Assembly: GCA_035627515.1 (NCBI GenBank)
Contig: DASPLQ010000012.1
Span: forward strand, 970,331 to 1,034,330
Length of the DNA: 64,000 bases
Reading direction: 5' to 3'
Source of the DNA: Vitreimonas sp.
GTDB taxonomy: Bacteria; Patescibacteriota; Microgenomatia; UBA1400; PJMF01
How positions within the stretch are numbered: position 1 is the stretch's first letter; every line of letters starts with the position of its first letter. This document shows, one piece after another, positions 1 through 64,000 of this stretch. The notes under the pieces were generated by a model. The model had not been told where the DNA came from and did no database searches. It was given only the letters and a program-made list of their open reading frames with translations. Position numbers and translations under genes: made by a program.

Positions 1-2
1 TT

Positions 3-284
3 GTGTTGGCAGTAGCAGCTTGGGCCACTATTAAACGCTCTCGGACGGGCTGGCTGATCTTAGCCGGTCTAGTTACAGCCTTGGTGATCGTGATTATTTG
101 GTTGTTCTTCTGTGATCTGTTACCTTGGCTCTACTACGCCTTGGGTATCACGTTGATTGCTTTGGGTGTACGCGAAATGTGGAAGCAAAATCGCGATCAG
201 CGTCCCCCACAAGTACCTGAACAGCCAGCCATTAATCCGGCTCCACGGCGCCGCCGCGTCAATTTGAGATTTTTCTCGTTGTAA
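3..284 (+). CDS. C-terminal fragment of a membrane protein; the 5' end lies outside the window. Two transmembrane helices are followed by a Pro/Arg-rich tail.
   Basis: Open frame from the window edge. Hydrophobic helices LILAGLVTALVIVIIWLFF and LGITLIALGV. Followed by a strong terminator. Confidence 0.35.
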   Translation: MLAVAAWATIKRSRTGWLILAGLVTALVIVIIWLFFCDLLPWLYYALGITLIALGVREMWKQNRDQRPPQVPEQPAINPAPRRRRVNLRFFSL

Positions 285-305
285 AAAATTAACTTTTAAT
301 TAAAA

Positions 306-337
306 CCCCCCACTATTTTTAGTGGGGGGTTGTTTTT
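306..337 (+). terminator. Rho-independent terminator
   Basis: 9-bp stem CCCCCCACT/AGTGGGGGG with loop ATTTTT, then TTGTTTTT. Confidence 0.7.
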
Positions 338-636
338 CCTCTGGAAATTGAAGTGTTGACATTCATGCTTTTTTCGTGTCATAACTATGCATGCTCGTAC
401 AAACTATCTGCCCAGATCGTTTTAGACAGCTCATGCATTTTGCACACATTACAATGTAGGTCAGCTCACTAACCTTTAATGGGGTGAGTTTTTTTATTAG
501 CAAAATGTCGCTAGCTAGACGACAACCACAGCCGCTTGTACAGTATAAAAAATAAAGACGCAATATTTACTTTTTACTTCGCTTTGTTCAGTATTAAGTA
601 TATAAACAATATATAGAAAGGAGGTGAAAAAAAATT

Positions 637-1506
637 ATGAAACGCATATTAAAAGCTTTAGTTGTAGTGGGTTTACTCTCAACTAGTGCAGGTATGGGCA
701 CTTACGCTCTCTTCACTAGTTCAGTTTCAGCCGCTAACAACGTTATCCAAACCGGTACTTTACGGTTAGCGATCGACTCTACCCGAGCTCATATCTTAGC
801 TCTCCCACACGTTTGGAACGGTGGTAATGGTGGTGTTGTCGCTCCTTATGACGCCTATACAATCGCTCAAGATGTCAACGGAGTTTCGACTCAATATGAC
901 ACCTTGGAAGCTTGGTTAGGTGCAGCTCCTGGCGCTTTCGATCCTTATATGAACGACGCTGGTGCTGACGCATTACAAGATGGAAACCACAGTTATTGGG
1001 TAGCTTTCCGTAACAACGGTACTATCTCAATGAAAGTTTCCAGTAATGTAACTGGTGGAACATGGACCATGGATCCTGGAGTTGCTGCAACACCAACCTG
1101 TTCAGCCTTCAATCCTAACGTCGCTGGTGTCGTCACTGTCCGTAACGTACATTTGTACGCTGCTGACAACTGTGAGGCCCACGAAGAGTGTGAGAACTTA
1201 TATTACGCTCTCGAGACCGGTCCTTGGAACTATGCTAACACTTACAGTGATGGATCAGCGTTAGCCGCTCCTGTGAACATTGGTAACGGCACTCCTGTGA
1301 CCGGTACTGTGTACGCAACTCAAAACGGTACAACTGCTACTCCAGCTGTTCAGTTAGATGCTTCAGAATACGTGATCGCTCGTATCGATGTTAACTTCGA
1401 TACAACCGGCGTCGTACCTGCTGCTCAAGAGAACTGTTATCAAGGTGCTACTTTCAACTACACGTTGAATGGTAATGCCTATCAAATGACCGACGGTACT
1501 TGGTAG
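637..1506 (+). CDS. Secreted TasA/camelysin-like (M73-family fold) protein with a SipW-cognate-type signal peptide
   Basis: Strong RBS AAAGGAGGTG 9 nt upstream. N-terminus ...GMGTYALFTSSVSAANNVIQTGTLRL parallels TasA GGGTWAAFND...ASGTLDL. Internal RNNGTISMK resembles TasA ENNGSLAIK. Confidence 0.65.
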   Translation: MKRILKALVVVGLLSTSAGMGTYALFTSSVSAANNVIQTGTLRLAIDSTRAHILALPHVWNGGNGGVVAPYDAYTIAQDVNGVSTQYDTLEAWLGAAPGAFDPYMNDAGADALQDGNHSYWVAFRNNGTISMKVSSNVTGGTWTMDPGVAATPTCSAFNPNVAGVVTVRNVHLYAADNCEAHEECENLYYALETGPWNYANTYSDGSALAAPVNIGNGTPVTGTVYATQNGTTATPAVQLDASEYVIARIDVNFDTTGVVPAAQENCYQGATFNYTLNGNAYQMTDGTW

Positions 1507-1548
1507 TTTATGACCATCCTTATCGCCTGAGCAATCGGGCGATAGGCT

Positions 1549-2208
1549 ATGAGCACAAACTCAACTATGAAATCAAAAAGAGCTCAACGAGTAGGATTAT
1601 TTTTCTCAGTTTTAGAGACGGTGGGAATTATTTTATTAGTTGCTTTAGCTGCAATTACTTTTGGGACGCGAATCCCTTTGTTAGCTAACTTAGGAATTAA
1701 CTTTTTTGCGGTGACGTCAGGTTCCATGGAACCAACCATCTCAACTGGCTCACTTATTTATGTGGGAAAGTTTTTACCTGAGGCTCTTAAAGAGGGTGAC
1801 ATCATTACCTATAAAAAGGTCAGTGGTGAAAATACTACCCCAACCGTAATAACTCATCGGATTATCAAGGTTAATAAGACAGAAGAAACCCAACAAACTA
1901 ATTCGGGTGAAAAGAAATTAGTTACGTATGAGTTCAAGACTAAAGGTGATGCTAATGGTCAAGAAGATGCCTATAATGTAGTTTTGGGTGAAATTATTGG
2001 CCTTTATAAATGGCACGTTCCTAGTCTAGGTTACTTAACTTCCTTTGCACAAACCCCCTTTGGATTTGCTACACTGGTAATTGTGCCCGCTGTGATTTTG
2101 GTTATGTGGGAAGTACTTTCATTGATGCTACACTTTAAGCAAGAATACGCATTAAAATCAGAAAGAGAGATCGCAAAACTGCGAGCTGAATTAGAAAACA
2201 AAAGTTAA
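1549..2208 (+). CDS. sipW: Signal peptidase I of the SipW (archaeal/ER-like S26) type
   Basis: Catalytic-serine motif AVTSGSMEPTISTGSLIYV. N-terminal and C-terminal transmembrane helices. Sits immediately after the TasA-like gene. Confidence 0.75.
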   Translation: MSTNSTMKSKRAQRVGLFFSVLETVGIILLVALAAITFGTRIPLLANLGINFFAVTSGSMEPTISTGSLIYVGKFLPEALKEGDIITYKKVSGENTTPTVITHRIIKVNKTEETQQTNSGEKKLVTYEFKTKGDANGQEDAYNVVLGEIIGLYKWHVPSLGYLTSFAQTPFGFATLVIVPAVILVMWEVLSLMLHFKQEYALKSEREIAKLRAELENKS

Positions 2209-2212
2209 AACC

Positions 2213-5200
2213 ATGTCCAAACGAATCACTTTTTTTACTAGCATCAAAATAATTTTACCTTTTATTGCTTTAATGCTGTCGGTAGTTGGTGTGACTTACC
2301 AGTTTAATGGTACTGGTGCTTTTGTTACTTCAGCTGTTCAAGCTGCCAGTAACCTTATTGGTCCTGGTCTTTTCCCAACCCCTTGTACCGAGGGTGAGAA
2401 ATGGTTAGATGAGGTGATTACAGGTCAAACGACCCAAGGACCGTTGAAGAATAACTCTCCAGTCACTGATCCGTTGCGAACTGATCCTACAAAATTGTTG
2501 GGCTCAACCGATAGTGCTTTTTACTCTCTAGGTAAAGCTGGGGTAGTGGTTGCTCGGTTCGAGAACTCGATTGAAGATGGCTCAGGTGATGACTTAGTCA
2601 TCAATGAAGTCACTTTTGGTGATCGTAACACCTATGCAGAAGAGACGGCTTTAGTAGAAGTAAGTCAAGATGGCACGACCTGGTTTGCACTTCCGGAAGC
2701 GGTGACCAGTAAAGCTACTGGTGGTGTGAATGGACTTGATATTTCCAGTACTGGTTTGTCATCAGTCTTATATATCCGTTTAACTGACACTACTAATTTT
2801 GGTCCTCACGACGCCAACGCTGATGGTATTGATATTGAATCAGTACAAGCTATCTACGGCCTCTGTGAAGTCTTACCAGTTGAGTCGGGCTCTATCTCTG
2901 GTGCTAAATACCAAGACAACAACACTAATGGCCAAAAAGATAATGGGGAGAGTGGTTTACAAGGATGGAGTATTTATGCTGGGGTTAAAGTGTGGGAAAG
3001 TGATGTCCAAGCTCAAGATACTCCAGCAGTTAACTCACCAAATCTTGATAACGGTGTTGCATATATTGCGCGAGTCACTGGGACGTACGATGCTGGTGAT
3101 GGTATTAATGCTGATGCTCTGTATTCCTATCGCACACCCACTTCTAGTTCCTGGACTGACGCAGTTAATAGCTACGAAGGTTATGGTCCTACTTTATTAG
3201 ACCTACAAATTGACGGTAGCTCAGTTAGCTGGGGTGATTACAACACTAATCATGTTTATTGGTTGCCATTAACTGGCGCTGGTACCACCAAATCTTTTGA
3301 AATTTATGACCTTAATAATGGTTCTAATAACGCGGGCAACCTCCATGTCGAGTTATTCCGCGTCATTGCTCAAGATATTACCGATGCTACTGGTAATTAC
3401 GATCTCGATTGGTCAGGTTATCCGACGGACACGATTTACCTATTCGAAGGTATGCAAAGTGGCTGGACACAAACCGAGCCCGGTGCAGCTAACTACTATC
3501 ATTCAGTTGCTGCTGATCAACGCGAAAACACCTTCAATTTTGGTAATCAACAAAGTAACGTCAGTGCACCGCAGATTTCCGATGTTACTGTCTGTAAAGT
3601 TGACCAAGCACAACAAGCCCTGAATGGCTGGAAGATGGTGCTTCATCAACCTTCAGTTTTAGAAACAGTGCGTGTTTACCCATCCGATGCCAATGGTGCC
3701 TTCGGCGGCTCAGTTAATCAAATAGTCGCCTCTAGTAACTTAAGTTTGGATGATTACGTCCTGATGGCAAATGGGATGTACACGTACCGCAGTGAGATGA
3801 ATGCGACTAGTAGTGATGCTACCTTCTCACAACGCGCTACTTATGATCCAGTCTATGGTGGTGCATATGCGCCTTGGGTTAACGTCACCACTTTCCCTAA
3901 TCCAAATACGGGTTGGTTAGGAGTGATGGTTAATGGCAGCAGTACCAACTGGGCTAATGCTTACAACCCTGACCATATTTACGCCTTAGGTTATGAAAAT
4001 TACAGTGGTCAATTTAACTTCACTATTCTTGATGACATTTATTCAGACAATAATGGTTACATCGATGTTGCTGTGTACAAAGGATGGGCTCAAGAGACAG
4101 CTAGTAACGGTTGTACGACTTTCCAAGATGTTCCTTATGGTAGTTACACTTTAGAAGAAATTGGTCAAAGTGGTTGGCAATACCAAAGTGGTGACCAAGG
4201 TACAGTCGTTGTCGATGGTGCTACCGAAACCTTTACTTTAGTCAATGCAGCCGTAAATACCAATACTGCTCCTGTTTCTAGCATGACTGTGACCAGTAGT
4301 CCTACAAAACAAATTGAGAATCGAATTTCTAATGGTGGCTTTGAATCAGGCTTGGATAACTGGACACATGTTGGTGATGTAGAAGTCATTAACAGTAGTG
4401 ATGTCAGTGCCGATCCTGCTGTCTTTGGTCAAAAACTGGTTCGCATTGGCCGGCCTACCAGCCCTGGCAACAGTGTGGATGTCAATATCTTGTCACAAGA
4501 TGTCAGCAATGCAGGTAATGGTTTGCGCTCTGTCGGCTTCTGGTACAACTTTAAGACCTTTGAATCAGGTGATGGCTTTGATGAGCCTGGCTTCATGGTT
4601 TTCGTAGGTGATCAGATGGTACACCAAGTATGGGCCAGTGATGTGCTAACAGACAGCAACAGTGCTACCCTCGATGAATCGGGTTGGCAATTCATCTCCA
4701 TTGACTTAACAGACTTGTCTGACTCGACTCTCAGCTTAGCCTTCTATGGTGGAAACTCTGGTGATCTTAGTTATCAGTCATATGTAGAAGTTGATAACGT
4801 CACCACTAATGAAGCCGCTGTAAATGCAGCTGCTGAGTTCACCCTGCAAGCTACCGATAACACTGCCGTCAGTGCCGTTCATTATCGCTACACAGTCGGT
4901 GGTTCGGAAACCCACGTTTCCACTGCCGGTGATACTGTTAACTTCTCCATTACGGCTCAGCCAGACAATGGCATTATCGAGTACTGGGCTGTTGATAGCG
5001 CCAGTATGGAAGAAAATCACAAGAGCTTCCACGTTATGTATGATAATGCAGCGCCCGCAGCTATTGCTAACCTAGATGTTACCGATGATAGTAATGGCGA
5101 CTTTACTTTGACCTGGGTAGCCCCCACAGATGCTAATCCGTATAACCTCGACAAAGCCGCTGAATATGATATCCGCTACGCTACTAATCAAGGGGACTTG

Positions 5201-6289
5201 ACCGCTGCTAACTGGGACAGCTTACCTCAAGCAACAATTAAAAACATCGATGGCTTGCCTGGTGGTGGTACTCGAGCACCTTTAATGTCAGGTAGTACCG
5301 AAGTGTACAGTGTTCACGTCAATGGTAGCTCCAGTGAGTATTGGTTTGCAGTTCGCTCACGAGATCGAGCTCGCAACCTTTCCGATCTCTCAGAGGTTAG
5401 TAGTTCTGGCACCACTAGTACACCAGTCTCAGTTCAAGCTGGCGATGTCATCATTAATGAAGTGATGTGGATGGGTAGCACTACTGGTCCAGCAGATGAG
5501 TGGATTGAGTTGCGCAATATGACTAGTGCTGACATTAACTTAACCAACTGGACAGTTGAAGGCTTAGGAACCGGTGGCGCTTTGACCATTACTTCAGGCA
5601 CCTTACCTGCTAATGGTTACTTCGTCATTGCTAACTCTGCAGCAGCTTCATCTGCCTTACTCAACGAACCTCACTTTGTGACCAGTACTGTTGAGTTAGC
5701 TAACACCGGTGAACAGCTAATTCTCAAAGACAGTAGTGCCGCACTTATCGATCAAACGCCGGCTGGTGTCTGGGCTGCAGGTAGTAATACTGCTCAGAAG
5801 CGATCGATGGAACGCAACAACACTCCTGGTGATGGCAGTGATGTCGCTAATTGGCACAGCTGTGATTCACAAAGCTGTACAGAAGCGCGCTCACTTTATT
5901 GGGACAGTGTAGGGGAGAACTATGGCACACCAAACGCCGCTAACTTATCTTTCACTGAAGCTGAGATAGTGCCTGAAGCTCACTTGACCCAACCTAACCC
6001 TGAGCACGTTTTATTAAGCCTCTCAGGTGTGCAGATCTACACCACTGCTGAATACACTATTGAGTATCAACACGAAGTAGATGGTCAACAGGTCAGTGAT
6101 GCTATTACTGATAAATTGGAGTTTCCATTAACGAGTCGTGATATTAAAACAGCAGAGTTGTTCTTAGGCACCTGTTCTAGCGATGAACAAAGCTGTGTTC
6201 CACACCAAAAAGTCACTTTACTTAAAGCCACAATTACTCTCAAGGCTGAGGGTGTGAGTGACAAAACATTAGCAGTAGAATTAGAATAA
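2213..6289 (+). CDS. Giant (1358 aa) secreted surface or adhesin protein. SipW-cognate-like N-terminus, CnaB/SdrD-B-type repeats, and a C-terminal lamin-tail domain.
   Basis: N-terminus ...VTYQFNGTGAFVTSAVQA. Motif SGAKYQDNNTNGQKDNGESGLQGW is SdrD-B/CnaB-like. LTD motif AGDVIINEVMWMGSTTGPADEWIELRNMTSADINLTNWTV. Confidence 0.6.
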   Translation: MSKRITFFTSIKIILPFIALMLSVVGVTYQFNGTGAFVTSAVQAASNLIGPGLFPTPCTEGEKWLDEVITGQTTQGPLKNNSPVTDPLRTDPTKLLGSTDSAFYSLGKAGVVVARFENSIEDGSGDDLVINEVTFGDRNTYAEETALVEVSQDGTTWFALPEAVTSKATGGVNGLDISSTGLSSVLYIRLTDTTNFGPHDANADGIDIESVQAIYGLCEVLPVESGSISGAKYQDNNTNGQKDNGESGLQGWSIYAGVKVWESDVQAQDTPAVNSPNLDNGVAYIARVTGTYDAGDGINADALYSYRTPTSSSWTDAVNSYEGYGPTLLDLQIDGSSVSWGDYNTNHVYWLPLTGAGTTKSFEIYDLNNGSNNAGNLHVELFRVIAQDITDATGNYDLDWSGYPTDTIYLFEGMQSGWTQTEPGAANYYHSVAADQRENTFNFGNQQSNVSAPQISDVTVCKVDQAQQALNGWKMVLHQPSVLETVRVYPSDANGAFGGSVNQIVASSNLSLDDYVLMANGMYTYRSEMNATSSDATFSQRATYDPVYGGAYAPWVNVTTFPNPNTGWLGVMVNGSSTNWANAYNPDHIYALGYENYSGQFNFTILDDIYSDNNGYIDVAVYKGWAQETASNGCTTFQDVPYGSYTLEEIGQSGWQYQSGDQGTVVVDGATETFTLVNAAVNTNTAPVSSMTVTSSPTKQIENRISNGGFESGLDNWTHVGDVEVINSSDVSADPAVFGQKLVRIGRPTSPGNSVDVNILSQDVSNAGNGLRSVGFWYNFKTFESGDGFDEPGFMVFVGDQMVHQVWASDVLTDSNSATLDESGWQFISIDLTDLSDSTLSLAFYGGNSGDLSYQSYVEVDNVTTNEAAVNAAAEFTLQATDNTAVSAVHYRYTVGGSETHVSTAGDTVNFSITAQPDNGIIEYWAVDSASMEENHKSFHVMYDNAAPAAIANLDVTDDSNGDFTLTWVAPTDANPYNLDKAAEYDIRYATNQGDLTAANWDSLPQATIKNIDGLPGGGTRAPLMSGSTEVYSVHVNGSSSEYWFAVRSRDRARNLSDLSEVSSSGTTSTPVSVQAGDVIINEVMWMGSTTGPADEWIELRNMTSADINLTNWTVEGLGTGGALTITSGTLPANGYFVIANSAAASSALLNEPHFVTSTVELANTGEQLILKDSSAALIDQTPAGVWAAGSNTAQKRSMERNNTPGDGSDVANWHSCDSQSCTEARSLYWDSVGENYGTPNAANLSFTEAEIVPEAHLTQPNPEHVLLSLSGVQIYTTAEYTIEYQHEVDGQQVSDAITDKLEFPLTSRDIKTAELFLGTCSSDEQSCVPHQKVTLLKATITLKAEGVSDKTLAVELE

Positions 6290-6306
6290 CGAAATACCTA
6301 TACGTC

Positions 6307-7671
6307 ATGAAAAAACTCATTGCTGCCTTATTTACCGCTGTTGGTTTGAGTTGGGCTGTAGCCGCTCCAGTTCAGGCTGGTACTAACTTAACTGTTACCT
6401 GTCCCGCTGTTGGCACGTGTAGCATTAGTCCCAGTGGCACACCACTTTTTGACGAAGCTGGTTGGATTCCAGGTTCCAGTGTCACACAGTATTTCCGGAT
6501 GTCTAACACTTCTTCACAAAACGGTTTTGCAGCAGTAGAAGTTGTTAACTACACCGAGACTAAAAACTTAGGTGCAGTGATTGATATTGAGATTCGTAAG
6601 AACTCGCCTTTAGGACCATTGGTGTATAACGGTGTTAGCCTCCATGATTTTAGAGATGATGGCTACTTTACGATCGATGGCATGAATGCCGGTCAAACCA
6701 CTGATTATTTTGTGATTGCTACCATGCGCACTACAGCTGGTAATGAGTACCAAGGTGCTATGGTCCGGTTTGATTTAAATATGGGCTTAGAAATCACCCC
6801 TATCCCACCTCAAAGCGGTGGTGGTGACGGTGCGGGTAACCCCGGTGGCGGTGGTGGTGGCACGTCTGCACCTGGACCAGCTTCACCCCCAGTTTGTACT
6901 GCTCAAGTTCCTTCAGCTGCTCCCAGTGTAACTATCTCTAATGTCGGCACTAATACAGTGACGCTCACTTGGACAGCTGTCAGTCCAGTTACTCATTATG
7001 GCTTATTCTTCACTCGTAACTCTGATGGCGCCCAATACGGTGCCCCCAATATTGGGAATGTGAACTCTTACACCATTACTAACTTGTCGGGTGGTGCTAA
7101 CTATACCTTCCAAGTCTTCGGTGTTAACGACTGTGCTCCTGGACCCCGATCTGGCAATGCTAGCTCCGGTGTGGTGCCAGGTCCGTTCATTGATGCCCGA
7201 CCAGTTGGTCCAGGTGGTCAAGTGCTCGGCGTCAGTACTGAAGCTTCGCCTTCACCTAGTCCCTCTCCTTCACCTTCACCCAGTGCTTCACCATTAGGTG
7301 AGGTGGCAGGCGCTGCCATAGAGGTTTGTTCACAATGGAAACTATATATTCCTTGGATCCTGCTTGTTATGCAGCTATTCTTCATCTTGGTTGCGGAGTA
7401 TTACTTCCGCCGCGATGAAGGTTGGACAAAGTACTTCATTATTGTAGGTGTCACACTAGCGTCCATTGCCATCTTCTATTGGCTCAGAGAGTGTAACTGT
7501 TTCGGACGCTGGTCATGGCTAGTCTGGTTATGTAAATGGTACTGGTTGGTGTCATTGATCTTGACCTTACTACTTCGCTTGTTCAGCTACGCCTTCCTCG
7601 AAGAAACAGAAGACGAGAGTGACAAGCCCAAGCCAGCTGTCAAAAAAGAAGTGGTTGAGATCAAAGAGTAA
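6307..7671 (+). CDS. Secreted protein with a TasA-like N-domain, an FN3-like domain, Gly-rich and (SP)n linkers, and an unusual Cys/Trp-rich three-helix C-terminal membrane anchor
   Basis: Signal peptide AVAAPVQA|GT. WIPGSSVTQYFRMSNTSSQNGFAAVEV is TasA-like. SPSPSPSPSPSPS linker. C-terminal helices contain CNCFGRWSWLVWLCKWYW. Confidence 0.5.
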   Translation: MKKLIAALFTAVGLSWAVAAPVQAGTNLTVTCPAVGTCSISPSGTPLFDEAGWIPGSSVTQYFRMSNTSSQNGFAAVEVVNYTETKNLGAVIDIEIRKNSPLGPLVYNGVSLHDFRDDGYFTIDGMNAGQTTDYFVIATMRTTAGNEYQGAMVRFDLNMGLEITPIPPQSGGGDGAGNPGGGGGGTSAPGPASPPVCTAQVPSAAPSVTISNVGTNTVTLTWTAVSPVTHYGLFFTRNSDGAQYGAPNIGNVNSYTITNLSGGANYTFQVFGVNDCAPGPRSGNASSGVVPGPFIDARPVGPGGQVLGVSTEASPSPSPSPSPSPSASPLGEVAGAAIEVCSQWKLYIPWILLVMQLFFILVAEYYFRRDEGWTKYFIIVGVTLASIAIFYWLRECNCFGRWSWLVWLCKWYWLVSLILTLLLRLFSYAFLEETEDESDKPKPAVKKEVVEIKE

Positions 7672-7707
7672 CTTGTCTAATTTCCTAAAACTCCGCATAA
7701 TGGGAGA

Positions 7708-8652
7708 GTGTCAAATCTGCTCAAAACGTTAGCGCACTTGTTTCATCCACGGCGATCCAATAACCACCGGGCGCGTGTGCTGCACCCCGAAGCATTAGCC
7801 TATCTGATTTTGATCGTGATTGGCTTTGGGGGTTTAATCCAAAGCGTTAGTTTTTTACCACTGGGGTGGGGTGATGTTTTAGGTTTTGCCTCTTCTATTA
7901 CTCCTAATCAAGTTATCGAACAGACCAATCAAGAACGCCAAAAAGTGGGTTTGCCTCCGCTGGTTTATAACGAACGTTTAGCCCAGGCAGCCCTTTCCAA
8001 AGGCCAAGATATGTTCTCTGAACAATACTGGGCCCATACCTCACCAGCCGGAAAGCAACCATGGGCGTTTATTAAAGACTCAGGATATACCTACCGAGCT
8101 GCTGGAGAAAATCTAGCGCGTGATTTTTCAAATACCGATGACATGGTCCGAGCTTGGATGGCGTCACCTACGCACCGGGCTAACATCGTCAATGCCAAGT
8201 ATCAAGAAATTGGGATTGCGGTCATTGATGGTGAGTTGCAAGGTTTTGAAACAACATTGGTAGTCCAGATGTTTGGAACCCCAATGGCTGGCGCACCACA
8301 GGTAGCACAGGCTGAGGAGCCCGTAGCCGTAGTCAATGAAGTAGTCCCAGTGGAAGAAACAGCACCTTTACCCGTTGCAACCGAAACCCAACCCAACACT
8401 CCCACGGTGCTAGCTCAAGCGTTAGTTCCCCAGGGTAGTCTTACGGTGCCACCCTTTTTCTCACCGCTGCACTTAACCAAAGCCTTTTTCTTAGCTGTGA
8501 TCTTGTTATTAATTTTTACTCTCATTTACGATGCATTCATTATCAGTCATCGCCAAACCTTACGCTTAGTGGGCAAGAACTTGGGTCATATCATCTTTTT
8601 GACCATCATTGGCTTTTTGGTGATTTTATTTAAGGGAGGCTTAGTAGGCTAA
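7708..8652 (+). CDS. CAP/SCP (PR-1-like, YkwD-type) domain protein with an N-terminal transmembrane helix and a C-terminal transmembrane helix. GTG start.
   Basis: NQERQKVGLPPLVYNERLAQAALSKGQDM...WAHTSPAG...NIVNAKYQEIGIAV is typical of the CAP superfamily. Confidence 0.6.
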   Translation: MSNLLKTLAHLFHPRRSNNHRARVLHPEALAYLILIVIGFGGLIQSVSFLPLGWGDVLGFASSITPNQVIEQTNQERQKVGLPPLVYNERLAQAALSKGQDMFSEQYWAHTSPAGKQPWAFIKDSGYTYRAAGENLARDFSNTDDMVRAWMASPTHRANIVNAKYQEIGIAVIDGELQGFETTLVVQMFGTPMAGAPQVAQAEEPVAVVNEVVPVEETAPLPVATETQPNTPTVLAQALVPQGSLTVPPFFSPLHLTKAFFLAVILLLIFTLIYDAFIISHRQTLRLVGKNLGHIIFLTIIGFLVILFKGGLVG

Positions 8653-8909
8653 TGAAAAATGAACTTCTCCGCCATCGCTTAGCTTACCTGATTTTAGTGA
8701 CAGGTTTAGGTGGGTTGACCTTGCTTTATTTGTCAGTGTGGCCAAATCTGGCATATCAACGACTTGTGATTTTAGCGTTATGTTTGTTTTATTTTGCATG
8801 GGGAGTAAGTACTCATTTGAAGACTGACCGTTACACCAACCGCGTTGCCTATGAATACTTGGGGATGTCTGCGCTGGGAGGAATGGTATTATTTCTTGTC
8901 ACCTTGTGA
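8652..8909 (+). CDS. Small membrane protein (3 transmembrane helices), hypothetical
   Basis: ATGA-type overlap with the upstream gene. Hydrophobic helices. Confidence 0.35.
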   Translation: MKNELLRHRLAYLILVTGLGGLTLLYLSVWPNLAYQRLVILALCLFYFAWGVSTHLKTDRYTNRVAYEYLGMSALGGMVLFLVTL

Positions 8910-8946
8910 CATATCTATGATAGACTAACCCACAGGAAAGGACTCT

Positions 8947-9666
8947 ATGAAAGGTATTATTTTAGCTGGTGGCTCTGGGACGCGTTTGCGACCTCTCACC
9001 AAAGTCACTAGTAAACAGTTACTGCCCATTTACAACAAGCCCATGATTTTTTATCCGTTGGAAACGTTGTTGACGGCCGGTATCAAGGATATCTTAATCA
9101 TAGTGGCTCCAGATCATGCCGGTGACTTTTTGAAGTTACTAGGTAGTGGCAAAGAATTCGGCTGCAAATTCACCTATGAAATTCAAGATAAACCTGAAGG
9201 TTTAGCTCAGGCTTTTATTATTGGTGAAAATTTTATTGGTAATGATTCCGTGACCCTCATTTTAGGGGATAATGTTTTCGAAGATAATTTTTCTGAGGCA
9301 ATTACTGGTTTCCAACGCGGTGGCCGTATTTTTGCTAAGAAAGTCAGTGACCCAGAGCGGTTTGGTGTGGTGGAGTTTGATGAAAATACCAAGGCTATTT
9401 CTATTGAAGAAAAACCAGCTCAACCCAAATCAAATTACGCAGTCACTGGTTTGTATATTTATGACAATACTGTGGTTCAAAAAGCTCGTAATCTTCAGCC
9501 TTCCCCTCGTGGTGAGTTAGAAATTACTGATCTGAACAATGTCTATCTTCGGGAGGGTTCGTTAGATGTCGCTTTTGTAGAAGGTAAATGGTTAGACACT
9601 GGGACCTTTGAATCATTATTTGAAGCCATTGCCTTTGCGCGCGAAAAAGAACTCGTAAAAGCTTAA
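8947..9666 (+). CDS. Sugar-phosphate nucleotidyltransferase, RmlA-like (glucose-1-phosphate thymidylyltransferase family), short form
   Basis: [53 protein letters not shown] is a near-consensus RmlA N-terminus. At 239 aa it is shorter than canonical RmlA. Confidence 0.65.
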
Positions 9667-9678
9667 CAGTAACCAAGC

Positions 9679-10605
9679 ATGTCAATAAGTGGTCGAGCCC
9701 TTATTATCATTTTTTTGCTGGGAACCTTAGTGGTGCTGCCTTCTGTAGCTGTCGTTGAAGCGCAATCTTTGTTTCAGCCCCCACAATCAAGTGTAGCTCC
9801 AGCTGAGATTGAAGAAACGCCTCCGCCAATTGAAACTACTGAAGAACTCCCCAGTGATGGGGTGATTGGGGAACGACAGGAATATAAAGCTCAACTGACT
9901 GAGTTAAATGGTACCTATCGGACCCAACTAGAGAAATACCGCAACTTAGAACGTCAATTTGACGTCACTAAAGGTCAGTGGCAAAAAGTGGGCTCATTGG
10001 GTTCATTAGAGGCAGCGGTGAAAGCTACCAAAGAAGTGATGATCGCTCGGTCAGAAGTCTTGACCACGTATTTGACGTTACTTCGCTTGGAAGTCTTACA
10101 AACCACTGGTATTAATGTCATTCAGAAAGAAGCGCTCCTTTCCGATCTGGATGGAGTAATGGTGGTGCTAGCTGCTCATCAAGAGAAACTCCAAAACATT
10201 GCTAGTCGCAATGAAGTAAATGCTCAAGTGGCCGAGTTTGTGTCAGTTAAAAAAGAAGTGGAGCGCGTTAGTTACACAGCCTTGACGCTATTGGAAGTGG
10301 GACGGTTGCAAGCAGTTTACGACAAGCTCAATGATTTGACTGGTGACATCCGGGAAAACACTCAGGCCAACAGTGATGAAAACAATGCCTTAGTAATTGC
10401 TCAACAACAGCGCGCACTGGATGAAATCCAAACCAAACTTGATGAAGTCCACACCGAGTTACAAGAAATTACGGCTTTTACTGATAAGAGCTCTGATCGG
10501 GAGAGTAAATCTGTTAACGATACTGTCAGTCGCGATTTAAATAAAGTGTATACCGGCCTTTCCCAAGCGGTGGGATTTTTGCGTGAGTTTTTAGGAGTCA
10601 ATTAA
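9679..10605 (+). CDS. Secreted coiled-coil protein, hypothetical
   Basis: Signal peptide followed by heptad-rich sequence with many E/K/Q/L residues. Confidence 0.4.
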   Translation: MSISGRALIIIFLLGTLVVLPSVAVVEAQSLFQPPQSSVAPAEIEETPPPIETTEELPSDGVIGERQEYKAQLTELNGTYRTQLEKYRNLERQFDVTKGQWQKVGSLGSLEAAVKATKEVMIARSEVLTTYLTLLRLEVLQTTGINVIQKEALLSDLDGVMVVLAAHQEKLQNIASRNEVNAQVAEFVSVKKEVERVSYTALTLLEVGRLQAVYDKLNDLTGDIRENTQANSDENNALVIAQQQRALDEIQTKLDEVHTELQEITAFTDKSSDRESKSVNDTVSRDLNKVYTGLSQAVGFLREFLGVN

Positions 10606-11006
10606 TGGCTAATTCAGAACTATCAGAACGACTAGATCAAACTAATTTTGGCTATGAAAAGCCGATTTTTGAAAATGAGCCTCGGATTGTTGATCCTCAC
10701 GCCGTGGTGGCTCCACCCGCGCCCCCTCAGCCTTGGTACAAGCGCCCTTTGGTTTTGGTAGGCATTGCCGGAGGCAGCTTGCTATTTCTCATTCTCATTT
10801 TAATACTCGTTTACATGCCCAAACCTCAATTACCAATCAACTCCATCACGCCTTTTCAACCCACTCAAACTGACACTCAACCGAGTGAGTTTGAGACGCG
10901 CTTAGACCAGGCTAGTCAAGATTTAGAAGCTGCAGATCCCACTCGTCCCACCTTACCTTTCCCTGTGGTCAATCTTGATTTACAATTAGAGAATGTTACA
11001 GAGTAG
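10605..11006 (+). CDS. Single-pass membrane protein, hypothetical
   Basis: ATGA overlap. One transmembrane helix LVLVGIAGGSLLFLILILILVY. Pro-rich. Confidence 0.35.
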   Translation: MANSELSERLDQTNFGYEKPIFENEPRIVDPHAVVAPPAPPQPWYKRPLVLVGIAGGSLLFLILILILVYMPKPQLPINSITPFQPTQTDTQPSEFETRLDQASQDLEAADPTRPTLPFPVVNLDLQLENVTE

Positions 11007-11412
11007 TTTATGCATTGCCTTGGGGCTGATTTCAATCCTGGTGTTTGTAGTGGCCCTCACTAAAAGTAGACGGGGTCAATTTTATTCAGACACGCCGGCT
11101 TTATTTCCGTTGGGTATTTTTGTGTGGGGTGATGCCTTGGCTTTGGCACCTTTTTGGTTGGTAGCAGCGATCATTTTTTGGTGGCTGGAACCAGTGATGA
11201 TTGCACGTTTATTATGTGTCTTTTTTGCCATTCGAGCAGCATATGAAGTCGTGTATTGGATTAATCACCAGGTGGCACATCGTGATTACTGCCCACCCAT
11301 GTTTCGGCAGGTAAAATGGCTCGGTGCTAACGAAGCCGCCATTTTATATCAACTCATGAACATGCTCCAAGTGATTGTAGCCTTGGGTTTGATGATCATG
11401 ACGTATAATTAA
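10993..11412 (+). CDS. Multi-pass membrane protein, hypothetical
   Basis: Four hydrophobic helices. Overlaps the upstream gene. Confidence 0.35.
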   Translation: MLQSSLCIALGLISILVFVVALTKSRRGQFYSDTPALFPLGIFVWGDALALAPFWLVAAIIFWWLEPVMIARLLCVFFAIRAAYEVVYWINHQVAHRDYCPPMFRQVKWLGANEAAILYQLMNMLQVIVALGLMIMTYN

Positions 11413-11417
11413 TAACT

Positions 11418-12740
11418 ATGATAATGACTGACCAAGAGCGATTTGAAAGAGACAGATATACTGGCCAGGGAAGTTTTAGTTTAAGACAGCCAATAACTAA
11501 TCAGGTCGCAGAAATTTTCAAGGGTAAACCGAGTGAGTTAACTGAGCCCGAAAAACCTTCAACAAACGAAGCTGTTAATGCCTTGGCTGCGGCTATTGTC
11601 CAATTACCGCCTGAAGCACGCTTGAAAGCCCTTGAGGATGCTATTAGTGATTTAAAAAAACAAGTCGAAACTTCATTAATACAAGAAACGAAACCAGATG
11701 TTATTGAAGCCAAGCCAGTGGCATATCTCACTAAAGAAGTAGAACAAATTGTACCAGTCACTTTCAAACTTTATTTCTATGGTAAAACCATATACACGCA
11801 GCATAGAGCTGTTCATGATTGGGGTTCTATTCCCAAGAGCGACACAGTACAAAGTGCATATAGAAGATTAAGTGAGATGTATTTCCCTTTTAATAAAAGT
11901 GATCCTCAAGATGTAAATTTACTACGACAATGGACAGAAAAAGCCGGCAGATTACCATTAATTGGTGTGTTAAGAAATGACGCTAATATTGAAATTGGTA
12001 AGTGGTTTATGAGTCGTGATGCAGATAAAGAGGATTTAAAAAAGTTTTCGGGTGATTTGGAAACCGTGCCCTTTTTAGAGTTAATTGATCGGGCTACAAA
12101 TCCTGAGACGCACCTATTTATAATAAATAACAAAGTCATCGTCATTACTACTTTTACGTATTTAGAAGGATTGGGACATCCCGATGAAAGAAGAGTCACT
12201 TCCTCCTTTATTGTTCGAGAGTCTAGTTTAGAAGATGCTAAGAATTCACTCGAAAAAAATGGCTGTTTTATTGCGTTGCCAACCAATGGTCCTTTCATCC
12301 CTTCAGACAACTTTCAAACGGGGCAACTATCTGGTTCTAATCAAGTCACGATTTGTCCTCGACCTGAGCAGTTATTTAAACGACCGAAACCAGCCACTAA
12401 TATGAGGGTTTTATCGGGATGGTTGTCAAATCAAGAAAATAATAAACAGGCTTGTATGTTACAAGGATCTGAGGCCTTATCAAGTTTAGAGCAACGCATG
12501 ATGATCGATGAACTATTACGTGAATTACTGCTATCCCAAAATCCCATTAAAAGTGACCTCTTTATTTCATCACGTCAGACTGGGCAACTCATAACTTTGA
12601 AAAGAATTGTTAGCGCTACTAGCGGTGAACAAATTGACTTAAATGAACTAAAAAGTATTCACCTCCAAACACCCTCTTTTGCCGGGAAGCGTGAGGATGA
12701 TCTCAAATCCGAGGCTTACTCTGCCTCGTTCAACGTTTAG
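11418..12740 (+). CDS. Hypothetical 440-aa soluble protein; AT-rich, with no recognisable family
   Basis: Long ORF whose composition differs from its neighbours. Its 3' end overlaps the convergent downstream gene by 11 nt. Confidence 0.4.
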   Translation: MIMTDQERFERDRYTGQGSFSLRQPITNQVAEIFKGKPSELTEPEKPSTNEAVNALAAAIVQLPPEARLKALEDAISDLKKQVETSLIQETKPDVIEAKPVAYLTKEVEQIVPVTFKLYFYGKTIYTQHRAVHDWGSIPKSDTVQSAYRRLSEMYFPFNKSDPQDVNLLRQWTEKAGRLPLIGVLRNDANIEIGKWFMSRDADKEDLKKFSGDLETVPFLELIDRATNPETHLFIINNKVIVITTFTYLEGLGHPDERRVTSSFIVRESSLEDAKNSLEKNGCFIALPTNGPFIPSDNFQTGQLSGSNQVTICPRPEQLFKRPKPATNMRVLSGWLSNQENNKQACMLQGSEALSSLEQRMMIDELLRELLLSQNPIKSDLFISSRQTGQLITLKRIVSATSGEQIDLNELKSIHLQTPSFAGKREDDLKSEAYSASFNV

Positions 12741-13614
12741 AAATAATTTGAACCCGAGGGCGGCTCATTTCCCACATTACCAAGACTGCCAAGATCCAGA
12801 ACGTGAGTGAGAGTAACGGAAATTGATGATTGCCATAGAGCCAGAGGCTGATTTGGTTGAGGAACTCTGCGACCACTAAAAAATGAAGTGCCAGTTGCAA
12901 GACTTTCATAAAGCTAATTCTCGAGCCATTAAGTTTCAGTAACAAAAAGATCAGTAGCGTGTCACTAAAAATCAAAATCAGGCGACTGATAAGTATCCAT
13001 AAACCTAAGATGAAAGGTGTGATCCATATCCAGTAAGGTTTTAATGAGTGGTGGAACTGAGTGATATGAGTGGCATACATTGAGAAATTATCGGCTGTGA
13101 TGGTGAAATCTTTGTCAAATCCAGGCAGTCTTGTCAGAGGCAGTTCCGCCCATTGGCCATCCACATTTAGAGAATATAGCAATGTCGGTGTCACTGCCAA
13201 CATACTACTGGTAGGTAAGGTAGTAGCAGCAGTGGTAGGGTCAAATTCTTGATTAAAAATATACGCAATTGAACTTGGTAACTCTAGTTCTGTCCGCATA
13301 CTCTCGGTAATAAATGAAGGAAATCTGATTTGCACCGGGCTAGAAGACGTGTGTGATAAACGTTGATTCTGCCAATTAACTGCTAGCTCTCTGGGGAAGT
13401 GTTGTTTGGTTTCCTCAAGGGCTCGAGTCAGGTAAGTGTCAATTTGGGGAAGTTCTCGCATCAGAAAAAAGCCGGTACGAGACAGCGTGAAAAAAACAAA
13501 GGCTATCATAAAAAACCGCAACGAGAACCAAAACGGGGCGCGGATAATGTCTCGGTAGTAAGCTAGGGAAGTGAGGCTCTGAGATAAAACATGCCAAAAG
13601 GTGTGCGGTCGCAT
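12730..13614 (-). CDS. Polytopic membrane protein, hypothetical
   Basis: Multiple transmembrane helices. No catalytic motifs recognised. Confidence 0.4.
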   Translation of the reverse strand: MRPHTFWHVLSQSLTSLAYYRDIIRAPFWFSLRFFMIAFVFFTLSRTGFFLMRELPQIDTYLTRALEETKQHFPRELAVNWQNQRLSHTSSSPVQIRFPSFITESMRTELELPSSIAYIFNQEFDPTTAATTLPTSSMLAVTPTLLYSLNVDGQWAELPLTRLPGFDKDFTITADNFSMYATHITQFHHSLKPYWIWITPFILGLWILISRLILIFSDTLLIFLLLKLNGSRISFMKVLQLALHFLVVAEFLNQISLWLYGNHQFPLLSLTFWILAVLVMWEMSRPRVQIISKR

Positions 13615-13705
13615 TTCTGGAGTATATCATGATTTGACCTCTGGCTTTAAATAGCTGCCCACATTAGCTGAGGATTTGTTAGAATACTGTAGATAAAGGA
13701 GGGCT

Positions 13706-14260
13706 ATGGCATTCGATTTTACACAGTTTCAGACGCAAGCTCAAAAAGCACTTGATCACTTTAAACAAGAATTAGCAACCTTACGCACTGGTCGTGCGCA
13801 CTCCCAATTACTGGATAGCGTTCGCGTAGATGCCTATGGTACTAAGATGATGATCAATGAGGTCGCCAATGTCTCGGTGCCGGATTCTAATCTTTTGACT
13901 GTCACCCCTTGGGACAAGAGTCTTTTGTCTGCTATTGAAAAGGCTATTGCCAGTGCGGGGATTAACTTGAATCCCGTCGTTGATGGCGACATGATCCGTA
14001 TCGTGGTGCCGGCTTTGACTGAAGAACGTCGTAAAGAAATGGTCAAAGTCCTTCACCAAAAGGCAGAAAGTGTGCGGGTGATGTTACGCAGTGTTCGCAC
14101 TGATACTAAGAAAGACATCGAGAAACAAAAAGGTACTTCTGGAGTGAGTGAAGATGACATTAAAAAAGAGGTTGAAACTCTAGAGAAAAAAACTAAAGAG
14201 TTTTTGGATCAAGTTGATCAGCTCGTGACTGTCAAAGAAAAAGATTTATTAACTGTATAG
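13706..14260 (+). CDS. frr: Ribosome recycling factor
   Basis: RBS AAAGGAGGG. 184 aa. LDHFKQELATLRTGRAHSQLLDSVRVDAYG...VPALTEERRKEMVK is canonical RRF. Confidence 0.9.
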   Translation: MAFDFTQFQTQAQKALDHFKQELATLRTGRAHSQLLDSVRVDAYGTKMMINEVANVSVPDSNLLTVTPWDKSLLSAIEKAIASAGINLNPVVDGDMIRIVVPALTEERRKEMVKVLHQKAESVRVMLRSVRTDTKKDIEKQKGTSGVSEDDIKKEVETLEKKTKEFLDQVDQLVTVKEKDLLTV

Positions 14261-14261
14261 T

Positions 14262-15413
14262 ATGACCTTTATTATTTTTGCCCTGATTTTGTCATTCTTA
14301 GTTCTGATTCATGAACTAGGTCATTTTTTGGCAGCCAAATGGGCCAAGATCCGCGTGGAAGAGTTTGGGTTAGGGTATCCGCCCAAAGCCTTAGTGCTGT
14401 TTAAAAAATGGGGCACTGTTTTTACGCTGAATTGGTTGCCTTTTGGCGGCTTTGTGAGAATGGAAGGTGAAGACGGGGAAGATAGTGGAGCTCTAGAATT
14501 GAGTGTCAAACCACCTCAAAGAAATAAAAAGGGCATTGTGCTCGACGAGCGAGGGGAAGCAGCTTTTTTTGAGCGCTCAGCTCTAGAGCGGATGGTGGTT
14601 ATTTTAGCTGGTGCCACCACCAATTTAGTCTTTGGTGTGCTCGCCTTTGCGATCGTTTTTTGTATTTTAGGTATTCCTTCTGGAGCCATCATTGATCAAG
14701 TGGCACCAGGGTCCCCGGCTGCCGCCGCTGGGATTACTCCCGCTGTAGCTGTGATTGGTTTCAGGCACCAAGGTCAGGTGACTAATACTGGTAGTACCTT
14801 GGAAATTATTCAATTTGTGGAAAACCATCGTGGGCAAAATGTGACAGTGATTACTACTGGACCCTGTCAAAATTATGTCTGTGAAAATGAGATTAAAGAA
14901 TTTAATAGTTACTTACGCACCAAAGATGAAACGCCAGCTGAGCAAGGTTCACTGGGGCTCGCTTTCAAAGGTGAGTTCTTTAAGTTTTATCCGTGGTATG
15001 AGATGCCTCTGCGTGGCTCATGGTATGGTTTTAATGAAGCACTCAAGTTGGGTCAGCAGATTTTATTAGCACTCAAGACACTGGGGACGCGTTTAGTCCA
15101 AGTCCAGCTCCCAGAAGAGATTGCTGGTCCGGTGGGCATTGTGGATCAAGCCGCTGAAAGTGGTTTATTTCAACAAGGACCGCTGGCGTTGTTATTTTTT
15201 GCAGGCATGTTATCTATCAACTTGGGAATCATGAACCTATTGCCTATTCCCGCTTTGGATGGTGGTCGAGCCGTGTTTATCATTCTAGAAAAAGTAATTG
15301 GTAGAGAAAAAATGGGCAATTTTGAGTACTACGCTAACTATGGTGGCTTTGTGTTCCTAGTCGCCTTGATTATGGTGATTACAGCCCGAGACATTTGGAG
15401 AATTTTTACTTAA
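14262..15413 (+). CDS. rseP: Site-2 protease, RseP-like (M50 zinc metalloprotease with a PDZ domain)
   Basis: HELGH zinc motif near the N-terminus in a transmembrane helix. PDZ-like GSPAAAAGITP. C-terminal LDGG motif (NLLPIPALDGGR). Confidence 0.7.
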   Translation: MTFIIFALILSFLVLIHELGHFLAAKWAKIRVEEFGLGYPPKALVLFKKWGTVFTLNWLPFGGFVRMEGEDGEDSGALELSVKPPQRNKKGIVLDERGEAAFFERSALERMVVILAGATTNLVFGVLAFAIVFCILGIPSGAIIDQVAPGSPAAAAGITPAVAVIGFRHQGQVTNTGSTLEIIQFVENHRGQNVTVITTGPCQNYVCENEIKEFNSYLRTKDETPAEQGSLGLAFKGEFFKFYPWYEMPLRGSWYGFNEALKLGQQILLALKTLGTRLVQVQLPEEIAGPVGIVDQAAESGLFQQGPLALLFFAGMLSINLGIMNLLPIPALDGGRAVFIILEKVIGREKMGNFEYYANYGGFVFLVALIMVITARDIWRIFT

Positions 15414-15450
15414 TTATTCACATATTTCAGCCAGCTGGCGGACTTAACCT

Positions 15451-15720
15451 ATGCCAAAACGCACTAAAGCTCAAAAACTCAAAACCGCTCAACGCCGAGA
15501 ACACGTGGGCGCTTCAGAAACATCTTTTCAATGGCAAGCTGCTCAGCCAATGACGAGTAAACCAGTTGTTTCGTCTACAGTTTCTCCCAATCGCTTTCAA
15601 TTAGGTGAAGGTTTTTTTGGCTATTCACCAAGCTTGATCTGGGACGATTTGCGCAAAACAGTCATAGTAGTGAGCTTTGTTTTGGGACTGTTGGCAGTAA
15701 TTACTTGGTACATTCAGTAA
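15451..15720 (+). CDS. Small basic protein with a C-terminal transmembrane anchor, hypothetical
   Basis: ORF only; one transmembrane helix at the C-terminus. Confidence 0.3.
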   Translation: MPKRTKAQKLKTAQRREHVGASETSFQWQAAQPMTSKPVVSSTVSPNRFQLGEGFFGYSPSLIWDDLRKTVIVVSFVLGLLAVITWYIQ

Positions 15721-15840
15721 TTGTGGTTACAGTTTCGTAAAACCATCGCCTTGTGACAGGTGTCAGTTTTATGGTACAAATACTAGCATTGTTTTTCGAA
15801 CTCATATAATGGTCACGAGTTTGCGTTGAAAGGAACACTC

Positions 15841-17049
15841 ATGCAGAAAAAAACGTTATTAATGATTTTGGCGCTCTATATTGCTTCTTCCGCCATTTCA
15901 TATGGAGTCTTCTCATTTTTAGCTCCAGCTAAACGCTTAGTGGTGATGAATAATCAAACTGAGGATGCCCCTGTCGTAGAAGAAGAGGAAGATAACGGTT
16001 TGGAGAGTTTGCTGACTATCAATCCTTCAGAACCTAAAGATCAACCCTGTCCTTTAAACGGTCAACTTTACACTACTACTGAAAAAGCTGCTTGGGAACA
16101 AAAACGTCCTTTAGCAGTCATGATCGAAAACACACCTGATGCTCGCCCACAATCTGGCTTGGGTGATGCTGATGTAGTTTTTGAAGCTGTGGCAGAAGGT
16201 GGCATTACCCGGTTCATGGGTATGTTCTATTGTGATGTCCAAGCCTATGACACTCCTTTAGCTCCTATTCGTTCCGCTCGGGTGTACTACATGAGTTATG
16301 CAGCTGGTTTTAATCGCCCTCTGTATGTCCACGTCGGTGGCGCTAATACTCCAGGCCCAGCTGATGCTTTAGGTATTTTAGGGCAATGGGGTTGGAATGG
16401 TGAAAACGACTTGAATCAATTTTCCATTGGTTACCCAACCTTTGTCCGTGATTACAATCGTATCCCCGGTAAAGAAATTGCTACCGAACACACTATGGTT
16501 ACCAGTACTCAAAAACTCTGGGACGTGGGTGTGAAGCGTGAATGGACAAATATGTCTCCATCAATCACCGGCCGTGGTGGCAAAGTCACCCCCGGAACTG
16601 ATTGGAAAGAAGGCTTCACTGGTTGGGAGTTTGAAGATGGTCAAGCTGGTGCTGGCACCGCTCCTAAAGTTTCTTATGAATTCTGGAGTGGGTACGATGA
16701 TTACGCTGTGGAGTGGAACTATGATGCCGCTACCAATACCTACCTGCGCAGCCAAGGTGGTGAGAAACACGTTGACCTAAATAACGATCATCAAATCGGT
16801 GCTAAGAACGTAATTGTGCTCTTGACCACTGAAAAAGGCCCTATCGATGAAAAGAAGCACATGTTGTACGAAACCACTGGAACTGGTGACGCGTTACTGT
16901 TCAAAAATGGTGAAGCTACTAAGATTACTTGGAGTAAGAAGACTCACGAGTCTGAGCTGCAATTCTTGTCAGCTGGTAAACCAGTTAAACTCAATCGTGG
17001 TATGACTTGGATCTCCATTCTCGATAAGAAAGCTCAAGTCACGTACTAA
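15841..17049 (+). CDS. Secreted or lipoprotein-like DUF3048-family protein (YerB-like)
   Basis: RBS GAAAGGAAC precedes the ATG at 15841 (the TTG at 15826 is less likely). Signal and transmembrane segment, then ENTPDARPQSGLGDADVVFEAVAEGGITRFMGMFY, which is DUF3048-like. Confidence 0.45.
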   Translation: MQKKTLLMILALYIASSAISYGVFSFLAPAKRLVVMNNQTEDAPVVEEEEDNGLESLLTINPSEPKDQPCPLNGQLYTTTEKAAWEQKRPLAVMIENTPDARPQSGLGDADVVFEAVAEGGITRFMGMFYCDVQAYDTPLAPIRSARVYYMSYAAGFNRPLYVHVGGANTPGPADALGILGQWGWNGENDLNQFSIGYPTFVRDYNRIPGKEIATEHTMVTSTQKLWDVGVKREWTNMSPSITGRGGKVTPGTDWKEGFTGWEFEDGQAGAGTAPKVSYEFWSGYDDYAVEWNYDAATNTYLRSQGGEKHVDLNNDHQIGAKNVIVLLTTEKGPIDEKKHMLYETTGTGDALLFKNGEATKITWSKKTHESELQFLSAGKPVKLNRGMTWISILDKKAQVTY

Positions 17050-17070
17050 GATTTCATCTGGAATTACTAT

Positions 17071-17105
17071 CAAGCCCTCCGAGCTTAGCTCGGGGGGCTT
17101 TTTGT
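17071..17105 (+). terminator. Rho-independent terminator
   Basis: 11-bp stem AGCCCTCCGAG/CTCGGGGGGCT followed by TTTTTG. Confidence 0.7.
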
Positions 17106-17236
17106 TTAGCAGAGATAAAAGGAACTTGAATGTGGTCGCATTTATCGTTACAATTTGAGTACAGATTGTATAGAAGTTTCGGACTTTTTATTTAAGTTTT
17201 AAATGTGTAAGATAATAGACGCAGAAAGAAAGAGCT

Positions 17237-17836
17237 ATGAGTAGTCTTCAAGATTTCATGATTTCACGCGTCCGGGAACGGATGATGGAGTTGTTTTTCA
17301 CTAAACCTGATGAAATGTTTTACGTCCGGGAAATTACGCGTGCCACTAAAGAAGAAATTAATGCAGTCCGCCGTGAGCTGGACCGGATGATTAGTTACGG
17401 TCTGATCAAAAGTGAGCAACGGGGGAATCGTCTGTATTACTTTTTAAATAAAAAATACCTCTTCTTCCAAGAGTTGCAACAGATGGTCGCCAAGAGCAGC
17501 GGTTTGGGCAAGAAGATTCTCAAAGCCAAACCCAAGTTAGGCACAGTACAGTTTGTAATGTTCTCTGGTAAGTTTGTTCGTGGCTTGCGCCCTCGTCAAG
17601 ATGAAGTCGATGTCTTAGTGATTGGCGATATTGTGTTATCTGAGCTCCAGGCTTTAGTCAAGGAAGAAGAAGCCAAAATTGGCCGCGAGTTAAACTATGC
17701 GGTCTTTTCTAATGAAGAATTCACGTTCCGCAAGACTCGCCGGGATCCCTTTATTATGGACATCTTATTTGCGACCCGGGTCATGATTATTGGGAGTGAA
17801 GACGAATTTGTAGAACGTCAGGTTCCTGGCTTGTAG
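17237..17836 (+). CDS. Winged-helix DNA-binding domain fused to a minimal nucleotidyltransferase-like domain (MntA/Pol-beta-type motif)
   Basis: N-terminal wHTH-like VREITRATKEEINAVRRELDRMISYGLI. Then GTVQFVMFSGKFVRGLRPRQDEVDVLVIGD resembles the GS..RG...SDxDLLV nucleotidyltransferase motif. Confidence 0.4.
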   Translation: MSSLQDFMISRVRERMMELFFTKPDEMFYVREITRATKEEINAVRRELDRMISYGLIKSEQRGNRLYYFLNKKYLFFQELQQMVAKSSGLGKKILKAKPKLGTVQFVMFSGKFVRGLRPRQDEVDVLVIGDIVLSELQALVKEEEAKIGRELNYAVFSNEEFTFRKTRRDPFIMDILFATRVMIIGSEDEFVERQVPGL

Positions 17837-17879
17837 TTTACTAAAAAGGGTATAAACTAATCCAATCTGCCTCCGTACT

Positions 17880-19232
17880 ATGTTTACTCACTTACGCACG
17901 TTTTTGCTGATCATTTTCTTAACCGTGGTAGCGGGCTTGATTGCGATGCCCCCAATAGTACCAATTCAATTCTCTGCTTTTGGGCGTGATTTTAATTACA
18001 CATTACCTGGCCCCAAGTTTAACTTCACTTTTTTAGGTCGGCCTATTAGTCATGAATTTGAGCTCAAACAAGGTCTGGATATTCAGGGTGGGATGCAAGT
18101 CGTACTCCAGGCTGATATGTCACAAATTCCGGTCACGGAGCGAACAAAAGCTTTAGAAGCCGCTCGAGCCATTATGTTGCGCCGGGTAGACTTATTTGGT
18201 GTCAATGAGCCTGTAGTCCAAACTTCTCAAGTCGATGATCAATATCGATTAATTGTGGAGTTAGCTGGGGTGGAGGATCCTAACCAAGCGCTGCAGCTGG
18301 TAGGAACGACAGCTGAGCTTGATTTTCGACTAGAGGCAAGCACCTCATCTGAGGCAACAGCATCGGCAATTGCGTATTTGAGTTCCTTTCAAACCAGTGG
18401 CTTAACAGGTAAAGAGCTCAAGTCAGCTGAAGTCCAGTTTGACCCTCAGACTAATGAGCCAGTGATTGCCCTCAGCTTCAATGATCAAGGCCGGGAGTTA
18501 TTTGCCGAGATTACCAAAGCCAATGTGGGCAAGGTATTAGCCATTTTTATTGATGGTTTTCCGGTGGCGATGCCGGTCATTAATACCCCCATTTTAGATG
18601 GCCAAGCGATCATGACAGGTGGTTTTGGTTTAGAAGATGCCAAACAACTGGCCATCCAGTTGCAAGCGGGCGCTTTGCCGGTGCCGGTGGAAGTGCTTGA
18701 ACAACGCACGATTGGTGCCAGCTTGGGTCAAGAATCAGTGCAACGTAGTATTAGAGCTGGAGCCATTGGGATTGGTTTAGTGATGTTGTTCATGATTTTA
18801 TATTATGGCTGGCAAGGCTTTTTAGCATCGTTGGCTTTGTGCGTCTATGCCGTGTTAACGATTGCCATTTACAAAATTCTGGGCGTGACCTTGACGTTAC
18901 CTGGTATTGCTGGGTTACTGCTGTCTATTGGTATGGCTGTGGACTCTAATATCTTAATTTTCGAACGGATGAAAGAGGAGTTGCGGATGGGGCGGTCGTT
19001 CGAACGAGCCATGGAGCTAGGGTTTGGTCGGGCTTGGGATAGTATCAAAGATGCCAACTTAGCCACCATCATGACTGCAATGATTTTGATCAATCCTTTA
19101 GATTTACAGTTTCTCAACACCAGTGGCTTAGTCCGTGGTTTTGGTATCACCTTGCTGATTGGTGTGTTAGTCAGTTTATTTACTGGTATCGTGGTGACGA
19201 GAACGCTGATGCGCTTGTTTTTGAAAGGCTAA
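17880..19232 (+). CDS. secD: Protein translocase subunit SecD
   Basis: First transmembrane helix, large periplasmic domain, and six C-terminal transmembrane helices with the SecD signature. Adjacent to secF. Confidence 0.85.
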   Translation: MFTHLRTFLLIIFLTVVAGLIAMPPIVPIQFSAFGRDFNYTLPGPKFNFTFLGRPISHEFELKQGLDIQGGMQVVLQADMSQIPVTERTKALEAARAIMLRRVDLFGVNEPVVQTSQVDDQYRLIVELAGVEDPNQALQLVGTTAELDFRLEASTSSEATASAIAYLSSFQTSGLTGKELKSAEVQFDPQTNEPVIALSFNDQGRELFAEITKANVGKVLAIFIDGFPVAMPVINTPILDGQAIMTGGFGLEDAKQLAIQLQAGALPVPVEVLEQRTIGASLGQESVQRSIRAGAIGIGLVMLFMILYYGWQGFLASLALCVYAVLTIAIYKILGVTLTLPGIAGLLLSIGMAVDSNILIFERMKEELRMGRSFERAMELGFGRAWDSIKDANLATIMTAMILINPLDLQFLNTSGLVRGFGITLLIGVLVSLFTGIVVTRTLMRLFLKG

Positions 19233-19233
19233 T

Positions 19234-20109
19234 ATGAACTTCATGAGTCGCTATCACCTCTACTTTTTAGTGTCATTAGCTGTAATCATCTCAGGATTAG
19301 TGTCGATGCTGAGCTTTGGTTTTAAGCCAAGTATTGATTTCACTGGTGGGTCATTGCTAGAAGTTAAGACTACGGCCACTGAAATTACGCCTGAAAAAGT
19401 CACTGATCAAGCCAAGAACTTATATGAAGTTAGTTCAGTCCAGGCTTCTGGTCCACAACAATTTATGTTACGGGGCAAAACTATCACCAATGACAAAAAA
19501 AATGAAGTCATTGCAGCCTTGAATACAGCTTTTCCAACAGTAAGTGAGTTAAGATTTGAAACCGTTGGCCCTACCTTAGGACGAGAGTTATTGTTAAAAA
19601 CGTTAACTGCTGCAGCTGTTGTTGCCACCTTAATTACGATATATGTGGCTTATCAATTTAGTGATCTGAAATACGGTATCTGTGCGATTATAGCCATGAT
19701 TCACGACTCGCTCGTGCTTTTGGGTGTGTTTAGTTTATTGGGGCATTTTTATGGTGTGGAAGTGGATGTGTTATTTGTGACAGCTTTGATGACCACTCTC
19801 TCTTTTTCCATTCATGACACGATTGTGGTGTATGACCGGATTCGCGAAGTTCGTCGCTTGCAACCACGCCTTAGCTTCAAAGATATTGTAGATTTAGCCG
19901 TGTTGCAAACGCTTGGGCGGTCAATTAATAACTCGATGACAATTATTATTATGTTGCTGTCACTGGTGCTTTTGGGTGGCGAAAGTATTCGCTGGTTTGC
20001 GGTGGCCTTGTTGGTTGGCGCCGTGACCGGCACGTATTCTTCAACCTTTACTGCTGCACCCTTGTTGTTGCTGTGGGAAGATGTGAAGAAGCGGACTAAG
20101 ACAGCTTAA
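19234..20109 (+). CDS. secF: Protein translocase subunit SecF
   Basis: Periplasmic domain and six transmembrane helices (LGRSINNSMTIIIMLLSL...). Immediately downstream of secD. Confidence 0.85.
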   Translation: MNFMSRYHLYFLVSLAVIISGLVSMLSFGFKPSIDFTGGSLLEVKTTATEITPEKVTDQAKNLYEVSSVQASGPQQFMLRGKTITNDKKNEVIAALNTAFPTVSELRFETVGPTLGRELLLKTLTAAAVVATLITIYVAYQFSDLKYGICAIIAMIHDSLVLLGVFSLLGHFYGVEVDVLFVTALMTTLSFSIHDTIVVYDRIREVRRLQPRLSFKDIVDLAVLQTLGRSINNSMTIIIMLLSLVLLGGESIRWFAVALLVGAVTGTYSSTFTAAPLLLLWEDVKKRTKTA

Positions 20110-21755
20110 CTCTTTTTTTCTACTAACTCTTTTGCTCTCTTTAACAGTTCTTCTTTGCTATTGAGCTCGGGATTATCCAGCACCACTTCAAACAAAGCAT
20201 GCAAAATTTCACCCAAAATTGGTCCAGGTTTCAGATTAAACTCGGTCATTAGATCATGGCCATTAATGGCCAGGTCTTTGATTTCCATGGGTTGGTGAAG
20301 TTGCTCGATCATGCGCTGTTTCATTTCTTCTAATCGCCAACTGGTTTTGCGCGCCCCACTGCCAAGGCGGTCAGCTTCGCGTAGATCCAAAATATCATCA
20401 ATATTTTCTAAGCCCACTTTGCGCATAAAGCGACGAATAGCCGCATCAGTATTTTGTGGCTGATAATGGAACATGTGGTGGCGGACGAGGGTGGTAATGC
20501 GATTAACGTCACGCTTCGAAAGTTTGAGACGGTAGGCAATATGCCGAGCCATCTTGGCACCAACGTGTTCATGGTTATAAAAAGTAATAGTGTTGCCCAT
20601 GATATTTTGAGTTTGAGGTTTGCCGATATCGTGGAGCAAAGTGGCCAGGCGCACAATGGGGTCAGGTGAAGGGCAGGTGCGAAGTGCATCTAAACTGTGG
20701 GTCCAGACATCAGTAGTGTGGTGACCACCTTGTTTGACGCCTTTGCCCACCGTCAACTCTGGTAGGACATACGTTAACAAACCAGTTTGATCAAGCAACT
20801 CCACACCTTCTGCTGGAAACGGGCTTTTGAGAATTTTTAAAAACTCATCGCGGACGCGTTCACCACTGACGTATGTCATCAAATGAGCCGTATCTTCAAT
20901 AGCCGTAAAAGTCGCATCATCGATGCGCATATTCAGCTGCACTGATAAGCGAATAGCGCGTAACATCCGGAGCGCATCTTCTTGAAACCGTTGCGTGGGA
21001 GTTCCCACAGTTCGAATGAGGCCAGCCTTAAGGTCAATCAGGCCCTGATGTAAGTCAATCACTTCATATTCGCTAGGTTGTAAAGTAATGACAGGAGTGG
21101 TGAGGTGAGAAGGGTTGGACAAAGCAGTTTCTGATACTTGTTCTGAGACGCGTAAAGCTAAAGCGTTAATCGTAAAGTCTCGGCGATCAAGGTCTTCTTG
21201 AATCGTTTTACCCCAGGTGACGGAATCTGGGCGTCGGAAGTCAGTATACATACCATCAGAGCGAAAGGTGGTGATTTCATAATTGGGCAACTTGGACGCA
21301 GCTGGGGATAGCGTGTCGTTATCAGAATCTTCTGTTTGCAGCGAGACGTGGAGCTTGGTAGCTTGAGCTTGGTCGATGACACGGTTTTTGTTGAAGGGAG
21401 TTTCGCTACCAGTTAGTTGGCTGAGTTCTGCGGGTAGTTGCAGCTGTTCATTCACATGGTGATAGGTGATGCTGACCGTCCCAAAATTATTTTCATAGAA
21501 ACTATCAGGAAATAATTTCAAGATTTGTTCGGGTGTGGCATTAGTGGTAAAGTCATAGTCAGTAGTGGCAGGGAGTGTGGTAATTGGTTGATCGGTACCT
21601 TGGTTAATACCAATTAGTAAGAGATCGCGCACGGCTCCCCCTACGATATAACCTTGATAGCCAGCTTGGTGAAGGGTCCGTAAAATAAATAAGGCTTGAA
21701 CTGAGATTGGCAACGTCATACAGTGAATTCTCTCATTTATGATCACAAAGCGCAA
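20106..21755 (-). CDS. cca: CCA-adding tRNA nucleotidyltransferase with a C-terminal HD domain; long form
   Basis: N-terminal RTLHQAGYQGYIVGGAVRDLLL (Pol-beta NTase head). HD motif HDIGKP with downstream His residues. Confidence 0.75.
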   Translation of the reverse strand: MRFVIINERIHCMTLPISVQALFILRTLHQAGYQGYIVGGAVRDLLLIGINQGTDQPITTLPATTDYDFTTNATPEQILKLFPDSFYENNFGTVSITYHHVNEQLQLPAELSQLTGSETPFNKNRVIDQAQATKLHVSLQTEDSDNDTLSPAASKLPNYEITTFRSDGMYTDFRRPDSVTWGKTIQEDLDRRDFTINALALRVSEQVSETALSNPSHLTTPVITLQPSEYEVIDLHQGLIDLKAGLIRTVGTPTQRFQEDALRMLRAIRLSVQLNMRIDDATFTAIEDTAHLMTYVSGERVRDEFLKILKSPFPAEGVELLDQTGLLTYVLPELTVGKGVKQGGHHTTDVWTHSLDALRTCPSPDPIVRLATLLHDIGKPQTQNIMGNTITFYNHEHVGAKMARHIAYRLKLSKRDVNRITTLVRHHMFHYQPQNTDAAIRRFMRKVGLENIDDILDLREADRLGSGARKTSWRLEEMKQRMIEQLHQPMEIKDLAINGHDLMTEFNLKPGPILGEILHALFEVVLDNPELNSKEELLKRAKELVEKKS

Positions 21756-21775
21756 AACAATTCTAAAACTAATGT

Positions 21776-23476
21776 ATGCAGTGGAAACTTAAACACACTT
21801 TATTGCCAGAAAACGTGGATGATGTGCAAGCAATTTTGCTGAGTAATCGCAGCATTGAAGATGAGCATAGTTTTTTTCAGCCGCCTGCGCCATGGGATTT
21901 AACTCTCGAAAAAGTGGGTATTAACTCTGACCAAGTGACGCAGGCGTTACAGCGCTTGGAAATTGCCCGTCAGGAACAGCAAGACATTGTCATTTTTGGT
22001 GATTATGATGCCGATGGGGTCTCCAGCACGGCCATTATGTGGGAAACCATGTCTGCGCTTGGTTTTAATGTTCGGCCCTTTATTCCCCACCGTGAAAAAC
22101 ATGGCTATGGCATGTCAGATCGATCGTTAGGTGATTTATTGGCGGGTGCCAAACCTGCCATGATTATTACTGTTGATAACGGGATTGTGGCTCATGTGCC
22201 TATTCAGCAGCTCCAAGCTCAAGGTATTGACGTCATCCTCACCGATCATCACCAACCGGAAGCTGAGCTTCCAGGGGCACACGCTATTGTCCATACTACT
22301 CAGTTATGCGGCGCTACTGTGTCATGGATTTTTAGCCGCGAGATAGCGAAACATTTTGCGCCTGCTTTGCACTTAGATCCACGCGAACTCATGACCAAAC
22401 AACTAGATTTGACGGCCATCGCTACCATTGCTGACCAGGTCCCGCTGGTAAATGCGAATCGTTCGTTCGCATTTCATGGGTTGAAGGCTTTAAAGAAAAC
22501 CAAACGGCTAGGATTGTTGGCGCTGATGGAGAAAGCCGGTATCGCCCTCGATAGTATTACGACTTCAACGGTTAATTTTGCGATTGCGCCGCGGATTAAT
22601 GCCATGGGGCGATTAGCTCACAGTTTGGAGGCGTTGCGGTTAGTGTGTACCAAAAATCATGACCGGGCACAGCAACTAGTGGAGTTACTTAATGATACTA
22701 ATACCCGGCGCCAAGATTTGACACAAGGTATGATCGAACATGCTAAAAACCAAGCGCATGTTTGGGAAGGTGAGCATTTAATTATTGTTGCTAGTGAGGA
22801 GTATCATGAAGGTGTGATTGGTTTAATTGCCGGTAAGTTGATGGAAGAGTTTTATAAACCAGCCATTGCGATTTCAATAGGACAGAAAAGTGCCAAAGCC
22901 TCCGCTCGTTCTATTCCGGGTGTTAATATCGTTGATCTTATCCGCCAAGTCAAAGATGAGCTCTTAGAGGTTGGGGGGCATCCCATGGCAGCTGGTTTCA
23001 GTGTAGAAGTAGATAAAATTGCCAATGTTTCTCGCCGTTTGTACGCTTTAGCCAAAGATCAGATTACAGCTGGTCAACTTCAACCTAGCCTGGATGTGGA
23101 GTGTTTAGTGCCGTTTGAGTTAATTTCTAAACAGTTGATAGAAGTTACGAAACGCTTAGATCCTTGTGGCCAGGGTAATCCCGAACCGGTATTTGGTTTA
23201 CAGAATGTGTGTGTCATGGACGCTTTTACCATGGGTAATAATGGTCAACACCTCAAAGTCGTGATTCAGTGTGAACAGATTCCGTTGCGAAAGCCCACCA
23301 AGGGTGGTCAGAGTAGTTCTTCCCAGACCCTCAATTGTTTGGCTTGGAATCTCGGTCACCTGGCTCAGCAACTTCTGCCAGGGACCGTCGTTGACATTGC
23401 CGGGGTAGTCGAGCTCAACGAATGGAAGGGCCGTACCTCAGTCCAGATGAAGATCAAGGATTTGGTGATAAGATGA
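21776..23476 (+). CDS. recJ: Single-stranded-DNA-specific exonuclease RecJ
   Basis: DHH family motifs VIFGDYDADGVSS and ILTDHHQP. DHHA1 region GGHPMAAG. Confidence 0.8.
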   Translation: MQWKLKHTLLPENVDDVQAILLSNRSIEDEHSFFQPPAPWDLTLEKVGINSDQVTQALQRLEIARQEQQDIVIFGDYDADGVSSTAIMWETMSALGFNVRPFIPHREKHGYGMSDRSLGDLLAGAKPAMIITVDNGIVAHVPIQQLQAQGIDVILTDHHQPEAELPGAHAIVHTTQLCGATVSWIFSREIAKHFAPALHLDPRELMTKQLDLTAIATIADQVPLVNANRSFAFHGLKALKKTKRLGLLALMEKAGIALDSITTSTVNFAIAPRINAMGRLAHSLEALRLVCTKNHDRAQQLVELLNDTNTRRQDLTQGMIEHAKNQAHVWEGEHLIIVASEEYHEGVIGLIAGKLMEEFYKPAIAISIGQKSAKASARSIPGVNIVDLIRQVKDELLEVGGHPMAAGFSVEVDKIANVSRRLYALAKDQITAGQLQPSLDVECLVPFELISKQLIEVTKRLDPCGQGNPEPVFGLQNVCVMDAFTMGNNGQHLKVVIQCEQIPLRKPTKGGQSSSSQTLNCLAWNLGHLAQQLLPGTVVDIAGVVELNEWKGRTSVQMKIKDLVIR

Positions 23477-23477
23477 G

Positions 23478-23795
23478 CTAACTAAGTCTTCCAACTGGTT
23501 CTACCGTGAGATCTTCACTAGTATCCCATGAAGATTGAGCCAGTAGTTCGTAAATGTCTTCTACACTCATTTCCACAGTATCTGCGTCAATGATGGATTT
23601 ATAAACCATGGCAGCGAGTTCTTTATCTGTCAAAATCCTTACTAACTCCATAAACTCAGAATAAACTGAATGAGAGATAGCATCAATGTTAACTTCTAAT
23701 AGATATGCCGCCAGGCTAGCAGGGTTGATTTTTTCCTTGCGATATTTTTCTTCCACCTGTCTAGCAGAAATAGTGGTTTGTCTAATATTTTCCAT
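23478..23795 (-). CDS. Small acidic hypothetical protein (105 aa); third gene of the islet operon
   Basis: RBS AAAGGA upstream. AT-rich. Confidence 0.4.
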   Translation of the reverse strand: MENIRQTTISARQVEEKYRKEKINPASLAAYLLEVNIDAISHSVYSEFMELVRILTDKELAAMVYKSIIDADTVEMSVEDIYELLAQSSWDTSEDLTVEPVGRLS

Positions 23796-23866
23796 AAAAT
23801 CCTTTTTTTTGCCCTCAAGAATTGTACAGGTTCTGTATATCTTGTGCTGACAATTACCTGACAGAA

Positions 23867-24085
23867 TTACTGGACCATCAGTGGTGCAGCGTAAGCCATT
23901 AAAGTACTAAATTCTTCAGCGGCGTCATCATATCCTTTAGTTAATAAATCGATAGTGACAGCATGATAGTCACCACCGTTAGCTTGAGTTTTGGTTAGCT
24001 CTTTTTTGTATGATTTTTCTAACAATGCTAATGCTTCTGCGGCTCCATATTGAGCAGTGGTTTGGGTTTTTACAACTTCGTACAT
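23867..24085 (-). CDS. Small hypothetical protein (72 aa), paralog of the 82-aa protein upstream
   Basis: RBS AAAGGA. Shares K..T..GGDYHAVTIDL with KKVTETGDFYAVIHEV in the neighbour. Confidence 0.4.
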   Translation of the reverse strand: MYEVVKTQTTAQYGAAEALALLEKSYKKELTKTQANGGDYHAVTIDLLTKGYDDAAEEFSTLMAYAAPLMVQ

Positions 24086-24130
24086 AGTGTCCTTTCAGGA
24101 TAATTAATTAATATTTCGACTACTTATAAA

Positions 24131-24376
24131 CTACTCCCACATAAAGGAGGGAACAGGAATTCCTACCTCAGACAACAGTTCACCAAAGATCTCCGCTTTT
24201 AGATGACTTTGATTCTTAGCAACCTCATGAATAACTGCATAAAAATCACCAGTTTCAGTAACTTTTTTATATTCTGGTGCAAACGCATTTTTTAAAGTTT
24301 GCATTGCCAAGGTATATGCCACTACATCTTTTACAAAGAATGAGGTTTCATAAGGTCTGTAGTCCTGATCTTTCAT
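24131..24376 (-). CDS. Small hypothetical protein (82 aa); first gene of the islet operon
   Basis: True start is MKDQDYRP with RBS GGAGAAAGG 6 nt upstream. The longer ORF-track call to 24481 reads through the leader and its terminator. Confidence 0.45.
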   Translation of the reverse strand: MKDQDYRPYETSFFVKDVVAYTLAMQTLKNAFAPEYKKVTETGDFYAVIHEVAKNQSHLKAEIFGELLSEVGIPVPSFMWE

Positions 24377-24532
24377 AATGTTCCTTTCTCCAACAAAAAA
24401 CCCCCCGTTTAGAGCGGGGGGTTGTGGTGTTAAATAAATGTTTACTGTTACGCTGCCACGTTTACCCCGCTCTTGGTCCAAAGGACGAAGAGTTGAATGA
24501 GGGTAATAATGCGGCCAAAGTGTGCCATAACA
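24377..24532 (-). promoter_or_regulatory. 5' leader with an intrinsic terminator and an alternative antiterminator; candidate riboswitch or attenuator
   Basis: On the minus-strand RNA the terminator is CCCCCCG-CUCUAAA-CGGGGGG followed by UUUUUUGUU, just upstream of the RBS. Upstream AGAGCGGGG (+24465..24473) is perfectly complementary over 9 nt to CCCCGCUCU in the terminator 5' strand and loop. Confidence 0.45.
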
Positions 24533-24538
24533 AAATAT

Positions 24539-24566
24539 ATTGTATGCCGTGACGCGGCGATGTCAA
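24539..24566 (-). promoter_or_regulatory. Sigma70-like promoter: TTGACA, 16-nt spacer, TACAAT
   Basis: Reverse complement of +24561..24566 is TTGACA and of +24539..24544 is TACAAT. Drives the leader and small-gene operon. Confidence 0.5.
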
Positions 24567-24629
24567 CAGGTAAGTACTAAATGTGTATGAATTGACAGAT
24601 ATATCTTTAGAAAGTGAGGTGTATAATAG

Positions 24630-24822
24630 CTTTAGTTAATACAAGCGCATGAGCCTACTGACACTAGGCAATTTCCTAAGAGGAAGCGCTGCCAGGGGTA
24701 GCAACCTGGCCGGGTAAGCCCGTGACAGCAGGAAGTAAGTATAAAGAGGTTGGCACCTTTCTGAGCTCCAGAAGCCTTTTCTTAATTCAAGTACAGTCTT
24801 GGGTTGGGAAAAGGCTTTTTTA
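24630..24822 (+). ncRNA. Candidate structured RNA of about 190 nt, possibly SRP RNA (ffs)-like; alternatively a cis-acting aspS leader
   Basis: TATAAT at 24622..24627. Hairpin UUCC-UAAGA-GGAA followed by GCGCUGCCAGG resembles SRP domain IV UCC-GGAA-GGAAGCAGCCAAGG. Ends in an intrinsic terminator (stem AGCCUUUUC/GAAAAGGCU at 24773..24816, then UUUUU). Not verifiable without a covariance model. Confidence 0.35.
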
Positions 24823-24850
24823 GTATTTTAATCAATTACCAGGAGACGCC

Positions 24851-26725
24851 ATGTCTGATCAGACACGAACCTTTATAAGCGCTAGTCCCTCTAGTGTGGG
24901 CCAGGAAATTTTGCTTCAAGGCTGGGTAGATACCAAACGCGATCACGGTAAAGTCACGTTTATAGATTTGCGTGATCACACCGGGGTGGTCCAGTGTGTG
25001 GGTTACAAGATGATGGGTGAAGTCACCACCGAGTCAGTGGTGGAGCTGGTGGGTTTAGTCAAAGAACGCCCTGCCAACATGGTCAATGACAAAATTGTCA
25101 CCGGAGGAATCGAGATAGAGGTTAAATCTTATACCGTGCTCAACAAAGCTAAAGAACTGCCAATTACTCTTGATAGTGATGGCAAAGATATTGGTGAAGA
25201 AGCGCGTTTAAAGTATCGTTACCTTGACTTACGACGGCCTCGAATGCAACAGATTGTAAAATTGCGGTCGGATTACTTCCGAGCCTTGCGTACTGCTCTC
25301 TATGAACGAGAGTTCACTGAAGTCGAAACGCCGATGCTGACCAAATCTACCAAAGAGGGTGCCCGAGACTTCATCGTACCATCACGGTTTCAACCTGGTA
25401 AATTTTATGCGCTACCACAAAGTCCGCAGCAATATAAACAGTTGTTAATGACTGCTGGCGTATATCGCTACTTTCAGTTTGCACGCTGCATCCGCGACGA
25501 GGACTTGCGCGCTGATCGCGGGTTTGAGTTCACGCAACTGGATGTAGAGCTGAGTTTTGCTAAACAAGATGAGGTGATGCAGACAATTGAGGATGTAGTC
25601 AAGCAAGCTGTTAAAACGGTAGGTGGGAAATTGAAAGATGAAACCTTCCCGGTGGTGGATTATGCAGATGCTATCAAAAAATATGGAGCTGATCGTTTCG
25701 ATTTGCGGACCGAAGCTGAGAAACAAGATGGGACCTTAGCTTTTGCATGGGTAGTGAACTTTCCGTTCTTCAAAAAAGTCGATAAAGGTGACATTGCTGA
25801 AGTGCGTGATGGCAAGAGTGGCTGGACTTTCACCCATAATCCTTTCAGTGCGCCGTTACCGGAGCACGAGGAGTGGTTATTAAAGGGCGAAAACGTGGGC
25901 GAGATCTTAACTACGCAGTACGACTTGGTTTGTAATGGGTATGAAGTAGGTGGCGGCAGTATCAGAGCTCACAAGCCAGAGTTATTAAAAGCCACGTTTA
26001 AAGTCATGGGATATGGTGATCAGGAAATTGAGGACAGCGTGGGACACATGTTAGAAGCGTTTAGTGTGGGTACACCACCTCATGGTGGGTTGGCACTAGG
26101 CTTAGATCGCTTAATCATGTTGTTAGCGGGGGAAACCTCACTCAAAGAAACGATTGCTTTTCCAATGAGCTCTACTGGTCGCACCGCGGTCATGGACGCC
26201 CCCAGCCCTGTCGCCGAAGAACAACTTCAGGAGTTAGGTTTGAGCATTCGAGCTCCTCAGGGTCAACAGACGCCCCACGACTTTATTTTAGATCTCCTCA
26301 AGAAACACCACGTGGAGTATCAGTATCTAGAACATGAACCAGTCACTACTAGCCAAGAGGCTGCTCGGGTTCGAGGTGGTAAGGAACAAGAAGGTGCCAA
26401 GGCATTGGTGATGCAAGCTGATAAAGAGTTTGTGCTGTATGTCCTGCCTGGTGATCAGCGCGCCGATTTAGCTGCCTTCCAAAAGCACCTGGGTGTGAAG
26501 AAGTTAGCGATGGCGTCTACTGATTCTGTCTATCAACGCACCGGTTTGAAAGTAGGCTCCATTCCGCCCTTTGGGTCTTCGATCAAAATGAAAACCTATG
26601 TCGATAGCCGACTGGCTGCCAACGAACAGATTGCCTTCAACGTTGGCCGGCATGATCGATCGGTGATCATGAAGTATGCCGACTATGTAGCGGTGGAAAA
26701 ACCAGAAGTAGTGAATATTGGCTAA
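24851..26725 (+). CDS. aspS: Aspartyl-tRNA synthetase, bacterial type but lacking the GAD insertion, fused to a C-terminal YbaK/ProX-like aminoacyl-tRNA deacylase domain
   Basis: RBS AGGAG. N-terminal OB domain. Motif 2 FYALPQSPQQYKQLLM...FARCIRDEDLRADR. Motif 3 GGGSIRAHK...GLALGLDRLIMLL. Bacterial C-terminus ETIAFPMSSTGRTAVMDAPSPV. An extra ~155 aa: EHEPVTTSQEAARVRG...ALVMQADKEFVLYVLPGDQRADL...GLKVGSIPPFG. Confidence 0.85.
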   Translation: MSDQTRTFISASPSSVGQEILLQGWVDTKRDHGKVTFIDLRDHTGVVQCVGYKMMGEVTTESVVELVGLVKERPANMVNDKIVTGGIEIEVKSYTVLNKAKELPITLDSDGKDIGEEARLKYRYLDLRRPRMQQIVKLRSDYFRALRTALYEREFTEVETPMLTKSTKEGARDFIVPSRFQPGKFYALPQSPQQYKQLLMTAGVYRYFQFARCIRDEDLRADRGFEFTQLDVELSFAKQDEVMQTIEDVVKQAVKTVGGKLKDETFPVVDYADAIKKYGADRFDLRTEAEKQDGTLAFAWVVNFPFFKKVDKGDIAEVRDGKSGWTFTHNPFSAPLPEHEEWLLKGENVGEILTTQYDLVCNGYEVGGGSIRAHKPELLKATFKVMGYGDQEIEDSVGHMLEAFSVGTPPHGGLALGLDRLIMLLAGETSLKETIAFPMSSTGRTAVMDAPSPVAEEQLQELGLSIRAPQGQQTPHDFILDLLKKHHVEYQYLEHEPVTTSQEAARVRGGKEQEGAKALVMQADKEFVLYVLPGDQRADLAAFQKHLGVKKLAMASTDSVYQRTGLKVGSIPPFGSSIKMKTYVDSRLAANEQIAFNVGRHDRSVIMKYADYVAVEKPEVVNIG

Positions 26726-26777
26726 AAGTGGTTAGGGGGCTGTATAGTCGCAGCATTTTAACTACAATAATAAAGCT

Positions 26778-27734
26778 GTGAAAAAGATTCGCCTTGATCA
26801 ATGGCTAGCGATCGGTTTAATTTGTGTGGGGTTACTGACCTCACAACTAACTCCACTGACGGCTGCGCCTGGCACCACCTTTCAACCCCTGACTTTAGTC
26901 GCTCCGGCGCCGTTGCCAGTACTACGGTCAGATGCTCCAGAGTTGGCTTCACTCCTAACAGCCGAAAGTGTGATGGTGATTGATGTGCCATCGGGTTCAG
27001 TATTGTTTGAAAAAAATGCTGAGCAACTTCGTTATCCTGCTTCAACTACCAAAATGATGACAGCACTGATCGCAAGTGAGTCATATCAGATGGATCATAT
27101 TTTGACCGTAGGTGAAGAGGCGTTGATCGAAGGGACTGTCATGGGTCTGCAACTCAATGAACAAATTCCGGTGCGTGATGTGTTACATGGATTGCTGTTG
27201 ACCTCTGGTAATGATGCAGCTTTTTTGTTGGCTAATCATTACCCTCAAGGTGGTTACCAAGGGTTTATGTATCGCATGAACCAGAGAGCACAGCAGCTGC
27301 ATTTAGATAATACTCACTTTATCAATCCCTCAGGTTTAGACGCCGAGGGCCAAACGTCATCAGCGCGAGATTTACTACTGTTGGCCAAAGAGCTAATGAA
27401 AAATCCACTTTTGCGTGAGATCGTCGGCACACGCCAATATACGGCCAGTGACCTGAGTGGTGAGATCCAGCACCAGCTTGTTTCAAGCAATCATTTTTTA
27501 GGGATTGAGCCCGGTGTGATTGGCGTAAAAACTGGCACTACCCCATTGGCAGGCGAAATCTTAATTTCCGAGGTGCAGCAACAGCAGCGGGATGTGCTAA
27601 TTGCGGTATTAGGCAGTAGTGATCGTTATGGTGATACGCAGCAGATCTTACGCTGGCTTTGGCAATCATACGAGTGGCAAGAACTTACCCATCCCACCCA
27701 AAGTTCCCAGTTGCCAGATAGTACTCATCAATAA
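26778..27734 (+). CDS. Serine-type D-Ala-D-Ala carboxypeptidase (S11, PBP5/DacA family); GTG start
   Basis: SXXK motif RYPASTTKMMTA, SGN motif LLTSGNDAA, KTG motif GVKTGTT. Signal peptide. Confidence 0.75.
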   Translation: MKKIRLDQWLAIGLICVGLLTSQLTPLTAAPGTTFQPLTLVAPAPLPVLRSDAPELASLLTAESVMVIDVPSGSVLFEKNAEQLRYPASTTKMMTALIASESYQMDHILTVGEEALIEGTVMGLQLNEQIPVRDVLHGLLLTSGNDAAFLLANHYPQGGYQGFMYRMNQRAQQLHLDNTHFINPSGLDAEGQTSSARDLLLLAKELMKNPLLREIVGTRQYTASDLSGEIQHQLVSSNHFLGIEPGVIGVKTGTTPLAGEILISEVQQQQRDVLIAVLGSSDRYGDTQQILRWLWQSYEWQELTHPTQSSQLPDSTHQ

Positions 27735-27746
27735 GACAATACACCT

Positions 27747-28829
27747 ATGGCACAAACCACTCAAGCTGGCCTGACATTAACTGATTTAACGTATTTTGGA
27801 CGACAATTTGTCAAATATGGCATTATTACGGTTGTAGTACTGATTGTGGGCAGAACTTTATTAACTGCTTTCATTGCTTTTTGGAAAGCGACTCACCCTG
27901 CGCCACCGCCACCGCCTACGGTAGGTTTTGGCATTTTGCCAGCCATTAAGTTTCCTGCTCAAACTTCTGATGATAAGCCCGGGGCCTATGTGTTAGAAAC
28001 CGCCACTGGTACCACTCCAGATTTTGGTGACAGAGCACCTGTTTTATTTATGCCCAAATCGGCCGCCAGCTTATTAGCTGACCAACGTGCTCGCTCGATT
28101 GCAACAGCTTTTGAGTTTGGGAGTGAGCCAGAGGTTTTGGATTCTCGGACCTATCGATGGACTAAGTCCCAGCCGCTAGAATATGTTCTCGAAATGGATA
28201 TCCAAAATTACCATTTTGAGTTGACATCTGATTACTTGACTCGGCCTGAATTAATTACTGATTTAAACTTACCTGACAACTTCGAAGCCGTAGAAATGGT
28301 GAAGGGTTATTTGACGAATGTGGACTTGTTGCCGGAAGATATGGCCACAGCTGCGGGTGAAGTGACATATCTTAAGTCGATTGGTGGTCAGTTGCAGCAG
28401 GCTGTCTCGTTCTCCGATGCTGATTTCATTCAAGTTGATTTAAATCGCACACCTGTAGAGGATGCCTATCGAATGTACAGTCCTGAAGGGTACAAAGGGA
28501 CCGCGCATGCAGTGTTAGCGGGCACGAGTAATGGTCAGGGAGCGATCGTTCATTTTGAGTACCACTATAATCCTGCTGATAATTCTGAAGTTCATACCTA
28601 TCCAATCCGGACGTCACAATCAGCCTGGAAATTACTCCAAAGCGGAGAGGGTTTCATTGTTAATAAAGGTGCCGGCACGCGGGCAGTAATTCGCGATGTC
28701 GCCCTAGGCTACTTTGATAGCTTTGAAGAACAAGATTACTTACAACCTGTCTATGTGTTTAGTGGGGATGATGGCTTCTTGGCTTACGTCCCAGCGATTG
28801 ATCCTGAATTTATTCAGACTGGGCAGTAA
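27747..28829 (+). CDS. N-terminally membrane-anchored hypothetical protein (360 aa)
   Basis: One transmembrane helix, then a PPPPPT linker, then a soluble domain with no recognised family. Confidence 0.4.
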   Translation: MAQTTQAGLTLTDLTYFGRQFVKYGIITVVVLIVGRTLLTAFIAFWKATHPAPPPPPTVGFGILPAIKFPAQTSDDKPGAYVLETATGTTPDFGDRAPVLFMPKSAASLLADQRARSIATAFEFGSEPEVLDSRTYRWTKSQPLEYVLEMDIQNYHFELTSDYLTRPELITDLNLPDNFEAVEMVKGYLTNVDLLPEDMATAAGEVTYLKSIGGQLQQAVSFSDADFIQVDLNRTPVEDAYRMYSPEGYKGTAHAVLAGTSNGQGAIVHFEYHYNPADNSEVHTYPIRTSQSAWKLLQSGEGFIVNKGAGTRAVIRDVALGYFDSFEEQDYLQPVYVFSGDDGFLAYVPAIDPEFIQTGQ

Positions 28830-28886
28830 TTTGACAGTGCTGAACCTGCGGTTTTGTCTCTGAAAAGGCTGGTATAATTACTCGAT

Positions 28887-30332
28887 ATGTCAACCTCTAC
28901 TCCCATTCGGACGCGGATTGCGCCCAGCCCTACTGGCATTGCTCACGTAGGCACAGCCTGGATGTCTATTTTTGATTTAGCGTTAGCTCAGCAGAGTGGC
29001 GGTCAGTTTTTGGTGCGAATTGAAGATACTGATCGTAGCCGGTTTGTAGAGGGAGCAGAAGAAAAAATTTATGAGGCGTTTAAGTGGTTAGGAATTACGT
29101 ACGATGAGGGTGGGGAAGTTGGGGGGCAGTATGGTCCCTATAAGCAGTCTCAGCGCTTAGATATTTATCAAGAGTATATCAACATATTGTTGTCTAAGGA
29201 TTTGGCTTACCACTGTTTTTGTACGCCACAGCGGTTGGAAGAGATGCGCAATGCGCAGCGCCAAGCTGGCCAGCTACCCAAGTATGATGGTCATTGTCGT
29301 CAATTGTCTCGTCAAGAGATTGAGAACAAAACTGACGCCGGTGAGCCGTATGTGATCCGCTTGAAGGTGCCTACTGAAGGCAAAATTTCTTGGAACGATG
29401 CCATTCGTGGTGAGATTGAGTTTGATCTCACTCAAGTCGATGACCAAGTTTTGATTAAATCTGATCGTTTTCCTACGTATCACTTTGCGGTGGTCATAGA
29501 TGATCACTTGATGAATATTACACACGTACTACGCGGTGAAGAGTGGATTAGCAGTACCCCCAAACATTTGCTTTTGTATCAAGCTTTTGAGTGGCAGCCA
29601 CCAGTGTTTGCTCATATGCCGTTGATTAGAAATGCTGACAAAAGTAAGTTATCAAAGCGCAAAAATGACGTTTCAATTCTTAGTTATCGAGACAAAGGCT
29701 ATTTGCCTGAAGCATTATTAAATTTTATTGCTTTGTTAGGCTGGTCGCATCCTGAAGGGAAAGAAATTTTTTCGTTCCAAGAATTCTTACAAGTCATGTC
29801 ACTTGATCGGATTCAGAAAACTGGTCCCATTTTTGATACTCAAAAATTGGACTGGATGAATGGTCAATATATTCGCAGTCTGAGCCCGGAAGAACTCAAA
29901 GTCCGGCTCGAGCCCTATTTACCAGCTGACTTCCCTCAGGAAAAATTTGACGTTATTTTACCGTTAGTGTTTGATCGCCTGGTGACACTCCGAGATATTG
30001 AAGAGTTCACCACCTTTTTTTACCGAGACATCGAGATTGATCAAACCTTGTTACTCAAGAAATCTATAGCCGAGGAAGTTAGTTCTCAGCTGAGTGCTAC
30101 CCTCGAGAAGATGCAAACCGTTTCTGAATGGACACATGAGGCACTGGAGGCCGCCATCCGTGAGCTGCAAGCCGCCCATGATTGGAAGAAAAGCCAATAC
30201 TTTATGATGGTGCGTATTGCTGTCACCGGTCGCCAAGCCACCCCACCCCTGTTTGAAACTATGGCAGTGTTGGGTAAAGAAGTGGTTTTAGCTCGTTTGC
30301 AACAAGCCCACGCTGTAGCCAGTAGTACTTAA
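28887..30332 (+). CDS. gltX: Glutamyl-tRNA synthetase
   Basis: HIGH motif PSPTGIAHVGTA. KMSKS motif KLSKRK. Class I fold signature. Confidence 0.85.
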   Translation: MSTSTPIRTRIAPSPTGIAHVGTAWMSIFDLALAQQSGGQFLVRIEDTDRSRFVEGAEEKIYEAFKWLGITYDEGGEVGGQYGPYKQSQRLDIYQEYINILLSKDLAYHCFCTPQRLEEMRNAQRQAGQLPKYDGHCRQLSRQEIENKTDAGEPYVIRLKVPTEGKISWNDAIRGEIEFDLTQVDDQVLIKSDRFPTYHFAVVIDDHLMNITHVLRGEEWISSTPKHLLLYQAFEWQPPVFAHMPLIRNADKSKLSKRKNDVSILSYRDKGYLPEALLNFIALLGWSHPEGKEIFSFQEFLQVMSLDRIQKTGPIFDTQKLDWMNGQYIRSLSPEELKVRLEPYLPADFPQEKFDVILPLVFDRLVTLRDIEEFTTFFYRDIEIDQTLLLKKSIAEEVSSQLSATLEKMQTVSEWTHEALEAAIRELQAAHDWKKSQYFMMVRIAVTGRQATPPLFETMAVLGKEVVLARLQQAHAVASST

Positions 30333-30364
30333 ACGCTAGTCGACCTGATACACTTATTCTGCCC

Positions 30365-31315
30365 ATGTCAAAGTCGCTTACTCCTCCCCAATTGCTGGCC
30401 TTACAGCGACTATATCAACAGGCTAAGACCCGTTACGAGACCAAGGTCGATGTCTTCAAAGAGTGGGTAAAAGACCACCAGCCGGCAGACTTCGATCTCA
30501 AAACTGCTTCCCAACAAACCCTGGCTGTGTTGTCATTTGCTGGACAGGTGGCGATGAACCAGCCCGTCAATGCTCACGTCATGGAGCAAGTCCAAGCCGC
30601 TGAAGCGACGTCTTTAACGCCGTTAATTAGCTCGATTACTCAGGAAGAGCACCAAGCCATCATCGATAAAATGGTCAGCTTTGTCCAATTGCCAGCGGGG
30701 CATTTAAATACCCAAGATGAGTTGTACCTAGAGCAACAGCTGAGCGATATATTGGGATTTGAGGTCATGGCTGAGTTAGAGGGGAATCGTCTCAATCACT
30801 CAATTGGCATTATGGGGGGTGAACAACATCTGAAACGTTTTCCCACTGATACCTTGGATCAGCATGATGCGTATCGCGAAGCTGGAATTGCACCTAACCG
30901 AGGAGCTTTTGGTTGGTTTACGGAGCAAGCCCAACTGACTGATAAAGCTATTCAGCGTGAGAAATACTACTTTGCTGTTCAAACGTTATATTTACCTAAT
31001 TGGAATACTGACCACCCTCGTCTCAAAGAGTGGTACAAATTCCGCAAGATGATCGTCATTAACCCTGCAGAACAAGTAGCGGTAGTCGGAGTGGTGGGTG
31101 ATGCGGGTCCCGCCAAATGGGTTCAAAAACAGTATGGCGGTTCACCCGAAATTATTCGCGAAGGTAAAATTTGGAGTCGGGAGAGTCGTGGCCGCGTCAT
31201 CTTATTGTTTGTCAATGATCCTGAGGATAAAATCCCCTTAGGTCCCATTAGTCTTGATTTTGCTAAGGTGATTGAGAAACAAATGGCTGACCAGGGAGAG
31301 GAGGCGCATGAGTAA
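30365..31315 (+). CDS. Hypothetical protein (316 aa) in the gltX-ybeY operon
   Basis: No clear family. C-terminal KMIVINPAEQVAVVGVVGDAGPAKW is weakly DPBB/RlpA-like (speculative). Confidence 0.4.
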   Translation: MSKSLTPPQLLALQRLYQQAKTRYETKVDVFKEWVKDHQPADFDLKTASQQTLAVLSFAGQVAMNQPVNAHVMEQVQAAEATSLTPLISSITQEEHQAIIDKMVSFVQLPAGHLNTQDELYLEQQLSDILGFEVMAELEGNRLNHSIGIMGGEQHLKRFPTDTLDQHDAYREAGIAPNRGAFGWFTEQAQLTDKAIQREKYYFAVQTLYLPNWNTDHPRLKEWYKFRKMIVINPAEQVAVVGVVGDAGPAKWVQKQYGGSPEIIREGKIWSRESRGRVILLFVNDPEDKIPLGPISLDFAKVIEKQMADQGEEAHE

Positions 31316-31787
31316 GGTTAGAGAAATGTTTGGTACGTTTGGTCAGCACGAAGTTTCTGCCTTGGAGTCGCCGGTGGTGGTTGAGTACATGAGTAAACTG
31401 GATGTTCCAGAAGCAGCTAAAAGTCAGATCAAAAATTTGTTCAACATTTGGATTAAGGATGCGTTGCAAACAGCTTTTAATGCTAGCCTTCCTCGAGATA
31501 TAAAGCTTGATCAAGCTATGACTAATAATTACAAAGTGCGGGGGGAAACATTCCAACAAATGCTAGAAACAGAGCCAATGGTATCGCTCGAAAAGCTGGC
31601 TGAATATTTGCCAGATCAAGATATTAACACTTTAATTAAAACCTATTTTGATGACCATTGGTCAGAGCTGACTCAAGCTTTGGAGGTGAGCGAGACCACG
31701 ACCACGCCCATAGCAGCTGATATTTCAGAGCATACAGTTATCACTGGCCAGTTCGATTCTCAATCAAATACAGATAAAGCAGCATGA
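31308..31787 (+). CDS. Hypothetical protein (159 aa), translationally coupled to its neighbours
   Basis: Start MSKVREMF at 31308 with RBS GGAGAGGAGG. The ATGAGTAA overlap with the upstream stop makes this preferable to the track start at 31272. Confidence 0.4.
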   Translation: MSKVREMFGTFGQHEVSALESPVVVEYMSKLDVPEAAKSQIKNLFNIWIKDALQTAFNASLPRDIKLDQAMTNNYKVRGETFQQMLETEPMVSLEKLAEYLPDQDINTLIKTYFDDHWSELTQALEVSETTTTPIAADISEHTVITGQFDSQSNTDKAA

Positions 31788-32173
31788 TAGTCACTAATTT
31801 ATTTATTGGTTCACGATTTCCTGTTGATCGAAAGTTATTACGAGCGACTGTGGAGCGTGTGCTCAAGTCACACAAAGTTCAACACGCTCAGGTGGACGTT
31901 TCCGTTGTGGGAGCCCGCAAGATTAAACAACTTAACGAATCTGAACTCAAACATGAAGGCGAGACAGATGTGTTGTCTTTTCCTCAACATGAGCGCCATA
32001 AATTGGGAGATTTTCCTTTGCCAGAAGGCATGCCACCACACCTGGGAGATATAGTAATTAGTTTTCCCGAAGCGGTCCAATCTGCTAAACGGTTTGGGAA
32101 GCGTGTGGATGAACAAATTGCCTTTTATCTCGAACATGGCTTGATGCATCTGCTTGGTTACCATCACGACTAA
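31784..32173 (+). CDS. ybeY: rRNA maturation endoribonuclease YbeY
   Basis: 129 aa. C-terminal zinc motif HGLMHLLGYHHD matches H..H.[LM]GYDH. ATGA overlap with the upstream gene. Confidence 0.75.
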   Translation: MIVTNLFIGSRFPVDRKLLRATVERVLKSHKVQHAQVDVSVVGARKIKQLNESELKHEGETDVLSFPQHERHKLGDFPLPEGMPPHLGDIVISFPEAVQSAKRFGKRVDEQIAFYLEHGLMHLLGYHHD

Positions 32174-32225
32174 TTTTTCAAGTCTTGACGCAGACTAGGT
32201 TTCCAGCGGCATAATGAGGGAGAGA

Positions 32226-32267
32226 AAAATCCAAAATCCAAAATCCAAAATCCAAAATCAAAAATCA
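32226..32267 (+). repeat. Tandem heptamer repeat (AAAATCC)4(AAAATCA)2 in the dnaX upstream region
   Basis: Directly read: aaaatccaaaatccaaaatccaaaatccaaaatcaaaaatca. A second short direct repeat aatttgtaatttgtaat lies at about 32320..32336. Confidence 0.85.
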
Positions 32268-32341
32268 AAAAAAATAAAAATCCAGGAATCCTCAGTCAAT
32301 AAGTTAGTATCTACTTTTTGGAATTTGTAATTTGTAATACT

Positions 32342-34033
32342 ATGTCTTGGTATCGTAAATATCGCCCCACTACTATTGCAGGTTTGCACTTAACCACAGT
32401 GCGTGAGACCTTCAAAAAATTAATGTCCCAAGGGCAATTGCCACAGGTGTTATTATTTGCCGGTTCCAAGGGTACCGGAAAAACTTCTACCTCACGGATT
32501 TTAGCGGCCATGCTTAATGATCCTGCTAATGAAGCAGCCGTGATGCATAATTTTTTGCTCCCACAGGCTGGTAAGGCTGCTCCTTATCAGGAGCCTGATG
32601 CCGATAATGAATTAGTTAAGCGAATTCAGACTGGGAATTCATTAGTAGTGAGAGAGATGGATGCGGCCAGCAATCGAGGTATTGATGACGTCCGGCAACT
32701 CAAAGAACAGTTAGTGTTACCACCGGCTGAAGGCAAGATGGTGGTGTATATCCTCGATGAAGTGCATATGTTGACCACCGAGGCTTTTAACGCACTGTTA
32801 AAAGTTTTGGAAGAACCTCCCCGACACGTGGTCTTTATTTTAGCGACCACAGAACAGCACAAAATTCCTGCCACCATTTTATCCCGGTGTACGATTATTA
32901 CGTTTGCTAAAGCCAGCACCGAGGAAATTAGTACGGCTTTAAAATACGTGCTCACGCAAGAAAAGATTACTTTTGATGAAGCTGGGGTGATGCGCTTGGC
33001 AGAGTTTGCGGAAGGTAGTTTTCGAGATGCCATTAAATGGCTGGAGCTGGTGGCTACTAAGCAAGGTGAAGTCACGCTGAGCAGTGTGGAAAAAGAAATT
33101 GGTGGCACTTTGGCTGGTTATCTGGAAGAATTGATTGCCGCCATCTTAGATAAAGATGAGCACCGGGTAGTGAAGCTGTTTGGGAGCTTACGACAAGATA
33201 ATATCGAAGTCACGTTTTTTTACAAACAACTATGTGGCTTACTCCATCGCACGTTATTGCAAGCTTTGGGCATTGAAGCTGGTAAACCTGTAGTGAGTGA
33301 ACGAGTCGCGCACTTTCTATTACAAGAGTTTTTAACTGTCTCAGCATCATTAGTGACAGCTCTGCCTTTTTTAGCTCTGGAAGTAAAAGCGCTTGAGTTA
33401 GTTTGGAGAGCTAAAGATAAACAAGCTGCCCCGAAATCTTCTCCGCCGAGTGTTAAACCCAGCCCTGCTCCTTACAAAACTGAGCCGCAGCCAACGGGCA
33501 GATTCATTGCTAGTCCAGCAGAGGAAAAATTAAGCCCCAGTCCTATCCCTGTTAAAAATGACACCACCACGGAAATGCCAGCAGACTTTATCACCGAACC
33601 AGTACACCCGATCAGTCCTGATTCTTCTATCATGAGTGACAACATCATAGTGCCATCAGCTGGTGATGCAGCGGTTCTTCTCAGCAAATGGCAAGATTTC
33701 TTGGAGGGCGTCAAACAACGCAACTCGTCTTTGGCAGCCATTTTAGGTTCTTCCAGACCAACTTTAGGAGAAAACGGCTCAGCAGTGATTCAGGTTTTTT
33801 ATAAATTTCATAAAGATCAACTCCAGCAACCTAAGTTCATGAAGATGGTGCAGGATGCGATTGTCGGCTTGGTGGGGGAGCCAGTGAATCTGGAATTTGT
33901 CTTAGCCACTTTACCGGCACCTGAGACCATTCCCAGTGCTTCGGCACCAGTTGCCACAGGCGTGATGACAGGCGCCGCTCAACTCCCTCCAGCACAAGAT
34001 TTATCCGCTCTAGCCGCTGAAGTCTTAGTGTAG
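32342..34033 (+). CDS. dnaX: DNA polymerase III subunit gamma/tau
   Basis: MSWYRKYRP start. Walker A GSKGTGKTSTSRILA. DEVHML box. SRC motif ILSRCT. Followed by ybaB as in many bacteria. Confidence 0.85.
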   Translation: MSWYRKYRPTTIAGLHLTTVRETFKKLMSQGQLPQVLLFAGSKGTGKTSTSRILAAMLNDPANEAAVMHNFLLPQAGKAAPYQEPDADNELVKRIQTGNSLVVREMDAASNRGIDDVRQLKEQLVLPPAEGKMVVYILDEVHMLTTEAFNALLKVLEEPPRHVVFILATTEQHKIPATILSRCTIITFAKASTEEISTALKYVLTQEKITFDEAGVMRLAEFAEGSFRDAIKWLELVATKQGEVTLSSVEKEIGGTLAGYLEELIAAILDKDEHRVVKLFGSLRQDNIEVTFFYKQLCGLLHRTLLQALGIEAGKPVVSERVAHFLLQEFLTVSASLVTALPFLALEVKALELVWRAKDKQAAPKSSPPSVKPSPAPYKTEPQPTGRFIASPAEEKLSPSPIPVKNDTTTEMPADFITEPVHPISPDSSIMSDNIIVPSAGDAAVLLSKWQDFLEGVKQRNSSLAAILGSSRPTLGENGSAVIQVFYKFHKDQLQQPKFMKMVQDAIVGLVGEPVNLEFVLATLPAPETIPSASAPVATGVMTGAAQLPPAQDLSALAAEVLV

Positions 34034-34068
34034 TAGAATGTGGCGCATACGCATACATAAGGAGAGAT

Positions 34069-34359
34069 ATGAATAACCCTTTTAAAGCTTTAGGTGACTT
34101 AAATCAACTTCGTCAGCAAGCTAAAAAAATGCAACAAGACTTAGCAGCTGAAGAAATTGTGATTGAAGAAGGCGATATTCGCGTTGTTATTTCTGGTGAT
34201 CAAAAAATCAAGCAATTTTCAGTTCAAGGCATAACTAGCCAAGAAGCCATTGATGTTCTCAATCAAGCTATTAAAAAATCTCAAGAATTAGCTGCTCGCA
34301 AATTACAAGAGATGACGGGTGGTTTAGGTGGTTTATTAGGTGGTAATAAAGCCGCTTAA
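34069..34359 (+). CDS. ybaB: Nucleoid-associated protein YbaB/EbfC
   Basis: RBS AAGGAGAG. 96 aa. LGDLNQLRQQAKKMQQDL...GDIRVVISGDQKIKQFSV is typical. Confidence 0.8.
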   Translation: MNNPFKALGDLNQLRQQAKKMQQDLAAEEIVIEEGDIRVVISGDQKIKQFSVQGITSQEAIDVLNQAIKKSQELAARKLQEMTGGLGGLLGGNKAA

Positions 34360-34365
34360 CGATCC

Positions 34366-34962
34366 ATGCAGCTCGTTTTGGCCACTCAAAACGCTCATAA
34401 ATTGGCTGAAGTTCAAGCCATTCTCAACTTGCCTGATGTGACTCTGCTGAGTGCGGCTGAAGTGCCGGGATTAGCTGAGTTTGACGTAGAAGAAACTGGT
34501 CAAACCTTTCATGCCAATGCCCTCCTTAAAGCTCAAGCTTTTGCCGAAAAATCCGGTTTGGTAGCTTTAGCAGATGACTCTGGATTAGCGGTGACCGCTT
34601 TGAATGGACAACCCGGTGTCTGGTCCAAACGTTTCGTTCCTGGTAGTGATCATGACCGTAATCAAGAAATTTTACGATTGCTAGGTAATAAAACTGATCG
34701 TTCAGCTAAATTTGTATCTGTGTTATGTTTATATGATCCTGTCCAAACTCATGCTGAGTATTTTGTGGGTGAAGTAAATGGCCATATCGGTAACTCTGAA
34801 AAGGGAACTCAAGGTTTTGGTTACGATCCGCTCTTTATTCCGGAAGGTTACGAACAAAGCTTTGGTGAACTCGGAGCAGAAACCAAAAACAAATTGAGCC
34901 ACCGGGCTCGAGCTATCGAAAAACTCAAAGTGTGGTTAAAAGCCCACCTGTCAGCTCGGTAG
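34366..34962 (+). CDS. rdgB: Non-canonical purine NTP pyrophosphatase (RdgB/Ham1 family)
   Basis: LVLATQNAHKLAEVQAIL...GFGYDPLFIPEGYEQSFGEL..K..SHRARA signature. Confidence 0.8.
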   Translation: MQLVLATQNAHKLAEVQAILNLPDVTLLSAAEVPGLAEFDVEETGQTFHANALLKAQAFAEKSGLVALADDSGLAVTALNGQPGVWSKRFVPGSDHDRNQEILRLLGNKTDRSAKFVSVLCLYDPVQTHAEYFVGEVNGHIGNSEKGTQGFGYDPLFIPEGYEQSFGELGAETKNKLSHRARAIEKLKVWLKAHLSAR

Positions 34963-35044
34963 GTACTCGCCCAGTGGTTGAAACAATTACTCATACGTCC
35001 GCCAACTGGTCGGGCGGACTTAATTACTTAATTCAAGGATTTTT

Positions 35045-36256
35045 ATGTCTGATTCGTACGTACCATCAACTGATATTTTACGCAAATATGCTGAAGTGAT
35101 GATTAAGTATGCCCTCAATGGTGGCAAAGGTGTCAAAAAGGGCGAAGTAGTCCAGTTGGTGGTGCCGGATGTAGCCAAGGCCCTCGCCCGCGAACTCCAC
35201 AATGCCACGCTCCGCGCTGGAGCTCACCCCATGTTGCGCATTTTACCTACTGGCTTTGATAAAGACTTTTACGACCTGGCAAGTGACGATCAATTGACCT
35301 TTTTCCCTCAGAAATACATGAAAGCCCGAGTAGATGTTTTGGATCACCAAGTAGTGGTAATTGCCGATGTCGATCCCGAAGAACTGAAAGACGTCCCATC
35401 CAGTAAAATTATCAAAGGCCGAGATTCTAAACGTAAGTATCGAGAGTGGCTAGTTGAAAAAGAGACCAACGGCAAGTTTACCTGGACGATTGCATTATGG
35501 GGAGTGGAAGCTAAAGCAAAAGAAGTTGGGTTGTCTCTAGAAGAATATTGGCAACAAATTATTAACGCGTGTTTCTTAGATAAAGAAGATCCAGTAGCAG
35601 AGTGGAAAAAAGTGCAAAGCTTCCAAGAAACCATTCTTAAAAAGCTTAATGATATGGAAATTGAGTGGGTTCACGCTGTAGGTCCTGACATGGATATTAA
35701 GTTTAAATTGGGGAGCGATCGGATTTGGCAAGGTGGGAGTGGCCGTAACATTCCTAGCTTCGAGTTTTTTACCTCACCAGATTGGAGAGGAACTGAAGGC
35801 TGGATTGAGTTCAATCAACCTGTTTATCGTTACGGCAAAATCTTACGTGATGTACGCCTTGAATTTAAAGATGGTTTAGTGAGTTATGCTAAAGCCAAAG
35901 TCGGTGATGACCTGCTACAAGAAATGCTGAAAAGTCCCAATGCCAATAAAGTGGGAGAGTATTCATTAACTGACAAACGTATTTCTCGCATTACTCACGT
36001 TATGGCTGAGACACTATTTGATGAAAATATTAGTGGCCCATATGGCAATACTCACCTGGCTATCGGTATGGCATATAAGGATTGTTATCGAGGTGATGCC
36101 TCCACGCTGAGCAAGCAAGACTGGGAAGAACGAGGGTTCAATGATTCGGCTGAACATACCGACATTGTGTCCACCACGGATCGCACAGTCACTGCTACGC
36201 TCAAAGATGGTTCTCAAGCAGTCATTTATAAAGATGGCATGTTTACGCTATACTAA
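35045..36256 (+). CDS. Aminopeptidase, M29 family (AmpS/PepS-like)
   Basis: 403 aa. N-terminus LRKYAEVMIKYALNGGKGVKKGEVVQLV, with His/Glu/Asp-rich metal-binding regions as in M29. Confidence 0.65.
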   Translation: MSDSYVPSTDILRKYAEVMIKYALNGGKGVKKGEVVQLVVPDVAKALARELHNATLRAGAHPMLRILPTGFDKDFYDLASDDQLTFFPQKYMKARVDVLDHQVVVIADVDPEELKDVPSSKIIKGRDSKRKYREWLVEKETNGKFTWTIALWGVEAKAKEVGLSLEEYWQQIINACFLDKEDPVAEWKKVQSFQETILKKLNDMEIEWVHAVGPDMDIKFKLGSDRIWQGGSGRNIPSFEFFTSPDWRGTEGWIEFNQPVYRYGKILRDVRLEFKDGLVSYAKAKVGDDLLQEMLKSPNANKVGEYSLTDKRISRITHVMAETLFDENISGPYGNTHLAIGMAYKDCYRGDASTLSKQDWEERGFNDSAEHTDIVSTTDRTVTATLKDGSQAVIYKDGMFTLY

Positions 36257-36261
36257 ACCCC

Positions 36262-37896
36262 ATGTCTACTGCCCCTATCGCTTATTTTTGCGCCGAGTTT
36301 GGTATTGAATCTAAACTGCCCCTGTATGCCGGTGGCCTGGGGATTCTAGCAGGTGACACCTTAAAGCAAGCTGCTGATCTACAACTGCCCTTGGTGGGAA
36401 TTGGTTTATTATATCGAGGTGAAGGTTTTGTACAGCAGATCTCACCTGAAGGAGTGCAAACCGAGCTTGACGCAGACTTTGACCCCGTTCGTGATGGCTT
36501 AGAGCACGTTTATGTAGATGAGATGCCGCTGTTTATTAAAGTCCACCTCACAGAGCTGGATGTATGGTGCCGATGCTGGAAAAAGACCTTGTCACCGACC
36601 GTCACGCTGTATTTGCTGGATACAGAAACTGACCAAAATGAACTCAATGAACGCAGCATCACCCACCTTCTCTACAGTGGGACTGAAGAGTCAGTGATTA
36701 AACAACACTTAATTTTAGGAATTGGAGGCGTGAAGTTGCTCCATGCTCTGAATATTCACCCGCGTTTGTATCATGTTCAGGAAGGTCGGCCAGCATTATT
36801 ACATTGGCAACTAGTACGGTCGTATATGGAAGAACATGGCTTAAGCTTTGAAGAAGCTCGTAATCAAGCCAAGACAAAAACTGTTTATACCAACCATACT
36901 TTGGTATCGGCAGGTAATCAAAACTATGATGCTAATTTGTTGAAACGTTACGCCCAATACTATGCCGATAAACTGGGCGTGAGCGTGGAAACGCTCCTGC
37001 AACCTGGTTTAGAAAATGAGCCTGATCGGTTTTACGTAACTCGTTTTGCGTTAAATACCTCGCGCAAAGCCTCAGGAGTCAGTCAACTCCACACTAAACT
37101 TTCTCAGTCGAGTTGGCCAGAGTATTCGTGGGTGAATATCACCAATGGTGTACATCTCCCCACCTGGCAAGATACCGAGATGCCATCCTTGGTGGCTCAA
37201 CCTCGCCAACTATGGGAGCGACACTTACACCTAAAGCGCTCGACGATGGAATACATTCAGCGTCGCACTGGTTATGGATACAATCCTGAGGCTTTAGTCA
37301 TTACGTGGTCTCGGCGCTTAGCCGGCTATAAACGTTATGACGCCTTATTTTCTGAAATTGAGCAAGTGGCTGCACTCATGAAAAACTCACAACGTCCGGT
37401 CCAGCTGTTAATGGCTGGTAAGGCTCACCGCTTAGATAGCCAGGGCAAACAGCGGTTACAGGAAATTATTCAACACATGCAGCAAGAACTGGCAGGTTGT
37501 GCCTTATTTATTCCTAATTATGATATAGAGCTGGCGCAACACTTAGTACGAGGGTCAGACGTATGGTTAAACACTCCTGAGCTCGGAAAAGAAGCCTGTG
37601 GGACGTCAGGGATGAAAGCGATTAGTAATGGTGTGCTGCAGTGCTCGGTTTTGGACGGTTGGGCAGCAGAAGTAGATTGGTCAGGCATGGGATGGGCCCT
37701 TGATTCACAGCGAATTTCTGACTCAGTTTATGAAACTCTCAAAAACCAGATTGTGCCCACCTTCTTTGATCACCGCACAGCTGAAGATTTCTCACCACAA
37801 TGGATTGAGATGATGCAAAGGTCAATTGCCCTCAGCTCGCGATTCAGTGCTGGTAGAATGCTGCAAGAATATGAGACTTTGCTTTATAAAACGTAA
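36262..37896 (+). CDS. Alpha-glucan phosphorylase (GT35, short form)
   Basis: FCAEFGIES.LP.YAGGLGILAGD N-terminus. PLP-lysine region EACGTSGMKAISNGVLQCSVLDGW. Confidence 0.7.
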   Translation: MSTAPIAYFCAEFGIESKLPLYAGGLGILAGDTLKQAADLQLPLVGIGLLYRGEGFVQQISPEGVQTELDADFDPVRDGLEHVYVDEMPLFIKVHLTELDVWCRCWKKTLSPTVTLYLLDTETDQNELNERSITHLLYSGTEESVIKQHLILGIGGVKLLHALNIHPRLYHVQEGRPALLHWQLVRSYMEEHGLSFEEARNQAKTKTVYTNHTLVSAGNQNYDANLLKRYAQYYADKLGVSVETLLQPGLENEPDRFYVTRFALNTSRKASGVSQLHTKLSQSSWPEYSWVNITNGVHLPTWQDTEMPSLVAQPRQLWERHLHLKRSTMEYIQRRTGYGYNPEALVITWSRRLAGYKRYDALFSEIEQVAALMKNSQRPVQLLMAGKAHRLDSQGKQRLQEIIQHMQQELAGCALFIPNYDIELAQHLVRGSDVWLNTPELGKEACGTSGMKAISNGVLQCSVLDGWAAEVDWSGMGWALDSQRISDSVYETLKNQIVPTFFDHRTAEDFSPQWIEMMQRSIALSSRFSAGRMLQEYETLLYKT

Positions 37897-37910
37897 TGTC
37901 TTTACTGGTT

Positions 37911-37919
37911 TGGTATAAT
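37911..37919 (+). promoter_or_regulatory. Extended -10 element TGGTATAAT upstream of the receiver gene, giving a near-leaderless transcript
   Basis: TGnTATAAT lies 14 nt before the ATG at 37934. Confidence 0.35.
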
Positions 37920-37933
37920 TTGGTCATCCACTT

Positions 37934-38302
37934 ATGACCGCAGCTCCTAAACACATTTTTATTTGTGAAGATGACGAAGGTATTATCGAAGTTACCAAGA
38001 CTATCCTAGAAGAAAAAGGGTATATAGTGGAAACGTGTAGCAGCTGTACTCAGATTTTTGAAAAGCTAGAAAAAGTAAAACCAGACTTACTATTAATTGA
38101 TCTATGGATGCCGCAGATTGGCGGTGCCGAAATCACAAAGAAACTCAAAGCGGACCCCAAAACAAAAAAGATTCCGGTCATTATTTTGTCAGCCAATAAA
38201 GATACAGAAAACGTGGCTAAAAGTGTAGGCGCTGATGATTTTATTCAAAAACCATTTGATATTGATGTGTTGGAAGAAAAAGTGGAGAAGTTTGTTTCTT
38301 AA
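37934..38302 (+). CDS. Single-domain response regulator (CheY-like receiver)
   Basis: EDDEG acidic pocket. Phospho-acceptor LLLIDLWMP. ILSA and K(109) positions are conserved. Confidence 0.7.
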   Translation: MTAAPKHIFICEDDEGIIEVTKTILEEKGYIVETCSSCTQIFEKLEKVKPDLLLIDLWMPQIGGAEITKKLKADPKTKKIPVIILSANKDTENVAKSVGADDFIQKPFDIDVLEEKVEKFVS

Positions 38303-38329
38303 TTCCCTGTGTGAAAATAGTATGTTGTG

Positions 38330-38400
38330 ATCCCAGGCTAGGGTTCGAACCTAGAATAACAGGGTCAGAACCTGTTGTGATGCCATTTCACTACCTGGGA
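38330..38400 (-). tRNA. tRNA-Gln (anticodon CUG), 71 nt, CCA not encoded
   Basis: Manual fold of the reverse complement: acceptor stem TCCCAGG/CCTGGGA, D-arm GTGA-AATGGCA-TCAC, anticodon stem ACAGG/CCTGT with loop TTCTGAC, T-arm CTAGG-TTCGAAC-CCTAG, discriminator T. Confidence 0.8.
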
Positions 38401-38522
38401 GTAGGAATTAAGAACTTTTTAAGAATCGATCACGCTTGGTGATTAAGAAGTGAAGTATATCAAATTTTCCTCTGAAGCTCACGTCTTGTTTTTAAAACTG
38501 ACTCTTCTATTATCGTCACACG

Positions 38523-39203
38523 ATGATTCCTATTTTAATCGTGGAAAATGATCTGTTTTTGGCGCAGGCGCTGGCAAACGCCCTGCCTAAGCAGCGGTTT
38601 GCCGTCACATGTGTAGCGACTTTATATGACGCAAAACGCTATATCAAGAAAAAGGAGTTTGATGTCGTGGTGGTAGATCGTATTTTAAATGATGGTGATG
38701 GTTTAAATTTACTTCATACAATCACCTTTCACCGTCCAACTACTAAAGTTATTATTTTAACTACGCGCGGCTTACAGGAGGAAAAAGTAGCTGGCCTCAC
38801 TCAGGGTGTGGATGATTATTTATCTAAACCCTTGAGCTTAGTCGAGTTCAGATTGAGGATAGAAAAATGGACCACTTTAAACAAGACGCAGCCTGTTGAT
38901 TATCGACAAGTGCAAGATGTTAAATTGTTCCCTCATTCTGGCGAACTAATTGTGGGGGAAAAGACTAGAACGATTCGTCGTAAGGAAATGCAAATTTTAG
39001 ATTGTTTATTCCGGCATAAAAACCGGACTGTGAGTCGTGAAATGTTAATTGATTTTGTCTGGCAAGGCGAACAAGATATTCCCACCTATACTACTATTGA
39101 TGTTTATTTGCGGAGAATAAGATTACTACTTGGAGATCGTGGATCATTAATCAAAACTGTCAGGGGTTATGGCTATATGGCTGAGGAAGCAGCGGGATCT
39201 TGA
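38523..39203 (+). CDS. OmpR-family response regulator (receiver plus winged-helix trans_reg_C domain)
   Basis: Phospho-acceptor VVVVDRIL. T and K positions present. C-terminal winged-helix RELLIDFVWQ...TIDVYLRRIR. Confidence 0.7.
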   Translation: MIPILIVENDLFLAQALANALPKQRFAVTCVATLYDAKRYIKKKEFDVVVVDRILNDGDGLNLLHTITFHRPTTKVIILTTRGLQEEKVAGLTQGVDDYLSKPLSLVEFRLRIEKWTTLNKTQPVDYRQVQDVKLFPHSGELIVGEKTRTIRRKEMQILDCLFRHKNRTVSREMLIDFVWQGEQDIPTYTTIDVYLRRIRLLLGDRGSLIKTVRGYGYMAEEAAGS

Positions 39204-39819
39204 GAGTAACAGTAGTTCCTTTGTGCAAGACAGGGGAGATCATCATTTTTCCGCCAAAGTGAGTTTCAATTATACTTTTGACAAAGCGTAGTCCCAACCC
39301 AGGTCTTTTTTTCAACGTATCAAAGTAGGGGTATTTGAAGACTACTCGTGCCCACCAGCTGATGCCGTGTCCGCCATCAATGACCCGGAGTACTAACTGG
39401 CCTTCGTCGATGTGAGCTGTCAGGTAAATTAATTTGTTAGTAGCATGATCTTCATACGCTTGGGCAGCGTTTTTTAACACACACAAGAGGCTTTCTTGAA
39501 AGTGATACTTATTGCCAATGAGCATACCCGTGTCGGGAATTTTAAGTGATGATAAGAAAACGTGAGTGGCATATGGTCTTTTAAACATGATAATCACTTC
39601 ATGTAGGGCTTGTAAGATATTAAAGGCTTGGTACTGAGTGGAAGTAGTCAATGCTTGTAAATGCCGCGCACTGACTAATGCTTCTCTGAGCAAAAAGCTG
39701 TGCTGAGAGTGAGCTAAGTGTTCCAGAGCTAGTTCTAAATTGATTAATATACTCGATAAGGGCGTGCTAACAGCATGCAAAAAAAGTTTAGATTGGAAGG
39801 ATGGCTCAGAAGTACGCAT
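39160..39819 (-). CDS. Minimal cytoplasmic histidine kinase (HisKA plus HATPase_c, with no sensor or transmembrane region)
   Basis: H-box FLHAVSTPLSSI. N-box LLCVLKNAAQAY. G1 VIDGGHGI. G2 GLGLRFVKSI. Its 3' end overlaps the convergent response-regulator gene by 44 nt. Confidence 0.55.
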   Translation of the reverse strand: MRTSEPSFQSKLFLHAVSTPLSSILINLELALEHLAHSQHSFLLREALVSARHLQALTTSTQYQAFNILQALHEVIIMFKRPYATHVFLSSLKIPDTGMLIGNKYHFQESLLCVLKNAAQAYEDHATNKLIYLTAHIDEGQLVLRVIDGGHGISWWARVVFKYPYFDTLKKRPGLGLRFVKSIIETHFGGKMMISPVLHKGTTVTLKIPLLPQPYSHNP

Positions 39820-39882
39820 ACGCGACAGACACGAGTAAATGGCTTGTAGAGTATCGTACTGTTATTAAAAATTCTTTAAATT

Positions 39883-41523
39883 TTAAGGTGAGTTTGAAGT
39901 AACTTCACCTGAAGGTGTACTTTGATGAGCTAACTCTGTGATATCCCAGACTTGTAAACACGGAGCTTGATTGGGTCGGCAGATGTTTAGCAAGCGCTGC
40001 GAGGGATCTAGTTTTAGATCCAAACGATGGGAGTTAACGACTAATAACACTTGATCAAATTGGCGGGCGCGCTGTTTGAAATTTTCCGGAATGAAGCGCA
40101 CTGGTTGCCCGATACCATCAATAAAAATATTACTTACGTCACGACGATGAAAATACAAGGTCAAACCATCTGGTAAAGTTCCAAAGTAACCTTCCGTAGC
40201 AACAGCTACGGTGTGATCCTGAGATAACGACCGAATTAAAGCCGCGGTTTCTAGTAAACCGTGTCCTGAAGACCATTCATGGAGATATTGAACTTTGTCA
40301 GCTGCCACAAAGGGGGTGGCGTTGGAACTGAAGAGTGCAGGTAACATGAAGTAAAGTGAGGTCATGACCACTTGAGTACACAAGACAGTGACTAGTAATC
40401 CCCCGACTGCTTTTCGAGCAATGTTTCGTGGCTGATTAATGAAACTATCAACAAGGTCTTGAAAGGCTAGTGCGCCAGCCAAAGTAAAAAATAAACTTAC
40501 TGGCATAAAATAGCGGGGATAAACAACTTTACCTAAAAGGGCAATCGGCAAGATAAATGACAGAGCAGACCAAAACAGTAAATGATAGGTTTTTTGGTGA
40601 CGCTTAATAAACAGCCCCGCGACGCTTAATAACAACAGACTAACGCTCAAGTAATGGTAAAAGTATGAAATATAGGTGGAAAAATTGGTGATGGTTTGTT
40701 GCCATTTACCATCAAACACCACTTCTCGCCAAGGATAAAGAAAATCACTGCCACGACTAAATAATTGACTGAAGACGGGAGAAATTTTAAGTGAGGCAAA
40801 AATGACAATGCCTATGCCGGCTGCCACCATCATTTTGGCTAAGAGTACGAGGCGGCTCGACCACGATACTTTCTCTGCCCACCCCGCCCACAATACAAAG
40901 AGTGGTGCAAATAAAATAGCTGGAACCTTGGTCCACAGGCTGAAACCAAAACACACACCAGTCATCGCTATCCAGCCTATGCTGATTCGATCAAAAGTGG
41001 CCACAATAACCTGGACGCTTTTTTTAGACAATGATAATGCTACTGAAGCATGGTGTCCCTGATGGTGATCAGCTAATTTAATCAGACCTACTAAAAGTAA
41101 GCTTAACCAGAGCGTCAATAACCCATCGATGAGGGCCATCCGGTGATGGAAAAACCAGAAAGGCAATATCACAGTGAAGATCATGCCTAGCAGTTGGGTT
41201 TTAGGGCGAGCTTGGAGCAATGATAACAAATATCCCATCACCCCCACCTGCAGAAGGCCAACAGCTACTGAAACAAAACGAGCAGCCCACAATTGATCAG
41301 CAAAGAGATACTGAAAAGGAATTAACAACCACATGAATAATGGTGTTTTGCCATCATTCATTGGGAAAAATAAGTAACGTTGCCAGTCATCAATAATCAG
41401 TTGAGACCAGCGAATATAAATGGCTTCATCAGCAAAGACAGGTAAAGCAGTAAGGTTAATGAGGTGTGTCACTAGATAAATGACAGCAATTAACCCAAAG
41501 ATAGACAGAGAGGCTCTTTTCAC
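39883..41523 (-). CDS. GT-C membrane glycosyltransferase, ArnT/PMT-like (GT39/GT83 family)
   Basis: About 11 transmembrane helices and a C-terminal soluble domain. First-loop DE motif LPVFADEAIYIRW. Confidence 0.6.
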   Translation of the reverse strand: MKRASLSIFGLIAVIYLVTHLINLTALPVFADEAIYIRWSQLIIDDWQRYLFFPMNDGKTPLFMWLLIPFQYLFADQLWAARFVSVAVGLLQVGVMGYLLSLLQARPKTQLLGMIFTVILPFWFFHHRMALIDGLLTLWLSLLLVGLIKLADHHQGHHASVALSLSKKSVQVIVATFDRISIGWIAMTGVCFGFSLWTKVPAILFAPLFVLWAGWAEKVSWSSRLVLLAKMMVAAGIGIVIFASLKISPVFSQLFSRGSDFLYPWREVVFDGKWQQTITNFSTYISYFYHYLSVSLLLLSVAGLFIKRHQKTYHLLFWSALSFILPIALLGKVVYPRYFMPVSLFFTLAGALAFQDLVDSFINQPRNIARKAVGGLLVTVLCTQVVMTSLYFMLPALFSSNATPFVAADKVQYLHEWSSGHGLLETAALIRSLSQDHTVAVATEGYFGTLPDGLTLYFHRRDVSNIFIDGIGQPVRFIPENFKQRARQFDQVLLVVNSHRLDLKLDPSQRLLNICRPNQAPCLQVWDITELAHQSTPSGEVTSNSP

Positions 41524-41581
41524 GGTTATTATTGTACAAGAAGTTGGGTCCAGAAGCGAATTTAATGCTATGATTTAACTC

Positions 41582-43282
41582 ATGTCAAAGCGTGCATGGT
41601 GGATTAGCATTATTTTTATTCTGTGCCTCAGTCTTAGCATCCGTTTTTATCACTTAGGGCAAGTTCCCGTGGGACTGTATTGGGATGAGATAGCGATGTT
41701 GACCGATGCTAAATCGGTTGCCGAGTCCGGTCTCGATATGCATGGCAGGCCCTGGTTTCAAGTGTTATATCCCTCCTATGGTGATTACAAATTGCCGGTT
41801 TATATTTGGTTAGCCAGTCTGATGGTAAAGATATTTGGCATTAGTGAATGGGCACTGCGCCTACCCAGTGCTGTCGCCGGGGTAGCCACGGTAGCACTCG
41901 GTGGTCTCTTGATGCATGAAATCTGGAAATGGTCAGCACACTCTAAACAGACACGTTCGTATGCACCGCTATTTGCCATGCTGATTACGGCTTTAGCGCC
42001 CTGGGCCATTATGTTTTCTCGTACGGGCTTTGAAGGTCATCTGGGACAAGCCCTGTTAGGGTTATCTATCTGGGTAGCTATGAAAGCTACCACAGCTAAA
42101 CAACCCTGGTGGTGGTTACTCGGCTCAGCAGTCCTTGGGGCATTAGCTACCTACACCTACTTTTCAGTGCGTTTTGTCTGGCCGGTAGTAGTGATAGCCA
42201 CTCAACTGTTGGGTAATGAGCATTTATTTACGAAACGGTCAGTTAAAGTTTTATTATCACTAGTGGCAAAAGTGTTCCTTCCGTTACTGGTTTTTGCCGT
42301 GTTGCTATGGCCGATGCTGCGCTCACCTTTATATGCCGATAGCAATCGCTTTCGTTTAGGCACGGATTCGGTTTTAAAAACCGATACCACAATTCACACT
42401 GGCAATTTCTATAAAGAATTAAGTGGCAATAGTATTGTTGATCGACTACTTTTTCATCGGGGAGTATTTATTCTTCAGGCCTTAGCTGATAACTATAGTG
42501 ATAACGTCAGTGATAGCTTTAAATTTATTGTCGGTGACCCTAATTTACGACATGGAACCGGAGAACATGGTCTGTTTTATGGAGTGTGGCTGTTGTTTTT
42601 TGTGGTGGGGTGTTACGCTCTCGCTCGTGATAACAAACGAGGTTTATTGTTGTTGATCGGATGGTGGGTGATAGCTTTGCTTCCGGCTTCAGTTCCAGAA
42701 AACACCCCGCATGCTTTACGGTCGCTCAACGCTTTACTGCCCTTAGTGATTATTTTAGGCAGTGGGGCGATGGAGAGTTGGCAAGGTTTATTAAAGTTTA
42801 AAGTATTAAGTTCAAAATTTAATGATGTAGTCTTAACGTCTCTTTTTGTGCTGTTGTTTTTTGTGGTGCCGAGCGCGTCCTTTTTAGCTCATTACTTCAC
42901 GCAGTACCCCCAAGATTCTGCCACAGCCTGGCAAGATCAGTATAAAGAATTAGCTGTTAAGTTATTTGAGATCAAACGTGATCGTCCGGTGTACGTGTTG
43001 AAATTTGATGATCGGTTTTATTTATGGCTGATGGCCTATGGTCCTTACACAGCACGAGATTTTCATACGTGGAAAAGTGACAATTATCAATTCCGAGAAC
43101 TCGACACTTTTTATTTTGATGTCTATCCGACTATGAGGAGTGAGACACGCTTAGTAGTAGGTGAGGTGGGAAGAATGAGCGAGCTCGAAGAAAAATCAAA
43201 TTTAGTGCTCAAACGCGAAGCGGTGATTTATGATCATGAGGGTCAGCCAAAGTTTATCATTGCTAGTGTTGAGGGATCATGA
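41582..43282 (+). CDS. GT-C membrane glycosyltransferase, ArnT/PMT-like; paralog
   Basis: DE motif GLYWDEIAMLTDA. Polytopic with a C-terminal soluble domain. Confidence 0.6.
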   Translation: MSKRAWWISIIFILCLSLSIRFYHLGQVPVGLYWDEIAMLTDAKSVAESGLDMHGRPWFQVLYPSYGDYKLPVYIWLASLMVKIFGISEWALRLPSAVAGVATVALGGLLMHEIWKWSAHSKQTRSYAPLFAMLITALAPWAIMFSRTGFEGHLGQALLGLSIWVAMKATTAKQPWWWLLGSAVLGALATYTYFSVRFVWPVVVIATQLLGNEHLFTKRSVKVLLSLVAKVFLPLLVFAVLLWPMLRSPLYADSNRFRLGTDSVLKTDTTIHTGNFYKELSGNSIVDRLLFHRGVFILQALADNYSDNVSDSFKFIVGDPNLRHGTGEHGLFYGVWLLFFVVGCYALARDNKRGLLLLIGWWVIALLPASVPENTPHALRSLNALLPLVIILGSGAMESWQGLLKFKVLSSKFNDVVLTSLFVLLFFVVPSASFLAHYFTQYPQDSATAWQDQYKELAVKLFEIKRDRPVYVLKFDDRFYLWLMAYGPYTARDFHTWKSDNYQFRELDTFYFDVYPTMRSETRLVVGEVGRMSELEEKSNLVLKREAVIYDHEGQPKFIIASVEGS

Positions 43283-44913
43283 TGAAAAAGGTGATTAATA
43301 AATACCTAGTTGTAATTGGTTTAGTTTTTTTGATGGCTGCTGGCGCTGGAGTGCGATTTTTTCACTTGGCTACTAATCCAGTGATGTTAAATCGTGATGA
43401 GGCAGCTTTGGCTTATAACGCTTTTTTACTGAAAGAAGCTGGAGTAGACGAGTGGCAACAACCATGGCCATTGGCTTTACAATCATTTGGCGACTATAAG
43501 TTACCCGGATATATATGGTTAACAATTTTATCTTTTGCCGCTTTTGGATACAGTGATTGGGCAGTCAGAGTGCCCGCGGCAGTGGCCGGCACATTATTAA
43601 TTCTTGTCACTTACTGGTTGACTCGTCGCCTAAATTGGGAAAAACACTGGAGCATATTAGCTGCAGCATTGATTGCTTTTTTACCAGTATTTGTGTTTTA
43701 TTCTCGGATGGCTTGGGAAGCAAATGTCAGCCTCCTGCTGACCGTGTTGAGTTTGGGGTTAATTTGGTTTCAGCCTGATAAACGTCTGCATTCTCATCGT
43801 GAAGATTTGGTAGGGACAGGAATTTTATTGTGGTCTGTTTTTACCTATAATACGCCCTTTTTATTGTTACCTTTTTTGATTGTCATTTTGCCATTGCGGC
43901 GAGGTTGGAAACAGCTCGATCGTTGGTTGTGGGTGGTCATGGGATTACTGATTGTCTTTGCTTTAGCTGCAGTTGTTCAATTACCCATTAGTACTCAGAA
44001 AAGTGGTATTACACTTTTCTCTGATCAAAATGTGTGGTTAGCTTCCGTAGAGTATCGCCAACAGTTTACAGGAGTAGCCCAAACGGTTTTAGGTAATAAG
44101 TATGTGTTCTTGGCTCAGTTATTAGCACAAAAATGGTGGGGAAGCTTTAGTCCGCACTTTATGGTCATTAAGGGCGGAGATCATCCTTGGCATCAGTTGC
44201 CAGGATATGCTCACTTTTTCTGGGATAGTTATCTACTAAGCTTAATTGGGGTGGTGACATTGTTTGTGATGACTATTAAAAAAAGTTTGGCAACCTTTTC
44301 CCAAACATTCACTCTTTCTCAAGTTCAATTAAGCCAGGATGGCCTAAGTCTGTATTTATTATTGATTTCATTATTGCCGGCGATTATTACTGTCGATGCC
44401 CCTCATGCCACGCGCAGTTTGTTATTTTTCTTTTTATTAATCATTAATGGAGTGGCTGGAGCACGACACTTAATTAAAGTACTTGCTTCACCTGCTCGAG
44501 AAGGGCAACTATCTTTAGCGATCATTGTAGTATTTATCTTAAGTACTACTGTTCAATTCACCCAGTATTTTGCTCATTATTTGCAGGAGTATCCTCGCCA
44601 AAGTTATTTTAATTTTCAAGGGGGTTACCCAGAGTTAATCACTAAGCTTGACCAAGATTACCCTCACAAAGAAATCGCGATTGTGGATGGGCCAGGGTTT
44701 CAGTATGTGGTGACTGCTTGGTACTTAAAAACGTCACCTCAGGAATTTTTTGATACAATAATTCGCCAGCAGCCAGATAAATTAGGTTTTCGTTATGGAC
44801 AGCAGCTTCAGCAATTTCATTTTATTGCTGATGACGATGATCGTAGTGACAAAGAAGGAATCGTAGTGGAGTGGAATCGTGATAACTCTGAATGGATTGT
44901 GAAGGAGTATTAA
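43279..44913 (+). CDS. GT-C membrane glycosyltransferase, ArnT/PMT-like; paralog
   Basis: ATGA overlap with the upstream gene. DE motif VMLNRDEAALAYNA. Confidence 0.6.
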   Translation: MMKKVINKYLVVIGLVFLMAAGAGVRFFHLATNPVMLNRDEAALAYNAFLLKEAGVDEWQQPWPLALQSFGDYKLPGYIWLTILSFAAFGYSDWAVRVPAAVAGTLLILVTYWLTRRLNWEKHWSILAAALIAFLPVFVFYSRMAWEANVSLLLTVLSLGLIWFQPDKRLHSHREDLVGTGILLWSVFTYNTPFLLLPFLIVILPLRRGWKQLDRWLWVVMGLLIVFALAAVVQLPISTQKSGITLFSDQNVWLASVEYRQQFTGVAQTVLGNKYVFLAQLLAQKWWGSFSPHFMVIKGGDHPWHQLPGYAHFFWDSYLLSLIGVVTLFVMTIKKSLATFSQTFTLSQVQLSQDGLSLYLLLISLLPAIITVDAPHATRSLLFFFLLIINGVAGARHLIKVLASPAREGQLSLAIIVVFILSTTVQFTQYFAHYLQEYPRQSYFNFQGGYPELITKLDQDYPHKEIAIVDGPGFQYVVTAWYLKTSPQEFFDTIIRQQPDKLGFRYGQQLQQFHFIADDDDRSDKEGIVVEWNRDNSEWIVKEY

Positions 44914-44915
44914 CT

Positions 44916-45755
44916 ATGTGGTTATTTTTTGCTCTCTTAGCTGGTAGTTTTTACACCCTTTCTGGTCTAGCGACGCGGTACGTACTCAAAGGCAGTAAGG
45001 ATGCGTGGGCCTTCTCATTTTGGTTTAGCGCGGTGGGAGCTATAGTCAGCTTACCTTTTGCGCTTTATCAGCCCGTTTGGCAACCAAGTACTTTCAGCTG
45101 GGTACTAACGCTGGTGATGGGGGCATTGATCATGCTTCATAATTGGTTAAGCTTTCGGGCTAGCAATTACTTAACCGCTTCAGTCAGTGGAACGATCACA
45201 AAGTTGCGGCTAGTATGGGTCTTTTTGCTCGGTGTAGTTCTCACTCGTGAGCCGTTTTCATTCTTCACTTTAGTTGGTGTACTGCTGACTATAATGAGCA
45301 GTGCTGTCATCTTTGGGACCTTTCGAAAGCTATCAGTGGGTAAGGGCTTAAATCTAGCTGTGGCCGCGACAGTGGTTTACGCATGTATTGTGACCATCAA
45401 CAAAAGCCTTTTTACCAGTTTCAGTCCTGATATTGTTACCTTTTTCATTTTCTTTGTCCCAGCGGTGTTGAATTTACTATTAATGCCCAACTCAGTCAGT
45501 CGTGTCAGCGAGCTCCTCACTAGTGATCGACGCGGTGTGATGTTAGCTTGTGGAACCGGGGCTTTAGCCAACTTGGCCATGGTTCGAGCGTTTGCGTTGG
45601 GTCAAGTCACAGCCGTAGTCGTTATCATCGAAGCCTTTTTGTTAGTGACCTTGGTGGGTGAACACTTTTGGTTGAAGGAGCGCTCACAGGTTTTGGAGAA
45701 GGTTAGCGGTGTGATTCTAGCAGTGTTGGGAGCAATGTTAATTACTCTTAAGTAA
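44916..45755 (+). CDS. EamA/DMT-superfamily transporter
   Basis: Start MWLFF at 44916 with RBS GAAGGAG. Ten hydrophobic helices in two repeats. Confidence 0.5.
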   Translation: MWLFFALLAGSFYTLSGLATRYVLKGSKDAWAFSFWFSAVGAIVSLPFALYQPVWQPSTFSWVLTLVMGALIMLHNWLSFRASNYLTASVSGTITKLRLVWVFLLGVVLTREPFSFFTLVGVLLTIMSSAVIFGTFRKLSVGKGLNLAVAATVVYACIVTINKSLFTSFSPDIVTFFIFFVPAVLNLLLMPNSVSRVSELLTSDRRGVMLACGTGALANLAMVRAFALGQVTAVVVIIEAFLLVTLVGEHFWLKERSQVLEKVSGVILAVLGAMLITLK

Positions 45756-45769
45756 TAGTTGGGATAAAA

Positions 45770-46201
45770 ATGAGAACTCGAATTGTAGTAGTCGGCATCA
45801 TTAAGAATAAAGATAATAAATACTTGCTTTGTAAAATGGCGGAAGATCATGGTGTTTATCCAGGAGAGTGGGGATTAATTGGTGGGGGTGTCGATGAAGG
45901 TGAAGATATTAAGATGGCGTTAGTGCGGGAGATTAAAGAAGAAGCGGGTTTAAAAGTTTTAGAAATGAAGCCACTCTTTTTTGGAGAAGATCGTAAGGTT
46001 AAAAAGTTGCGTCAAGGTGGTGAAGAAGAACAGTATCTGATTTATTTACTATTTGAAGTTATAACCGAGGGAGAGGTCGTTCTCAATGACGAATGGGAAG
46101 AGTATCAATGGTTATCTGCCACAGAAATAGCTGAACTTAACTTGAATAACCAAACGCGTGCTAACCTCCAAAGATACGGGTTAATTAGCGCATCTAACTA
46201 G
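45770..46201 (+). CDS. NUDIX hydrolase
   Basis: Nudix box GGGVDEGEDIKMALVREIKEEAGL. Confidence 0.7.
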   Translation: MRTRIVVVGIIKNKDNKYLLCKMAEDHGVYPGEWGLIGGGVDEGEDIKMALVREIKEEAGLKVLEMKPLFFGEDRKVKKLRQGGEEEQYLIYLLFEVITEGEVVLNDEWEEYQWLSATEIAELNLNNQTRANLQRYGLISASN

Positions 46202-46217
46202 GTATAATGAAAGTACT

Positions 46218-47003
46218 ATGATCTCAGTTGTTTTAGCCACTCATAATGAAGCCAAAAATCTACCACGCTGTTTGGAGGCGGTAAAAGATTTCGCGGATGA
46301 GATTATCATCGTGGATGGTGAGTCAACCGATGAGACGGTGGCCATTGCCAAAACGTTCAAAGCCAAGGTTATCAAGACTACTAATAAAGCTAATTTTCAT
46401 ATCAATAAGCAAATGGCCATGGATGAGGCACGTGGCGAGTTAGTGCTGCAGCTTGATGCTGATGAAGTGGTTGATGATGATTTGGCACTTTTTATTCGTG
46501 ATCTCCACCATCATTTACGTGAAGATAATGATCACTATAACGCGTGGTTGATTAAACGCAAAAATTTATTTCTCGGGCGATTTTTATCTAAAGGTGGTCA
46601 ATACCCCGATCCCGTCATTCGTTTGTATCGGTCCGGCAAAGCTTGGCTGCCTCAAAAAGACGTTCATGAACAAATGCACGTCGAAGGGCAAACAGGTTGG
46701 GCTGAAGGTCATTTGACTCACTATGCCAACCCAACTTTCGAAGACTACATGCGCAAGTTTAATACCTATACCAGTTTTAAAGCCGTACAACTAGATGAGG
46801 CTAAGCTTTCAATTAATCTACTCACTGGCCTTCATTACTTGGTGTGGAAACCCTTTGCTACGTTGTTTATGATTTTTATTCGTCATAAAGGTTTCGTGGA
46901 TGGGGTACCCGGTTTTGTATTTGCATTGATGAGTGGCTTGCACCATGCCTTTGCATATTTGAAGTTATGGGAAATTCGGGAAAAACGTCGTTTAAAATTA
47001 TAA
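46218..47003 (+). CDS. Family 2 glycosyltransferase (polyprenyl-phosphate sugar transferase-like)
   Basis: ISVVLATHNEAKNLPRCL...IIVDGESTDET and a DAD motif (QLDADEV). Confidence 0.7.
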   Translation: MISVVLATHNEAKNLPRCLEAVKDFADEIIIVDGESTDETVAIAKTFKAKVIKTTNKANFHINKQMAMDEARGELVLQLDADEVVDDDLALFIRDLHHHLREDNDHYNAWLIKRKNLFLGRFLSKGGQYPDPVIRLYRSGKAWLPQKDVHEQMHVEGQTGWAEGHLTHYANPTFEDYMRKFNTYTSFKAVQLDEAKLSINLLTGLHYLVWKPFATLFMIFIRHKGFVDGVPGFVFALMSGLHHAFAYLKLWEIREKRRLKL

Positions 47004-47009
47004 GCACTT

Positions 47010-48062
47010 ATGTCAACAACTCCCTTACTCGTTAAACTCGACACCACTCCACTCGGCAATGACAATGCCATTCGGGGTGTAGGCATGTACACGCGGTTAC
47101 TTCACCAAGAGTTGTCACAGTTGCCAGATGTTCAACTCATCAGTTTGGGAGAATCACAAACACCCGATGTTATTCACTATCCTTTTTTTGATTTATTTTT
47201 TGCTACCTTGCCGTGGAGACACTCAGCTCCCACTGTCATCACCATTCATGACGTGATTCCGCTTAAATTTCCGGAGTTTTACCCGGTGGGTAAAAAAGGT
47301 CGAGTTCGCTATTGGCGCCAACGTTTTTTAGCCCAACGTGCCGACGCGATCATTACTGACTCAGAAGCCTCTAAAGCTGACATTGTCAAACATCTAGGTA
47401 TTAAATCGACCAAGGTACATGTAGTATATTTAGCCGCCAATCCCGAATTGAAAAAAGCTGATAAAAATGAAGTTAGCCGTGTCAAAAAAGCCTATCATTT
47501 GCCAGCACAGTATATTTTGTATGTTGGTGATATTAACTACAACAAAAACTTACCTCAATTAATTAAAGCGGTTAAGTATTTACCTGAAGACATTCATTTA
47601 GTGTGTGTGGGCAAAAATTTTTACCCCCATGAGATTCCTGAATGGCGCTGGATCGAAGCCCAAATCGCGATGAGTGAGGTTACTGATCGGGTTCATTTAA
47701 TTCCTGACATTGCTGGGGATGCTACCAAGGATTTAGCGGCCTTATATTCAGGCGCTGTGGCGTATGTTCAACCATCTCTTTACGAAGGGTTTGGTTTACC
47801 AATTTTGGAAGCCATGCAGTGCCGAGTCCCTGTAGTTTCCACCCACACCTCATCGCTGATTGAAGTAGGTAATGAGTACGTGGTCTTCACTACACCTACG
47901 GCGGAGTCATTGGCTGAAGGTGTGGAGGCAGTATTAAACTGGAGCGAAACAAAGCGCCAGCAGGTGATTCGCGCTGCGTTTGAGTGGAGCCAAAGCTTTA
48001 CTTGGCAAAAAACAGCTCAGGAAACGCTGGGTATTTATCGTCAGGTTTTAAATAAAAAGTAA
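47010..48062 (+). CDS. Family 4 (GT-B) glycosyltransferase
   Basis: C-terminal E-x7-E region YEGFGLPILEAMQCRVPVVST. Confidence 0.7.
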   Translation: MSTTPLLVKLDTTPLGNDNAIRGVGMYTRLLHQELSQLPDVQLISLGESQTPDVIHYPFFDLFFATLPWRHSAPTVITIHDVIPLKFPEFYPVGKKGRVRYWRQRFLAQRADAIITDSEASKADIVKHLGIKSTKVHVVYLAANPELKKADKNEVSRVKKAYHLPAQYILYVGDINYNKNLPQLIKAVKYLPEDIHLVCVGKNFYPHEIPEWRWIEAQIAMSEVTDRVHLIPDIAGDATKDLAALYSGAVAYVQPSLYEGFGLPILEAMQCRVPVVSTHTSSLIEVGNEYVVFTTPTAESLAEGVEAVLNWSETKRQQVIRAAFEWSQSFTWQKTAQETLGIYRQVLNKK

Positions 48063-48064
48063 TT

Positions 48065-48493
48065 ATGATTAAAGCCACGTTGGGATTTATTTTCTCTTCT
48101 GACCATACTGAAGTATTGTTAATTGAGAAACAACGACCAGCATGGCAGGTCGGAAAACTAAATGGGTTAGGAGGCAAGTGCGAGGGTGAGGAAACTGCAG
48201 TGGCTTGTATCAGCCGGGAAATTCAAGAAGAGTGTAATTTAACTATCTCTTCTGACCGGTGGTCAGAAGTAGCAGAACTAAAATGGCAAGAGTGGGAGGT
48301 ATCAGTTTTTACGGTAGTGTTGAAAAAGCATGAAGATCGCGGGCTCACTTCACTGACAGATGAAGTAGTCAGCTGGTGCCCGGTCAATAACTTACCATCC
48401 ACTATATTGAGCAATCTGAGCTGGTTAATCCCGTTGGCTTTAGATAAACTACACGAACCTACCTTAAAGAAGGTGATTGTCACCTATGATTAA
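48065..48493 (+). CDS. NUDIX hydrolase (second copy)
   Basis: Nudix box GLGGKCEGEETAVACISREIQEECNL. Confidence 0.6.
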   Translation: MIKATLGFIFSSDHTEVLLIEKQRPAWQVGKLNGLGGKCEGEETAVACISREIQEECNLTISSDRWSEVAELKWQEWEVSVFTVVLKKHEDRGLTSLTDEVVSWCPVNNLPSTILSNLSWLIPLALDKLHEPTLKKVIVTYD

Positions 48494-50192
48494 CTTTTCA
48501 CGCGTGAAAAACTGGTCAATTTATATCTGGATTATTTTTTTCACGATTTTTCACGGGAGAGTATATTTTGCCACTGGAGTGCCTATTACCCACGACGGTG
48601 AGAATCACTTAGCTCGCTTTGCTAATTACAAGGTAGCTCTCAAGGAAGGGCAGTTGCCCCCGCGGTTTGCACCTAATCTCGTTAATCACTACGGTTATCC
48701 AGTCTTCAACTACAACTATCCGTTAGCAAACATTTTGTCCGTGCCTTTTTCGGTACTCAAAATTCATTACGAACTCACCTTTAAGATCATTATGCTGGTG
48801 TTTGTAGCTGCAGGATTAGCGGGGATTGCCACGTGGTTGCGATTACTGTCATATGGTCAGCAAGCCCAAGCCTTTGGTGTGGCTATTTTTGCTTTATCAC
48901 CCTATTTATTTAATGCCCTCGTTTTCCGCGGCAACGTTGGTGAAGTGATGGCGCTGGGGTTGTTGCCATGGTTGATAGTAGGCATAGAAGTGATTAGACA
49001 ACGATCTGTAAGTCGTGGAGAACTAATTGTATTAATCATGACATGGACAGCGTTTTTGCTATCGCATAATGTGACGGTAGTTTTTGGCGTACCACTAGTG
49101 CTTGGATATGGTTTGCTAAGAGTGGGAACTGCTTACAATTACTGGAAAGTCATCGGTACGTGCATCGTTACAGCAGTGGGGGCTACCCTCTGGTTTTGGT
49201 TGCCGGCATTAGCAGAAAAATCTCAGATCATTGTAGATACTGCTGCCGCCTCACTGACGTTTGCCGATCACTTTCCAACATTAAAACAACTTATCTTAGC
49301 ACCCCTGACATTTGGATACTCATATTTGGGAAGCGTTGATTCACTCTCATATGCGATGGGTAGTTTGCAGATTTTGACCGTACTTATTGCTTTGCTTTTG
49401 ATTACCAAAAACCGGTGGATTTCAAAACAGTACGCTGAACAAAATAAAGTATTTATAGTTGCACTCAGTGGGTTAGTGGTACTGTTTTTATTACAGTTGT
49501 CTTTGGCGAAACCGCTATGGACACTCATACCTGTGCTGAGGTTTATTCAGTTCCCATGGCGATTGGGACTTTTTAGTCCACTCTTACTAGCACCAGTGGC
49601 TGCTGAGATTTGGCAGCGATTACCTCGGAAAGGACATGCTTTACTGATCTTAGCTACAGCCGCACAACTTTTTTCGATGTTGATCATCAAGCCTGTCGGT
49701 TATCTTCATCAAGAAAAATTGACATACGAACAATTTACACAAAGTACTAGTACTGCTAATGAAAACTTGCCCAAGACTTTTACCTATACTGATTTTAGTG
49801 ACTGGCTACCTACTGCCGAGATTGTGGAAGGAAAGGGAAGAGTAGAAGTGATTAAATGGAGTGGGTCGGAACGAACGTATCGAGTCTTTGTGGATGAAAA
49901 AGTAACTGTCATCGAACCCACAATGTACTTCTTGGGTTGGCAAACAACAGCTCAGCGAGGTCACGATGTATGGCGGCAGCAACTACCCTATCTGATTACT
50001 CAGCAATGGGGGGGACGAATTGCCTATCAACTCGACCCAGGTGAATACTTAGTTAGGTCACAGTTTACGCAGCAAACACCAGCACGTTTGGTGGGAAATA
50101 GTGTCAGTTTGGCAACAGTGATAGGTATGATTTTGTATGCTACTTGGCCGGTGGTGAAAAAGTATGTGTTAGTGAAATATTCTAAAAGGTAG
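48477..50192 (+). CDS. Polytopic membrane protein with a C-terminal soluble domain; putative GT-C-type glycosyltransferase
   Basis: About 12 transmembrane helices. First loop carries HDGENH (ITHDGENHLARF). Topology resembles the ArnT-like genes. Confidence 0.4.
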   Translation: MSPMINFSRVKNWSIYIWIIFFTIFHGRVYFATGVPITHDGENHLARFANYKVALKEGQLPPRFAPNLVNHYGYPVFNYNYPLANILSVPFSVLKIHYELTFKIIMLVFVAAGLAGIATWLRLLSYGQQAQAFGVAIFALSPYLFNALVFRGNVGEVMALGLLPWLIVGIEVIRQRSVSRGELIVLIMTWTAFLLSHNVTVVFGVPLVLGYGLLRVGTAYNYWKVIGTCIVTAVGATLWFWLPALAEKSQIIVDTAAASLTFADHFPTLKQLILAPLTFGYSYLGSVDSLSYAMGSLQILTVLIALLLITKNRWISKQYAEQNKVFIVALSGLVVLFLLQLSLAKPLWTLIPVLRFIQFPWRLGLFSPLLLAPVAAEIWQRLPRKGHALLILATAAQLFSMLIIKPVGYLHQEKLTYEQFTQSTSTANENLPKTFTYTDFSDWLPTAEIVEGKGRVEVIKWSGSERTYRVFVDEKVTVIEPTMYFLGWQTTAQRGHDVWRQQLPYLITQQWGGRIAYQLDPGEYLVRSQFTQQTPARLVGNSVSLATVIGMILYATWPVVKKYVLVKYSKR

Positions 50193-50193
50193 T

Positions 50194-50673
50194 ATGCAGA
50201 TGAATATAATTACCTTATCATCTGACCACCTAAATCTGATTTTAGAATTTGAAAAAGCGCAAACCCAATGCGAACTTTATTATGGTTTTGATAAAAAAAG
50301 TTTGCAGGATTTATTTAATAATCCAAGTAAAGGTCAAGCCTTAGGCATTATGGAGAATGAAGTGTTAATTGCCTATGGAGCTTTTAAAATTGATTGGCAA
50401 GAACAAAGTGACAGTGAGGGAGTTTACGAAATTAGCTCGGTGGTTGTAAGCAGCAATCATCGTGGCAAAGGTTTAGGAGCCCGTATTTTAGATGAGCTTG
50501 TTAGTAGGGCTAAAGCCCAACCTGATTATCATAAACTGTATTTAACAGTTTCGCCTTTAAACATTGGTGCATTAATTTTGTACCTTAAACATGGATTTAT
50601 AATCACTGACTTTAAAACTAATGTGTATGGACCAGGAACTGACAGAGTTTACTTAACTTTAAATGAAAAATAG
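50194..50673 (+). CDS. GNAT-family N-acetyltransferase
   Basis: Motif A VVSSNHRGKGLGARILDELV. Confidence 0.65.
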   Translation: MQMNIITLSSDHLNLILEFEKAQTQCELYYGFDKKSLQDLFNNPSKGQALGIMENEVLIAYGAFKIDWQEQSDSEGVYEISSVVVSSNHRGKGLGARILDELVSRAKAQPDYHKLYLTVSPLNIGALILYLKHGFIITDFKTNVYGPGTDRVYLTLNEK

Positions 50674-51859
50674 CACGTTACTATTAACTATGTCCAAAAA
50701 AACTTTATTGCAGCTGGCGTTATTTTTTCTTATTTGGCGGGTGAGCTTATTCGTGGTGGGCAGCGTTGCGGATAACTTTCTCACCTATGCCCCTACTTTC
50801 CCTTACGCACAAGAATTATTAGCTACCTACGACATGCCTCGTTGGTTGTATTCTTGGGCTAACTTTGATGGCGTTCATTACTTAACTATTGCAGAAAAGG
50901 GGTATATAGGCACAGGTTTAATTCAAGCTTTTTTTCCAGGTTTTCCTTTGACCATGATGGGTGCAAATTTTCTTCTAGGCAACACTTTAGTAACAGGGTT
51001 ATTGTTGGCCAATTTTTCGACTCTGCTATTGATGATGGTTTGGTACGGTTTTGTGAGTGAAGTGTATGATCAACAGACAGCGAAAATTTCGTTGCTGATT
51101 TTATTTTTATTTCCGACAGCTTTTTTCTTTGGAGCAGTATATTCAGAAGCTTTATTTTTAGCCTTGATCATTGGTAGTTTTTGGGCAGCAAGGCGCCGAC
51201 AGTGGTGGCTGGCAGGTATATTAGCGGCGGTAGCTTCCGCTACCCGGGTGGTGGGAGTTGGATTGGTGCCCGCCTTACTGCTGGAGCTATACCTGCAACT
51301 CACTGAACAAAAATCGCCAAAACAAACCTGGCAAAAACTAGCCCGCCAAGCTTGGCCAGCTGTGGTGTGGATTGCGATCGGAACAGTGGGTCTTTTAGCT
51401 TATATGTGGTTTTTGTATGGTGAGTTTAGAGACGCCTTATATTTCTTGCACGTCCAGTCAGAGTTTGGCGGTGGTAGACAAGAATCGTTAGTTTTATATC
51501 CACAAGTGGTATGGAGATACATAAAGATTTTACTTACCTACCGACCCTTTAACTTAAACTACTTAGCCTATGTTCAAGAATTTGTGGCAGGGACGGTGGG
51601 ACTATTAACTTTAGTGATGAGTTATCGTCAAGTGAGGTGGTCCTATCTACTGTTTGCGTTAGGAGCATTTATTGTACCGACTTTGACCGGCACATTTTCG
51701 AGTATGCCGCGGTATATTTTGGTTTGTTTTCCGCTGTTTATATGGCTGACTTTGCAGCTGCAAAATAAGCGTTGGTTATTAAGCTTATATCTGGTAGGAT
51801 CAATAGTGTTGTTATTTGTGAATCTGATACTATTTATCCAGGGTTACTGGATAGCTTAG
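50663..51859 (+). CDS. Polytopic membrane protein; putative GT-C mannosyltransferase (PIG-V/DUF2029-like)
   Basis: WANFDGVHYLTIAEKGY loop motif. About 9 transmembrane helices. Confidence 0.35.
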   Translation: MKNSTLLLTMSKKTLLQLALFFLIWRVSLFVVGSVADNFLTYAPTFPYAQELLATYDMPRWLYSWANFDGVHYLTIAEKGYIGTGLIQAFFPGFPLTMMGANFLLGNTLVTGLLLANFSTLLLMMVWYGFVSEVYDQQTAKISLLILFLFPTAFFFGAVYSEALFLALIIGSFWAARRRQWWLAGILAAVASATRVVGVGLVPALLLELYLQLTEQKSPKQTWQKLARQAWPAVVWIAIGTVGLLAYMWFLYGEFRDALYFLHVQSEFGGGRQESLVLYPQVVWRYIKILLTYRPFNLNYLAYVQEFVAGTVGLLTLVMSYRQVRWSYLLFALGAFIVPTLTGTFSSMPRYILVCFPLFIWLTLQLQNKRWLLSLYLVGSIVLLFVNLILFIQGYWIA

Positions 51860-51868
51860 AAGGATAAT

Positions 51869-52777
51869 ATGCGCATTTTAGTAACTGGTGGAGCAGGTTT
51901 TTTAGGCACGCACTTGTGTCGTTCTTTAGCAAAGGATGGACATGAAGTAGAAGTGCTGGACGTCAAACCGAACCCTGAGTTCCACACTATCATTGCCGAC
52001 GTCCGCGATGCTGAAGCTATGAAACAACACATCCGCGATTATGTGGCTGTTTTTCATTTAGCATCATTGATTGAAGCTGGTGAGTCGGTGAAGTATCCCC
52101 AAAAATTTGTTGATCACAACATCACTGGTGCCGTCTCAGTTTTAGAGGCCATGCGAGAAAACGGGGTCAAGATTTTTTCTTTTTCATCTAGTGCGGCTAT
52201 TTATGGTGAGCCGGAGCGTACCCCTATCGATGAAGATGACCGGACAATTCCGATTAATCCTTATGGCATGACAAAATTGGCCATGGAAGGCTTAGTGTCT
52301 TCATACGTAGCTAGTTTTGGGATGACTGGTATCGCTTTACGTTACTTTAATCTCTATGGACCAGAAGAACACCATCAGCCTGAAACACACGCTATTCCCC
52401 GCTTTATTGATCAAATTATGCATGATCAAGAAGTCACAATTTGGGGTAAAGGTGAACATCAGCGTGATTTTATTTACATAGATGACGTCGTCTCAGCCCA
52501 TCGTTGTGCTTTAGATTTAGCTCACCGAGATCCTGGTAAATATCACTATTTCAATTTATCCACTGAGCAACCCACTACTGTGGCAGATGTGGTGAAGATG
52601 CTCGAAGAAATTATTGGTAAACCAGCCCGGGTGACCAACTATCCTAACCGACCTGGTGATCCCCTCGTGTTAGTAGCTAACGCCAGTAAAGCGCATGAAA
52701 TTTTAGGGTGGCGAGCAGCGGTAGATTTACGAACCGGTCTCGAGCGAACAGTGGAGTACTTCAAATCGCAAGTATAG
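51869..52777 (+). CDS. NAD-dependent sugar epimerase/dehydratase (extended SDR; UDP-hexose 4-epimerase-like)
   Basis: RBS AAGGA. Rossmann motif ILVTGGAGFLGTHL. Catalytic YGMTK. Confidence 0.8.
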   Translation: MRILVTGGAGFLGTHLCRSLAKDGHEVEVLDVKPNPEFHTIIADVRDAEAMKQHIRDYVAVFHLASLIEAGESVKYPQKFVDHNITGAVSVLEAMRENGVKIFSFSSSAAIYGEPERTPIDEDDRTIPINPYGMTKLAMEGLVSSYVASFGMTGIALRYFNLYGPEEHHQPETHAIPRFIDQIMHDQEVTIWGKGEHQRDFIYIDDVVSAHRCALDLAHRDPGKYHYFNLSTEQPTTVADVVKMLEEIIGKPARVTNYPNRPGDPLVLVANASKAHEILGWRAAVDLRTGLERTVEYFKSQV

Positions 52778-52803
52778 TAACAGTAGTTAGCTGAAGGTGA
52801 TCA

Positions 52804-54090
52804 ATGCGTCATACGGTGGCTCGTCTTTATCATTTTGGTATCAACTCTCCAGCGGTATGGCAGTCAGCAATTATGACTGTTGGTAACATGGTCACTGCAG
52901 TCATTTCAGCGGTAGCACTTATTTACTTATCTCGAGTATTAGGTCCAGCTCAATTTGGAATTTTTTCTGTGGCTTCATCACTAATGATGATTCTGTGTAA
53001 AGTGGGCGATTTGGGTTTAAATGCTGTGGTAACACGGTATGTACCGGGGTGGCAAAATCAAGATAAAAAGGTGCATGAACTCTTAGGACAGTTAGTACTG
53101 TGGAAGTTAGGCTTAGTGGCCGGTGGATTTTTGTTGGGATTGCTCGCCTTACCTATGGCAATGGAAGTGTTACAGTACCCGTATTTGGGGATGCTGCTTT
53201 GGGCGTTGGCAGGCAGTATTGTAATCGTCATTTATGAATACGTGTTAGTGGTCTTGTCGGCATATCACCAATTCACTTGGGCCAGTGTATTAAGTAGTTT
53301 CCAAGCTGCCATCAAAGTTGTAGCTTTTGTAAGCTTAGGAATGACAGGGGCCCTGACCGTGATGGCGGCAACAACTGCATATGTATTGGCACCACTAGTA
53401 AGTGCGTTAGTGATCATGATAGTTTTCCCCCAGTGGTTTTTACTCCGCCCGAAACCTGCTTCAGTAGCCTTAAAAAAAGTGATTAAAAACTTTTCTTTCC
53501 ATGCTGGCTTAGGTGTCATTGCCATGACCTTGATTGTGAATGTAGATGTGTTGTTTGTGCAGACATACTTAACACCTTTTGAAACAGGGGTGTATGCGGG
53601 GGCAGCACGGATTGCGATGTTTGTCGGTTTTGCCACTGCCGCTATTGGTGGTGTGCTCAATAATCGGGTTGCACGTTACCAAGAAAATGCTCAACTCCGG
53701 ACCTATCTAAAAAAATCAAGCTTGGTGAGTGTTTTAGCTATTATGGGTGCCATGGCATTTTTACCAGTAGCTAAATGGGTACTGACCTTGAGCATTGGTC
53801 CTGAATATATTTCTGGTTTAGTGCCGATGACCATTTTAGTTTTAAATGCCTTTTGGGCGCTGGCAGTTGTGCCGTATGTCTCTTTTTTCTATGCCGTAGA
53901 GTATCCCAGTTATTTCTCAATTGGTGGTGTGTTGCAGGTGGTAATTATAGTGATCGGGAATGTTCTCTTTTTGGAGCAATACGGTCTGGATGCAGCTGCT
54001 TGGTCTCGGGTAGTCGCTACGGTTTTCCACAGTGTCTATACCTTAATTGCCGTGTGGTGGGTGATGAAGCATCGCCTTCACCAAGCCTGA
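52804..54090 (+). CDS. Oligosaccharide/polysaccharide flippase (Wzx-like, MOP superfamily)
   Basis: RBS GAAGGTGA. About 12-14 transmembrane helices. No soluble domain. Confidence 0.55.
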   Translation: MRHTVARLYHFGINSPAVWQSAIMTVGNMVTAVISAVALIYLSRVLGPAQFGIFSVASSLMMILCKVGDLGLNAVVTRYVPGWQNQDKKVHELLGQLVLWKLGLVAGGFLLGLLALPMAMEVLQYPYLGMLLWALAGSIVIVIYEYVLVVLSAYHQFTWASVLSSFQAAIKVVAFVSLGMTGALTVMAATTAYVLAPLVSALVIMIVFPQWFLLRPKPASVALKKVIKNFSFHAGLGVIAMTLIVNVDVLFVQTYLTPFETGVYAGAARIAMFVGFATAAIGGVLNNRVARYQENAQLRTYLKKSSLVSVLAIMGAMAFLPVAKWVLTLSIGPEYISGLVPMTILVLNAFWALAVVPYVSFFYAVEYPSYFSIGGVLQVVIIVIGNVLFLEQYGLDAAAWSRVVATVFHSVYTLIAVWWVMKHRLHQA

Positions 54091-55605
54091 TACATTTCGC
54101 ACCCGCTCTTCCAAGATGGCAGGTAAATATCTCAACCAGTGTACTAGTGAGTAGTTTTTCAACATCACTAACCACCAGTTTTTGACGTCTAACCATTGTT
54201 TGTAACTTCTCCAAGCTTGAGAAGTTTGATGACCCAGATGAGTTACCTGCACCTCGGTGGCTACTACATTCTGCCAGCCAGCTTGGTGAAACCGTAATCC
54301 GAGGTCTACGTCTTCTAAATATGAGCCGAAGCGGGTATCAAATAGACCAGTTTTTTCTAAGGCCTCACGGGAGAAAACTACACAGGCCGCATTAAAACTG
54401 GCAATGAAATTTTTTGTTTCTGGCCGATGGGTAAGTGCTTTGCCCTGTGGTAAGACATATACCCCATTACTTTCAATTTCCCCATTTGGTTTAATCAAAG
54501 TTGGCGAGACACTAGCAACATTATTTTTGAAGGAGTCCAATAACATTTCTAACCAGTGTTTGGGGAGCACTACATCATCATTGACTGTACCCACATAAGT
54601 TCCCCGAGCGCGACGCAAACCAATGTTGACCGTGTCAGCAAAACCCATATTTTTACTCAGTTTGATGAAGATAACTTCTGGATAGCGGGCGATTAAACGA
54701 TCGAGACCAGCAGCACTGCTGACTACAATTACTTCATCCTGTTTACTGAAAGTGCTGAGGTTAGTTTTAAGAAAGGTCTCCAGCAATTCATAACGCATGT
54801 TGGGAATCACGATTGAAGCCCGAATAGTAGCGTCTGCAGGAAGTAGCACCGAGGTTGTATAGCGTTTTAACACTCCTGTCAGCAGTTTTTGTTGCCACCG
54901 GGGCCAATGTTTATGAGCGAAGATTCGTAAGGCATTAAAAAAGAGGTTGTGACGTTGCGAGGATGAGAGGGGATTAAATGAGGCTCCCCCTTGGTGTGTT
55001 AGATTTACATCTGGCAAAATTTCCACTTTATTAGTGGTCTCATAAATCCGTTTTGATAAATCGCTATCTTCAAACCAGATAAAAAATCGTTCATCCCAGC
55101 CCCCGAGCTGATCAAATAGCTGTTTGGTCAGTAATAAACAGCCTCCCACTAAGGTAGTGGGCGATCCACTACGGGGTAAAATTCTTTTGAGAGGTGTATA
55201 CATTTGTAAGGCTGAGTATAAACTTGGGAGGGGTTGACGATAGTTATCCCCCAGATCAGGGGTTGAGGCTTCCAGCTGTTTCACTGTGGCATGTTCCAGC
55301 CATTTTATAAGATTAACTCGAGTGATGATGACATCAGGATTAAGAAACAATAACCACTTGCCTCGAGCTTGTTGGGCGCCTAAATTAGCACCACCACCAT
55401 AGCCCCGATTAAAAGCCGGCTTCATAATCTGCAGAGATAAAGCGGAGAACTTCTTGGGTAAATTAGCCGGCAAATCACCACTATTATCAACCACGATCAC
55501 TTCCATTGTTTCTGAAGGGTCCTCAGCCAAAGTTGCTAACTGTGTATTCAGTAGCTCAGATGTCTGCCAATGCACAATGATCACTGAGACATGTGGTGTA
55601 CTCAT
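54043..55605 (-). CDS. Two-domain family 2 glycosyltransferase
   Basis: N-terminal VSVIIVHWQT...VVDNSGD plus a second SIVIPNMRY... GT-A module. DxD-like EDSD and EDVD motifs. Confidence 0.65.
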   Translation of the reverse strand: MSTPHVSVIIVHWQTSELLNTQLATLAEDPSETMEVIVVDNSGDLPANLPKKFSALSLQIMKPAFNRGYGGGANLGAQQARGKWLLFLNPDVIITRVNLIKWLEHATVKQLEASTPDLGDNYRQPLPSLYSALQMYTPLKRILPRSGSPTTLVGGCLLLTKQLFDQLGGWDERFFIWFEDSDLSKRIYETTNKVEILPDVNLTHQGGASFNPLSSSQRHNLFFNALRIFAHKHWPRWQQKLLTGVLKRYTTSVLLPADATIRASIVIPNMRYELLETFLKTNLSTFSKQDEVIVVSSAAGLDRLIARYPEVIFIKLSKNMGFADTVNIGLRRARGTYVGTVNDDVVLPKHWLEMLLDSFKNNVASVSPTLIKPNGEIESNGVYVLPQGKALTHRPETKNFIASFNAACVVFSREALEKTGLFDTRFGSYLEDVDLGLRFHQAGWQNVVATEVQVTHLGHQTSQAWRSYKQWLDVKNWWLVMLKNYSLVHWLRYLPAILEERVRNVSGLVKAMLHHPPHGN

Positions 55606-57230
55606 AAGTTATTCCAACTATAGAGGGTGCCAGGCCAGATTGAAAAAGGATTGTCATCAAGAGGATAATGATCTAGGTATACTTCTTTAGTTAGGTTTTG
55701 TTCAGCAAACTCTCTGATATCAGCAGGCAAACTGGAGTCGTCGATCCAGATAAAACCCAGTGGATACAGGCTGATGACTCGCTGGAGATCTTGCAGATTG
55801 GTAATTACTTTTACCCGAGGATCAGCCGTTAGTAATTTTTCTCCAGCTTGGTTAAGCGTAAAAACAGTTCGTCGTTCAATGCCATTCACAAGACCTTCAT
55901 CATTTTCCCAGCGCACCATGTAGAGCGGTTGATACTCATCACCCAAATACCACCGAGCTCGATCCCCCCAGGTATCAACCATGGCTACGGGTGTAGAAGG
56001 CTGAGCAGTAATTCGTTGCAACACGGGTTGATACACTTGATCATAATCAAGTAAAGCAATTTCGCGCATTTCATGATTGATTGAATAAAATGCTTTGGGT
56101 TTCAAGACAAAGGTATGGCCGTTAGCAATGATTACGAGCGTTATTGCGAGTGGTGTCAGCCAGCTAAGGCGGGTTAAAAGCGCGAACTGTTTTTTTGTTA
56201 CAGTAGCCTTGACACTAGAGAGCGTTTTGTCACTTAATTGATCGCTTAAAAATACAATTGCCGCAGCTGCATATAAATAGAGTAACGGGAAAATAGGTAA
56301 TAAATAACGTGTGACATATGGCGCAAACAAAAAGAAGAAAAAACTTAAATATGCGCCACCCATCACTGCGGGAAGTAGATGTTTTTTAGGTTCACTGACA
56401 CAGCTTAACAACCATCCAAACACCGCTAATAGGCCCATCACTCCGTGGACTCGCCATAAAAATGAGTGGTAGTACCAGACATTATTTGACAGGCCATTAG
56501 TGGCTAGGAATTGAAAGCGACCCGCGATTTGTGCCAGCGTGCCACTTTGCCATGCCACCACTAAAAGTATGGGAAGTACCAGCCATAACAACTTATGTTT
56601 TAAAACATAGGTAAAAGACTGACGATAAAAAAGTGCCAAATGAAGACCTAAAGCAGCCAGAGCTAGCAAGAAGCTGGTATGAGTAATGGCACCCAGTAGT
56701 CCTAAGCCCAGTACCCCTGCTAGTGAGATGACTTTGCCACGATTAGTCTTAGCCGATAATAACTGCCAATAACACCATATCAGCGATAACAAAATGACTT
56801 GTTGAAAAGTATAACTGCGGCTTTGTCGGGACCAGGCAATCAAAAAGTAAGAACACACAGTCAACAAGGCCCCGCTCAGTCCAACTCGAGGATCATTCCA
56901 TAACTTTTTGCCAACTGCCCAGACTAAGCCGGGCACTAAACATCCCAGTAGTACTGCTGGCATTCGAGCCATGGTGATAGAAACACCACCGAGCTTAAAA
57001 GCCAATGCCACCAAGGCATAGTAGGTGAAGTTATGTGGCTCTAAGATAGCAGGCCAGTTGGTGAGTACTCCCCATCCATGATCTAAAATAATTTTAGCTT
57101 GGGCGACACTTGAAAATTCATCTACCCACATCGGTGTGTTTAAGTTGGGAAATCGGTAAAGCGCCGCTAAAATTATTAATCCAAAAATAAGTACAATTTC
57201 CATCCAGGAATTTTTCAACCACTTTATCAT
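55602..57230 (-). CDS. GT-C membrane glycosyltransferase, ArnT/PMT-like; paralog
   Basis: DE motif TPMWVDEFSSVAQ. Polytopic with a C-terminal soluble domain. Confidence 0.55.
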   Translation of the reverse strand: MIKWLKNSWMEIVLIFGLIILAALYRFPNLNTPMWVDEFSSVAQAKIILDHGWGVLTNWPAILEPHNFTYYALVALAFKLGGVSITMARMPAVLLGCLVPGLVWAVGKKLWNDPRVGLSGALLTVCSYFLIAWSRQSRSYTFQQVILLSLIWCYWQLLSAKTNRGKVISLAGVLGLGLLGAITHTSFLLALAALGLHLALFYRQSFTYVLKHKLLWLVLPILLVVAWQSGTLAQIAGRFQFLATNGLSNNVWYYHSFLWRVHGVMGLLAVFGWLLSCVSEPKKHLLPAVMGGAYLSFFFFLFAPYVTRYLLPIFPLLYLYAAAAIVFLSDQLSDKTLSSVKATVTKKQFALLTRLSWLTPLAITLVIIANGHTFVLKPKAFYSINHEMREIALLDYDQVYQPVLQRITAQPSTPVAMVDTWGDRARWYLGDEYQPLYMVRWENDEGLVNGIERRTVFTLNQAGEKLLTADPRVKVITNLQDLQRVISLYPLGFIWIDDSSLPADIREFAEQNLTKEVYLDHYPLDDNPFSIWPGTLYSWNNL

Positions 57231-58261
57231 AATGCTGCTGCTTCCCAGTAGGTTTGGTTACTCTCTTTATAATCCACGTTTCTGACTTTAATCATACCTT
57301 TATTTTGATCTGGCCCCACTGAAAAGATAATTTTATCATCTTCCCATTTGAGGATTCTGACGGGTTTATTATCCAGCCAAACTTGCGCGTCATTATATTG
57401 AGCATCACCAAAGTTTTTACCGAGGGCGGTAACTTGTTTCCACGAACTTCCTCCATACGGGGACTCAATTTTCATAATAATGGGTGTTAAATGAAGAGGA
57501 TCAGTGGTAGCTATAAAGGCAACTTGCATGCCGATCAACAACATGCCAATCGTAGCGCCAACAATAATATGTGGCTTACGGTGTGTAATATGTGTGATTA
57601 AGGTAGCTAAAGCTAAAGTGACTAAGCTGAAGAGTAAAAAGTGTGCCTGATATTGACCAGTATAGAACCAGTAAAAATAAGCTGCTCTTTCGATAAAAAA
57701 ACGGTGGAAAAAAAAGAAGTGGTGTGAGAGTTGAGCGGTGGTCAGGAAGATATAAATACCCCACAGTAAAGGCAAAGGGTAGCGGTTATATAAGTTCAAG
57801 AAGGCTCGCTTAAGTTTTAAGAGTGGTGACTTTAATGGCCCTAATAAAGTGATGACAATTTTACTTAAGATAGGAAAGTCAGCGTGTAAGGCTTGTAAGT
57901 CGCAAATGAGCTCGGTAGGAGCATGAAATGTTTGAGAGTTATTGCTCGTACTCATCAACGCTGCTTGTTTTAATGAGAAAAGACTGAGGAAAATCAAACC
58001 CCAGCTAAACAATGTTTGAGCAAGTGATAGGTTTCCATACAATAGCACAGGCACCACCGGTACAAAACAAGCTATGGCTAAACCTAGGCTTAAGTGTTCT
58101 TCTGTTCTATGAACAATCAGCAATAGTACCCATAAGCTCAAAACTATGAAGGTGGCAATGATAGGATAACTTAAACTTCCCCAAATATTGAGTAATACCA
58201 GCAGTAATATAGTCATTAAAACAGGAAAACGGAGCAAATGGGCGGTATTAAATACTTTCAT
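57227..58261 (-). CDS. Polytopic membrane protein with a C-terminal IPT/TIG-like beta domain; possible polymerase/ligase-type component
   Basis: About 9 transmembrane helices. C-terminus VTALGKNFGDAQYNDAQVWLDNKPVRILKWEDDKIIFSV is IPT/TIG-like. Confidence 0.35.
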   Translation of the reverse strand: MKVFNTAHLLRFPVLMTILLLVLLNIWGSLSYPIIATFIVLSLWVLLLIVHRTEEHLSLGLAIACFVPVVPVLLYGNLSLAQTLFSWGLIFLSLFSLKQAALMSTSNNSQTFHAPTELICDLQALHADFPILSKIVITLLGPLKSPLLKLKRAFLNLYNRYPLPLLWGIYIFLTTAQLSHHFFFFHRFFIERAAYFYWFYTGQYQAHFLLFSLVTLALATLITHITHRKPHIIVGATIGMLLIGMQVAFIATTDPLHLTPIIMKIESPYGGSSWKQVTALGKNFGDAQYNDAQVWLDNKPVRILKWEDDKIIFSVGPDQNKGMIKVRNVDYKESNQTYWEAAAL

Positions 58262-58262
58262 A

Positions 58263-59426
58263 TTAGATCAGGGTATTAAAAGCTGTTTGGTAAATGTTTC
58301 GCCAGTCATAAGCTACCGCCAGTTGTAGAGCATTTTTTCGCCATGTTTTGAGTTGCTCTCGGTTGCGTAAGACCTTAATGATGGTTTGTGCTAACACTTC
58401 ACTATCATCTTTAATGACCACACCACACTCATTTTTTTCCAGAACTGCACCCATATACGTTACATTAGTGGTGATGATGGGTAAACCACAGGCCAAGTAA
58501 CTCTTCATCTTTGAAGGATCAGCATATTTCGACCAGCGATCAAAGGTTTTGTTGTACATCGCTATAGCCAACTCACCAGTACACAACTTTTCTTCTACCT
58601 GATGATGATGAGCTAGATATCCTGTAAATTCAACATGTTCATTAATCCCTAGTTCGATTGCTAGCTCATTTAAAAATTGTTGTTGCTGGCCACTGCCGAT
58701 GACCGTCAAGGTCACATCAGGGATTGTTTTTAGTACTCTTGGTAAAGACCGTAATAAAGTCTCGACACCTTGGTGTGGTGCCAAACCACCGGCATAAACA
58801 ATGTGATGCTTTTTCCGAGGTTGTGTGAGGTAATCTTGAATCCGATCTAACCACACTCCAATTGAAACAACTACTTGCCGAGGATACTCTGCTTGGGCGA
58901 GACCACGAATTTTTTCTCTGCCTTCCGCAATCCGTGGCGAGACATTCCAGGTCATATCGGCGTGTTTCACACACCATTTATCCAGCCAGTGATAGCCTTC
59001 ATTAAGCCAGTGTTGTGAGAACCGCTCCGGAGTGAAATCAATAGTATAGTACACAACTTTTTCCACCAACCCCAACTTGCGCAAACACAAACCAGCCAAC
59101 ACACTTAAGTTATTAAGTCCCACCATCACTTGCCACTTTTGTTGGGTACTGATGATCCACCATAGTGTCAAAAAGAAGTCAAAGATAAATGAGACTGGTG
59201 GTGTGAAAAATGGCAATTTAAAATTTGATTGGCGAGTTAAATGCTGGTGGTGGTATTGTTTAAGTAATGAACCCTGGGGTTGGGCTTCAGCTAACAACGG
59301 GTGACTAATCACTAACAACTGTTCAAGTTTCTTTTCCAGTAAAAATTTTTCTAGGTCAGCAAACGGCACGGTACCTAAGACGTGAGAGACAATAATAACT
59401 TTATTAAAAATTAACGGCGTCATCAT
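58263..59426 (-). CDS. Family 4 (GT-B) glycosyltransferase
   Basis: C-terminal YLACGLPIITTNVTYMGAVLE region, plus a Rossmann-like N-domain. Confidence 0.6.
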   Translation of the reverse strand: MMTPLIFNKVIIVSHVLGTVPFADLEKFLLEKKLEQLLVISHPLLAEAQPQGSLLKQYHHQHLTRQSNFKLPFFTPPVSFIFDFFLTLWWIISTQQKWQVMVGLNNLSVLAGLCLRKLGLVEKVVYYTIDFTPERFSQHWLNEGYHWLDKWCVKHADMTWNVSPRIAEGREKIRGLAQAEYPRQVVVSIGVWLDRIQDYLTQPRKKHHIVYAGGLAPHQGVETLLRSLPRVLKTIPDVTLTVIGSGQQQQFLNELAIELGINEHVEFTGYLAHHHQVEEKLCTGELAIAMYNKTFDRWSKYADPSKMKSYLACGLPIITTNVTYMGAVLEKNECGVVIKDDSEVLAQTIIKVLRNREQLKTWRKNALQLAVAYDWRNIYQTAFNTLI

Positions 59427-61558
59427 GATTTTTTTCGCTGCATCTTTAAATACTGAACTGGATAATAACTTAGTAAAAAAGTGAGCGATATTACAAGTGT
59501 CGCATAACTAATACTCGAGCCCAACGTGCTGACAGCTTGAGGTTGAAAGTAGAGCGTGTAGGTGGCAGTATCGGCAGCCGGAATTTTCCACCCATTGTAC
59601 GTTTCGCTAAAGCGGTGGTGAGTGGATTGTTTTGGTGAAGTTTTATTTAAAAAGGACCAAAAATATGAGCCTGATAAATCGCCTGGGTATAACACCCACT
59701 TCGGGCTGTAAGGCAAGTTAAATGCTAGTGTACCGCTTTGATGAGTAGGGACAGTAATCACATACTTGCCTGTAGCTACCTGTTGATACTCCAAAGGTTG
59801 TGAAGACTCACTATCACTGTGCCAGCTAAAAAGGGCTGGTGGTTGATAGTTTTCAACAACAGCTTTAATTTGATAAATATCAATATCTTTGGCTACGTCG
59901 ATGGTGGAAATGTAGCCTTCATCTTTCGGAGCAGTGTAGTGTCCTAGCCAGCTTAAACGCGGATCCTGTTTCAGGAGTTCATTAAGATACCCAGAATTTG
60001 ATAATAAATTATTATAAATAACCAAGGTATCGACGCCATATTTGGTGAGCTCATCGATAGTTTCTGGTAAAAAAGGATCGTTGATTTTGGCGTAATACTC
60101 GGCGGTAACTGGTTCGAAGGGGTTCACACCACTAGCGAGGTTTTTTTGATGAATGATTTGACCAATCAACTGGTAGGTTTGAGGAAAGCCATTATCTTTA
60201 GCTCCTAACTGCATGGGATAAGGAGCGATGGTTTTGATACTAGGGTTGTTCTTGATTGGCTCATAAAGCTCAGCTGAGTGTTCTAAATTTGTTTGGCGAT
60301 ACCAAGTGCCGTCCATCGTTAGACCTAAGCTAAAGCACAACAACCCAATTACCAGCCACCCCGTGGTAATCAGCCACTCACCATGACGACGTTTTTTGAG
60401 AAAGTGTGCGAGGTCAGTGAGACTAAAACTCACCAGCAAACCTAAAAATAAGGGGGCGCAAATTGCTAGTCGAGCTACACCGCGGAACATACCAAAAAAA
60501 GTGAAGTAAAGCTGGTTACTCCAAAATAAATGTTCAGTCCGCCCTGAAAGTACGATACACAATAATAAGCATAGCGTTATGACATACTTGACGGGGCGTT
60601 GACGGCTTAAATATAAACCGGCTAAAGTTATGCCGAGCGGTAAGATGTACAGCAAACTACTATAGCCTTTCATCCATGAGTACAACCAAGAGCTTTCTTG
60701 CTGGGCATAGTAATACCATAATGGAAGTAATTCATTTTCAGGTGTCGAGGCGCGGCCGGTTTGGGCTGCTTTTTGTGCATCAAATAAATATAAATTACCT
60801 AAAATAAAGTGACTATTGAGCGCCATGGTCATCAATAGTAATGCTGCGTAATAAACAAAGAAGGTACTTAAACGTTGCTTCCAATTTAATGGTTGATAGA
60901 ACAACACAAAAATTACTGAAAACATGCCGCAGAAAAAGGCATAATAGGGATCAATTTTAAAAAGTATGGCAAAACTTAAACTGGAGAGGACTAAGAAAAA
61001 TGCTGATCGTCTTTCCATGAAATACACAACCGTCAACAAAAAATAGGGAATAAATTCCACATGATTAATGGACATTTGTCCTCTGCCCATCAGCACTACA
61101 TATGGTGAAAAGGCATACAGAAGACCGGCAATAAAGCTCGCTCGAGTATGTCGAGTAAAGTGCCATGCTAATAAAAAGGCTCCCAATCCGGCCAACGGAT
61201 AGACAATTAATGACGATAGGTTAGTGATAAAGACTAAATTTTGCCAACTAAATCCCAAGACCTGGTGGAGAATCCACGCTTGAAATGAGTAAATTAAATT
61301 ATTGATGGGAGCATAGGCGATATCATACCCAAAAGGGTGAGCCACCACGTCAGCAACATCATAAATAAGTCGATCGGTGGCAATTTTTACTAAGTACCAG
61401 TGATACCACAGACCGCCATCGGTATCGACGTCTGGCATCGCATACCTTGTCCATAAATAAGGTAACCGGTGTTGATATAACAACACAGTGATCACCACAT
61501 AGCCACAAAAAGCAGACACAAATGAAAAGAGAGGAGAAGACAGGATTTTTTTAAGCAT
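59423..61558 (-). CDS. Large (711 aa) polytopic membrane protein with a C-terminal soluble domain; putative GT-C/YfhO-like glycosyltransferase
   Basis: At least 13 transmembrane helices. First loop PDVDTDGGLWYHWY. Topology like the other GT-C genes here. Confidence 0.4.
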   Translation of the reverse strand: MLKKILSSPLFSFVSAFCGYVVITVLLYQHRLPYLWTRYAMPDVDTDGGLWYHWYLVKIATDRLIYDVADVVAHPFGYDIAYAPINNLIYSFQAWILHQVLGFSWQNLVFITNLSSLIVYPLAGLGAFLLAWHFTRHTRASFIAGLLYAFSPYVVLMGRGQMSINHVEFIPYFLLTVVYFMERRSAFFLVLSSLSFAILFKIDPYYAFFCGMFSVIFVLFYQPLNWKQRLSTFFVYYAALLLMTMALNSHFILGNLYLFDAQKAAQTGRASTPENELLPLWYYYAQQESSWLYSWMKGYSSLLYILPLGITLAGLYLSRQRPVKYVITLCLLLCIVLSGRTEHLFWSNQLYFTFFGMFRGVARLAICAPLFLGLLVSFSLTDLAHFLKKRRHGEWLITTGWLVIGLLCFSLGLTMDGTWYRQTNLEHSAELYEPIKNNPSIKTIAPYPMQLGAKDNGFPQTYQLIGQIIHQKNLASGVNPFEPVTAEYYAKINDPFLPETIDELTKYGVDTLVIYNNLLSNSGYLNELLKQDPRLSWLGHYTAPKDEGYISTIDVAKDIDIYQIKAVVENYQPPALFSWHSDSESSQPLEYQQVATGKYVITVPTHQSGTLAFNLPYSPKWVLYPGDLSGSYFWSFLNKTSPKQSTHHRFSETYNGWKIPAADTATYTLYFQPQAVSTLGSSISYATLVISLTFLLSYYPVQYLKMQRKKS

Positions 61559-61559
61559 C

Positions 61560-62627
61560 TCAAACTTTTGTCACAACTTTTGATTCATCATAGCTACGCA
61601 AATCGGGATGATAGCCAAGAGACTTCCGCAGATAATGATACACAATTTGACCGGCGGTGAACAGCGAAAGAGGCCAATGAATCAAGTACTGCCAATCGCG
61701 ACGGGTCACACACAGCCATAATGTATCAAGCAGCGGCAATATTAATGATAGGGTATATGGTAAATAAAGATATTTTTTATATTGTAACCAGCTTGGTTGA
61801 AACTTATCACGACCGGTGAAGCCGGATTGGCCCATTTGGTCTACGTGATAAATATTATTTTTAATTCGCCACCGAATTTTATTGAGATATCGACCTATGG
61901 TTTCTGAGGAGTAATGCAGTAAGCCATCATTTTTAGTCAAAGCAATCGTAGGGGCTTTACTCAGTAATAAATAAAAGAAGTGGGGGATTAAAGCTGGATC
62001 TGTTTGCGTGGCGGGGAAATTAGTTTTAAAAAACTCGGCGTCAATCATACTCCCAGCAGCACACAGTTCAATAATGGGCAGGGCTTCAACCTGGCTAAAA
62101 TCAAACACCACCCCAGTTTTATCTTCATTTTTAATAGGGTAACGCGCGCTCATATGAGTCACAAAATAATCCACACTCTTTGACAAACGATAAATAAAAT
62201 ACGAGAAGGGGTCGCCAAACTCATTAATATACTGATTAGTAATACTAAAACCAGCTGGATTGCGATAACCCGAGCCAATTACGGCATGGACATCAGGAAA
62301 CTGGGTGAAGAAAGCAATTTTATTTTCTAAACTGTGAGAATTTTCGATAACTTCGTCATGATCTAAGTACACAATATATTTACCTTGTGCTTTCAGATAG
62401 CCGAGAAATTTAGCGTAGACGGGTTCGGTGCGTGGATTAGGAATCAGTTGACAACCATATTTTTTACCGAGGGCGGGTGTCTCATCGCTGGAACCACCAT
62501 CTAATAGTAAGATCTCCATTTTTTCTCGAGGCAGTGATTGTTTTTGTAAGGCATCTAAAACCATAGGGAGGGTTTTCATGGAGTTGAAAGTAGCGATGAT
62601 GATAGTGACAAGGGGTTTATTTGACAT
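61560..62627 (-). CDS. Family 2 glycosyltransferase with C-terminal transmembrane helices
   Basis: VTIIIATFNSMKTLPMVLDAL...LLLDGGSSDET. DHDE motif (YLDHDEV). Confidence 0.7.
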   Translation of the reverse strand: MSNKPLVTIIIATFNSMKTLPMVLDALQKQSLPREKMEILLLDGGSSDETPALGKKYGCQLIPNPRTEPVYAKFLGYLKAQGKYIVYLDHDEVIENSHSLENKIAFFTQFPDVHAVIGSGYRNPAGFSITNQYINEFGDPFSYFIYRLSKSVDYFVTHMSARYPIKNEDKTGVVFDFSQVEALPIIELCAAGSMIDAEFFKTNFPATQTDPALIPHFFYLLLSKAPTIALTKNDGLLHYSSETIGRYLNKIRWRIKNNIYHVDQMGQSGFTGRDKFQPSWLQYKKYLYLPYTLSLILPLLDTLWLCVTRRDWQYLIHWPLSLFTAGQIVYHYLRKSLGYHPDLRSYDESKVVTKV

Positions 62628-64000
62628 GAGTTGCCGACCAATAGTATCGAGTTATTATGTCATGAATACCCGTGATCAGGGTGTGGAGTATGACACAAAT
62701 CATAATAATGCTCAGGGGAATCATCGGCAGGTAACCGCGCGAGCCAATGACTGTACCATGAAAAAAGGCGGACAAAAAGATAAAAGTATGTAGAGGCAAC
62801 CACCAACTCAGGCTGGGGATGTGCCACCACTTTTTGGTTATCAAGAGAGGTAGAGGGAAAAGTAAGGTTGCCCACAAATAAAATGTATGGAGAGGCTTTT
62901 GATATGTGCTTAACCATTTCAATAAATCTTGCCTCTCCCACGAGAAGGTGGAGCCAGTATAAAAACCGGTTAGTGATTTAATTAAATGTGGTTTCAAAAT
63001 GTGAAGATGGCTGCTAATGTATTCCCAAGCCAGTCCTGCCAGGTGATCATCAATTTCTGTATAGGCTTGAGCAACAGGAATACCGGCGGCTCTTTTTTCC
63101 GCCATCATGGCTTTGGCGCCTTGTGGCGAGCTATACCAGTCGTAAAGTTGTTTAGACTCAGGTGTAGGATAGGCGGTGAAATGGGTGAACTCCATGAATA
63201 ACTGCCCACCTGAAGCAGCTGAGAGCATAAAATGTCGGGTATGGGCATAATTCCTAATCATCCATGTAGTCATCAAACCTAAAGTAATGACGATAATCAG
63301 ACCAGACCAAAGGATGGCTTTGTTTTTTTGATGGGTAAAGTAACGTTGCCCGATGGCTAAGACCATATACGGCAGAATAAAGATTAAGGTGTTTTGGCGG
63401 CTAAAAATGGTGAATACACACCACCCGAGTGCTGAGCCGAATTTCCACCAGTAATATTTCTGGTGAGGTTCGGTTTTTAAAACCCGATTAAAATGATAGA
63501 CCGTAGCAATAATGCCTGCTGTGACAATAATGTCTACGTTGCCCATCATCGCGCCATAAAAAAGTAAAACCGGATTGAGGATCACTAAGCTAAAACCGAT
63601 CATTCCAATTGACCAATGAACAAATTCTTTAAGCAATAAATAGGTATACAACGCAATCAAGCAGACTGAAAGATAGTTATAAAAAAGTAATAGGCGAGGA
63701 TGATCATAGATGAGTCTTCCCAGAGAAATGAGCGAAGAAAAAGCGGGCAGACGCATCACTTCCGGGACATAATCATTAAATGTCTTAGGATCTAAGTAGT
63801 ACATGTTGACTACGTACTTAGCAGCAAAACCCTGACCTGTCAGCTGACTATCAGAATAATCTTTATATTGATCGACGTCTTGCCCACACCAAGTATCGGG
63901 TGCTGTGACAAAACACGAGTAAGTGTTAGTGAGGGTCGCACTGTACCACAGTACAGCGGCAAAAATAATTAGAAAAGGTGCAGCGGTTAGGAAATGGTGA
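62617..64000 (-). CDS. Polytopic membrane protein, GT-C-like; the 5' end probably extends past the window edge
   Basis: The frame stays open upstream of the M at 63804 to position 64000, encoding a transmembrane helix HHFLTAAPFLIIFAAVLWYSATL. So the true start is probably outside the window. Confidence 0.45.
   Translation of the reverse strand, partial: HHFLTAAPFLIIFAAVLWYSATLTNTYSCFVTAPDTWCGQDVDQYKDYSDSQLTGQGFAAKYVVNMYYLDPKTFNDYVPEVMRLPAFSSLISLGRLIYDHPRLLLFYNYLSVCLIALYTYLLLKEFVHWSIGMIGFSLVILNPVLLFYGAMMGNVDIIVTAGIIATVYHFNRVLKTEPHQKYYWWKFGSALGWCVFTIFSRQNTLIFILPYMVLAIGQRYFTHQKNKAILWSGLIIVITLGLMTTWMIRNYAHTRHFMLSAASGGQLFMEFTHFTAYPTPESKQLYDWYSSPQGAKAMMAEKRAAGIPVAQAYTEIDDHLAGLAWEYISSHLHILKPHLIKSLTGFYTGSTFSWERQDLLKWLSTYQKPLHTFYLWATLLFPLPLLITKKWWHIPSLSWWLPLHTFIFLSAFFHGTVIGSRGYLPMIPLSIIMICVILHTLITGIHDIITRYYWSATHVK

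Follow-up and report, generated by a model that had tools for sequence, protein, structure and literature searches.

Analysis of a 64,000-nucleotide stretch of DNA (hereafter, the window) from an ultra-small, Patescibacteria-type bacterium revealed a gene in which an aspartyl-tRNA synthetase (AspRS) is joined to a proofreading-type domain, and comparison with its homologues establishes that the gene is real and conserved. The appended domain belongs to a clade that is recurrently coupled to AspRS, as a fusion or as a split, adjacent gene, on three non-orthologous AspRS bodies. This pairing, seen in bacteria and archaea of very small size, points to an unstudied quality-control step. We propose, with a confidence that falls slightly short of even, that the protein is a deacylase tethered to a probably non-discriminating AspRS and acting on a product of that enzyme, most likely Asp-tRNA(Asn). 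The positions of all features are collected in the table.

Features of the AspRS fusion gene and its surroundings (window positions; aa, residues of the encoded protein).
Feature	Position	Strand	Evidence
Structured leader, compact T-box-like element	24652..24822	+	Terminator scan, leader alignment
Whole ORF, 624 aa: GAD-less bacterial-type AspRS with INS/YbaK-superfamily domain	24851..26725	+	ORF call, Pfam, NCBIfam, homologue search
OB-fold anticodon-binding domain, N-terminal, aa 21-97	24911..25141	+	Pfam PF01336 (tRNA_anti-codon)
His32 within motif RDHGK, OB domain	24944-24946	+	Alignment of fused proteins
Class II catalytic core, motifs 1-3, aa 116-440	25196..26170	+	PF00152 (tRNA-synt_2), E=4.5e-105
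GAD-site junction, RFDLRTEAEKQDGTLAFAWV	25694..25753	+	Alignments; no PF02938 match
Bacterial AspRS C-terminal extension and low-confidence linker, aa 441-480	26171..26290	+	Alignments, AlphaFold
INS/YbaK-superfamily aminoacyl-tRNA editing domain (predicted), aa 481-624	26291..26722	+	PF04073; fold match
His495	26333-26335	+	
Lys517	26399-26401	+	
GXXXP loop GSIPP (569-573)	26555-26569	+	
Peptidase_S11 (D-Ala-D-Ala carboxypeptidase), N-terminal membrane anchor	26778..27734	+	Pfam, synteny

The gene is a single unbroken frame with an ATG start and the motif AGGAG 8 nt upstream, and an identical protein is present in NCBI on a 1.41-Mb contig. Across NCBI, JGI, ENA, and Logan, we found more than 100 protein clusters (59–75% identity, 611–637 aa) with the same three Pfam domains, and the fusion was also seen in 7 GTDB species representatives. 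The preliminary description of this DNA had treated the locus as one gene without a frameshift, and both the continuous frame and these clusters bear this out. Its reading of the synthetase as bacterial-type, with an OB domain and class II motifs 1–3, agreed well with the profile searches, in which PF01336 and PF00152 were matched and NF001750 exceeded its cutoff. Specifically, the match to PF00152 was contiguous (model positions 2–307 of 308), the bacterial aspS equivalog NF001750 was matched in two stretches with 578.5 bits against a cutoff of 443, and TIGR00459, the bacterial-type AspRS model, gave 500.3 bits against 373.85. The class II core columns of AspRS were invariant throughout the family. 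The bacterial extension that follows motif 3 is also present, aligning with the C-terminal ends of the M. smegmatis and E. coli enzymes, and the stretch spanning residues 441–480, which includes the linker, is the least conserved region of the protein (AlphaFold pLDDT 56–78).

The preliminary description had further stated that the sequence runs directly from RFDLR to AFAWVVNFPFF, with the GAD domain deleted. The junction reads as claimed, no match to PF02938, the GAD domain that bacterial-type AspRSs insert between motifs 2 and 3, was found anywhere in the window protein, and approximately 118 residues are missing relative to the mycobacterial and E. coli AspRSs. Against the M. smegmatis/M. 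tuberculosis enzyme (4O2D), residues 8–297 align with 29–319 and residues 294–468 with 437–607; in E. coli AspRS, DKPDLR and ...DFPMFE flank a segment that the window protein lacks, and the E. coli protein stops where the extra domain starts. Similarly, the bacterial-type enzymes 4RMF, 5W25, and 4WJ3 (599–616 aa), deposited as Asp/Asn ligases, match in two stretches separated by a GAD-sized gap in the query. The absence of GAD had been likened to that in some non-discriminating AspRSs. This parallel was imprecise: GAD loss is lineage-wide, and the GAD-less non-discriminating AspRSs known to us are archaeal-type. Inspecting the related Patescibacteria loci retrieved revealed a GAD-less AspRS of about 460 aa in 80 of 80, most without any editing domain, which rules out GAD loss as the special feature of this gene and places the window enzyme in a GAD-less subtype of bacterial-type AspRS rather than outside that type. 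The loss is a secondary deletion. The archaeal-type non-discriminating AspRSs (NF003483/TIGR00458) likewise lack GAD, and some Patescibacteria-type loci fuse an archaeal-type enzyme to the same deacylase (P0125); the window enzyme differs from them in being bacterial-type, with 578 bits for NF001750 versus 225 for NF003483.

For the C-terminal part, the Pfam search recovered the tRNA_edit family PF04073 at residues 495–613 well above threshold (E=2.3e-29, 102.4 bits versus a cutoff of 25.5). Residues 470–624 were modelled by AlphaFold with a pLDDT of 96.3, and a Foldseek search with this model returned TM scores of 0.80–0.85 to ProXp-x (2CX5/2Z0K), lpg1207 (3OP6), YbaK (1DBU/2DXA), and APE2540 (1WDV). 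The assignment to a YbaK/ProX-type domain therefore stood, both by family and by fold. Membership in YbaK (Cys-tRNA(Pro) deacylase) or ProXp-ala proper did not, and was ruled out by the model scores and PDB matches: the YbaK models TIGR00011 and NF007951 scored 71.5 bits (cutoff 153.25) and 27.6 bits (cutoff 243), the ProRS model NF006625 scored 32.9 bits (cutoff 558), and ProXp-ala of C. crescentus (5VXB) was a weak sequence match in the PDB (E=2.4e-3, 21.6 bits) and the lowest-ranked structural match. Stand-alone relatives of the domain also reached only 48–75 bits with the YbaK model. The best sequence match with a solved structure was Legionella lpg1207 (3OP6; E=5.8e-15), which has the FNAG.H motif in common with the window domain. 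Judged by these matches, the domain is a member of an uncharacterised clade with lpg1207 as its nearest solved member. A neighbour-joining tree of the domains was star-like and unresolved, and did not separate a single origin from several fusions.

In the INS superfamily, the catalytic Lys and the GXXXP loop are strictly conserved (PMC11286415), and the window domain keeps both. Among 107 fused proteins, K517, the G569..P573 loop, G575, H495, and S501 were invariant or nearly so, with no variation at K517, G569, P572, P573, or H495 in fused homologues, and the overall conservation of the editing domain was about that of the OB domain. These features suggest that the domain is most likely a catalytically competent aminoacyl-tRNA deacylase, which a flexible stretch of some 35 residues links to AspRS.

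Relatives of the gene showed AspRS bodies of three kinds, with the domain either fused on or encoded immediately behind. The first is the bacterial, GAD-less body of the window protein. The second is an archaeal-type "aspartate--tRNA(Asn) ligase" (P0125; 508 bits versus an equivalog cutoff of 353), whose locus has the same CCA-enzyme/RecJ/aspS/S11 synteny as the window. The third is a bacterial body with GAD, found in over 100 clusters that carry Woesearchaeota/Nanoarchaeota labels. In WWE3 and Doudnabacteria loci the two parts are split, and the domain is a single-domain protein of 150–165 aa; of the nearest stand-alone homologues, P0121, P0124, and P0130 start 5–20 nt past the aspS stop codon and P0126 lies one gene off. 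In two further proteins (P0209 and P0239), the domain is joined to the downstream S11 carboxypeptidase instead of AspRS. It has been cleanly lost, with unchanged synteny, in a lineage whose AspRS part is 77% identical, and more distant family members have no aspS neighbour. The 150 best representatives showed no fusion to any other synthetase; besides AspRS, their partners were limited to S11, WD40, and tandem copies. The preliminary description had called a fusion of this kind outside the ProRS lineage unusual. This holds for the literature, where searches on AspRS-YbaK/INS fusions, AspRS editing in CPR, GAD-less Patescibacteria AspRSs, and the GatCAB/AsnRS content of CPR returned nothing on point; it does not hold for metagenomic data, where the fusion is common (>100 clusters).

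Several lines of evidence bear on whether the synthetase distinguishes tRNA(Asp) from tRNA(Asn). All 55 fused proteins that were aligned (55 of 55) have His32, as does every AspRS linked to the editing domain. The discriminating E. coli AspRS has Leu at the equivalent position, Met occurs only in two AspRSs adjoining a bona fide AsnRS, and the mycobacterial 4RMF and 5W25 read RDHGG at the same site. We take a non-hydrophobic residue such as His, where discriminating AspRSs have Leu, to be a candidate mark of the non-discriminating type; this anticodon-domain signature reportedly goes back to Bernard et al. 2006. For most of the retrieved Patescibacteria AspRSs with His32 or Gln32, the locus contains no editing domain. 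In two Woesearchaeota-labelled loci (L099 and L100), the fused gene is followed 4.5 kb downstream by gatC, gatA, and gatB. Archaea encode GatCAB only where AsnRS is absent, and the enzyme acts on Asp-tRNA(Asn) (PMC2330236). No asnS, gatA, gatB, gatC, or dtd was found in the 64-kb window, where most ORFs of at least 150 aa were searched with Pfam and NCBIfam and the other translations were read. Motif scans for asnS, gatCAB, and dtd (1.4 Mb of loci for dtd), together with tblastn using a real GatCAB, covered 1.57 Mb of retrieved loci and found none in the bacterial ones, a negative that says little, as each locus represents ~2% of a genome. A Patescibacteria AsnRS query against a large protein collection matched only Falkowbacteria- and Komeilibacteria-type sequences. 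L. pneumophila, the owner of lpg1207, has an AspRS that was experimentally found to be non-discriminating (PMC4206432). Considering these sequence features, the AspRS moiety is probably non-discriminating.

The region around the gene was also examined. The S11 gene is the conserved downstream neighbour of aspS in related bacterial loci, in a synteny that is old and widespread, and it is missing from archaeal loci. A functional tie between the editing domain and the carboxypeptidase was considered and rejected: S11 is absent in the archaeal loci, and we judged the association to reflect synteny together with a fusion that the topology permits, the cytoplasmic domain coming ahead of the membrane anchor. 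Upstream, the leader contains a short hairpin whose loop carries GAC+A, with GAC an Asp codon, two further conserved hairpins, and the motif AGAGGUUGGCACC, in which UGGC would pair with 3'-GCCA. It ends in a 20-bp terminator hairpin (24772-24817) that is followed by a U-run, 33 nt ahead of the ATG. Alignment with the leaders of related aspS loci showed covarying stems, and GGUGGCACC was invariant in 13 of 13. The Rfam T-box model RF00230 had no match in the window leader even at E<=10, and matched upstream of the fused aspS of a relative (L013) below threshold (47.5 bits, E=2e-9). We thus designate the window leader T-box-like because its motif and structure are conserved and because of the sub-threshold match in that relative; it appears to sense tRNA(Asp) through the GAC specifier.

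How the two parts might work together can be outlined as follows. The AspRS moiety would serve as the cell's aspartyl-tRNA synthetase, of the GAD-less type found as a rule in the related Patescibacteria loci that were retrieved. The appended domain would hydrolyse an erroneous or surplus product of this enzyme, the likeliest substrate being Asp-tRNA(Asn) that has escaped transamidation, whereas Asp-tRNA(Asp) would be spared through acceptor-stem discrimination, EF-Tu protection, or both. Class II synthetases release their products fast. Because of this, and because the domain presumably also functions when free-standing or anchored to the membrane through S11, it would probably edit chiefly in trans, after the tRNA has been released, with the tether keeping it near the source. 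Among the substrates considered, Asp-tRNA(Asn) leads as an unproven candidate, favoured indirectly by the His32 mark, by the archaeal-type "aspartate--tRNA(Asn) ligase" that carries the same domain, and by the proximity of GatCAB to the fused gene in DPANN archaea.

Some observations speak against Asp-tRNA(Asn). It would seem wasteful to break down an intermediate on which the indirect pathway depends. Moreover, the domain is dispensable, as seen from its loss in the 77%-identical lineage and from its absence at the loci of most retrieved Patescibacteria AspRSs with His32 or Gln32, and distant members of its family lie away from aspS.

Comparison with known systems places the fusion in context. 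The closest architectural parallels are ProRS with an inserted INS domain and, in Plasmodium and Trypanosoma, ProRS fused to an N-terminal ProXp-ala, which similarly combine a class II synthetase and an INS/YbaK-superfamily deacylase in one polypeptide, with the same Lys and GXXXP (PMC11286415). The trypanosome fusion has a disordered linker, and its authors expect editing mainly in trans. Unlike in these ProRS systems, the partner here is AspRS, and the domain, which is of another clade, follows the synthetase at the C-terminus instead of interrupting or preceding it; our literature search found no description of an editing domain or function for AspRS. The free-standing YbaK, ProXp-x (2CX5), and lpg1207 (3OP6) have their fold in common with the window domain, which differs from YbaK in scoring under the equivalog cutoff and in being genetically tied to aspS and not to proS. 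The AspRS-GatC fusion NF009460 also combines a bacterial-type AspRS with a C-terminal module, one that deals with Asp-tRNA(Asn), and its existence marks the AspRS C-terminus as a known docking point for modules that process this species. The window protein is not a member of that family (377.9 bits versus a cutoff of 1379, over the AspRS part only). The GatC module is productive and recruits the amidotransferase, whereas the window module has a hydrolase fold and would be corrective. A conceptual precedent for an indirect-pathway synthetase that removes a surplus misacylated intermediate is H. pylori GluRS2, which hydrolyses excess Glu-tRNA(Gln) (PMC3241645). The abstract of that study ascribes the activity to GluRS2 itself and mentions no separate editing domain, and the enzyme class and amino acid differ from those of the window protein.

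The same domain could instead be a generic trans-editing factor riding on AspRS, a reading that we consider somewhat unlikely. Such a factor would clear Ala-, Cys-, or Abu-tRNA(Pro), or tRNAs mischarged with Ser or Thr, and its link to aspS would reflect an inherited operon in which the loss of a stop codon gave rise to fusions. All characterised INS members act on ProRS products or on Ser/Thr/Abu mischarging (PMC11286415, PMC11295145), and the fold is equidistant from ProXp-x, YbaK, and APE2540. The domain also exists detached or fused to S11, where it is presumed functional, it was lost in close relatives, and family members elsewhere have no aspS link; since the aspS-S11 synteny is old and widespread, the linkage can be historical. 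However, a generic factor fits poorly with the attachment of one clade, across two domains of life, to three AspRS bodies that are not orthologous, with the complete lack of fusions to other synthetases among the 150 best representatives, and with YbaK and ProRS-INS model scores far under their cutoffs and a weak match to ProXp-ala.

Editing of amino acid errors on tRNA(Asp) itself seems to us distinctly improbable. The domain would then remove D-Asp, or beta-linked or hydroxylated Asp, replacing or supplementing D-aminoacyl-tRNA deacylase in symbionts that have reduced genomes and obtain amino acids by scavenging. D-Asp-tRNA(Asp) is a species studied, and a term used, in papers on D-aminoacyl-tRNA deacylases, the AspRS-specific linkage favours an AspRS product as the substrate, and the leader appears to sense tRNA(Asp). 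The persistent adjacency to a D-Ala-D-Ala carboxypeptidase could be counted in its favour as well, but this neighbour is extracytoplasmic and its position is explained by synteny. We also know of no chirality-selective member of the INS superfamily.

It is highly doubtful that the domain is a non-catalytic tRNA-binding or chaperone module that replaces the lost GAD, for example by retaining Asp-tRNA(Asn) until GatCAB takes it over. The GAD domain was proposed to trap Asp-tRNA(Asn) beside the active site (PMC3367201), and here GAD is gone and a fold that binds the tRNA acceptor is added. Nevertheless, the catalytic Lys and the GXXXP loop are invariant, Woesearchaeota-labelled enzymes have GAD and the domain together, and most of the GAD-less Patescibacteria AspRSs retrieved do without the domain. 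Finally, an assembly or sequencing artefact joining two genes, for which natural split versions with just 5–20 nt between the genes might be invoked, has a negligible probability and was ruled out by the continuous frame and by the conservation of the fusion, which recurs in the 7 GTDB species representatives and, across four data sources, in over 100 independent clusters.

Returning to a deacylase that acts on an AspRS product, its broader form is possible and rather speculative: the domain may found a new INS specificity class, directed at Asp-tRNA(Asn), possibly through side-chain-assisted cyclisation as in the action of YbaK on Cys, or at D-Asp-tRNA(Asp). AspRS would thereby gain a proofreading partner, and tRNA-dependent asparagine synthesis a safety valve that works by hydrolysis. 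Such an arrangement would have been favoured by selection more than once, probably with exchange between CPR bacteria and archaea of the DPANN group. The indirect Asn pathway is thought to be safeguarded by transamidosome channelling and by rejection of the misacylated tRNA by EF-Tu. A conserved deacylase-type domain on three AspRS scaffolds in genome-minimal organisms, which discard most non-essential genes yet keep this domain, suggests that these cells pay for an extra fidelity step. The fused, split, membrane-anchored, and absent forms constitute a natural series of ready-made controls. Identifying the substrate would add a new INS specificity, in a superfamily in which the ProXp-7, -8, and -9 clusters and lpg1207 are still orphans, would test whether misacylated intermediates of the indirect pathway are actively policed, and would offer a functional entry point to translation in CPR and DPANN organisms.

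The genetic linkage of the editing domain to AspRS is the main finding of this analysis, and in the window the two are joined in one protein. Pfam placed an OB anticodon-binding domain at aa 21-97, the class II D/K/N core at aa 116-440 (E=4.5e-105, a contiguous match) and tRNA_edit (PF04073) at aa 495-613 (E=2.3e-29), with no GAD domain in the protein. The synthetase part fell within the bacterial aspS equivalogs of NCBIfam (578.5 bits in two stretches, cutoff 443), and the archaeal-type AspRS model scored 225 bits. Query residues 8-297 aligned with residues 29-319 of the mycobacterial AspRS structures and 294-468 with 437-607, so that about 118 residues are absent. In the alignment with E. 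coli AspRS, the absent block lies between DKPDLR and ...DFPMFE, and the extra domain starts exactly where the E. coli protein ends. The preliminary description had read the gene as a bacterial-type AspRS that lacks GAD and carries a C-terminal YbaK/ProX-type domain; these searches bore out each part of that reading.

Such fusions are abundant in public data, annotated as aspartate--tRNA ligase or “amino acid--tRNA ligase-related protein”. A 1.41 Mb contig in NCBI encodes the identical protein, and the same three Pfam domains recur, in proteins of 611-637 aa with 59-75% identity, in more than 100 clusters (90% identity level) from NCBI, JGI, ENA and Logan assemblies, the taxon-named ones being Woesebacteria, Dojkabacteria/WS6, Beckwithbacteria and “Patescibacteria group”. 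This range of assembly sources, together with the in-frame fusion in seven GTDB species representatives, excludes a frameshift artefact. The NCBI record of the exact protein (P0001) is labelled Vitreimonas sp., which seems to be an error of binning or labelling. Many close relatives come from TPA MAG records labelled Pseudomonadales, Gammaproteobacteria or Acidiferrales; these are probably automatic taxonomy errors, since gene content and the nearest named relatives are those of Patescibacteria.

The AlphaFold model of aa 470-624 (pLDDT 96.3) superposed at TM 0.80-0.85 on 2CX5/2Z0K (ProXp-x), 3OP6 (lpg1207), 1DBU/2DXA (YbaK) and 1WDV (APE2540). By sequence, the closest solved protein was the uncharacterised Legionella lpg1207 (E=5.8e-15), followed at a clear distance by YbaK (5.5e-9) and ProXp-ala (2.4e-3). 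The domain is not YbaK proper, scoring 71.5 bits against an equivalog cutoff of 153, and its stand-alone relatives fail likewise. According to the Musier-Forsyth laboratory, a catalytic Lys and a GXXXP loop are universal features of the INS superfamily (PMC11286415). Both are present in the window protein (K517; G569-S-I-P-P573) and, with H495, S501 and G575, are invariant or nearly so in 107 fused homologues. The full-length model has a mean pLDDT of 86.6, and its low-confidence stretch at aa 441-480 would fit a flexible tether.

HMMER, run exhaustively with the domain as query, recovered 3246 relatives, mostly single-domain proteins of 150-165 aa. The commonest arrangement is that of the window: a GAD-less bacterial AspRS-domain fusion, then a gene for Peptidase_S11 (S11, a D-Ala-D-Ala carboxypeptidase). 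A split form, in which the aspS stop is followed after 5-20 nt by a separate domain gene and then S11, was found for clusters P0121, P0124 and P0130 and at WWE3 locus L020. At Doudnabacteria locus L062 a longer gap separates aspS from the domain gene downstream, and S11 was not detected; at P0126 a P-type ATPase gene lies between aspS and the domain gene. P0209 and P0239 are genuine domain-TM helix-S11 fusions, divergent from a GAD-less aspS on the opposite strand, and their order (cytoplasmic tRNA_edit, Lys-rich segment, TM anchor, extracytoplasmic Peptidase_S11) predicts a membrane-anchored aminoacyl-tRNA deacylase. The same domain is also joined to an archaeal-type AspRS (P0125; also P0127) that exceeds the cutoff of the “aspartate--tRNA(Asn) ligase” equivalog (508 vs 353 bits). 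The P0125 locus keeps the window's order (CCA-adding enzyme on the minus strand; RecJ, aspS-domain and S11 on the plus strand), which looks like an in-place swap of the synthetase body or a repeated fusion. More than 100 clusters join the domain to a GAD-retaining bacterial AspRS, the taxon-named ones being labelled Candidatus Woesearchaeota or Nanoarchaeota (DPANN archaea); a bacterial-type enzyme in archaea points to gene transfer across domains of life, between two ultra-small radiations. Among the 150 best representatives of the search, the domain was otherwise joined only to S11, to a WD40 protein or to further copies of itself in tandem, and no fusion to any other synthetase occurred. 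The neighbour-joining tree of the editing domains is star-like and does not allow independent fusions to be counted.

Within the same deacylase clade, P0123 (448 aa) has three tandem, Pfam-confirmed tRNA_edit matches in one protein, P0131 (491 aa) three matched tRNA_edit stretches, and P0220 (691 aa) a WD40 beta-propeller with a C-terminal tRNA_edit domain. The order aspS then Peptidase_S11 is kept across very divergent Patescibacteria (the window and loci L010-L089), S11 lying 150 nt to 3 kb downstream of aspS in most loci, with or without the editing domain.

Loss of GAD is a trait of the whole sampled radiation, not a peculiarity of the window gene. Our scan of GTDB species representatives, covering 80 loci from Microgenomates-, Parcubacteria- and Saccharibacteria-type genomes, found a GAD-less bacterial-type AspRS of ~460 aa in all 80; since most of these loci have no editing domain, GAD loss is independent of it. 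Position 32 of AspRS reportedly matters for discriminating versus non-discriminating enzymes (Bernard et al. 2006 are said to have reported this). Scored in 79 of the 80 loci (L071 could not be scored), it was His in all nine AspRSs fused to, or accompanied by a gene for, the editing domain, and His or Gln in 68 others. Only two AspRSs had Met, both adjoining a gene above the AsnRS equivalog cutoff (540 and 512 vs 414 bits), placed directly upstream of aspS in L043 and ~2.6 kb upstream in L047; in L071 a truncated AsnRS gene is close by. The discriminating AspRS of E. coli aligns Leu with this position, and RDHGG is the motif in 4RMF and 5W25, mycobacterial structures deposited as Asp/Asn ligases. 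Residue 32 may be a marker that splits discriminating from non-discriminating AspRS in the Patescibacteria radiation. Overall, indirect evidence favours a non-discriminating AspRS in the window, within whose 64 kb no asnS, gatA/B/C or dtd was found. At L099 and L100, loci of the Woesearchaeota/Nanoarchaeota-labelled P0411 family, the fused gene is followed, 4.5 kb downstream, by gatC-PPIase-gatA-gatB. In L. pneumophila, from which the closest solved homologue comes, AspRS is non-discriminating by experiment and occurs together with AsnRS and GatCAB (PMC4206432).

The T-box-like leader upstream of the fused gene has a short specifier hairpin with loop UGACA (GAC = Asp, +A), whose stems covary between loci, two conserved hairpins with compensatory changes, and the T-box motif GGUUGGCACC. 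The core GGUGGCACC is invariant in 13 of 13 aspS leaders from diverse loci, and its UGGC would pair with G73-CCA. An overlapping 20-bp terminator ends 33 nt before the ATG. Such leaders also precede aspS in L001, L011, L013, L014, L018, L027, L030, L040, L055, L066 and L092. The Rfam T-box model RF00230 had no match in the window and was sub-threshold upstream of the fused aspS of Dojkabacteria locus L013 (47.5 bits, gathering 93, E=2e-9). Our searches found no paper combining T-box riboswitches with Patescibacteria/CPR. If the specifier is GAC, expression would track how far tRNA(Asp), rather than tRNA(Asn), is charged.

Elsewhere in the window, a long run of predicted membrane glycosyltransferase/PMT-like proteins, GT2 enzymes, epimerase-like and flippase-like proteins appears to form an extensive cluster for glycosylation of the cell envelope. 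RecJ and aspS, which three small opposite-strand ORFs separate in the window, are without an intervening called gene in relatives such as L008, L090 and L092.

Coordinates of features in the window and in related loci
Feature	Location	Strand	Remarks
LTD/SpaA-domain surface protein	window 2213-6289		1358 aa
Three small ORFs between RecJ and aspS	window 23478-24481	-	105, 72, 116 aa
Terminator-like hairpin	window 24423-24399	-	inside third small ORF
Compact T-box-like leader	window 24652-24822	+	motif/structure, inside 370-nt region upstream of fused gene
Fused AspRS ORF	window 24851..26725	+	uninterrupted, 624 aa, ATG start, AGGAG box 8 nt upstream
Peptidase_S11 gene	window 26778-27734	+	
Apparent glycosylation cluster	window 39883-63804		
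T-box-like leader	L013 9806-9933		
P0209 tRNA_edit-TM-S11 fusion	L004 5309-6769; L005 1986-3446		
P0125 archaeal-type AspRS-domain fusion	L008 3350-5158		
Bona fide AsnRS genes near aspS	L043 10007-11302; L047 6043-7425; L071 8469-9566		Parcubacteria-type
Fused GAD-containing AspRS and gat genes	L099 10001-20389; L100 734-11122		P0411 family

The data establish the domain architecture, the conserved active site and the linkage to AspRS. Beyond that, we infer that a dimeric, probably non-discriminating AspRS would make Asp-tRNA(Asp) and also Asp-tRNA(Asn) destined for GatCAB, and that the tethered INS-type domain, its K517 and GSIPP loop positioning the aminoacyl ester, would hydrolyse the AspRS product unfit for the ribosome, most likely Asp-tRNA(Asn) escaped from transamidation. 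It would act largely in trans, on released tRNA, with cognate Asp-tRNA(Asp) spared via acceptor-stem discrimination or EF-Tu. There are two precedents: excess Glu-tRNA(Gln) is hydrolysed by H. pylori GluRS2 (PMC3241645), and in the curated AspRS-GatC fusion family NF009460 the AspRS C-terminus is an attachment point for Asp-tRNA(Asn)-handling modules. Counted against the mechanism, destroying a pathway intermediate seems futile, and the domain is dispensable, being absent, with synteny unchanged, from a lineage whose AspRS shares 77% identity with that of the window, and from most of the 80 loci. A generic trans-editing factor inherited within the aspS operon is a possible, though rather unlikely, alternative, favoured by the more distant family members P0234 and P0135, which are not near aspS, and opposed by the repeated choice of AspRS as partner. 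The characterised superfamily members, all acting on ProRS errors or Ser/Thr/Abu errors (PMC11286415, PMC11295145), also count against editing of Asp-tRNA(Asn); three INS-superfamily clusters are still orphan (PMC11295145). Editing of D-Asp or an analogue on tRNA(Asp) seems improbable. A non-catalytic tRNA-holding module, given the conserved active site, is very unlikely.

Synthetases with an editing domain are known, but AspRS as the partner is new, and our literature searches turned up no paper describing an AspRS-INS fusion or editing associated with AspRS. The specificity of the AspRS-linked domain is probably new as well. Its threefold association with AspRS across CPR and DPANN would surprise a specialist and is directly testable.

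Follow-up and report, generated by a model that had tools for sequence, protein, structure and literature searches.

A two-part gene locus, probably for envelope glycoconjugate biosynthesis, in a Patescibacteria (CPR) genome

The window analysed here, a stretch of 64,000 nucleotides from a Vitreimonas sp. contig in which 40 ORFs were scanned with Pfam, contains at positions 39883-64000 a tightly packed set of 20 genes covering 24 kb, as delineated by ORF calls and Pfam matches. The host is a candidate phyla radiation bacterium with a tiny cell. Eight of the genes encode GT-C-type membrane glycosyltransferases. Specifically, five are ArnT/PMT_2-like (39883, 41582, 43279, 55602 and the end-truncated 62617-64000), and the remaining three are PTPS_related-like (48477), PIG-V-like (50663) and STT3/AftD-like (59423). 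They are accompanied by GT2 genes at 46218, 61560 and 54043 and by GT4 genes at 47010 and 58263. All gene classes named in the initial annotation are present among the ORFs and Pfam matches, and Pfam confirms its three GT2, two GT4, SDR, Wzx, EamA, GNAT and two NUDIX genes. Its count of five ArnT/PMT-like paralogs also holds, but with a different membership, as 48477 leaves the group and 62617-64000 joins it. Of the two additional GT-C-like proteins it proposed, the 711-aa protein and the one whose gene is cut off by the window end both belong to this class, although profile comparison places the latter among the PMT_2-like enzymes.

The genes 41582, 43279, 46218, 47010, 48477, 50663 and 51869 form a predicted seven-gene core operon, co-transcription being proposed solely because the ORFs overlap or abut. 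In the window, this core is split by accessory genes encoding an EamA transporter, two NUDIX hydrolases and a GNAT acetyltransferase. The variable part comprises a Wzx flippase, a two-domain GT2, the PMT_2-like CC, a TIG membrane protein, a GT4, the 711-aa GT-C, a further GT2 and a divergent PMT_2-like enzyme. A search of the literature found no published description of the seven-gene core cluster. Relatives of its marker gene, 48477, occur at 327 places in species-representative genomes, of which 80 loci were kept; all informatively named loci among these are Patescibacteria, with names pointing to Pacebacteria/Paceibacterota, Woesebacteria or Microgenomates. Gene presence was counted in 82 related loci, including 38 of sufficient length to be called long loci. 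The core is colinear in most of the 82, its commonest order (CA-CB-GT2-GT4-PTPS-PIGV-SDR) is identical in 25, and each core gene is found in 31-38 of the 38 long loci. In relatives, the operon adjoins dnaX-ybaB-ham1, a neighbourhood that is also seen in locus L002.

The core opens with CA (41582..43282, plus strand, 566 aa), followed by CB (43279..44913, plus strand, 544 aa), which shares 26% identity with CA (BLASTP E 5e-27); each is present in 37 of the 38 long loci. Both score above the Pfam PMT_2 cut-off (35.4 and 32.8 bits, respectively), as does CC of the variable part (55602..57230, minus strand, 542 aa; 33.4 bits), which occurs in 5 of the 82 loci and has orthologues in L002 (40%) and L085 (43%). 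C0 (39883..41523, minus strand, 546 aa) is a divergent ArnT/PMT-like GT-C that lies outside the conserved core and is transcribed divergently from it. It reaches 19.3 bits against Pfam PMT, under the 22.7 cut-off, and 21.6 bits with a leave-one-out paralogue profile, and its only orthologue among the 82 loci is in L054 (50% identity). The DE pairs of these four proteins, D32-E33 of C0 after the first TM helix, D35-E36 of CA, D40-E41 of CB and D37-E38 of CC, share a MAFFT column with D31-E32 of E. coli ArnT. The equation of this loop with the catalytic loop of ArnT thus withstood the refutation test set in advance. The motif is near-invariant across 125 orthologues: the Asp is present in 62/63 CA and 56/57 CB sequences, the Glu in all 63 and all 57, and both in 5/5 CC sequences. 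More broadly, each enzyme is assigned to a fold or family, and the acidic residues in the first loop of the GT-Cs are near-invariant despite overall identities of 30-50%.

The GT2 of the core (46218..47003, plus strand, 261 aa; Pfam Glycos_transf_2 74.9 bits) is the best conserved gene of the operon, with a median identity of 61% and presence in 37 of 38 long loci. Its closest PDB relatives are the GT domain of GmaR (E 6e-15) and SunS, it bears no likeness to ArnC, and it is predicted to use a nucleotide sugar and to act on the cytoplasmic side. The GT4 with a GT-B fold (47010..48062, plus strand, 350 aa; Glycos_transf_1 92.3 and Glyco_transf_4 60.7 bits) is found in 34 of the long loci at a median identity of 53%. 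The core closes with a GalE-like, NAD-dependent SDR sugar epimerase/dehydratase (51869..52777, plus strand; Pfam Epimerase 208 bits; NCBIfam GalE 206 bits, under the cut-off of 262), which 36 of the 38 possess.

Between them lie two GT-Cs of other families. The PTPS_related-like protein (48477..50192, plus strand, 571 aa by ORF) has no Pfam match itself; its assignment comes from PF10131, which is found in 26 of 120 close homologues among those listed, and from an AlphaFold model (pLDDT 86, pTM 0.88) whose Foldseek matches in the PDB are AftD (E 8e-5), STT3, ArnT, AftB, PglB and Pmt4. The model ends in a C-terminal beta-sandwich domain and a terminal TM helix. No function is assigned to the PTPS_related family (PMC7801869). 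The first outer loop carries the invariant motif T38-H39-D40-G41..N43-H44..R47, whose HDGENH stretch had been read as a DE motif of the ArnT/PMT type. However, D40 is retained in 43/43 sequences and E42 in just 33/43, and HDGENH marks a GT-C family distinct from ArnT/PMT. The PIG-V/Gpi18-like GT-C (50663..51859, plus strand, 398 aa), recognized as such from the start, scores 24.9 bits against Pfam Mannosyl_trans2 (cut-off 22.4) and is present in 31 of the long loci. Within its motif W-A-N-F-D69-G70-V-H-Y..G80-Y81, the residues D69, G70 and Y81 are each conserved in 47/47 sequences. In many relatives, the two proteins are fused into one of 925-950 aa, which implies that they act jointly.

The accessory genes of the plus strand are far more sporadic. 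The ten-TM EamA/DMT-family transporter (44892..45755, plus strand; Pfam EamA 68.6 bits over two repeats) is an insertion specific to the window, occurring in 0 of 82 related loci; it might possibly flip lipid-linked sugars, but is not significantly similar to ArnE/ArnF of E. coli. Likewise specific to the window (0/82) is the GNAT acetyltransferase (50194..50673, plus strand; Acetyltransf_1 65.2 bits), which splits the gene pair that is adjacent or fused in relatives. The NudI-like NUDIX hydrolase (45770..46201, plus strand; Pfam NUDIX 69.8 bits; NCBIfam NudI 134 bits, cut-off 95) and the second NUDIX hydrolase (48065..48493, plus strand; 33.2 bits) are each found in 1 of 82 loci. The Wzx/MOP-family flippase (52804..54090, plus strand, 428 aa; Polysacc_synt 73.9 bits) is semi-conserved (6/82).

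A minus-strand operon converges on these genes. Its final gene, 54043..55605, encodes the two-domain GT2 (520 aa; two stretches matching Glycos_transf_2), which is found in 9 of 82 loci and has a 48% identical orthologue in L085. Upstream of CC lies a polytopic membrane protein (57227..58261, minus strand, 344 aa) in which a C-terminal IPT/TIG-like domain is weakly recognised (Pfam TIG, 18 bits, short of the cut-off); it has no sequence homologue among the 82 loci, and L085 encodes a TIG-domain protein at the equivalent position. The second GT4 (58263..59426, minus strand, 387 aa; Glycos_transf_1 80.2 bits) shows weak matches of the SdgA/GtfA type and has orthologues in L085 (45%) and L086 (39%). 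The 711-aa GT-C (59423..61558, minus strand) belongs to a rare family, a search of 5.8 billion proteins giving just 35 clusters of homologues, and matches neither Pfam nor NCBIfam. Its AlphaFold model (pLDDT 88.6, pTM 0.88) is closest in Foldseek to STT3 (7oci_F; E 2e-9, TM 0.49/0.54), followed by AftD, DPY19, PglB and AglB. The extracytoplasmic part of the model consists of alpha/beta and beta-sandwich domains before a terminal TM helix, and the residues of the first-loop motif P42-D43-x-D45-T-D47-G are invariant. The best PDB matches of the two modelled proteins, 48477 and 59423, are GT-C enzymes nearly throughout, with moderate TM-scores (0.34-0.54) that support the GT-C class rather than the sub-family of each.

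Directly upstream of this GT-C in three genomes is a GT2 with hydrophobic C-terminal helices (61560..62627, minus strand, 355 aa; Glycos_transf_2 58.9 bits), whose orthologues in L085 and L086 are 57-58% identical and precede a 711-like gene. Its PDB matches are generic GT2 enzymes, with no significant similarity to ArnC; architecture and linkage suggest it as a candidate maker of a lipid-linked sugar donor. The last gene (62617..64000, minus strand) remains open to the window end and encodes the divergent PMT_2-like GT-C P0156 (479 aa, with 19 N-terminal residues outside the window), whose first-loop motif is G-x-D60-x-D-Q-Y64. An exhaustive HMMER search yielded just 28 relatives. Pfam PMT_2 matches 7 of 24 family members, and the family profile aligns with the PMT_2-like profile at an hhalign probability of 97.2% (E 4e-11). 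One relative also contains a GtrA domain, which belongs to a family associated with the handling of polyprenyl-phosphate sugars. The module GT2-711-GT4-...-CC-GT2x2 is found again in L085, and in part in L086, beside amino-sugar genes.

Taken as a whole, the region is probably a two-part locus for envelope glycoconjugate biosynthesis. The initial proposal, a locus for surface glycoconjugates in which enzymes of the lipid-linked-sugar class abound, is supported. The most likely function of the region is the stepwise assembly of an envelope glycoconjugate on the outer face from polyprenyl-phosphate sugars. In this model, cytoplasmic-face GT4 and GT2 enzymes would prime a lipid-anchored acceptor with nucleotide sugars, one of which the SDR would epimerise. 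Subsequently, Wzx, and possibly EamA, would flip the intermediate and/or polyprenyl-phosphate sugars across the membrane, where the GT-Cs would act in succession, each adding its own sugar or linkage from a polyprenyl-phosphate donor, with the invariant first-loop Asp after TM1 (in DE, HDG, FDG or DxD) as the putative catalytic base. Since the window yielded no polyprenyl-phosphate sugar synthase of the DPM1/GtrB/ArnC type, the donor step is an assumption. The variable part may provide a strain-specific outer decoration, relating to the core much as O-antigen does to the LPS core, and the proposed assembly resembles that of mycobacterial LM/LAM and arabinogalactan.

As to the acceptor, there is an even chance that it is not a protein but a lipoglycan or a wall-linked glycopolymer. 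This reading is favored over protein O-mannosylation because four to eight different GT-Cs would work in series, because GT39 hallmarks are missing, because AftD and AftB come closest in structure to the 571-aa enzyme, because a C-terminal beta-sandwich domain is present in both models and because one relative of P0156 is fused to GtrA. The absence of a phosphoglycosyl transferase and of Wzy from the Pfam matches of the 40 window ORFs was counted in its favor as well.

Protein O-glycosylation, the reading put first in the initial annotation, is a possible but rather doubtful alternative. Here, secreted or surface proteins such as S-layer, pili or (SP)n-linker proteins would receive sugars on Ser/Thr from polyprenyl-phosphate donors through the PMT_2-like GT-Cs, with the other transferases elongating or pre-assembling the glycan. 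The DE loop and the PMT_2/PMT family matches are compatible with this reading, as are the structural proximity of the 711-aa GT-C to the protein-acting STT3, DPY19 and PglB, the kinship of 46218 with the protein/peptide glycosyltransferases GmaR and SunS, the weak SdgA/GtfA-like matches of 58263 and the presence of an (SP)6 linker protein in the window (6307-7671). However, the hallmarks of GT39 protein O-mannosyltransferases that were sought are missing: Pfam PMT (GT39) matches all stay under the cut-off, and neither PMT_4TMC nor MIR domains were found with Pfam; the 711-aa protein also lacks both the WWDxG motif and an STT3 Pfam match. Actinobacteria are not known to require more than a single Pmt for O-mannosylation, whereas the conserved series of this locus comprises four GT-Cs from three families. 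The suggested link to the (SP)n protein is a guess, as its gene lies 32 kb away beyond housekeeping genes, and the operon in relatives adjoins dnaX-ybaB-ham1 rather than surface proteins. An acceptor that is neither protein nor lipoglycan or wall glycopolymer is unlikely.

The initial annotation further described the region as an island, and it is decidedly unlikely that the full 24 kb, or even just the minus-strand block 54043-64000, was recently acquired. Variable glycan loci are frequently swapped among strains, and the claim that 54043-64000 is AT-richer is correct: its GC content (41.9% against 43.6% for the window, a deficit of 1.7 points) is the lowest of all 10-kb stretches. Yet this shift amounts to about 1.6 SD, tetranucleotide usage correlates with that of the window (0.88-0.93) as well as it does in other segments, and AT-rich codons for hydrophobic residues would be expected in membrane proteins. 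For the core (41582-52777), synteny refutes the island: colinearity in most of the 82 related Patescibacteria loci, together with the conserved chromosomal neighbourhood, argues that it was vertically inherited rather than acquired. Nor do the window ORFs include integrase, transposase or flanking repeat genes, and tRNA-Gln (38329-38400) sits 1.5 kb beyond the cluster. Horizontal transfer survives weakly for the distal genes at 57227-64000, which are rare, variable and lineage-restricted, include families with 35 and 28 relatives, and have no counterparts in the 82 loci. Against it, their composition is not foreign, and one other genome (L085) has the distal module next to its core, again in convergent orientation and at 43-58% identity, which argues for an old linkage.

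An ArnT-type modification, in which lipid A or some other lipid of the membrane would receive one cationic or neutral sugar and so confer antimicrobial peptide resistance, is highly improbable. In its favor, the paralogue profile matches C. metallidurans ArnT (5ezm, E 4.6e-5) and no other solved structure, the DE...K-P signature resembles that of ArnT, and an EamA-family transporter, from the Pfam family to which ArnE/ArnF also belong, adjoins the two ArnT-like genes. Against it, the window genes include neither LPS genes nor equivalents of ArnA, B, C or D, and comparison with ArnC, ArnE and ArnF showed no significant similarity. Moreover, the EamA gene is missing from all 82 related loci, a single-sugar modification needs no set of several conserved GT-Cs, and Patescibacteria are not known to possess LPS. 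Finally, the GenBank annotation gives the product of 48477 as 568 aa, a length from which the annotated start is probably 48486.

From 39883 to the end of the window, ORF calling indicates 20 reading frames that leave hardly any DNA between them (genes are named here by their start coordinates). A single minus-strand gene (39883-41523) precedes a run of 12 genes on the plus strand (41582-54090), most of which abut or overlap their neighbours, and seven minus-strand genes (54043-64000) converge on these with a 48-base overlap at 54043-54090. The end frame, 62617-64000, is open up to base 64000; its full product, P0156, comprises 479 aa and extends 19 residues beyond the window. A promoter and terminator scan gave counts not above those in shuffled sequence. 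The gene classes listed in the initial annotation were all recovered by Pfam. Specifically, 41582, 43279 and 55602 match PMT_2 (PF13231; 35.4, 32.8 and 33.4 bits, respectively, against a cut-off of 26.1), 39883 has a sub-threshold match to PMT (PF02366; 19.3 against a cut-off of 22.7) and 50663, whose relatives bear the name Gpi18-like in JGI, matches Mannosyl_trans2 (PIG-V, PF04188; CAZy GT76) with 24.9 bits against a cut-off of 22.4, over model positions 52-233 of 443. These are accompanied by three GT2 enzymes (46218, 61560 and the two-domain 54043), two GT4 enzymes (47010 and 58263), an SDR epimerase (51869), a Wzx-type flippase (52804), an EamA transporter (44892), a GNAT (50194) and two NUDIX hydrolases (45770 and 48065). 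Of the latter, 45770 is NudI-like and exceeds the NCBIfam cut-off, and apart from NudI no NCBIfam family lies above cut-off for any scanned protein. The two large membrane proteins 48477 (571 aa) and 59423 (711 aa) have no Pfam match at all, and for 48477 this holds at E <= 0.01 for the PTPS_related family PF10131 as well.

In total, eight GT-C glycosyltransferases are encoded here: five ArnT/PMT_2-like proteins, one PTPS_related-like (48477), one PIG-V-like (50663) and one rare STT3/AftD-like protein (59423). Six of them are assigned by Pfam matches to PMT_2, PMT or Mannosyl_trans2, or by profile-profile comparison. For 48477 and 59423, single-sequence and profile searches of the PDB with the respective families returned no credible relative, and structure prediction was therefore required. 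Homologues of both were gathered and aligned (alignments A1 and A2), and AlphaFold produced models with a pLDDT of 86 for 48477 and 88.6 for 59423, each with a pTM of 0.88. In Foldseek comparisons with the PDB, these models match almost exclusively GT-C glycosyltransferases: AftD (E 8e-5, TM 0.45), STT3, ArnT, AftB, PglB and Pmt4 for 48477, and STT3 (E 2e-9, TM 0.49/0.54), AftD, DPY19, PglB, AglB, ALG12 and ArnT for 59423. By predicted fold, both proteins are GT-C enzymes, neither of them specifically ArnT/PMT-like, and in each model a beta-rich domain, predicted to be extracytoplasmic, lies towards the C-terminus and leads into a last membrane helix. Among the listed close homologues of 48477 (40-50% identity), 26 of 120 have a precomputed match to PF10131, a member of GT-C clan CL0111 whose function is not known (PMC7801869). 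An identity of 59423 as a GT66 oligosaccharyltransferase of the STT3/PglB/AglB type was rejected: the sequence contains no WWD and has no STT3 Pfam match, so that by the WWDxG motif it is not an STT3-type enzyme, and the likeness is structural only (TM ~0.5). Between the 571-aa and 711-aa families, hhalign gives a weak match (probability 10%, E 0.003) that, even though colinear, is no proof of close paralogy.

A word-indexed search with P0156 found no homologue, and an exhaustive HMMER search found 28 relatives. Because the profile of this family matches that of the PMT_2-like paralogues (hhalign probability 97%, E 4e-11) and 7 of 24 family members match Pfam PMT_2, P0156 can be classed as a divergent ArnT/PMT_2-like GT-C. 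Both 39883 and P0156 belong to the PMT_2 class at the profile level only and not by a direct Pfam PMT_2 match; 39883 is recovered with 21.6 bits by a profile built without it. One member of the P0156 family (alignment A4) contains a GtrA/DPMS transmembrane domain (E 2e-22), which hints at a tie to polyprenyl-phosphate sugar handling.

The ArnT/PMT-like reading of the initial annotation depended on DE motifs that should align with the first loop of these enzymes, and it withstands this comparison. In a MAFFT alignment, the D-E of 39883, 41582, 43279 and 55602 shares a column with D31-E32 of E. coli ArnT, just past the first membrane helix. The K of GDYKLP in the window proteins is aligned by profile to K61 of YFEKP in the same enzyme, the K-P of which is kept in three of the four proteins, with 55602 having no K. 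The sole solved structure matched by the profile of the PMT_2-like paralogues (alignment A3) is C. metallidurans ArnT (E 4.6e-5). Counted over orthologues from 82 related loci, with overall identities of 30-50%, D and E are present in 62 and 63 of 63 orthologues of 41582 and in 56 and 57 of 57 orthologues of 43279, and DE is found in all five orthologues of 55602. P0156 has G-x-D60-x-D-Q-Y in place of DE, with D60 conserved in at least 90% of the family, and all five ArnT/PMT_2-like proteins have an acidic first-loop residue directly after TM1. The HDGENH of 48477, previously grouped with the DE motifs, is instead a separate signature: D40 is present in 43/43 homologues and E42 in only 33/43, and D40 is enclosed by an invariant block, T-H-D-G..N-H..R. 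In turn, orthologues of the PIG-V-like 50663 have F-D69-G70 and Y81 in 47/47 cases, and D43 and D45 are invariant in the 711-aa family. Every GT-C type checked thus has a conserved acidic residue in the first, presumably extracytoplasmic, loop that follows TM1.

Relatives of the 571-aa protein occur in 327 places in a scan of one genome per species. All island proteins were compared with 82 fetched loci, 38 of which were long enough to judge. This comparison reveals seven genes in constant order, namely the PMT_2-like 41582 and 43279, the GT2 gene 46218, the GT4 gene 47010, the PTPS-like 48477, the PIG-V-like 50663 and the SDR gene 51869. Any one of them is found in 31-38 of the 38 long loci, the most frequent arrangement recurs unchanged in 25 loci, and 46218 is the best conserved core gene (median identity 61%). 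Many relatives have the PTPS-like and PIG-V-like proteins joined in a single polypeptide of 925-950 aa (for instance at 10001-12814 of the related locus L002, and in P0005, P0006, P0029, P0031, P0033 and others), and in the window an inserted GNAT gene parts the two; the repeated fusion suggests that they work as a pair. In L002, the operon lies downstream of dnaX-ybaB-ham1, genes which the window has upstream at 32318-34962. Since order, presence and this neighbourhood are shared, the core appears to be an old, vertically inherited operon and not acquired DNA, and horizontal acquisition of the core is ruled out by synteny. For these seven genes, the earlier idea of an island is thereby replaced. 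The EamA, GNAT and NUDIX genes, found in 0-1 of the 82 loci, are accordingly read as insertions peculiar to the window genome or its closest kin.

Deposited proteins identical to those of the window stem from a MAG that bears the label Vitreimonas, on a contig of 1.41 Mb. Homologues with informative names all come from Patescibacteria (Pacebacteria/Paceibacterota, Woesebacteria and Microgenomates), and the other homologue records go by 'uncultured Pseudomonadales', 'Pseudomonadales bacterium' or plain 'bacterium'. The source record, HYD35453.1 (locus tags VD999_05275-05330), bears the label Vitreimonas sp., an alphaproteobacterium, the syntenic loci are all from Patescibacteria, and many related ENA MAGs carry the label 'uncultured Pseudomonadales'. 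The Vitreimonas and Pseudomonadales labels are probably taxonomic mislabels.

The distal minus-strand part differs in its distribution. The Wzx flippase (52804), the two-domain GT2 (54043) and the PMT_2-like 55602 occur in only 5-9 of the 82 loci, the genes from 57227 to 64000 in none of them, and the families of 59423 and P0156 are rare, with 35 and 28 relatives. The block 54043-64000 had been described as AT-richer and possibly foreign; the first part stands, with 41.9% against 43.6% GC and the lowest value of any 10-kb block, and the second does not follow from composition. Its GC content deviates by ~1.6 SD from the mean, its tetranucleotide correlation with the window (0.88-0.93) is the same as that of other segments, and composition does not single it out as foreign. 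In L085, a related locus from a Paceibacterota MAG, a module of, in this order, GT2, 711-like GT-C, GT4, TIG protein, PMT_2, Wzx and two-domain GT2 is convergent with a PIG-V-like gene, with 43-58% identity to the window. The GT2 - GT-C - GT4 trio is present again in locus L086, where the GT-C is duplicated, and both loci adjoin amino-sugar synthesis genes. By analogy with O-antigen and core genes, the distal part may be read as a variable, lineage-restricted decoration module on a conserved core, with occasional exchange of distal genes being possible. The L086 duplication at 10001-14316 consists of tandem 711-type GT-Cs (715 and 723 aa) flanked by the same GT2 and GT4 in a 1.6-Mb genome, and a large Wzy_C protein lies at the end of this locus. 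In the window, 57227-58261 (minus strand), between the GT4 gene and the PMT_2-like gene, encodes a protein with several membrane spans whose C-terminus weakly resembles an IPT/TIG domain; the longer TIG protein of L085 (14047-16008) occupies the same position and has no detectable sequence similarity to it.

In the most likely model, the cytoplasmic GT4 and GT2 enzymes would prime a lipid-anchored acceptor, both the intermediate and the polyprenyl-phosphate sugars would be flipped across the membrane, and the GT-Cs would then attach successive sugars on the outer face. This model is based on the eight GT-Cs, each with a conserved first-loop Asp, on two GT4 and three GT2 enzymes of nucleotide-sugar type, on the GalE-like epimerase and on the Wzx flippase. 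Among 40 window ORFs scanned with Pfam, there is no initiating phosphoglycosyl transferase (PF00953, PF02397) and no Wzy, nor was a donor synthase of the DPM1/GtrB/ArnC type found in the window ORFs scanned. The GT2 61560 has hydrophobic C-terminal helices, and in three genomes its gene immediately precedes that of the 711-aa GT-C, making it a candidate donor synthase by architecture and linkage only; its PDB matches are generic (unnamed GT2 entries), and nothing in its sequence links it specifically to ArnC. None of the island proteins is significantly similar to ArnC, ArnE or ArnF of E. coli.

With regard to the acceptor, a glycopolymer or lipoglycan is favoured over a protein, though we would put this reading at roughly an even chance. 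It is favoured because several different GT-Cs are conserved in series and GT39 hallmarks are absent, because AftD and AftB are the closest structural neighbours of the 571-aa enzyme, and because both modelled enzymes have beta-sandwich domains, which we take to resemble the carbohydrate-binding modules of AftD and the Emb proteins. Membership of the GT39 PMT family was considered and rejected, the only PMT match being that of 39883 at its sub-cut-off score (19.3 against 22.7), and PMT_4TMC and MIR domains are absent from all proteins at E <= 0.01 in Pfam. Protein glycosylation, the less probable but still quite conceivable alternative, draws on the structural proximity of the 711-aa protein to STT3, on the PDB matches of the GT2 46218, which are confined to the GT2 domains of other glycosyltransferases with GmaR and SunS nearest, and on weak SdgA/GtfA-type matches of the GT4 58263; however, the gene for its suggested target, the (SP)6-linker protein (6307-7671), is separated from the operon by 32 kb, and the two are not linked in relatives. 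ArnT-type lipid A modification was rejected, as arn genes are absent and the paralogues are separately conserved. A more specific version of the polymer reading, in which the core operon would be an outer-face assembly line of PMT_2-, PTPS_related- and PIG-V-like GT-Cs for a lipid-anchored glycan, a bacterial counterpart of GPI- or LAM-type anchors typical of a large group of Patescibacteria, is a long shot on present sequence evidence. If true, the PTPS_related family would gain its first function, and these small-genome bacteria a defined major surface molecule that might mediate attachment to other cells.

In its logic, the locus appears to resemble the assembly of LM/LAM and arabinogalactan in mycobacteria and corynebacteria or the GT-C pathways of the ER lumen. 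In the former, the cytoplasmic GT4 enzymes PimA/PimB are followed by GT-Cs such as PimE, MptA/B, AftA-D and EmbA-C, which use polyprenyl-phosphate sugars. Shared features are cytoplasmic GT-A and GT-B enzymes with several different GT-Cs in series, the structural proximity of the 571-aa enzyme to AftD/AftB, and extracytoplasmic beta-sandwich domains appended to a GT-C core. In contrast, no orthology of the window proteins to any Pim, Mpt, Aft or Emb protein is detectable in sequence, a single compact operon takes the place of scattered genes, PIG-V-like and PTPS_related-like members are among the enzymes, and the host belongs to the CPR. The ER-lumen pathways (PIG-V/Gpi18 in GPI-anchor synthesis, ALG3/9/12, STT3 and PMT) likewise bring PIG-V-, PMT- and STT3-like folds together, with presumed action on the non-cytoplasmic face after flipping, but the PIG-V Pfam match in the window is marginal and partial (24.9 bits), the STT3 WWDxG is missing, the window shows no genes for phosphatidylinositol or GPI, and homology is at the superfamily level only.

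Other systems compare less closely. Five window proteins share PMT_2 class or profile-level homology with ArnT (GT83), and all five have a C-terminal extracytoplasmic domain; yet the similarity is remote (20-26 bits), no arnABCDEF genes keep them company, the paralogues are multiple and each separately conserved, and a lipid A acceptor is unlikely. Gtr-type and Gram-positive transmembrane glycosylation combines a GT2 (GtrB/CsbB), a GtrA flippase and a GT-C (GtrC/YfhO) (PMC8035078). The GT2 61560 adjoins the 711-aa GT-C and one P0156 relative has a GtrA domain, whereas the window contains no GtrA gene and its GT-Cs far exceed one per system; the locus is not demonstrably of Gtr type. With Wzx/Wzy loci for O-antigen or capsule, it shares a flippase of the Wzx family, multiple GT2 and GT4 enzymes, enzymes that modify sugar nucleotides and the juxtaposition of conserved and variable parts, but the island includes no initiating phosphoglycosyl transferase, Wzy or chain-length regulator, and its Wzx lies outside the conserved core (6/82 loci). 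A complete Wzx/Wzy pathway was consequently rejected, as Wzx 52804 is present and the other two enzymes are absent from the scanned ORFs.

A literature search, which did not cover subscription journals, found no description of the operon in Patescibacteria. What is new is the conserved, uncharacterised operon architecture, and what is known are its enzyme superfamilies. As a genome-scan finding, this is mainly a well-supported annotation and not a surprise. Many CPR/Patescibacteria are thought to live attached to other cells with minimal genomes, and to our knowledge very little is known of their cell envelopes. Here, ~24 kb of a ~1.4-Mb contig are devoted to eight predicted lipid-linked-sugar transferases, and the constant order of seven genes in most loci examined points to a surface glycan that is important to the lineage. 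The operon offers a concrete, testable handle on this glycan, provides genomic context for the poorly understood PTPS_related and bacterial PIG-V-like GT-C families, and presents specialists in CPR envelopes and PTPS_related proteins with a defined, widely conserved target. Even if the finding is ordinary, the corrected annotation remains of use, with eight GT-Cs and with a variable part attached to a conserved core in place of an acquired island.

Several further features were observed in the window. Two predicted surface proteins are encoded on the plus strand: 2213-6289 (1358 aa), which contains a lamin-tail domain and gives a SpaA-like match that is weak, and 6307-7671 (454 aa), with fn3, a Gly-rich stretch, the (SP)6 linker and a hydrophobic C-terminal region. 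Neither of their neighbours has a Pfam match; 637-1506 encodes a protein predicted to be secreted and 1549-2208 a membrane protein of 219 aa. At 8947-9666 (plus strand), 30 kb upstream of the cluster, a short 239-aa RmlA/GalU-like sugar-1-phosphate nucleotidylyltransferase (NTP_transferase, 230 bits) could supply nucleotide sugars; in L002, unlike the window, an NTP_transferase gene is located within the cluster. The gene at 36262-37896 (plus strand) encodes a 544-aa protein with a partial carbohydrate phosphorylase match (model positions 423-584 of 713), possibly a glycan phosphorylase that is truncated or has diverged. In the interval from tRNA-Gln (38329-38400) to the glycan cluster, a response regulator gene (38523-39203, plus strand) converges with a 44-base overlap on 39160-39819 (minus strand), which by eye encodes a 219-aa histidine-kinase-like fragment that has no N-terminal membrane or sensor region. 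Finally, 24851-26725 (plus strand) encodes a class II tRNA synthetase of the Asp/Asn/Lys type (tRNA-synt_2 and anticodon OB) with a C-terminal YbaK-like tRNA_edit domain, a fusion of which no earlier example is known to us.
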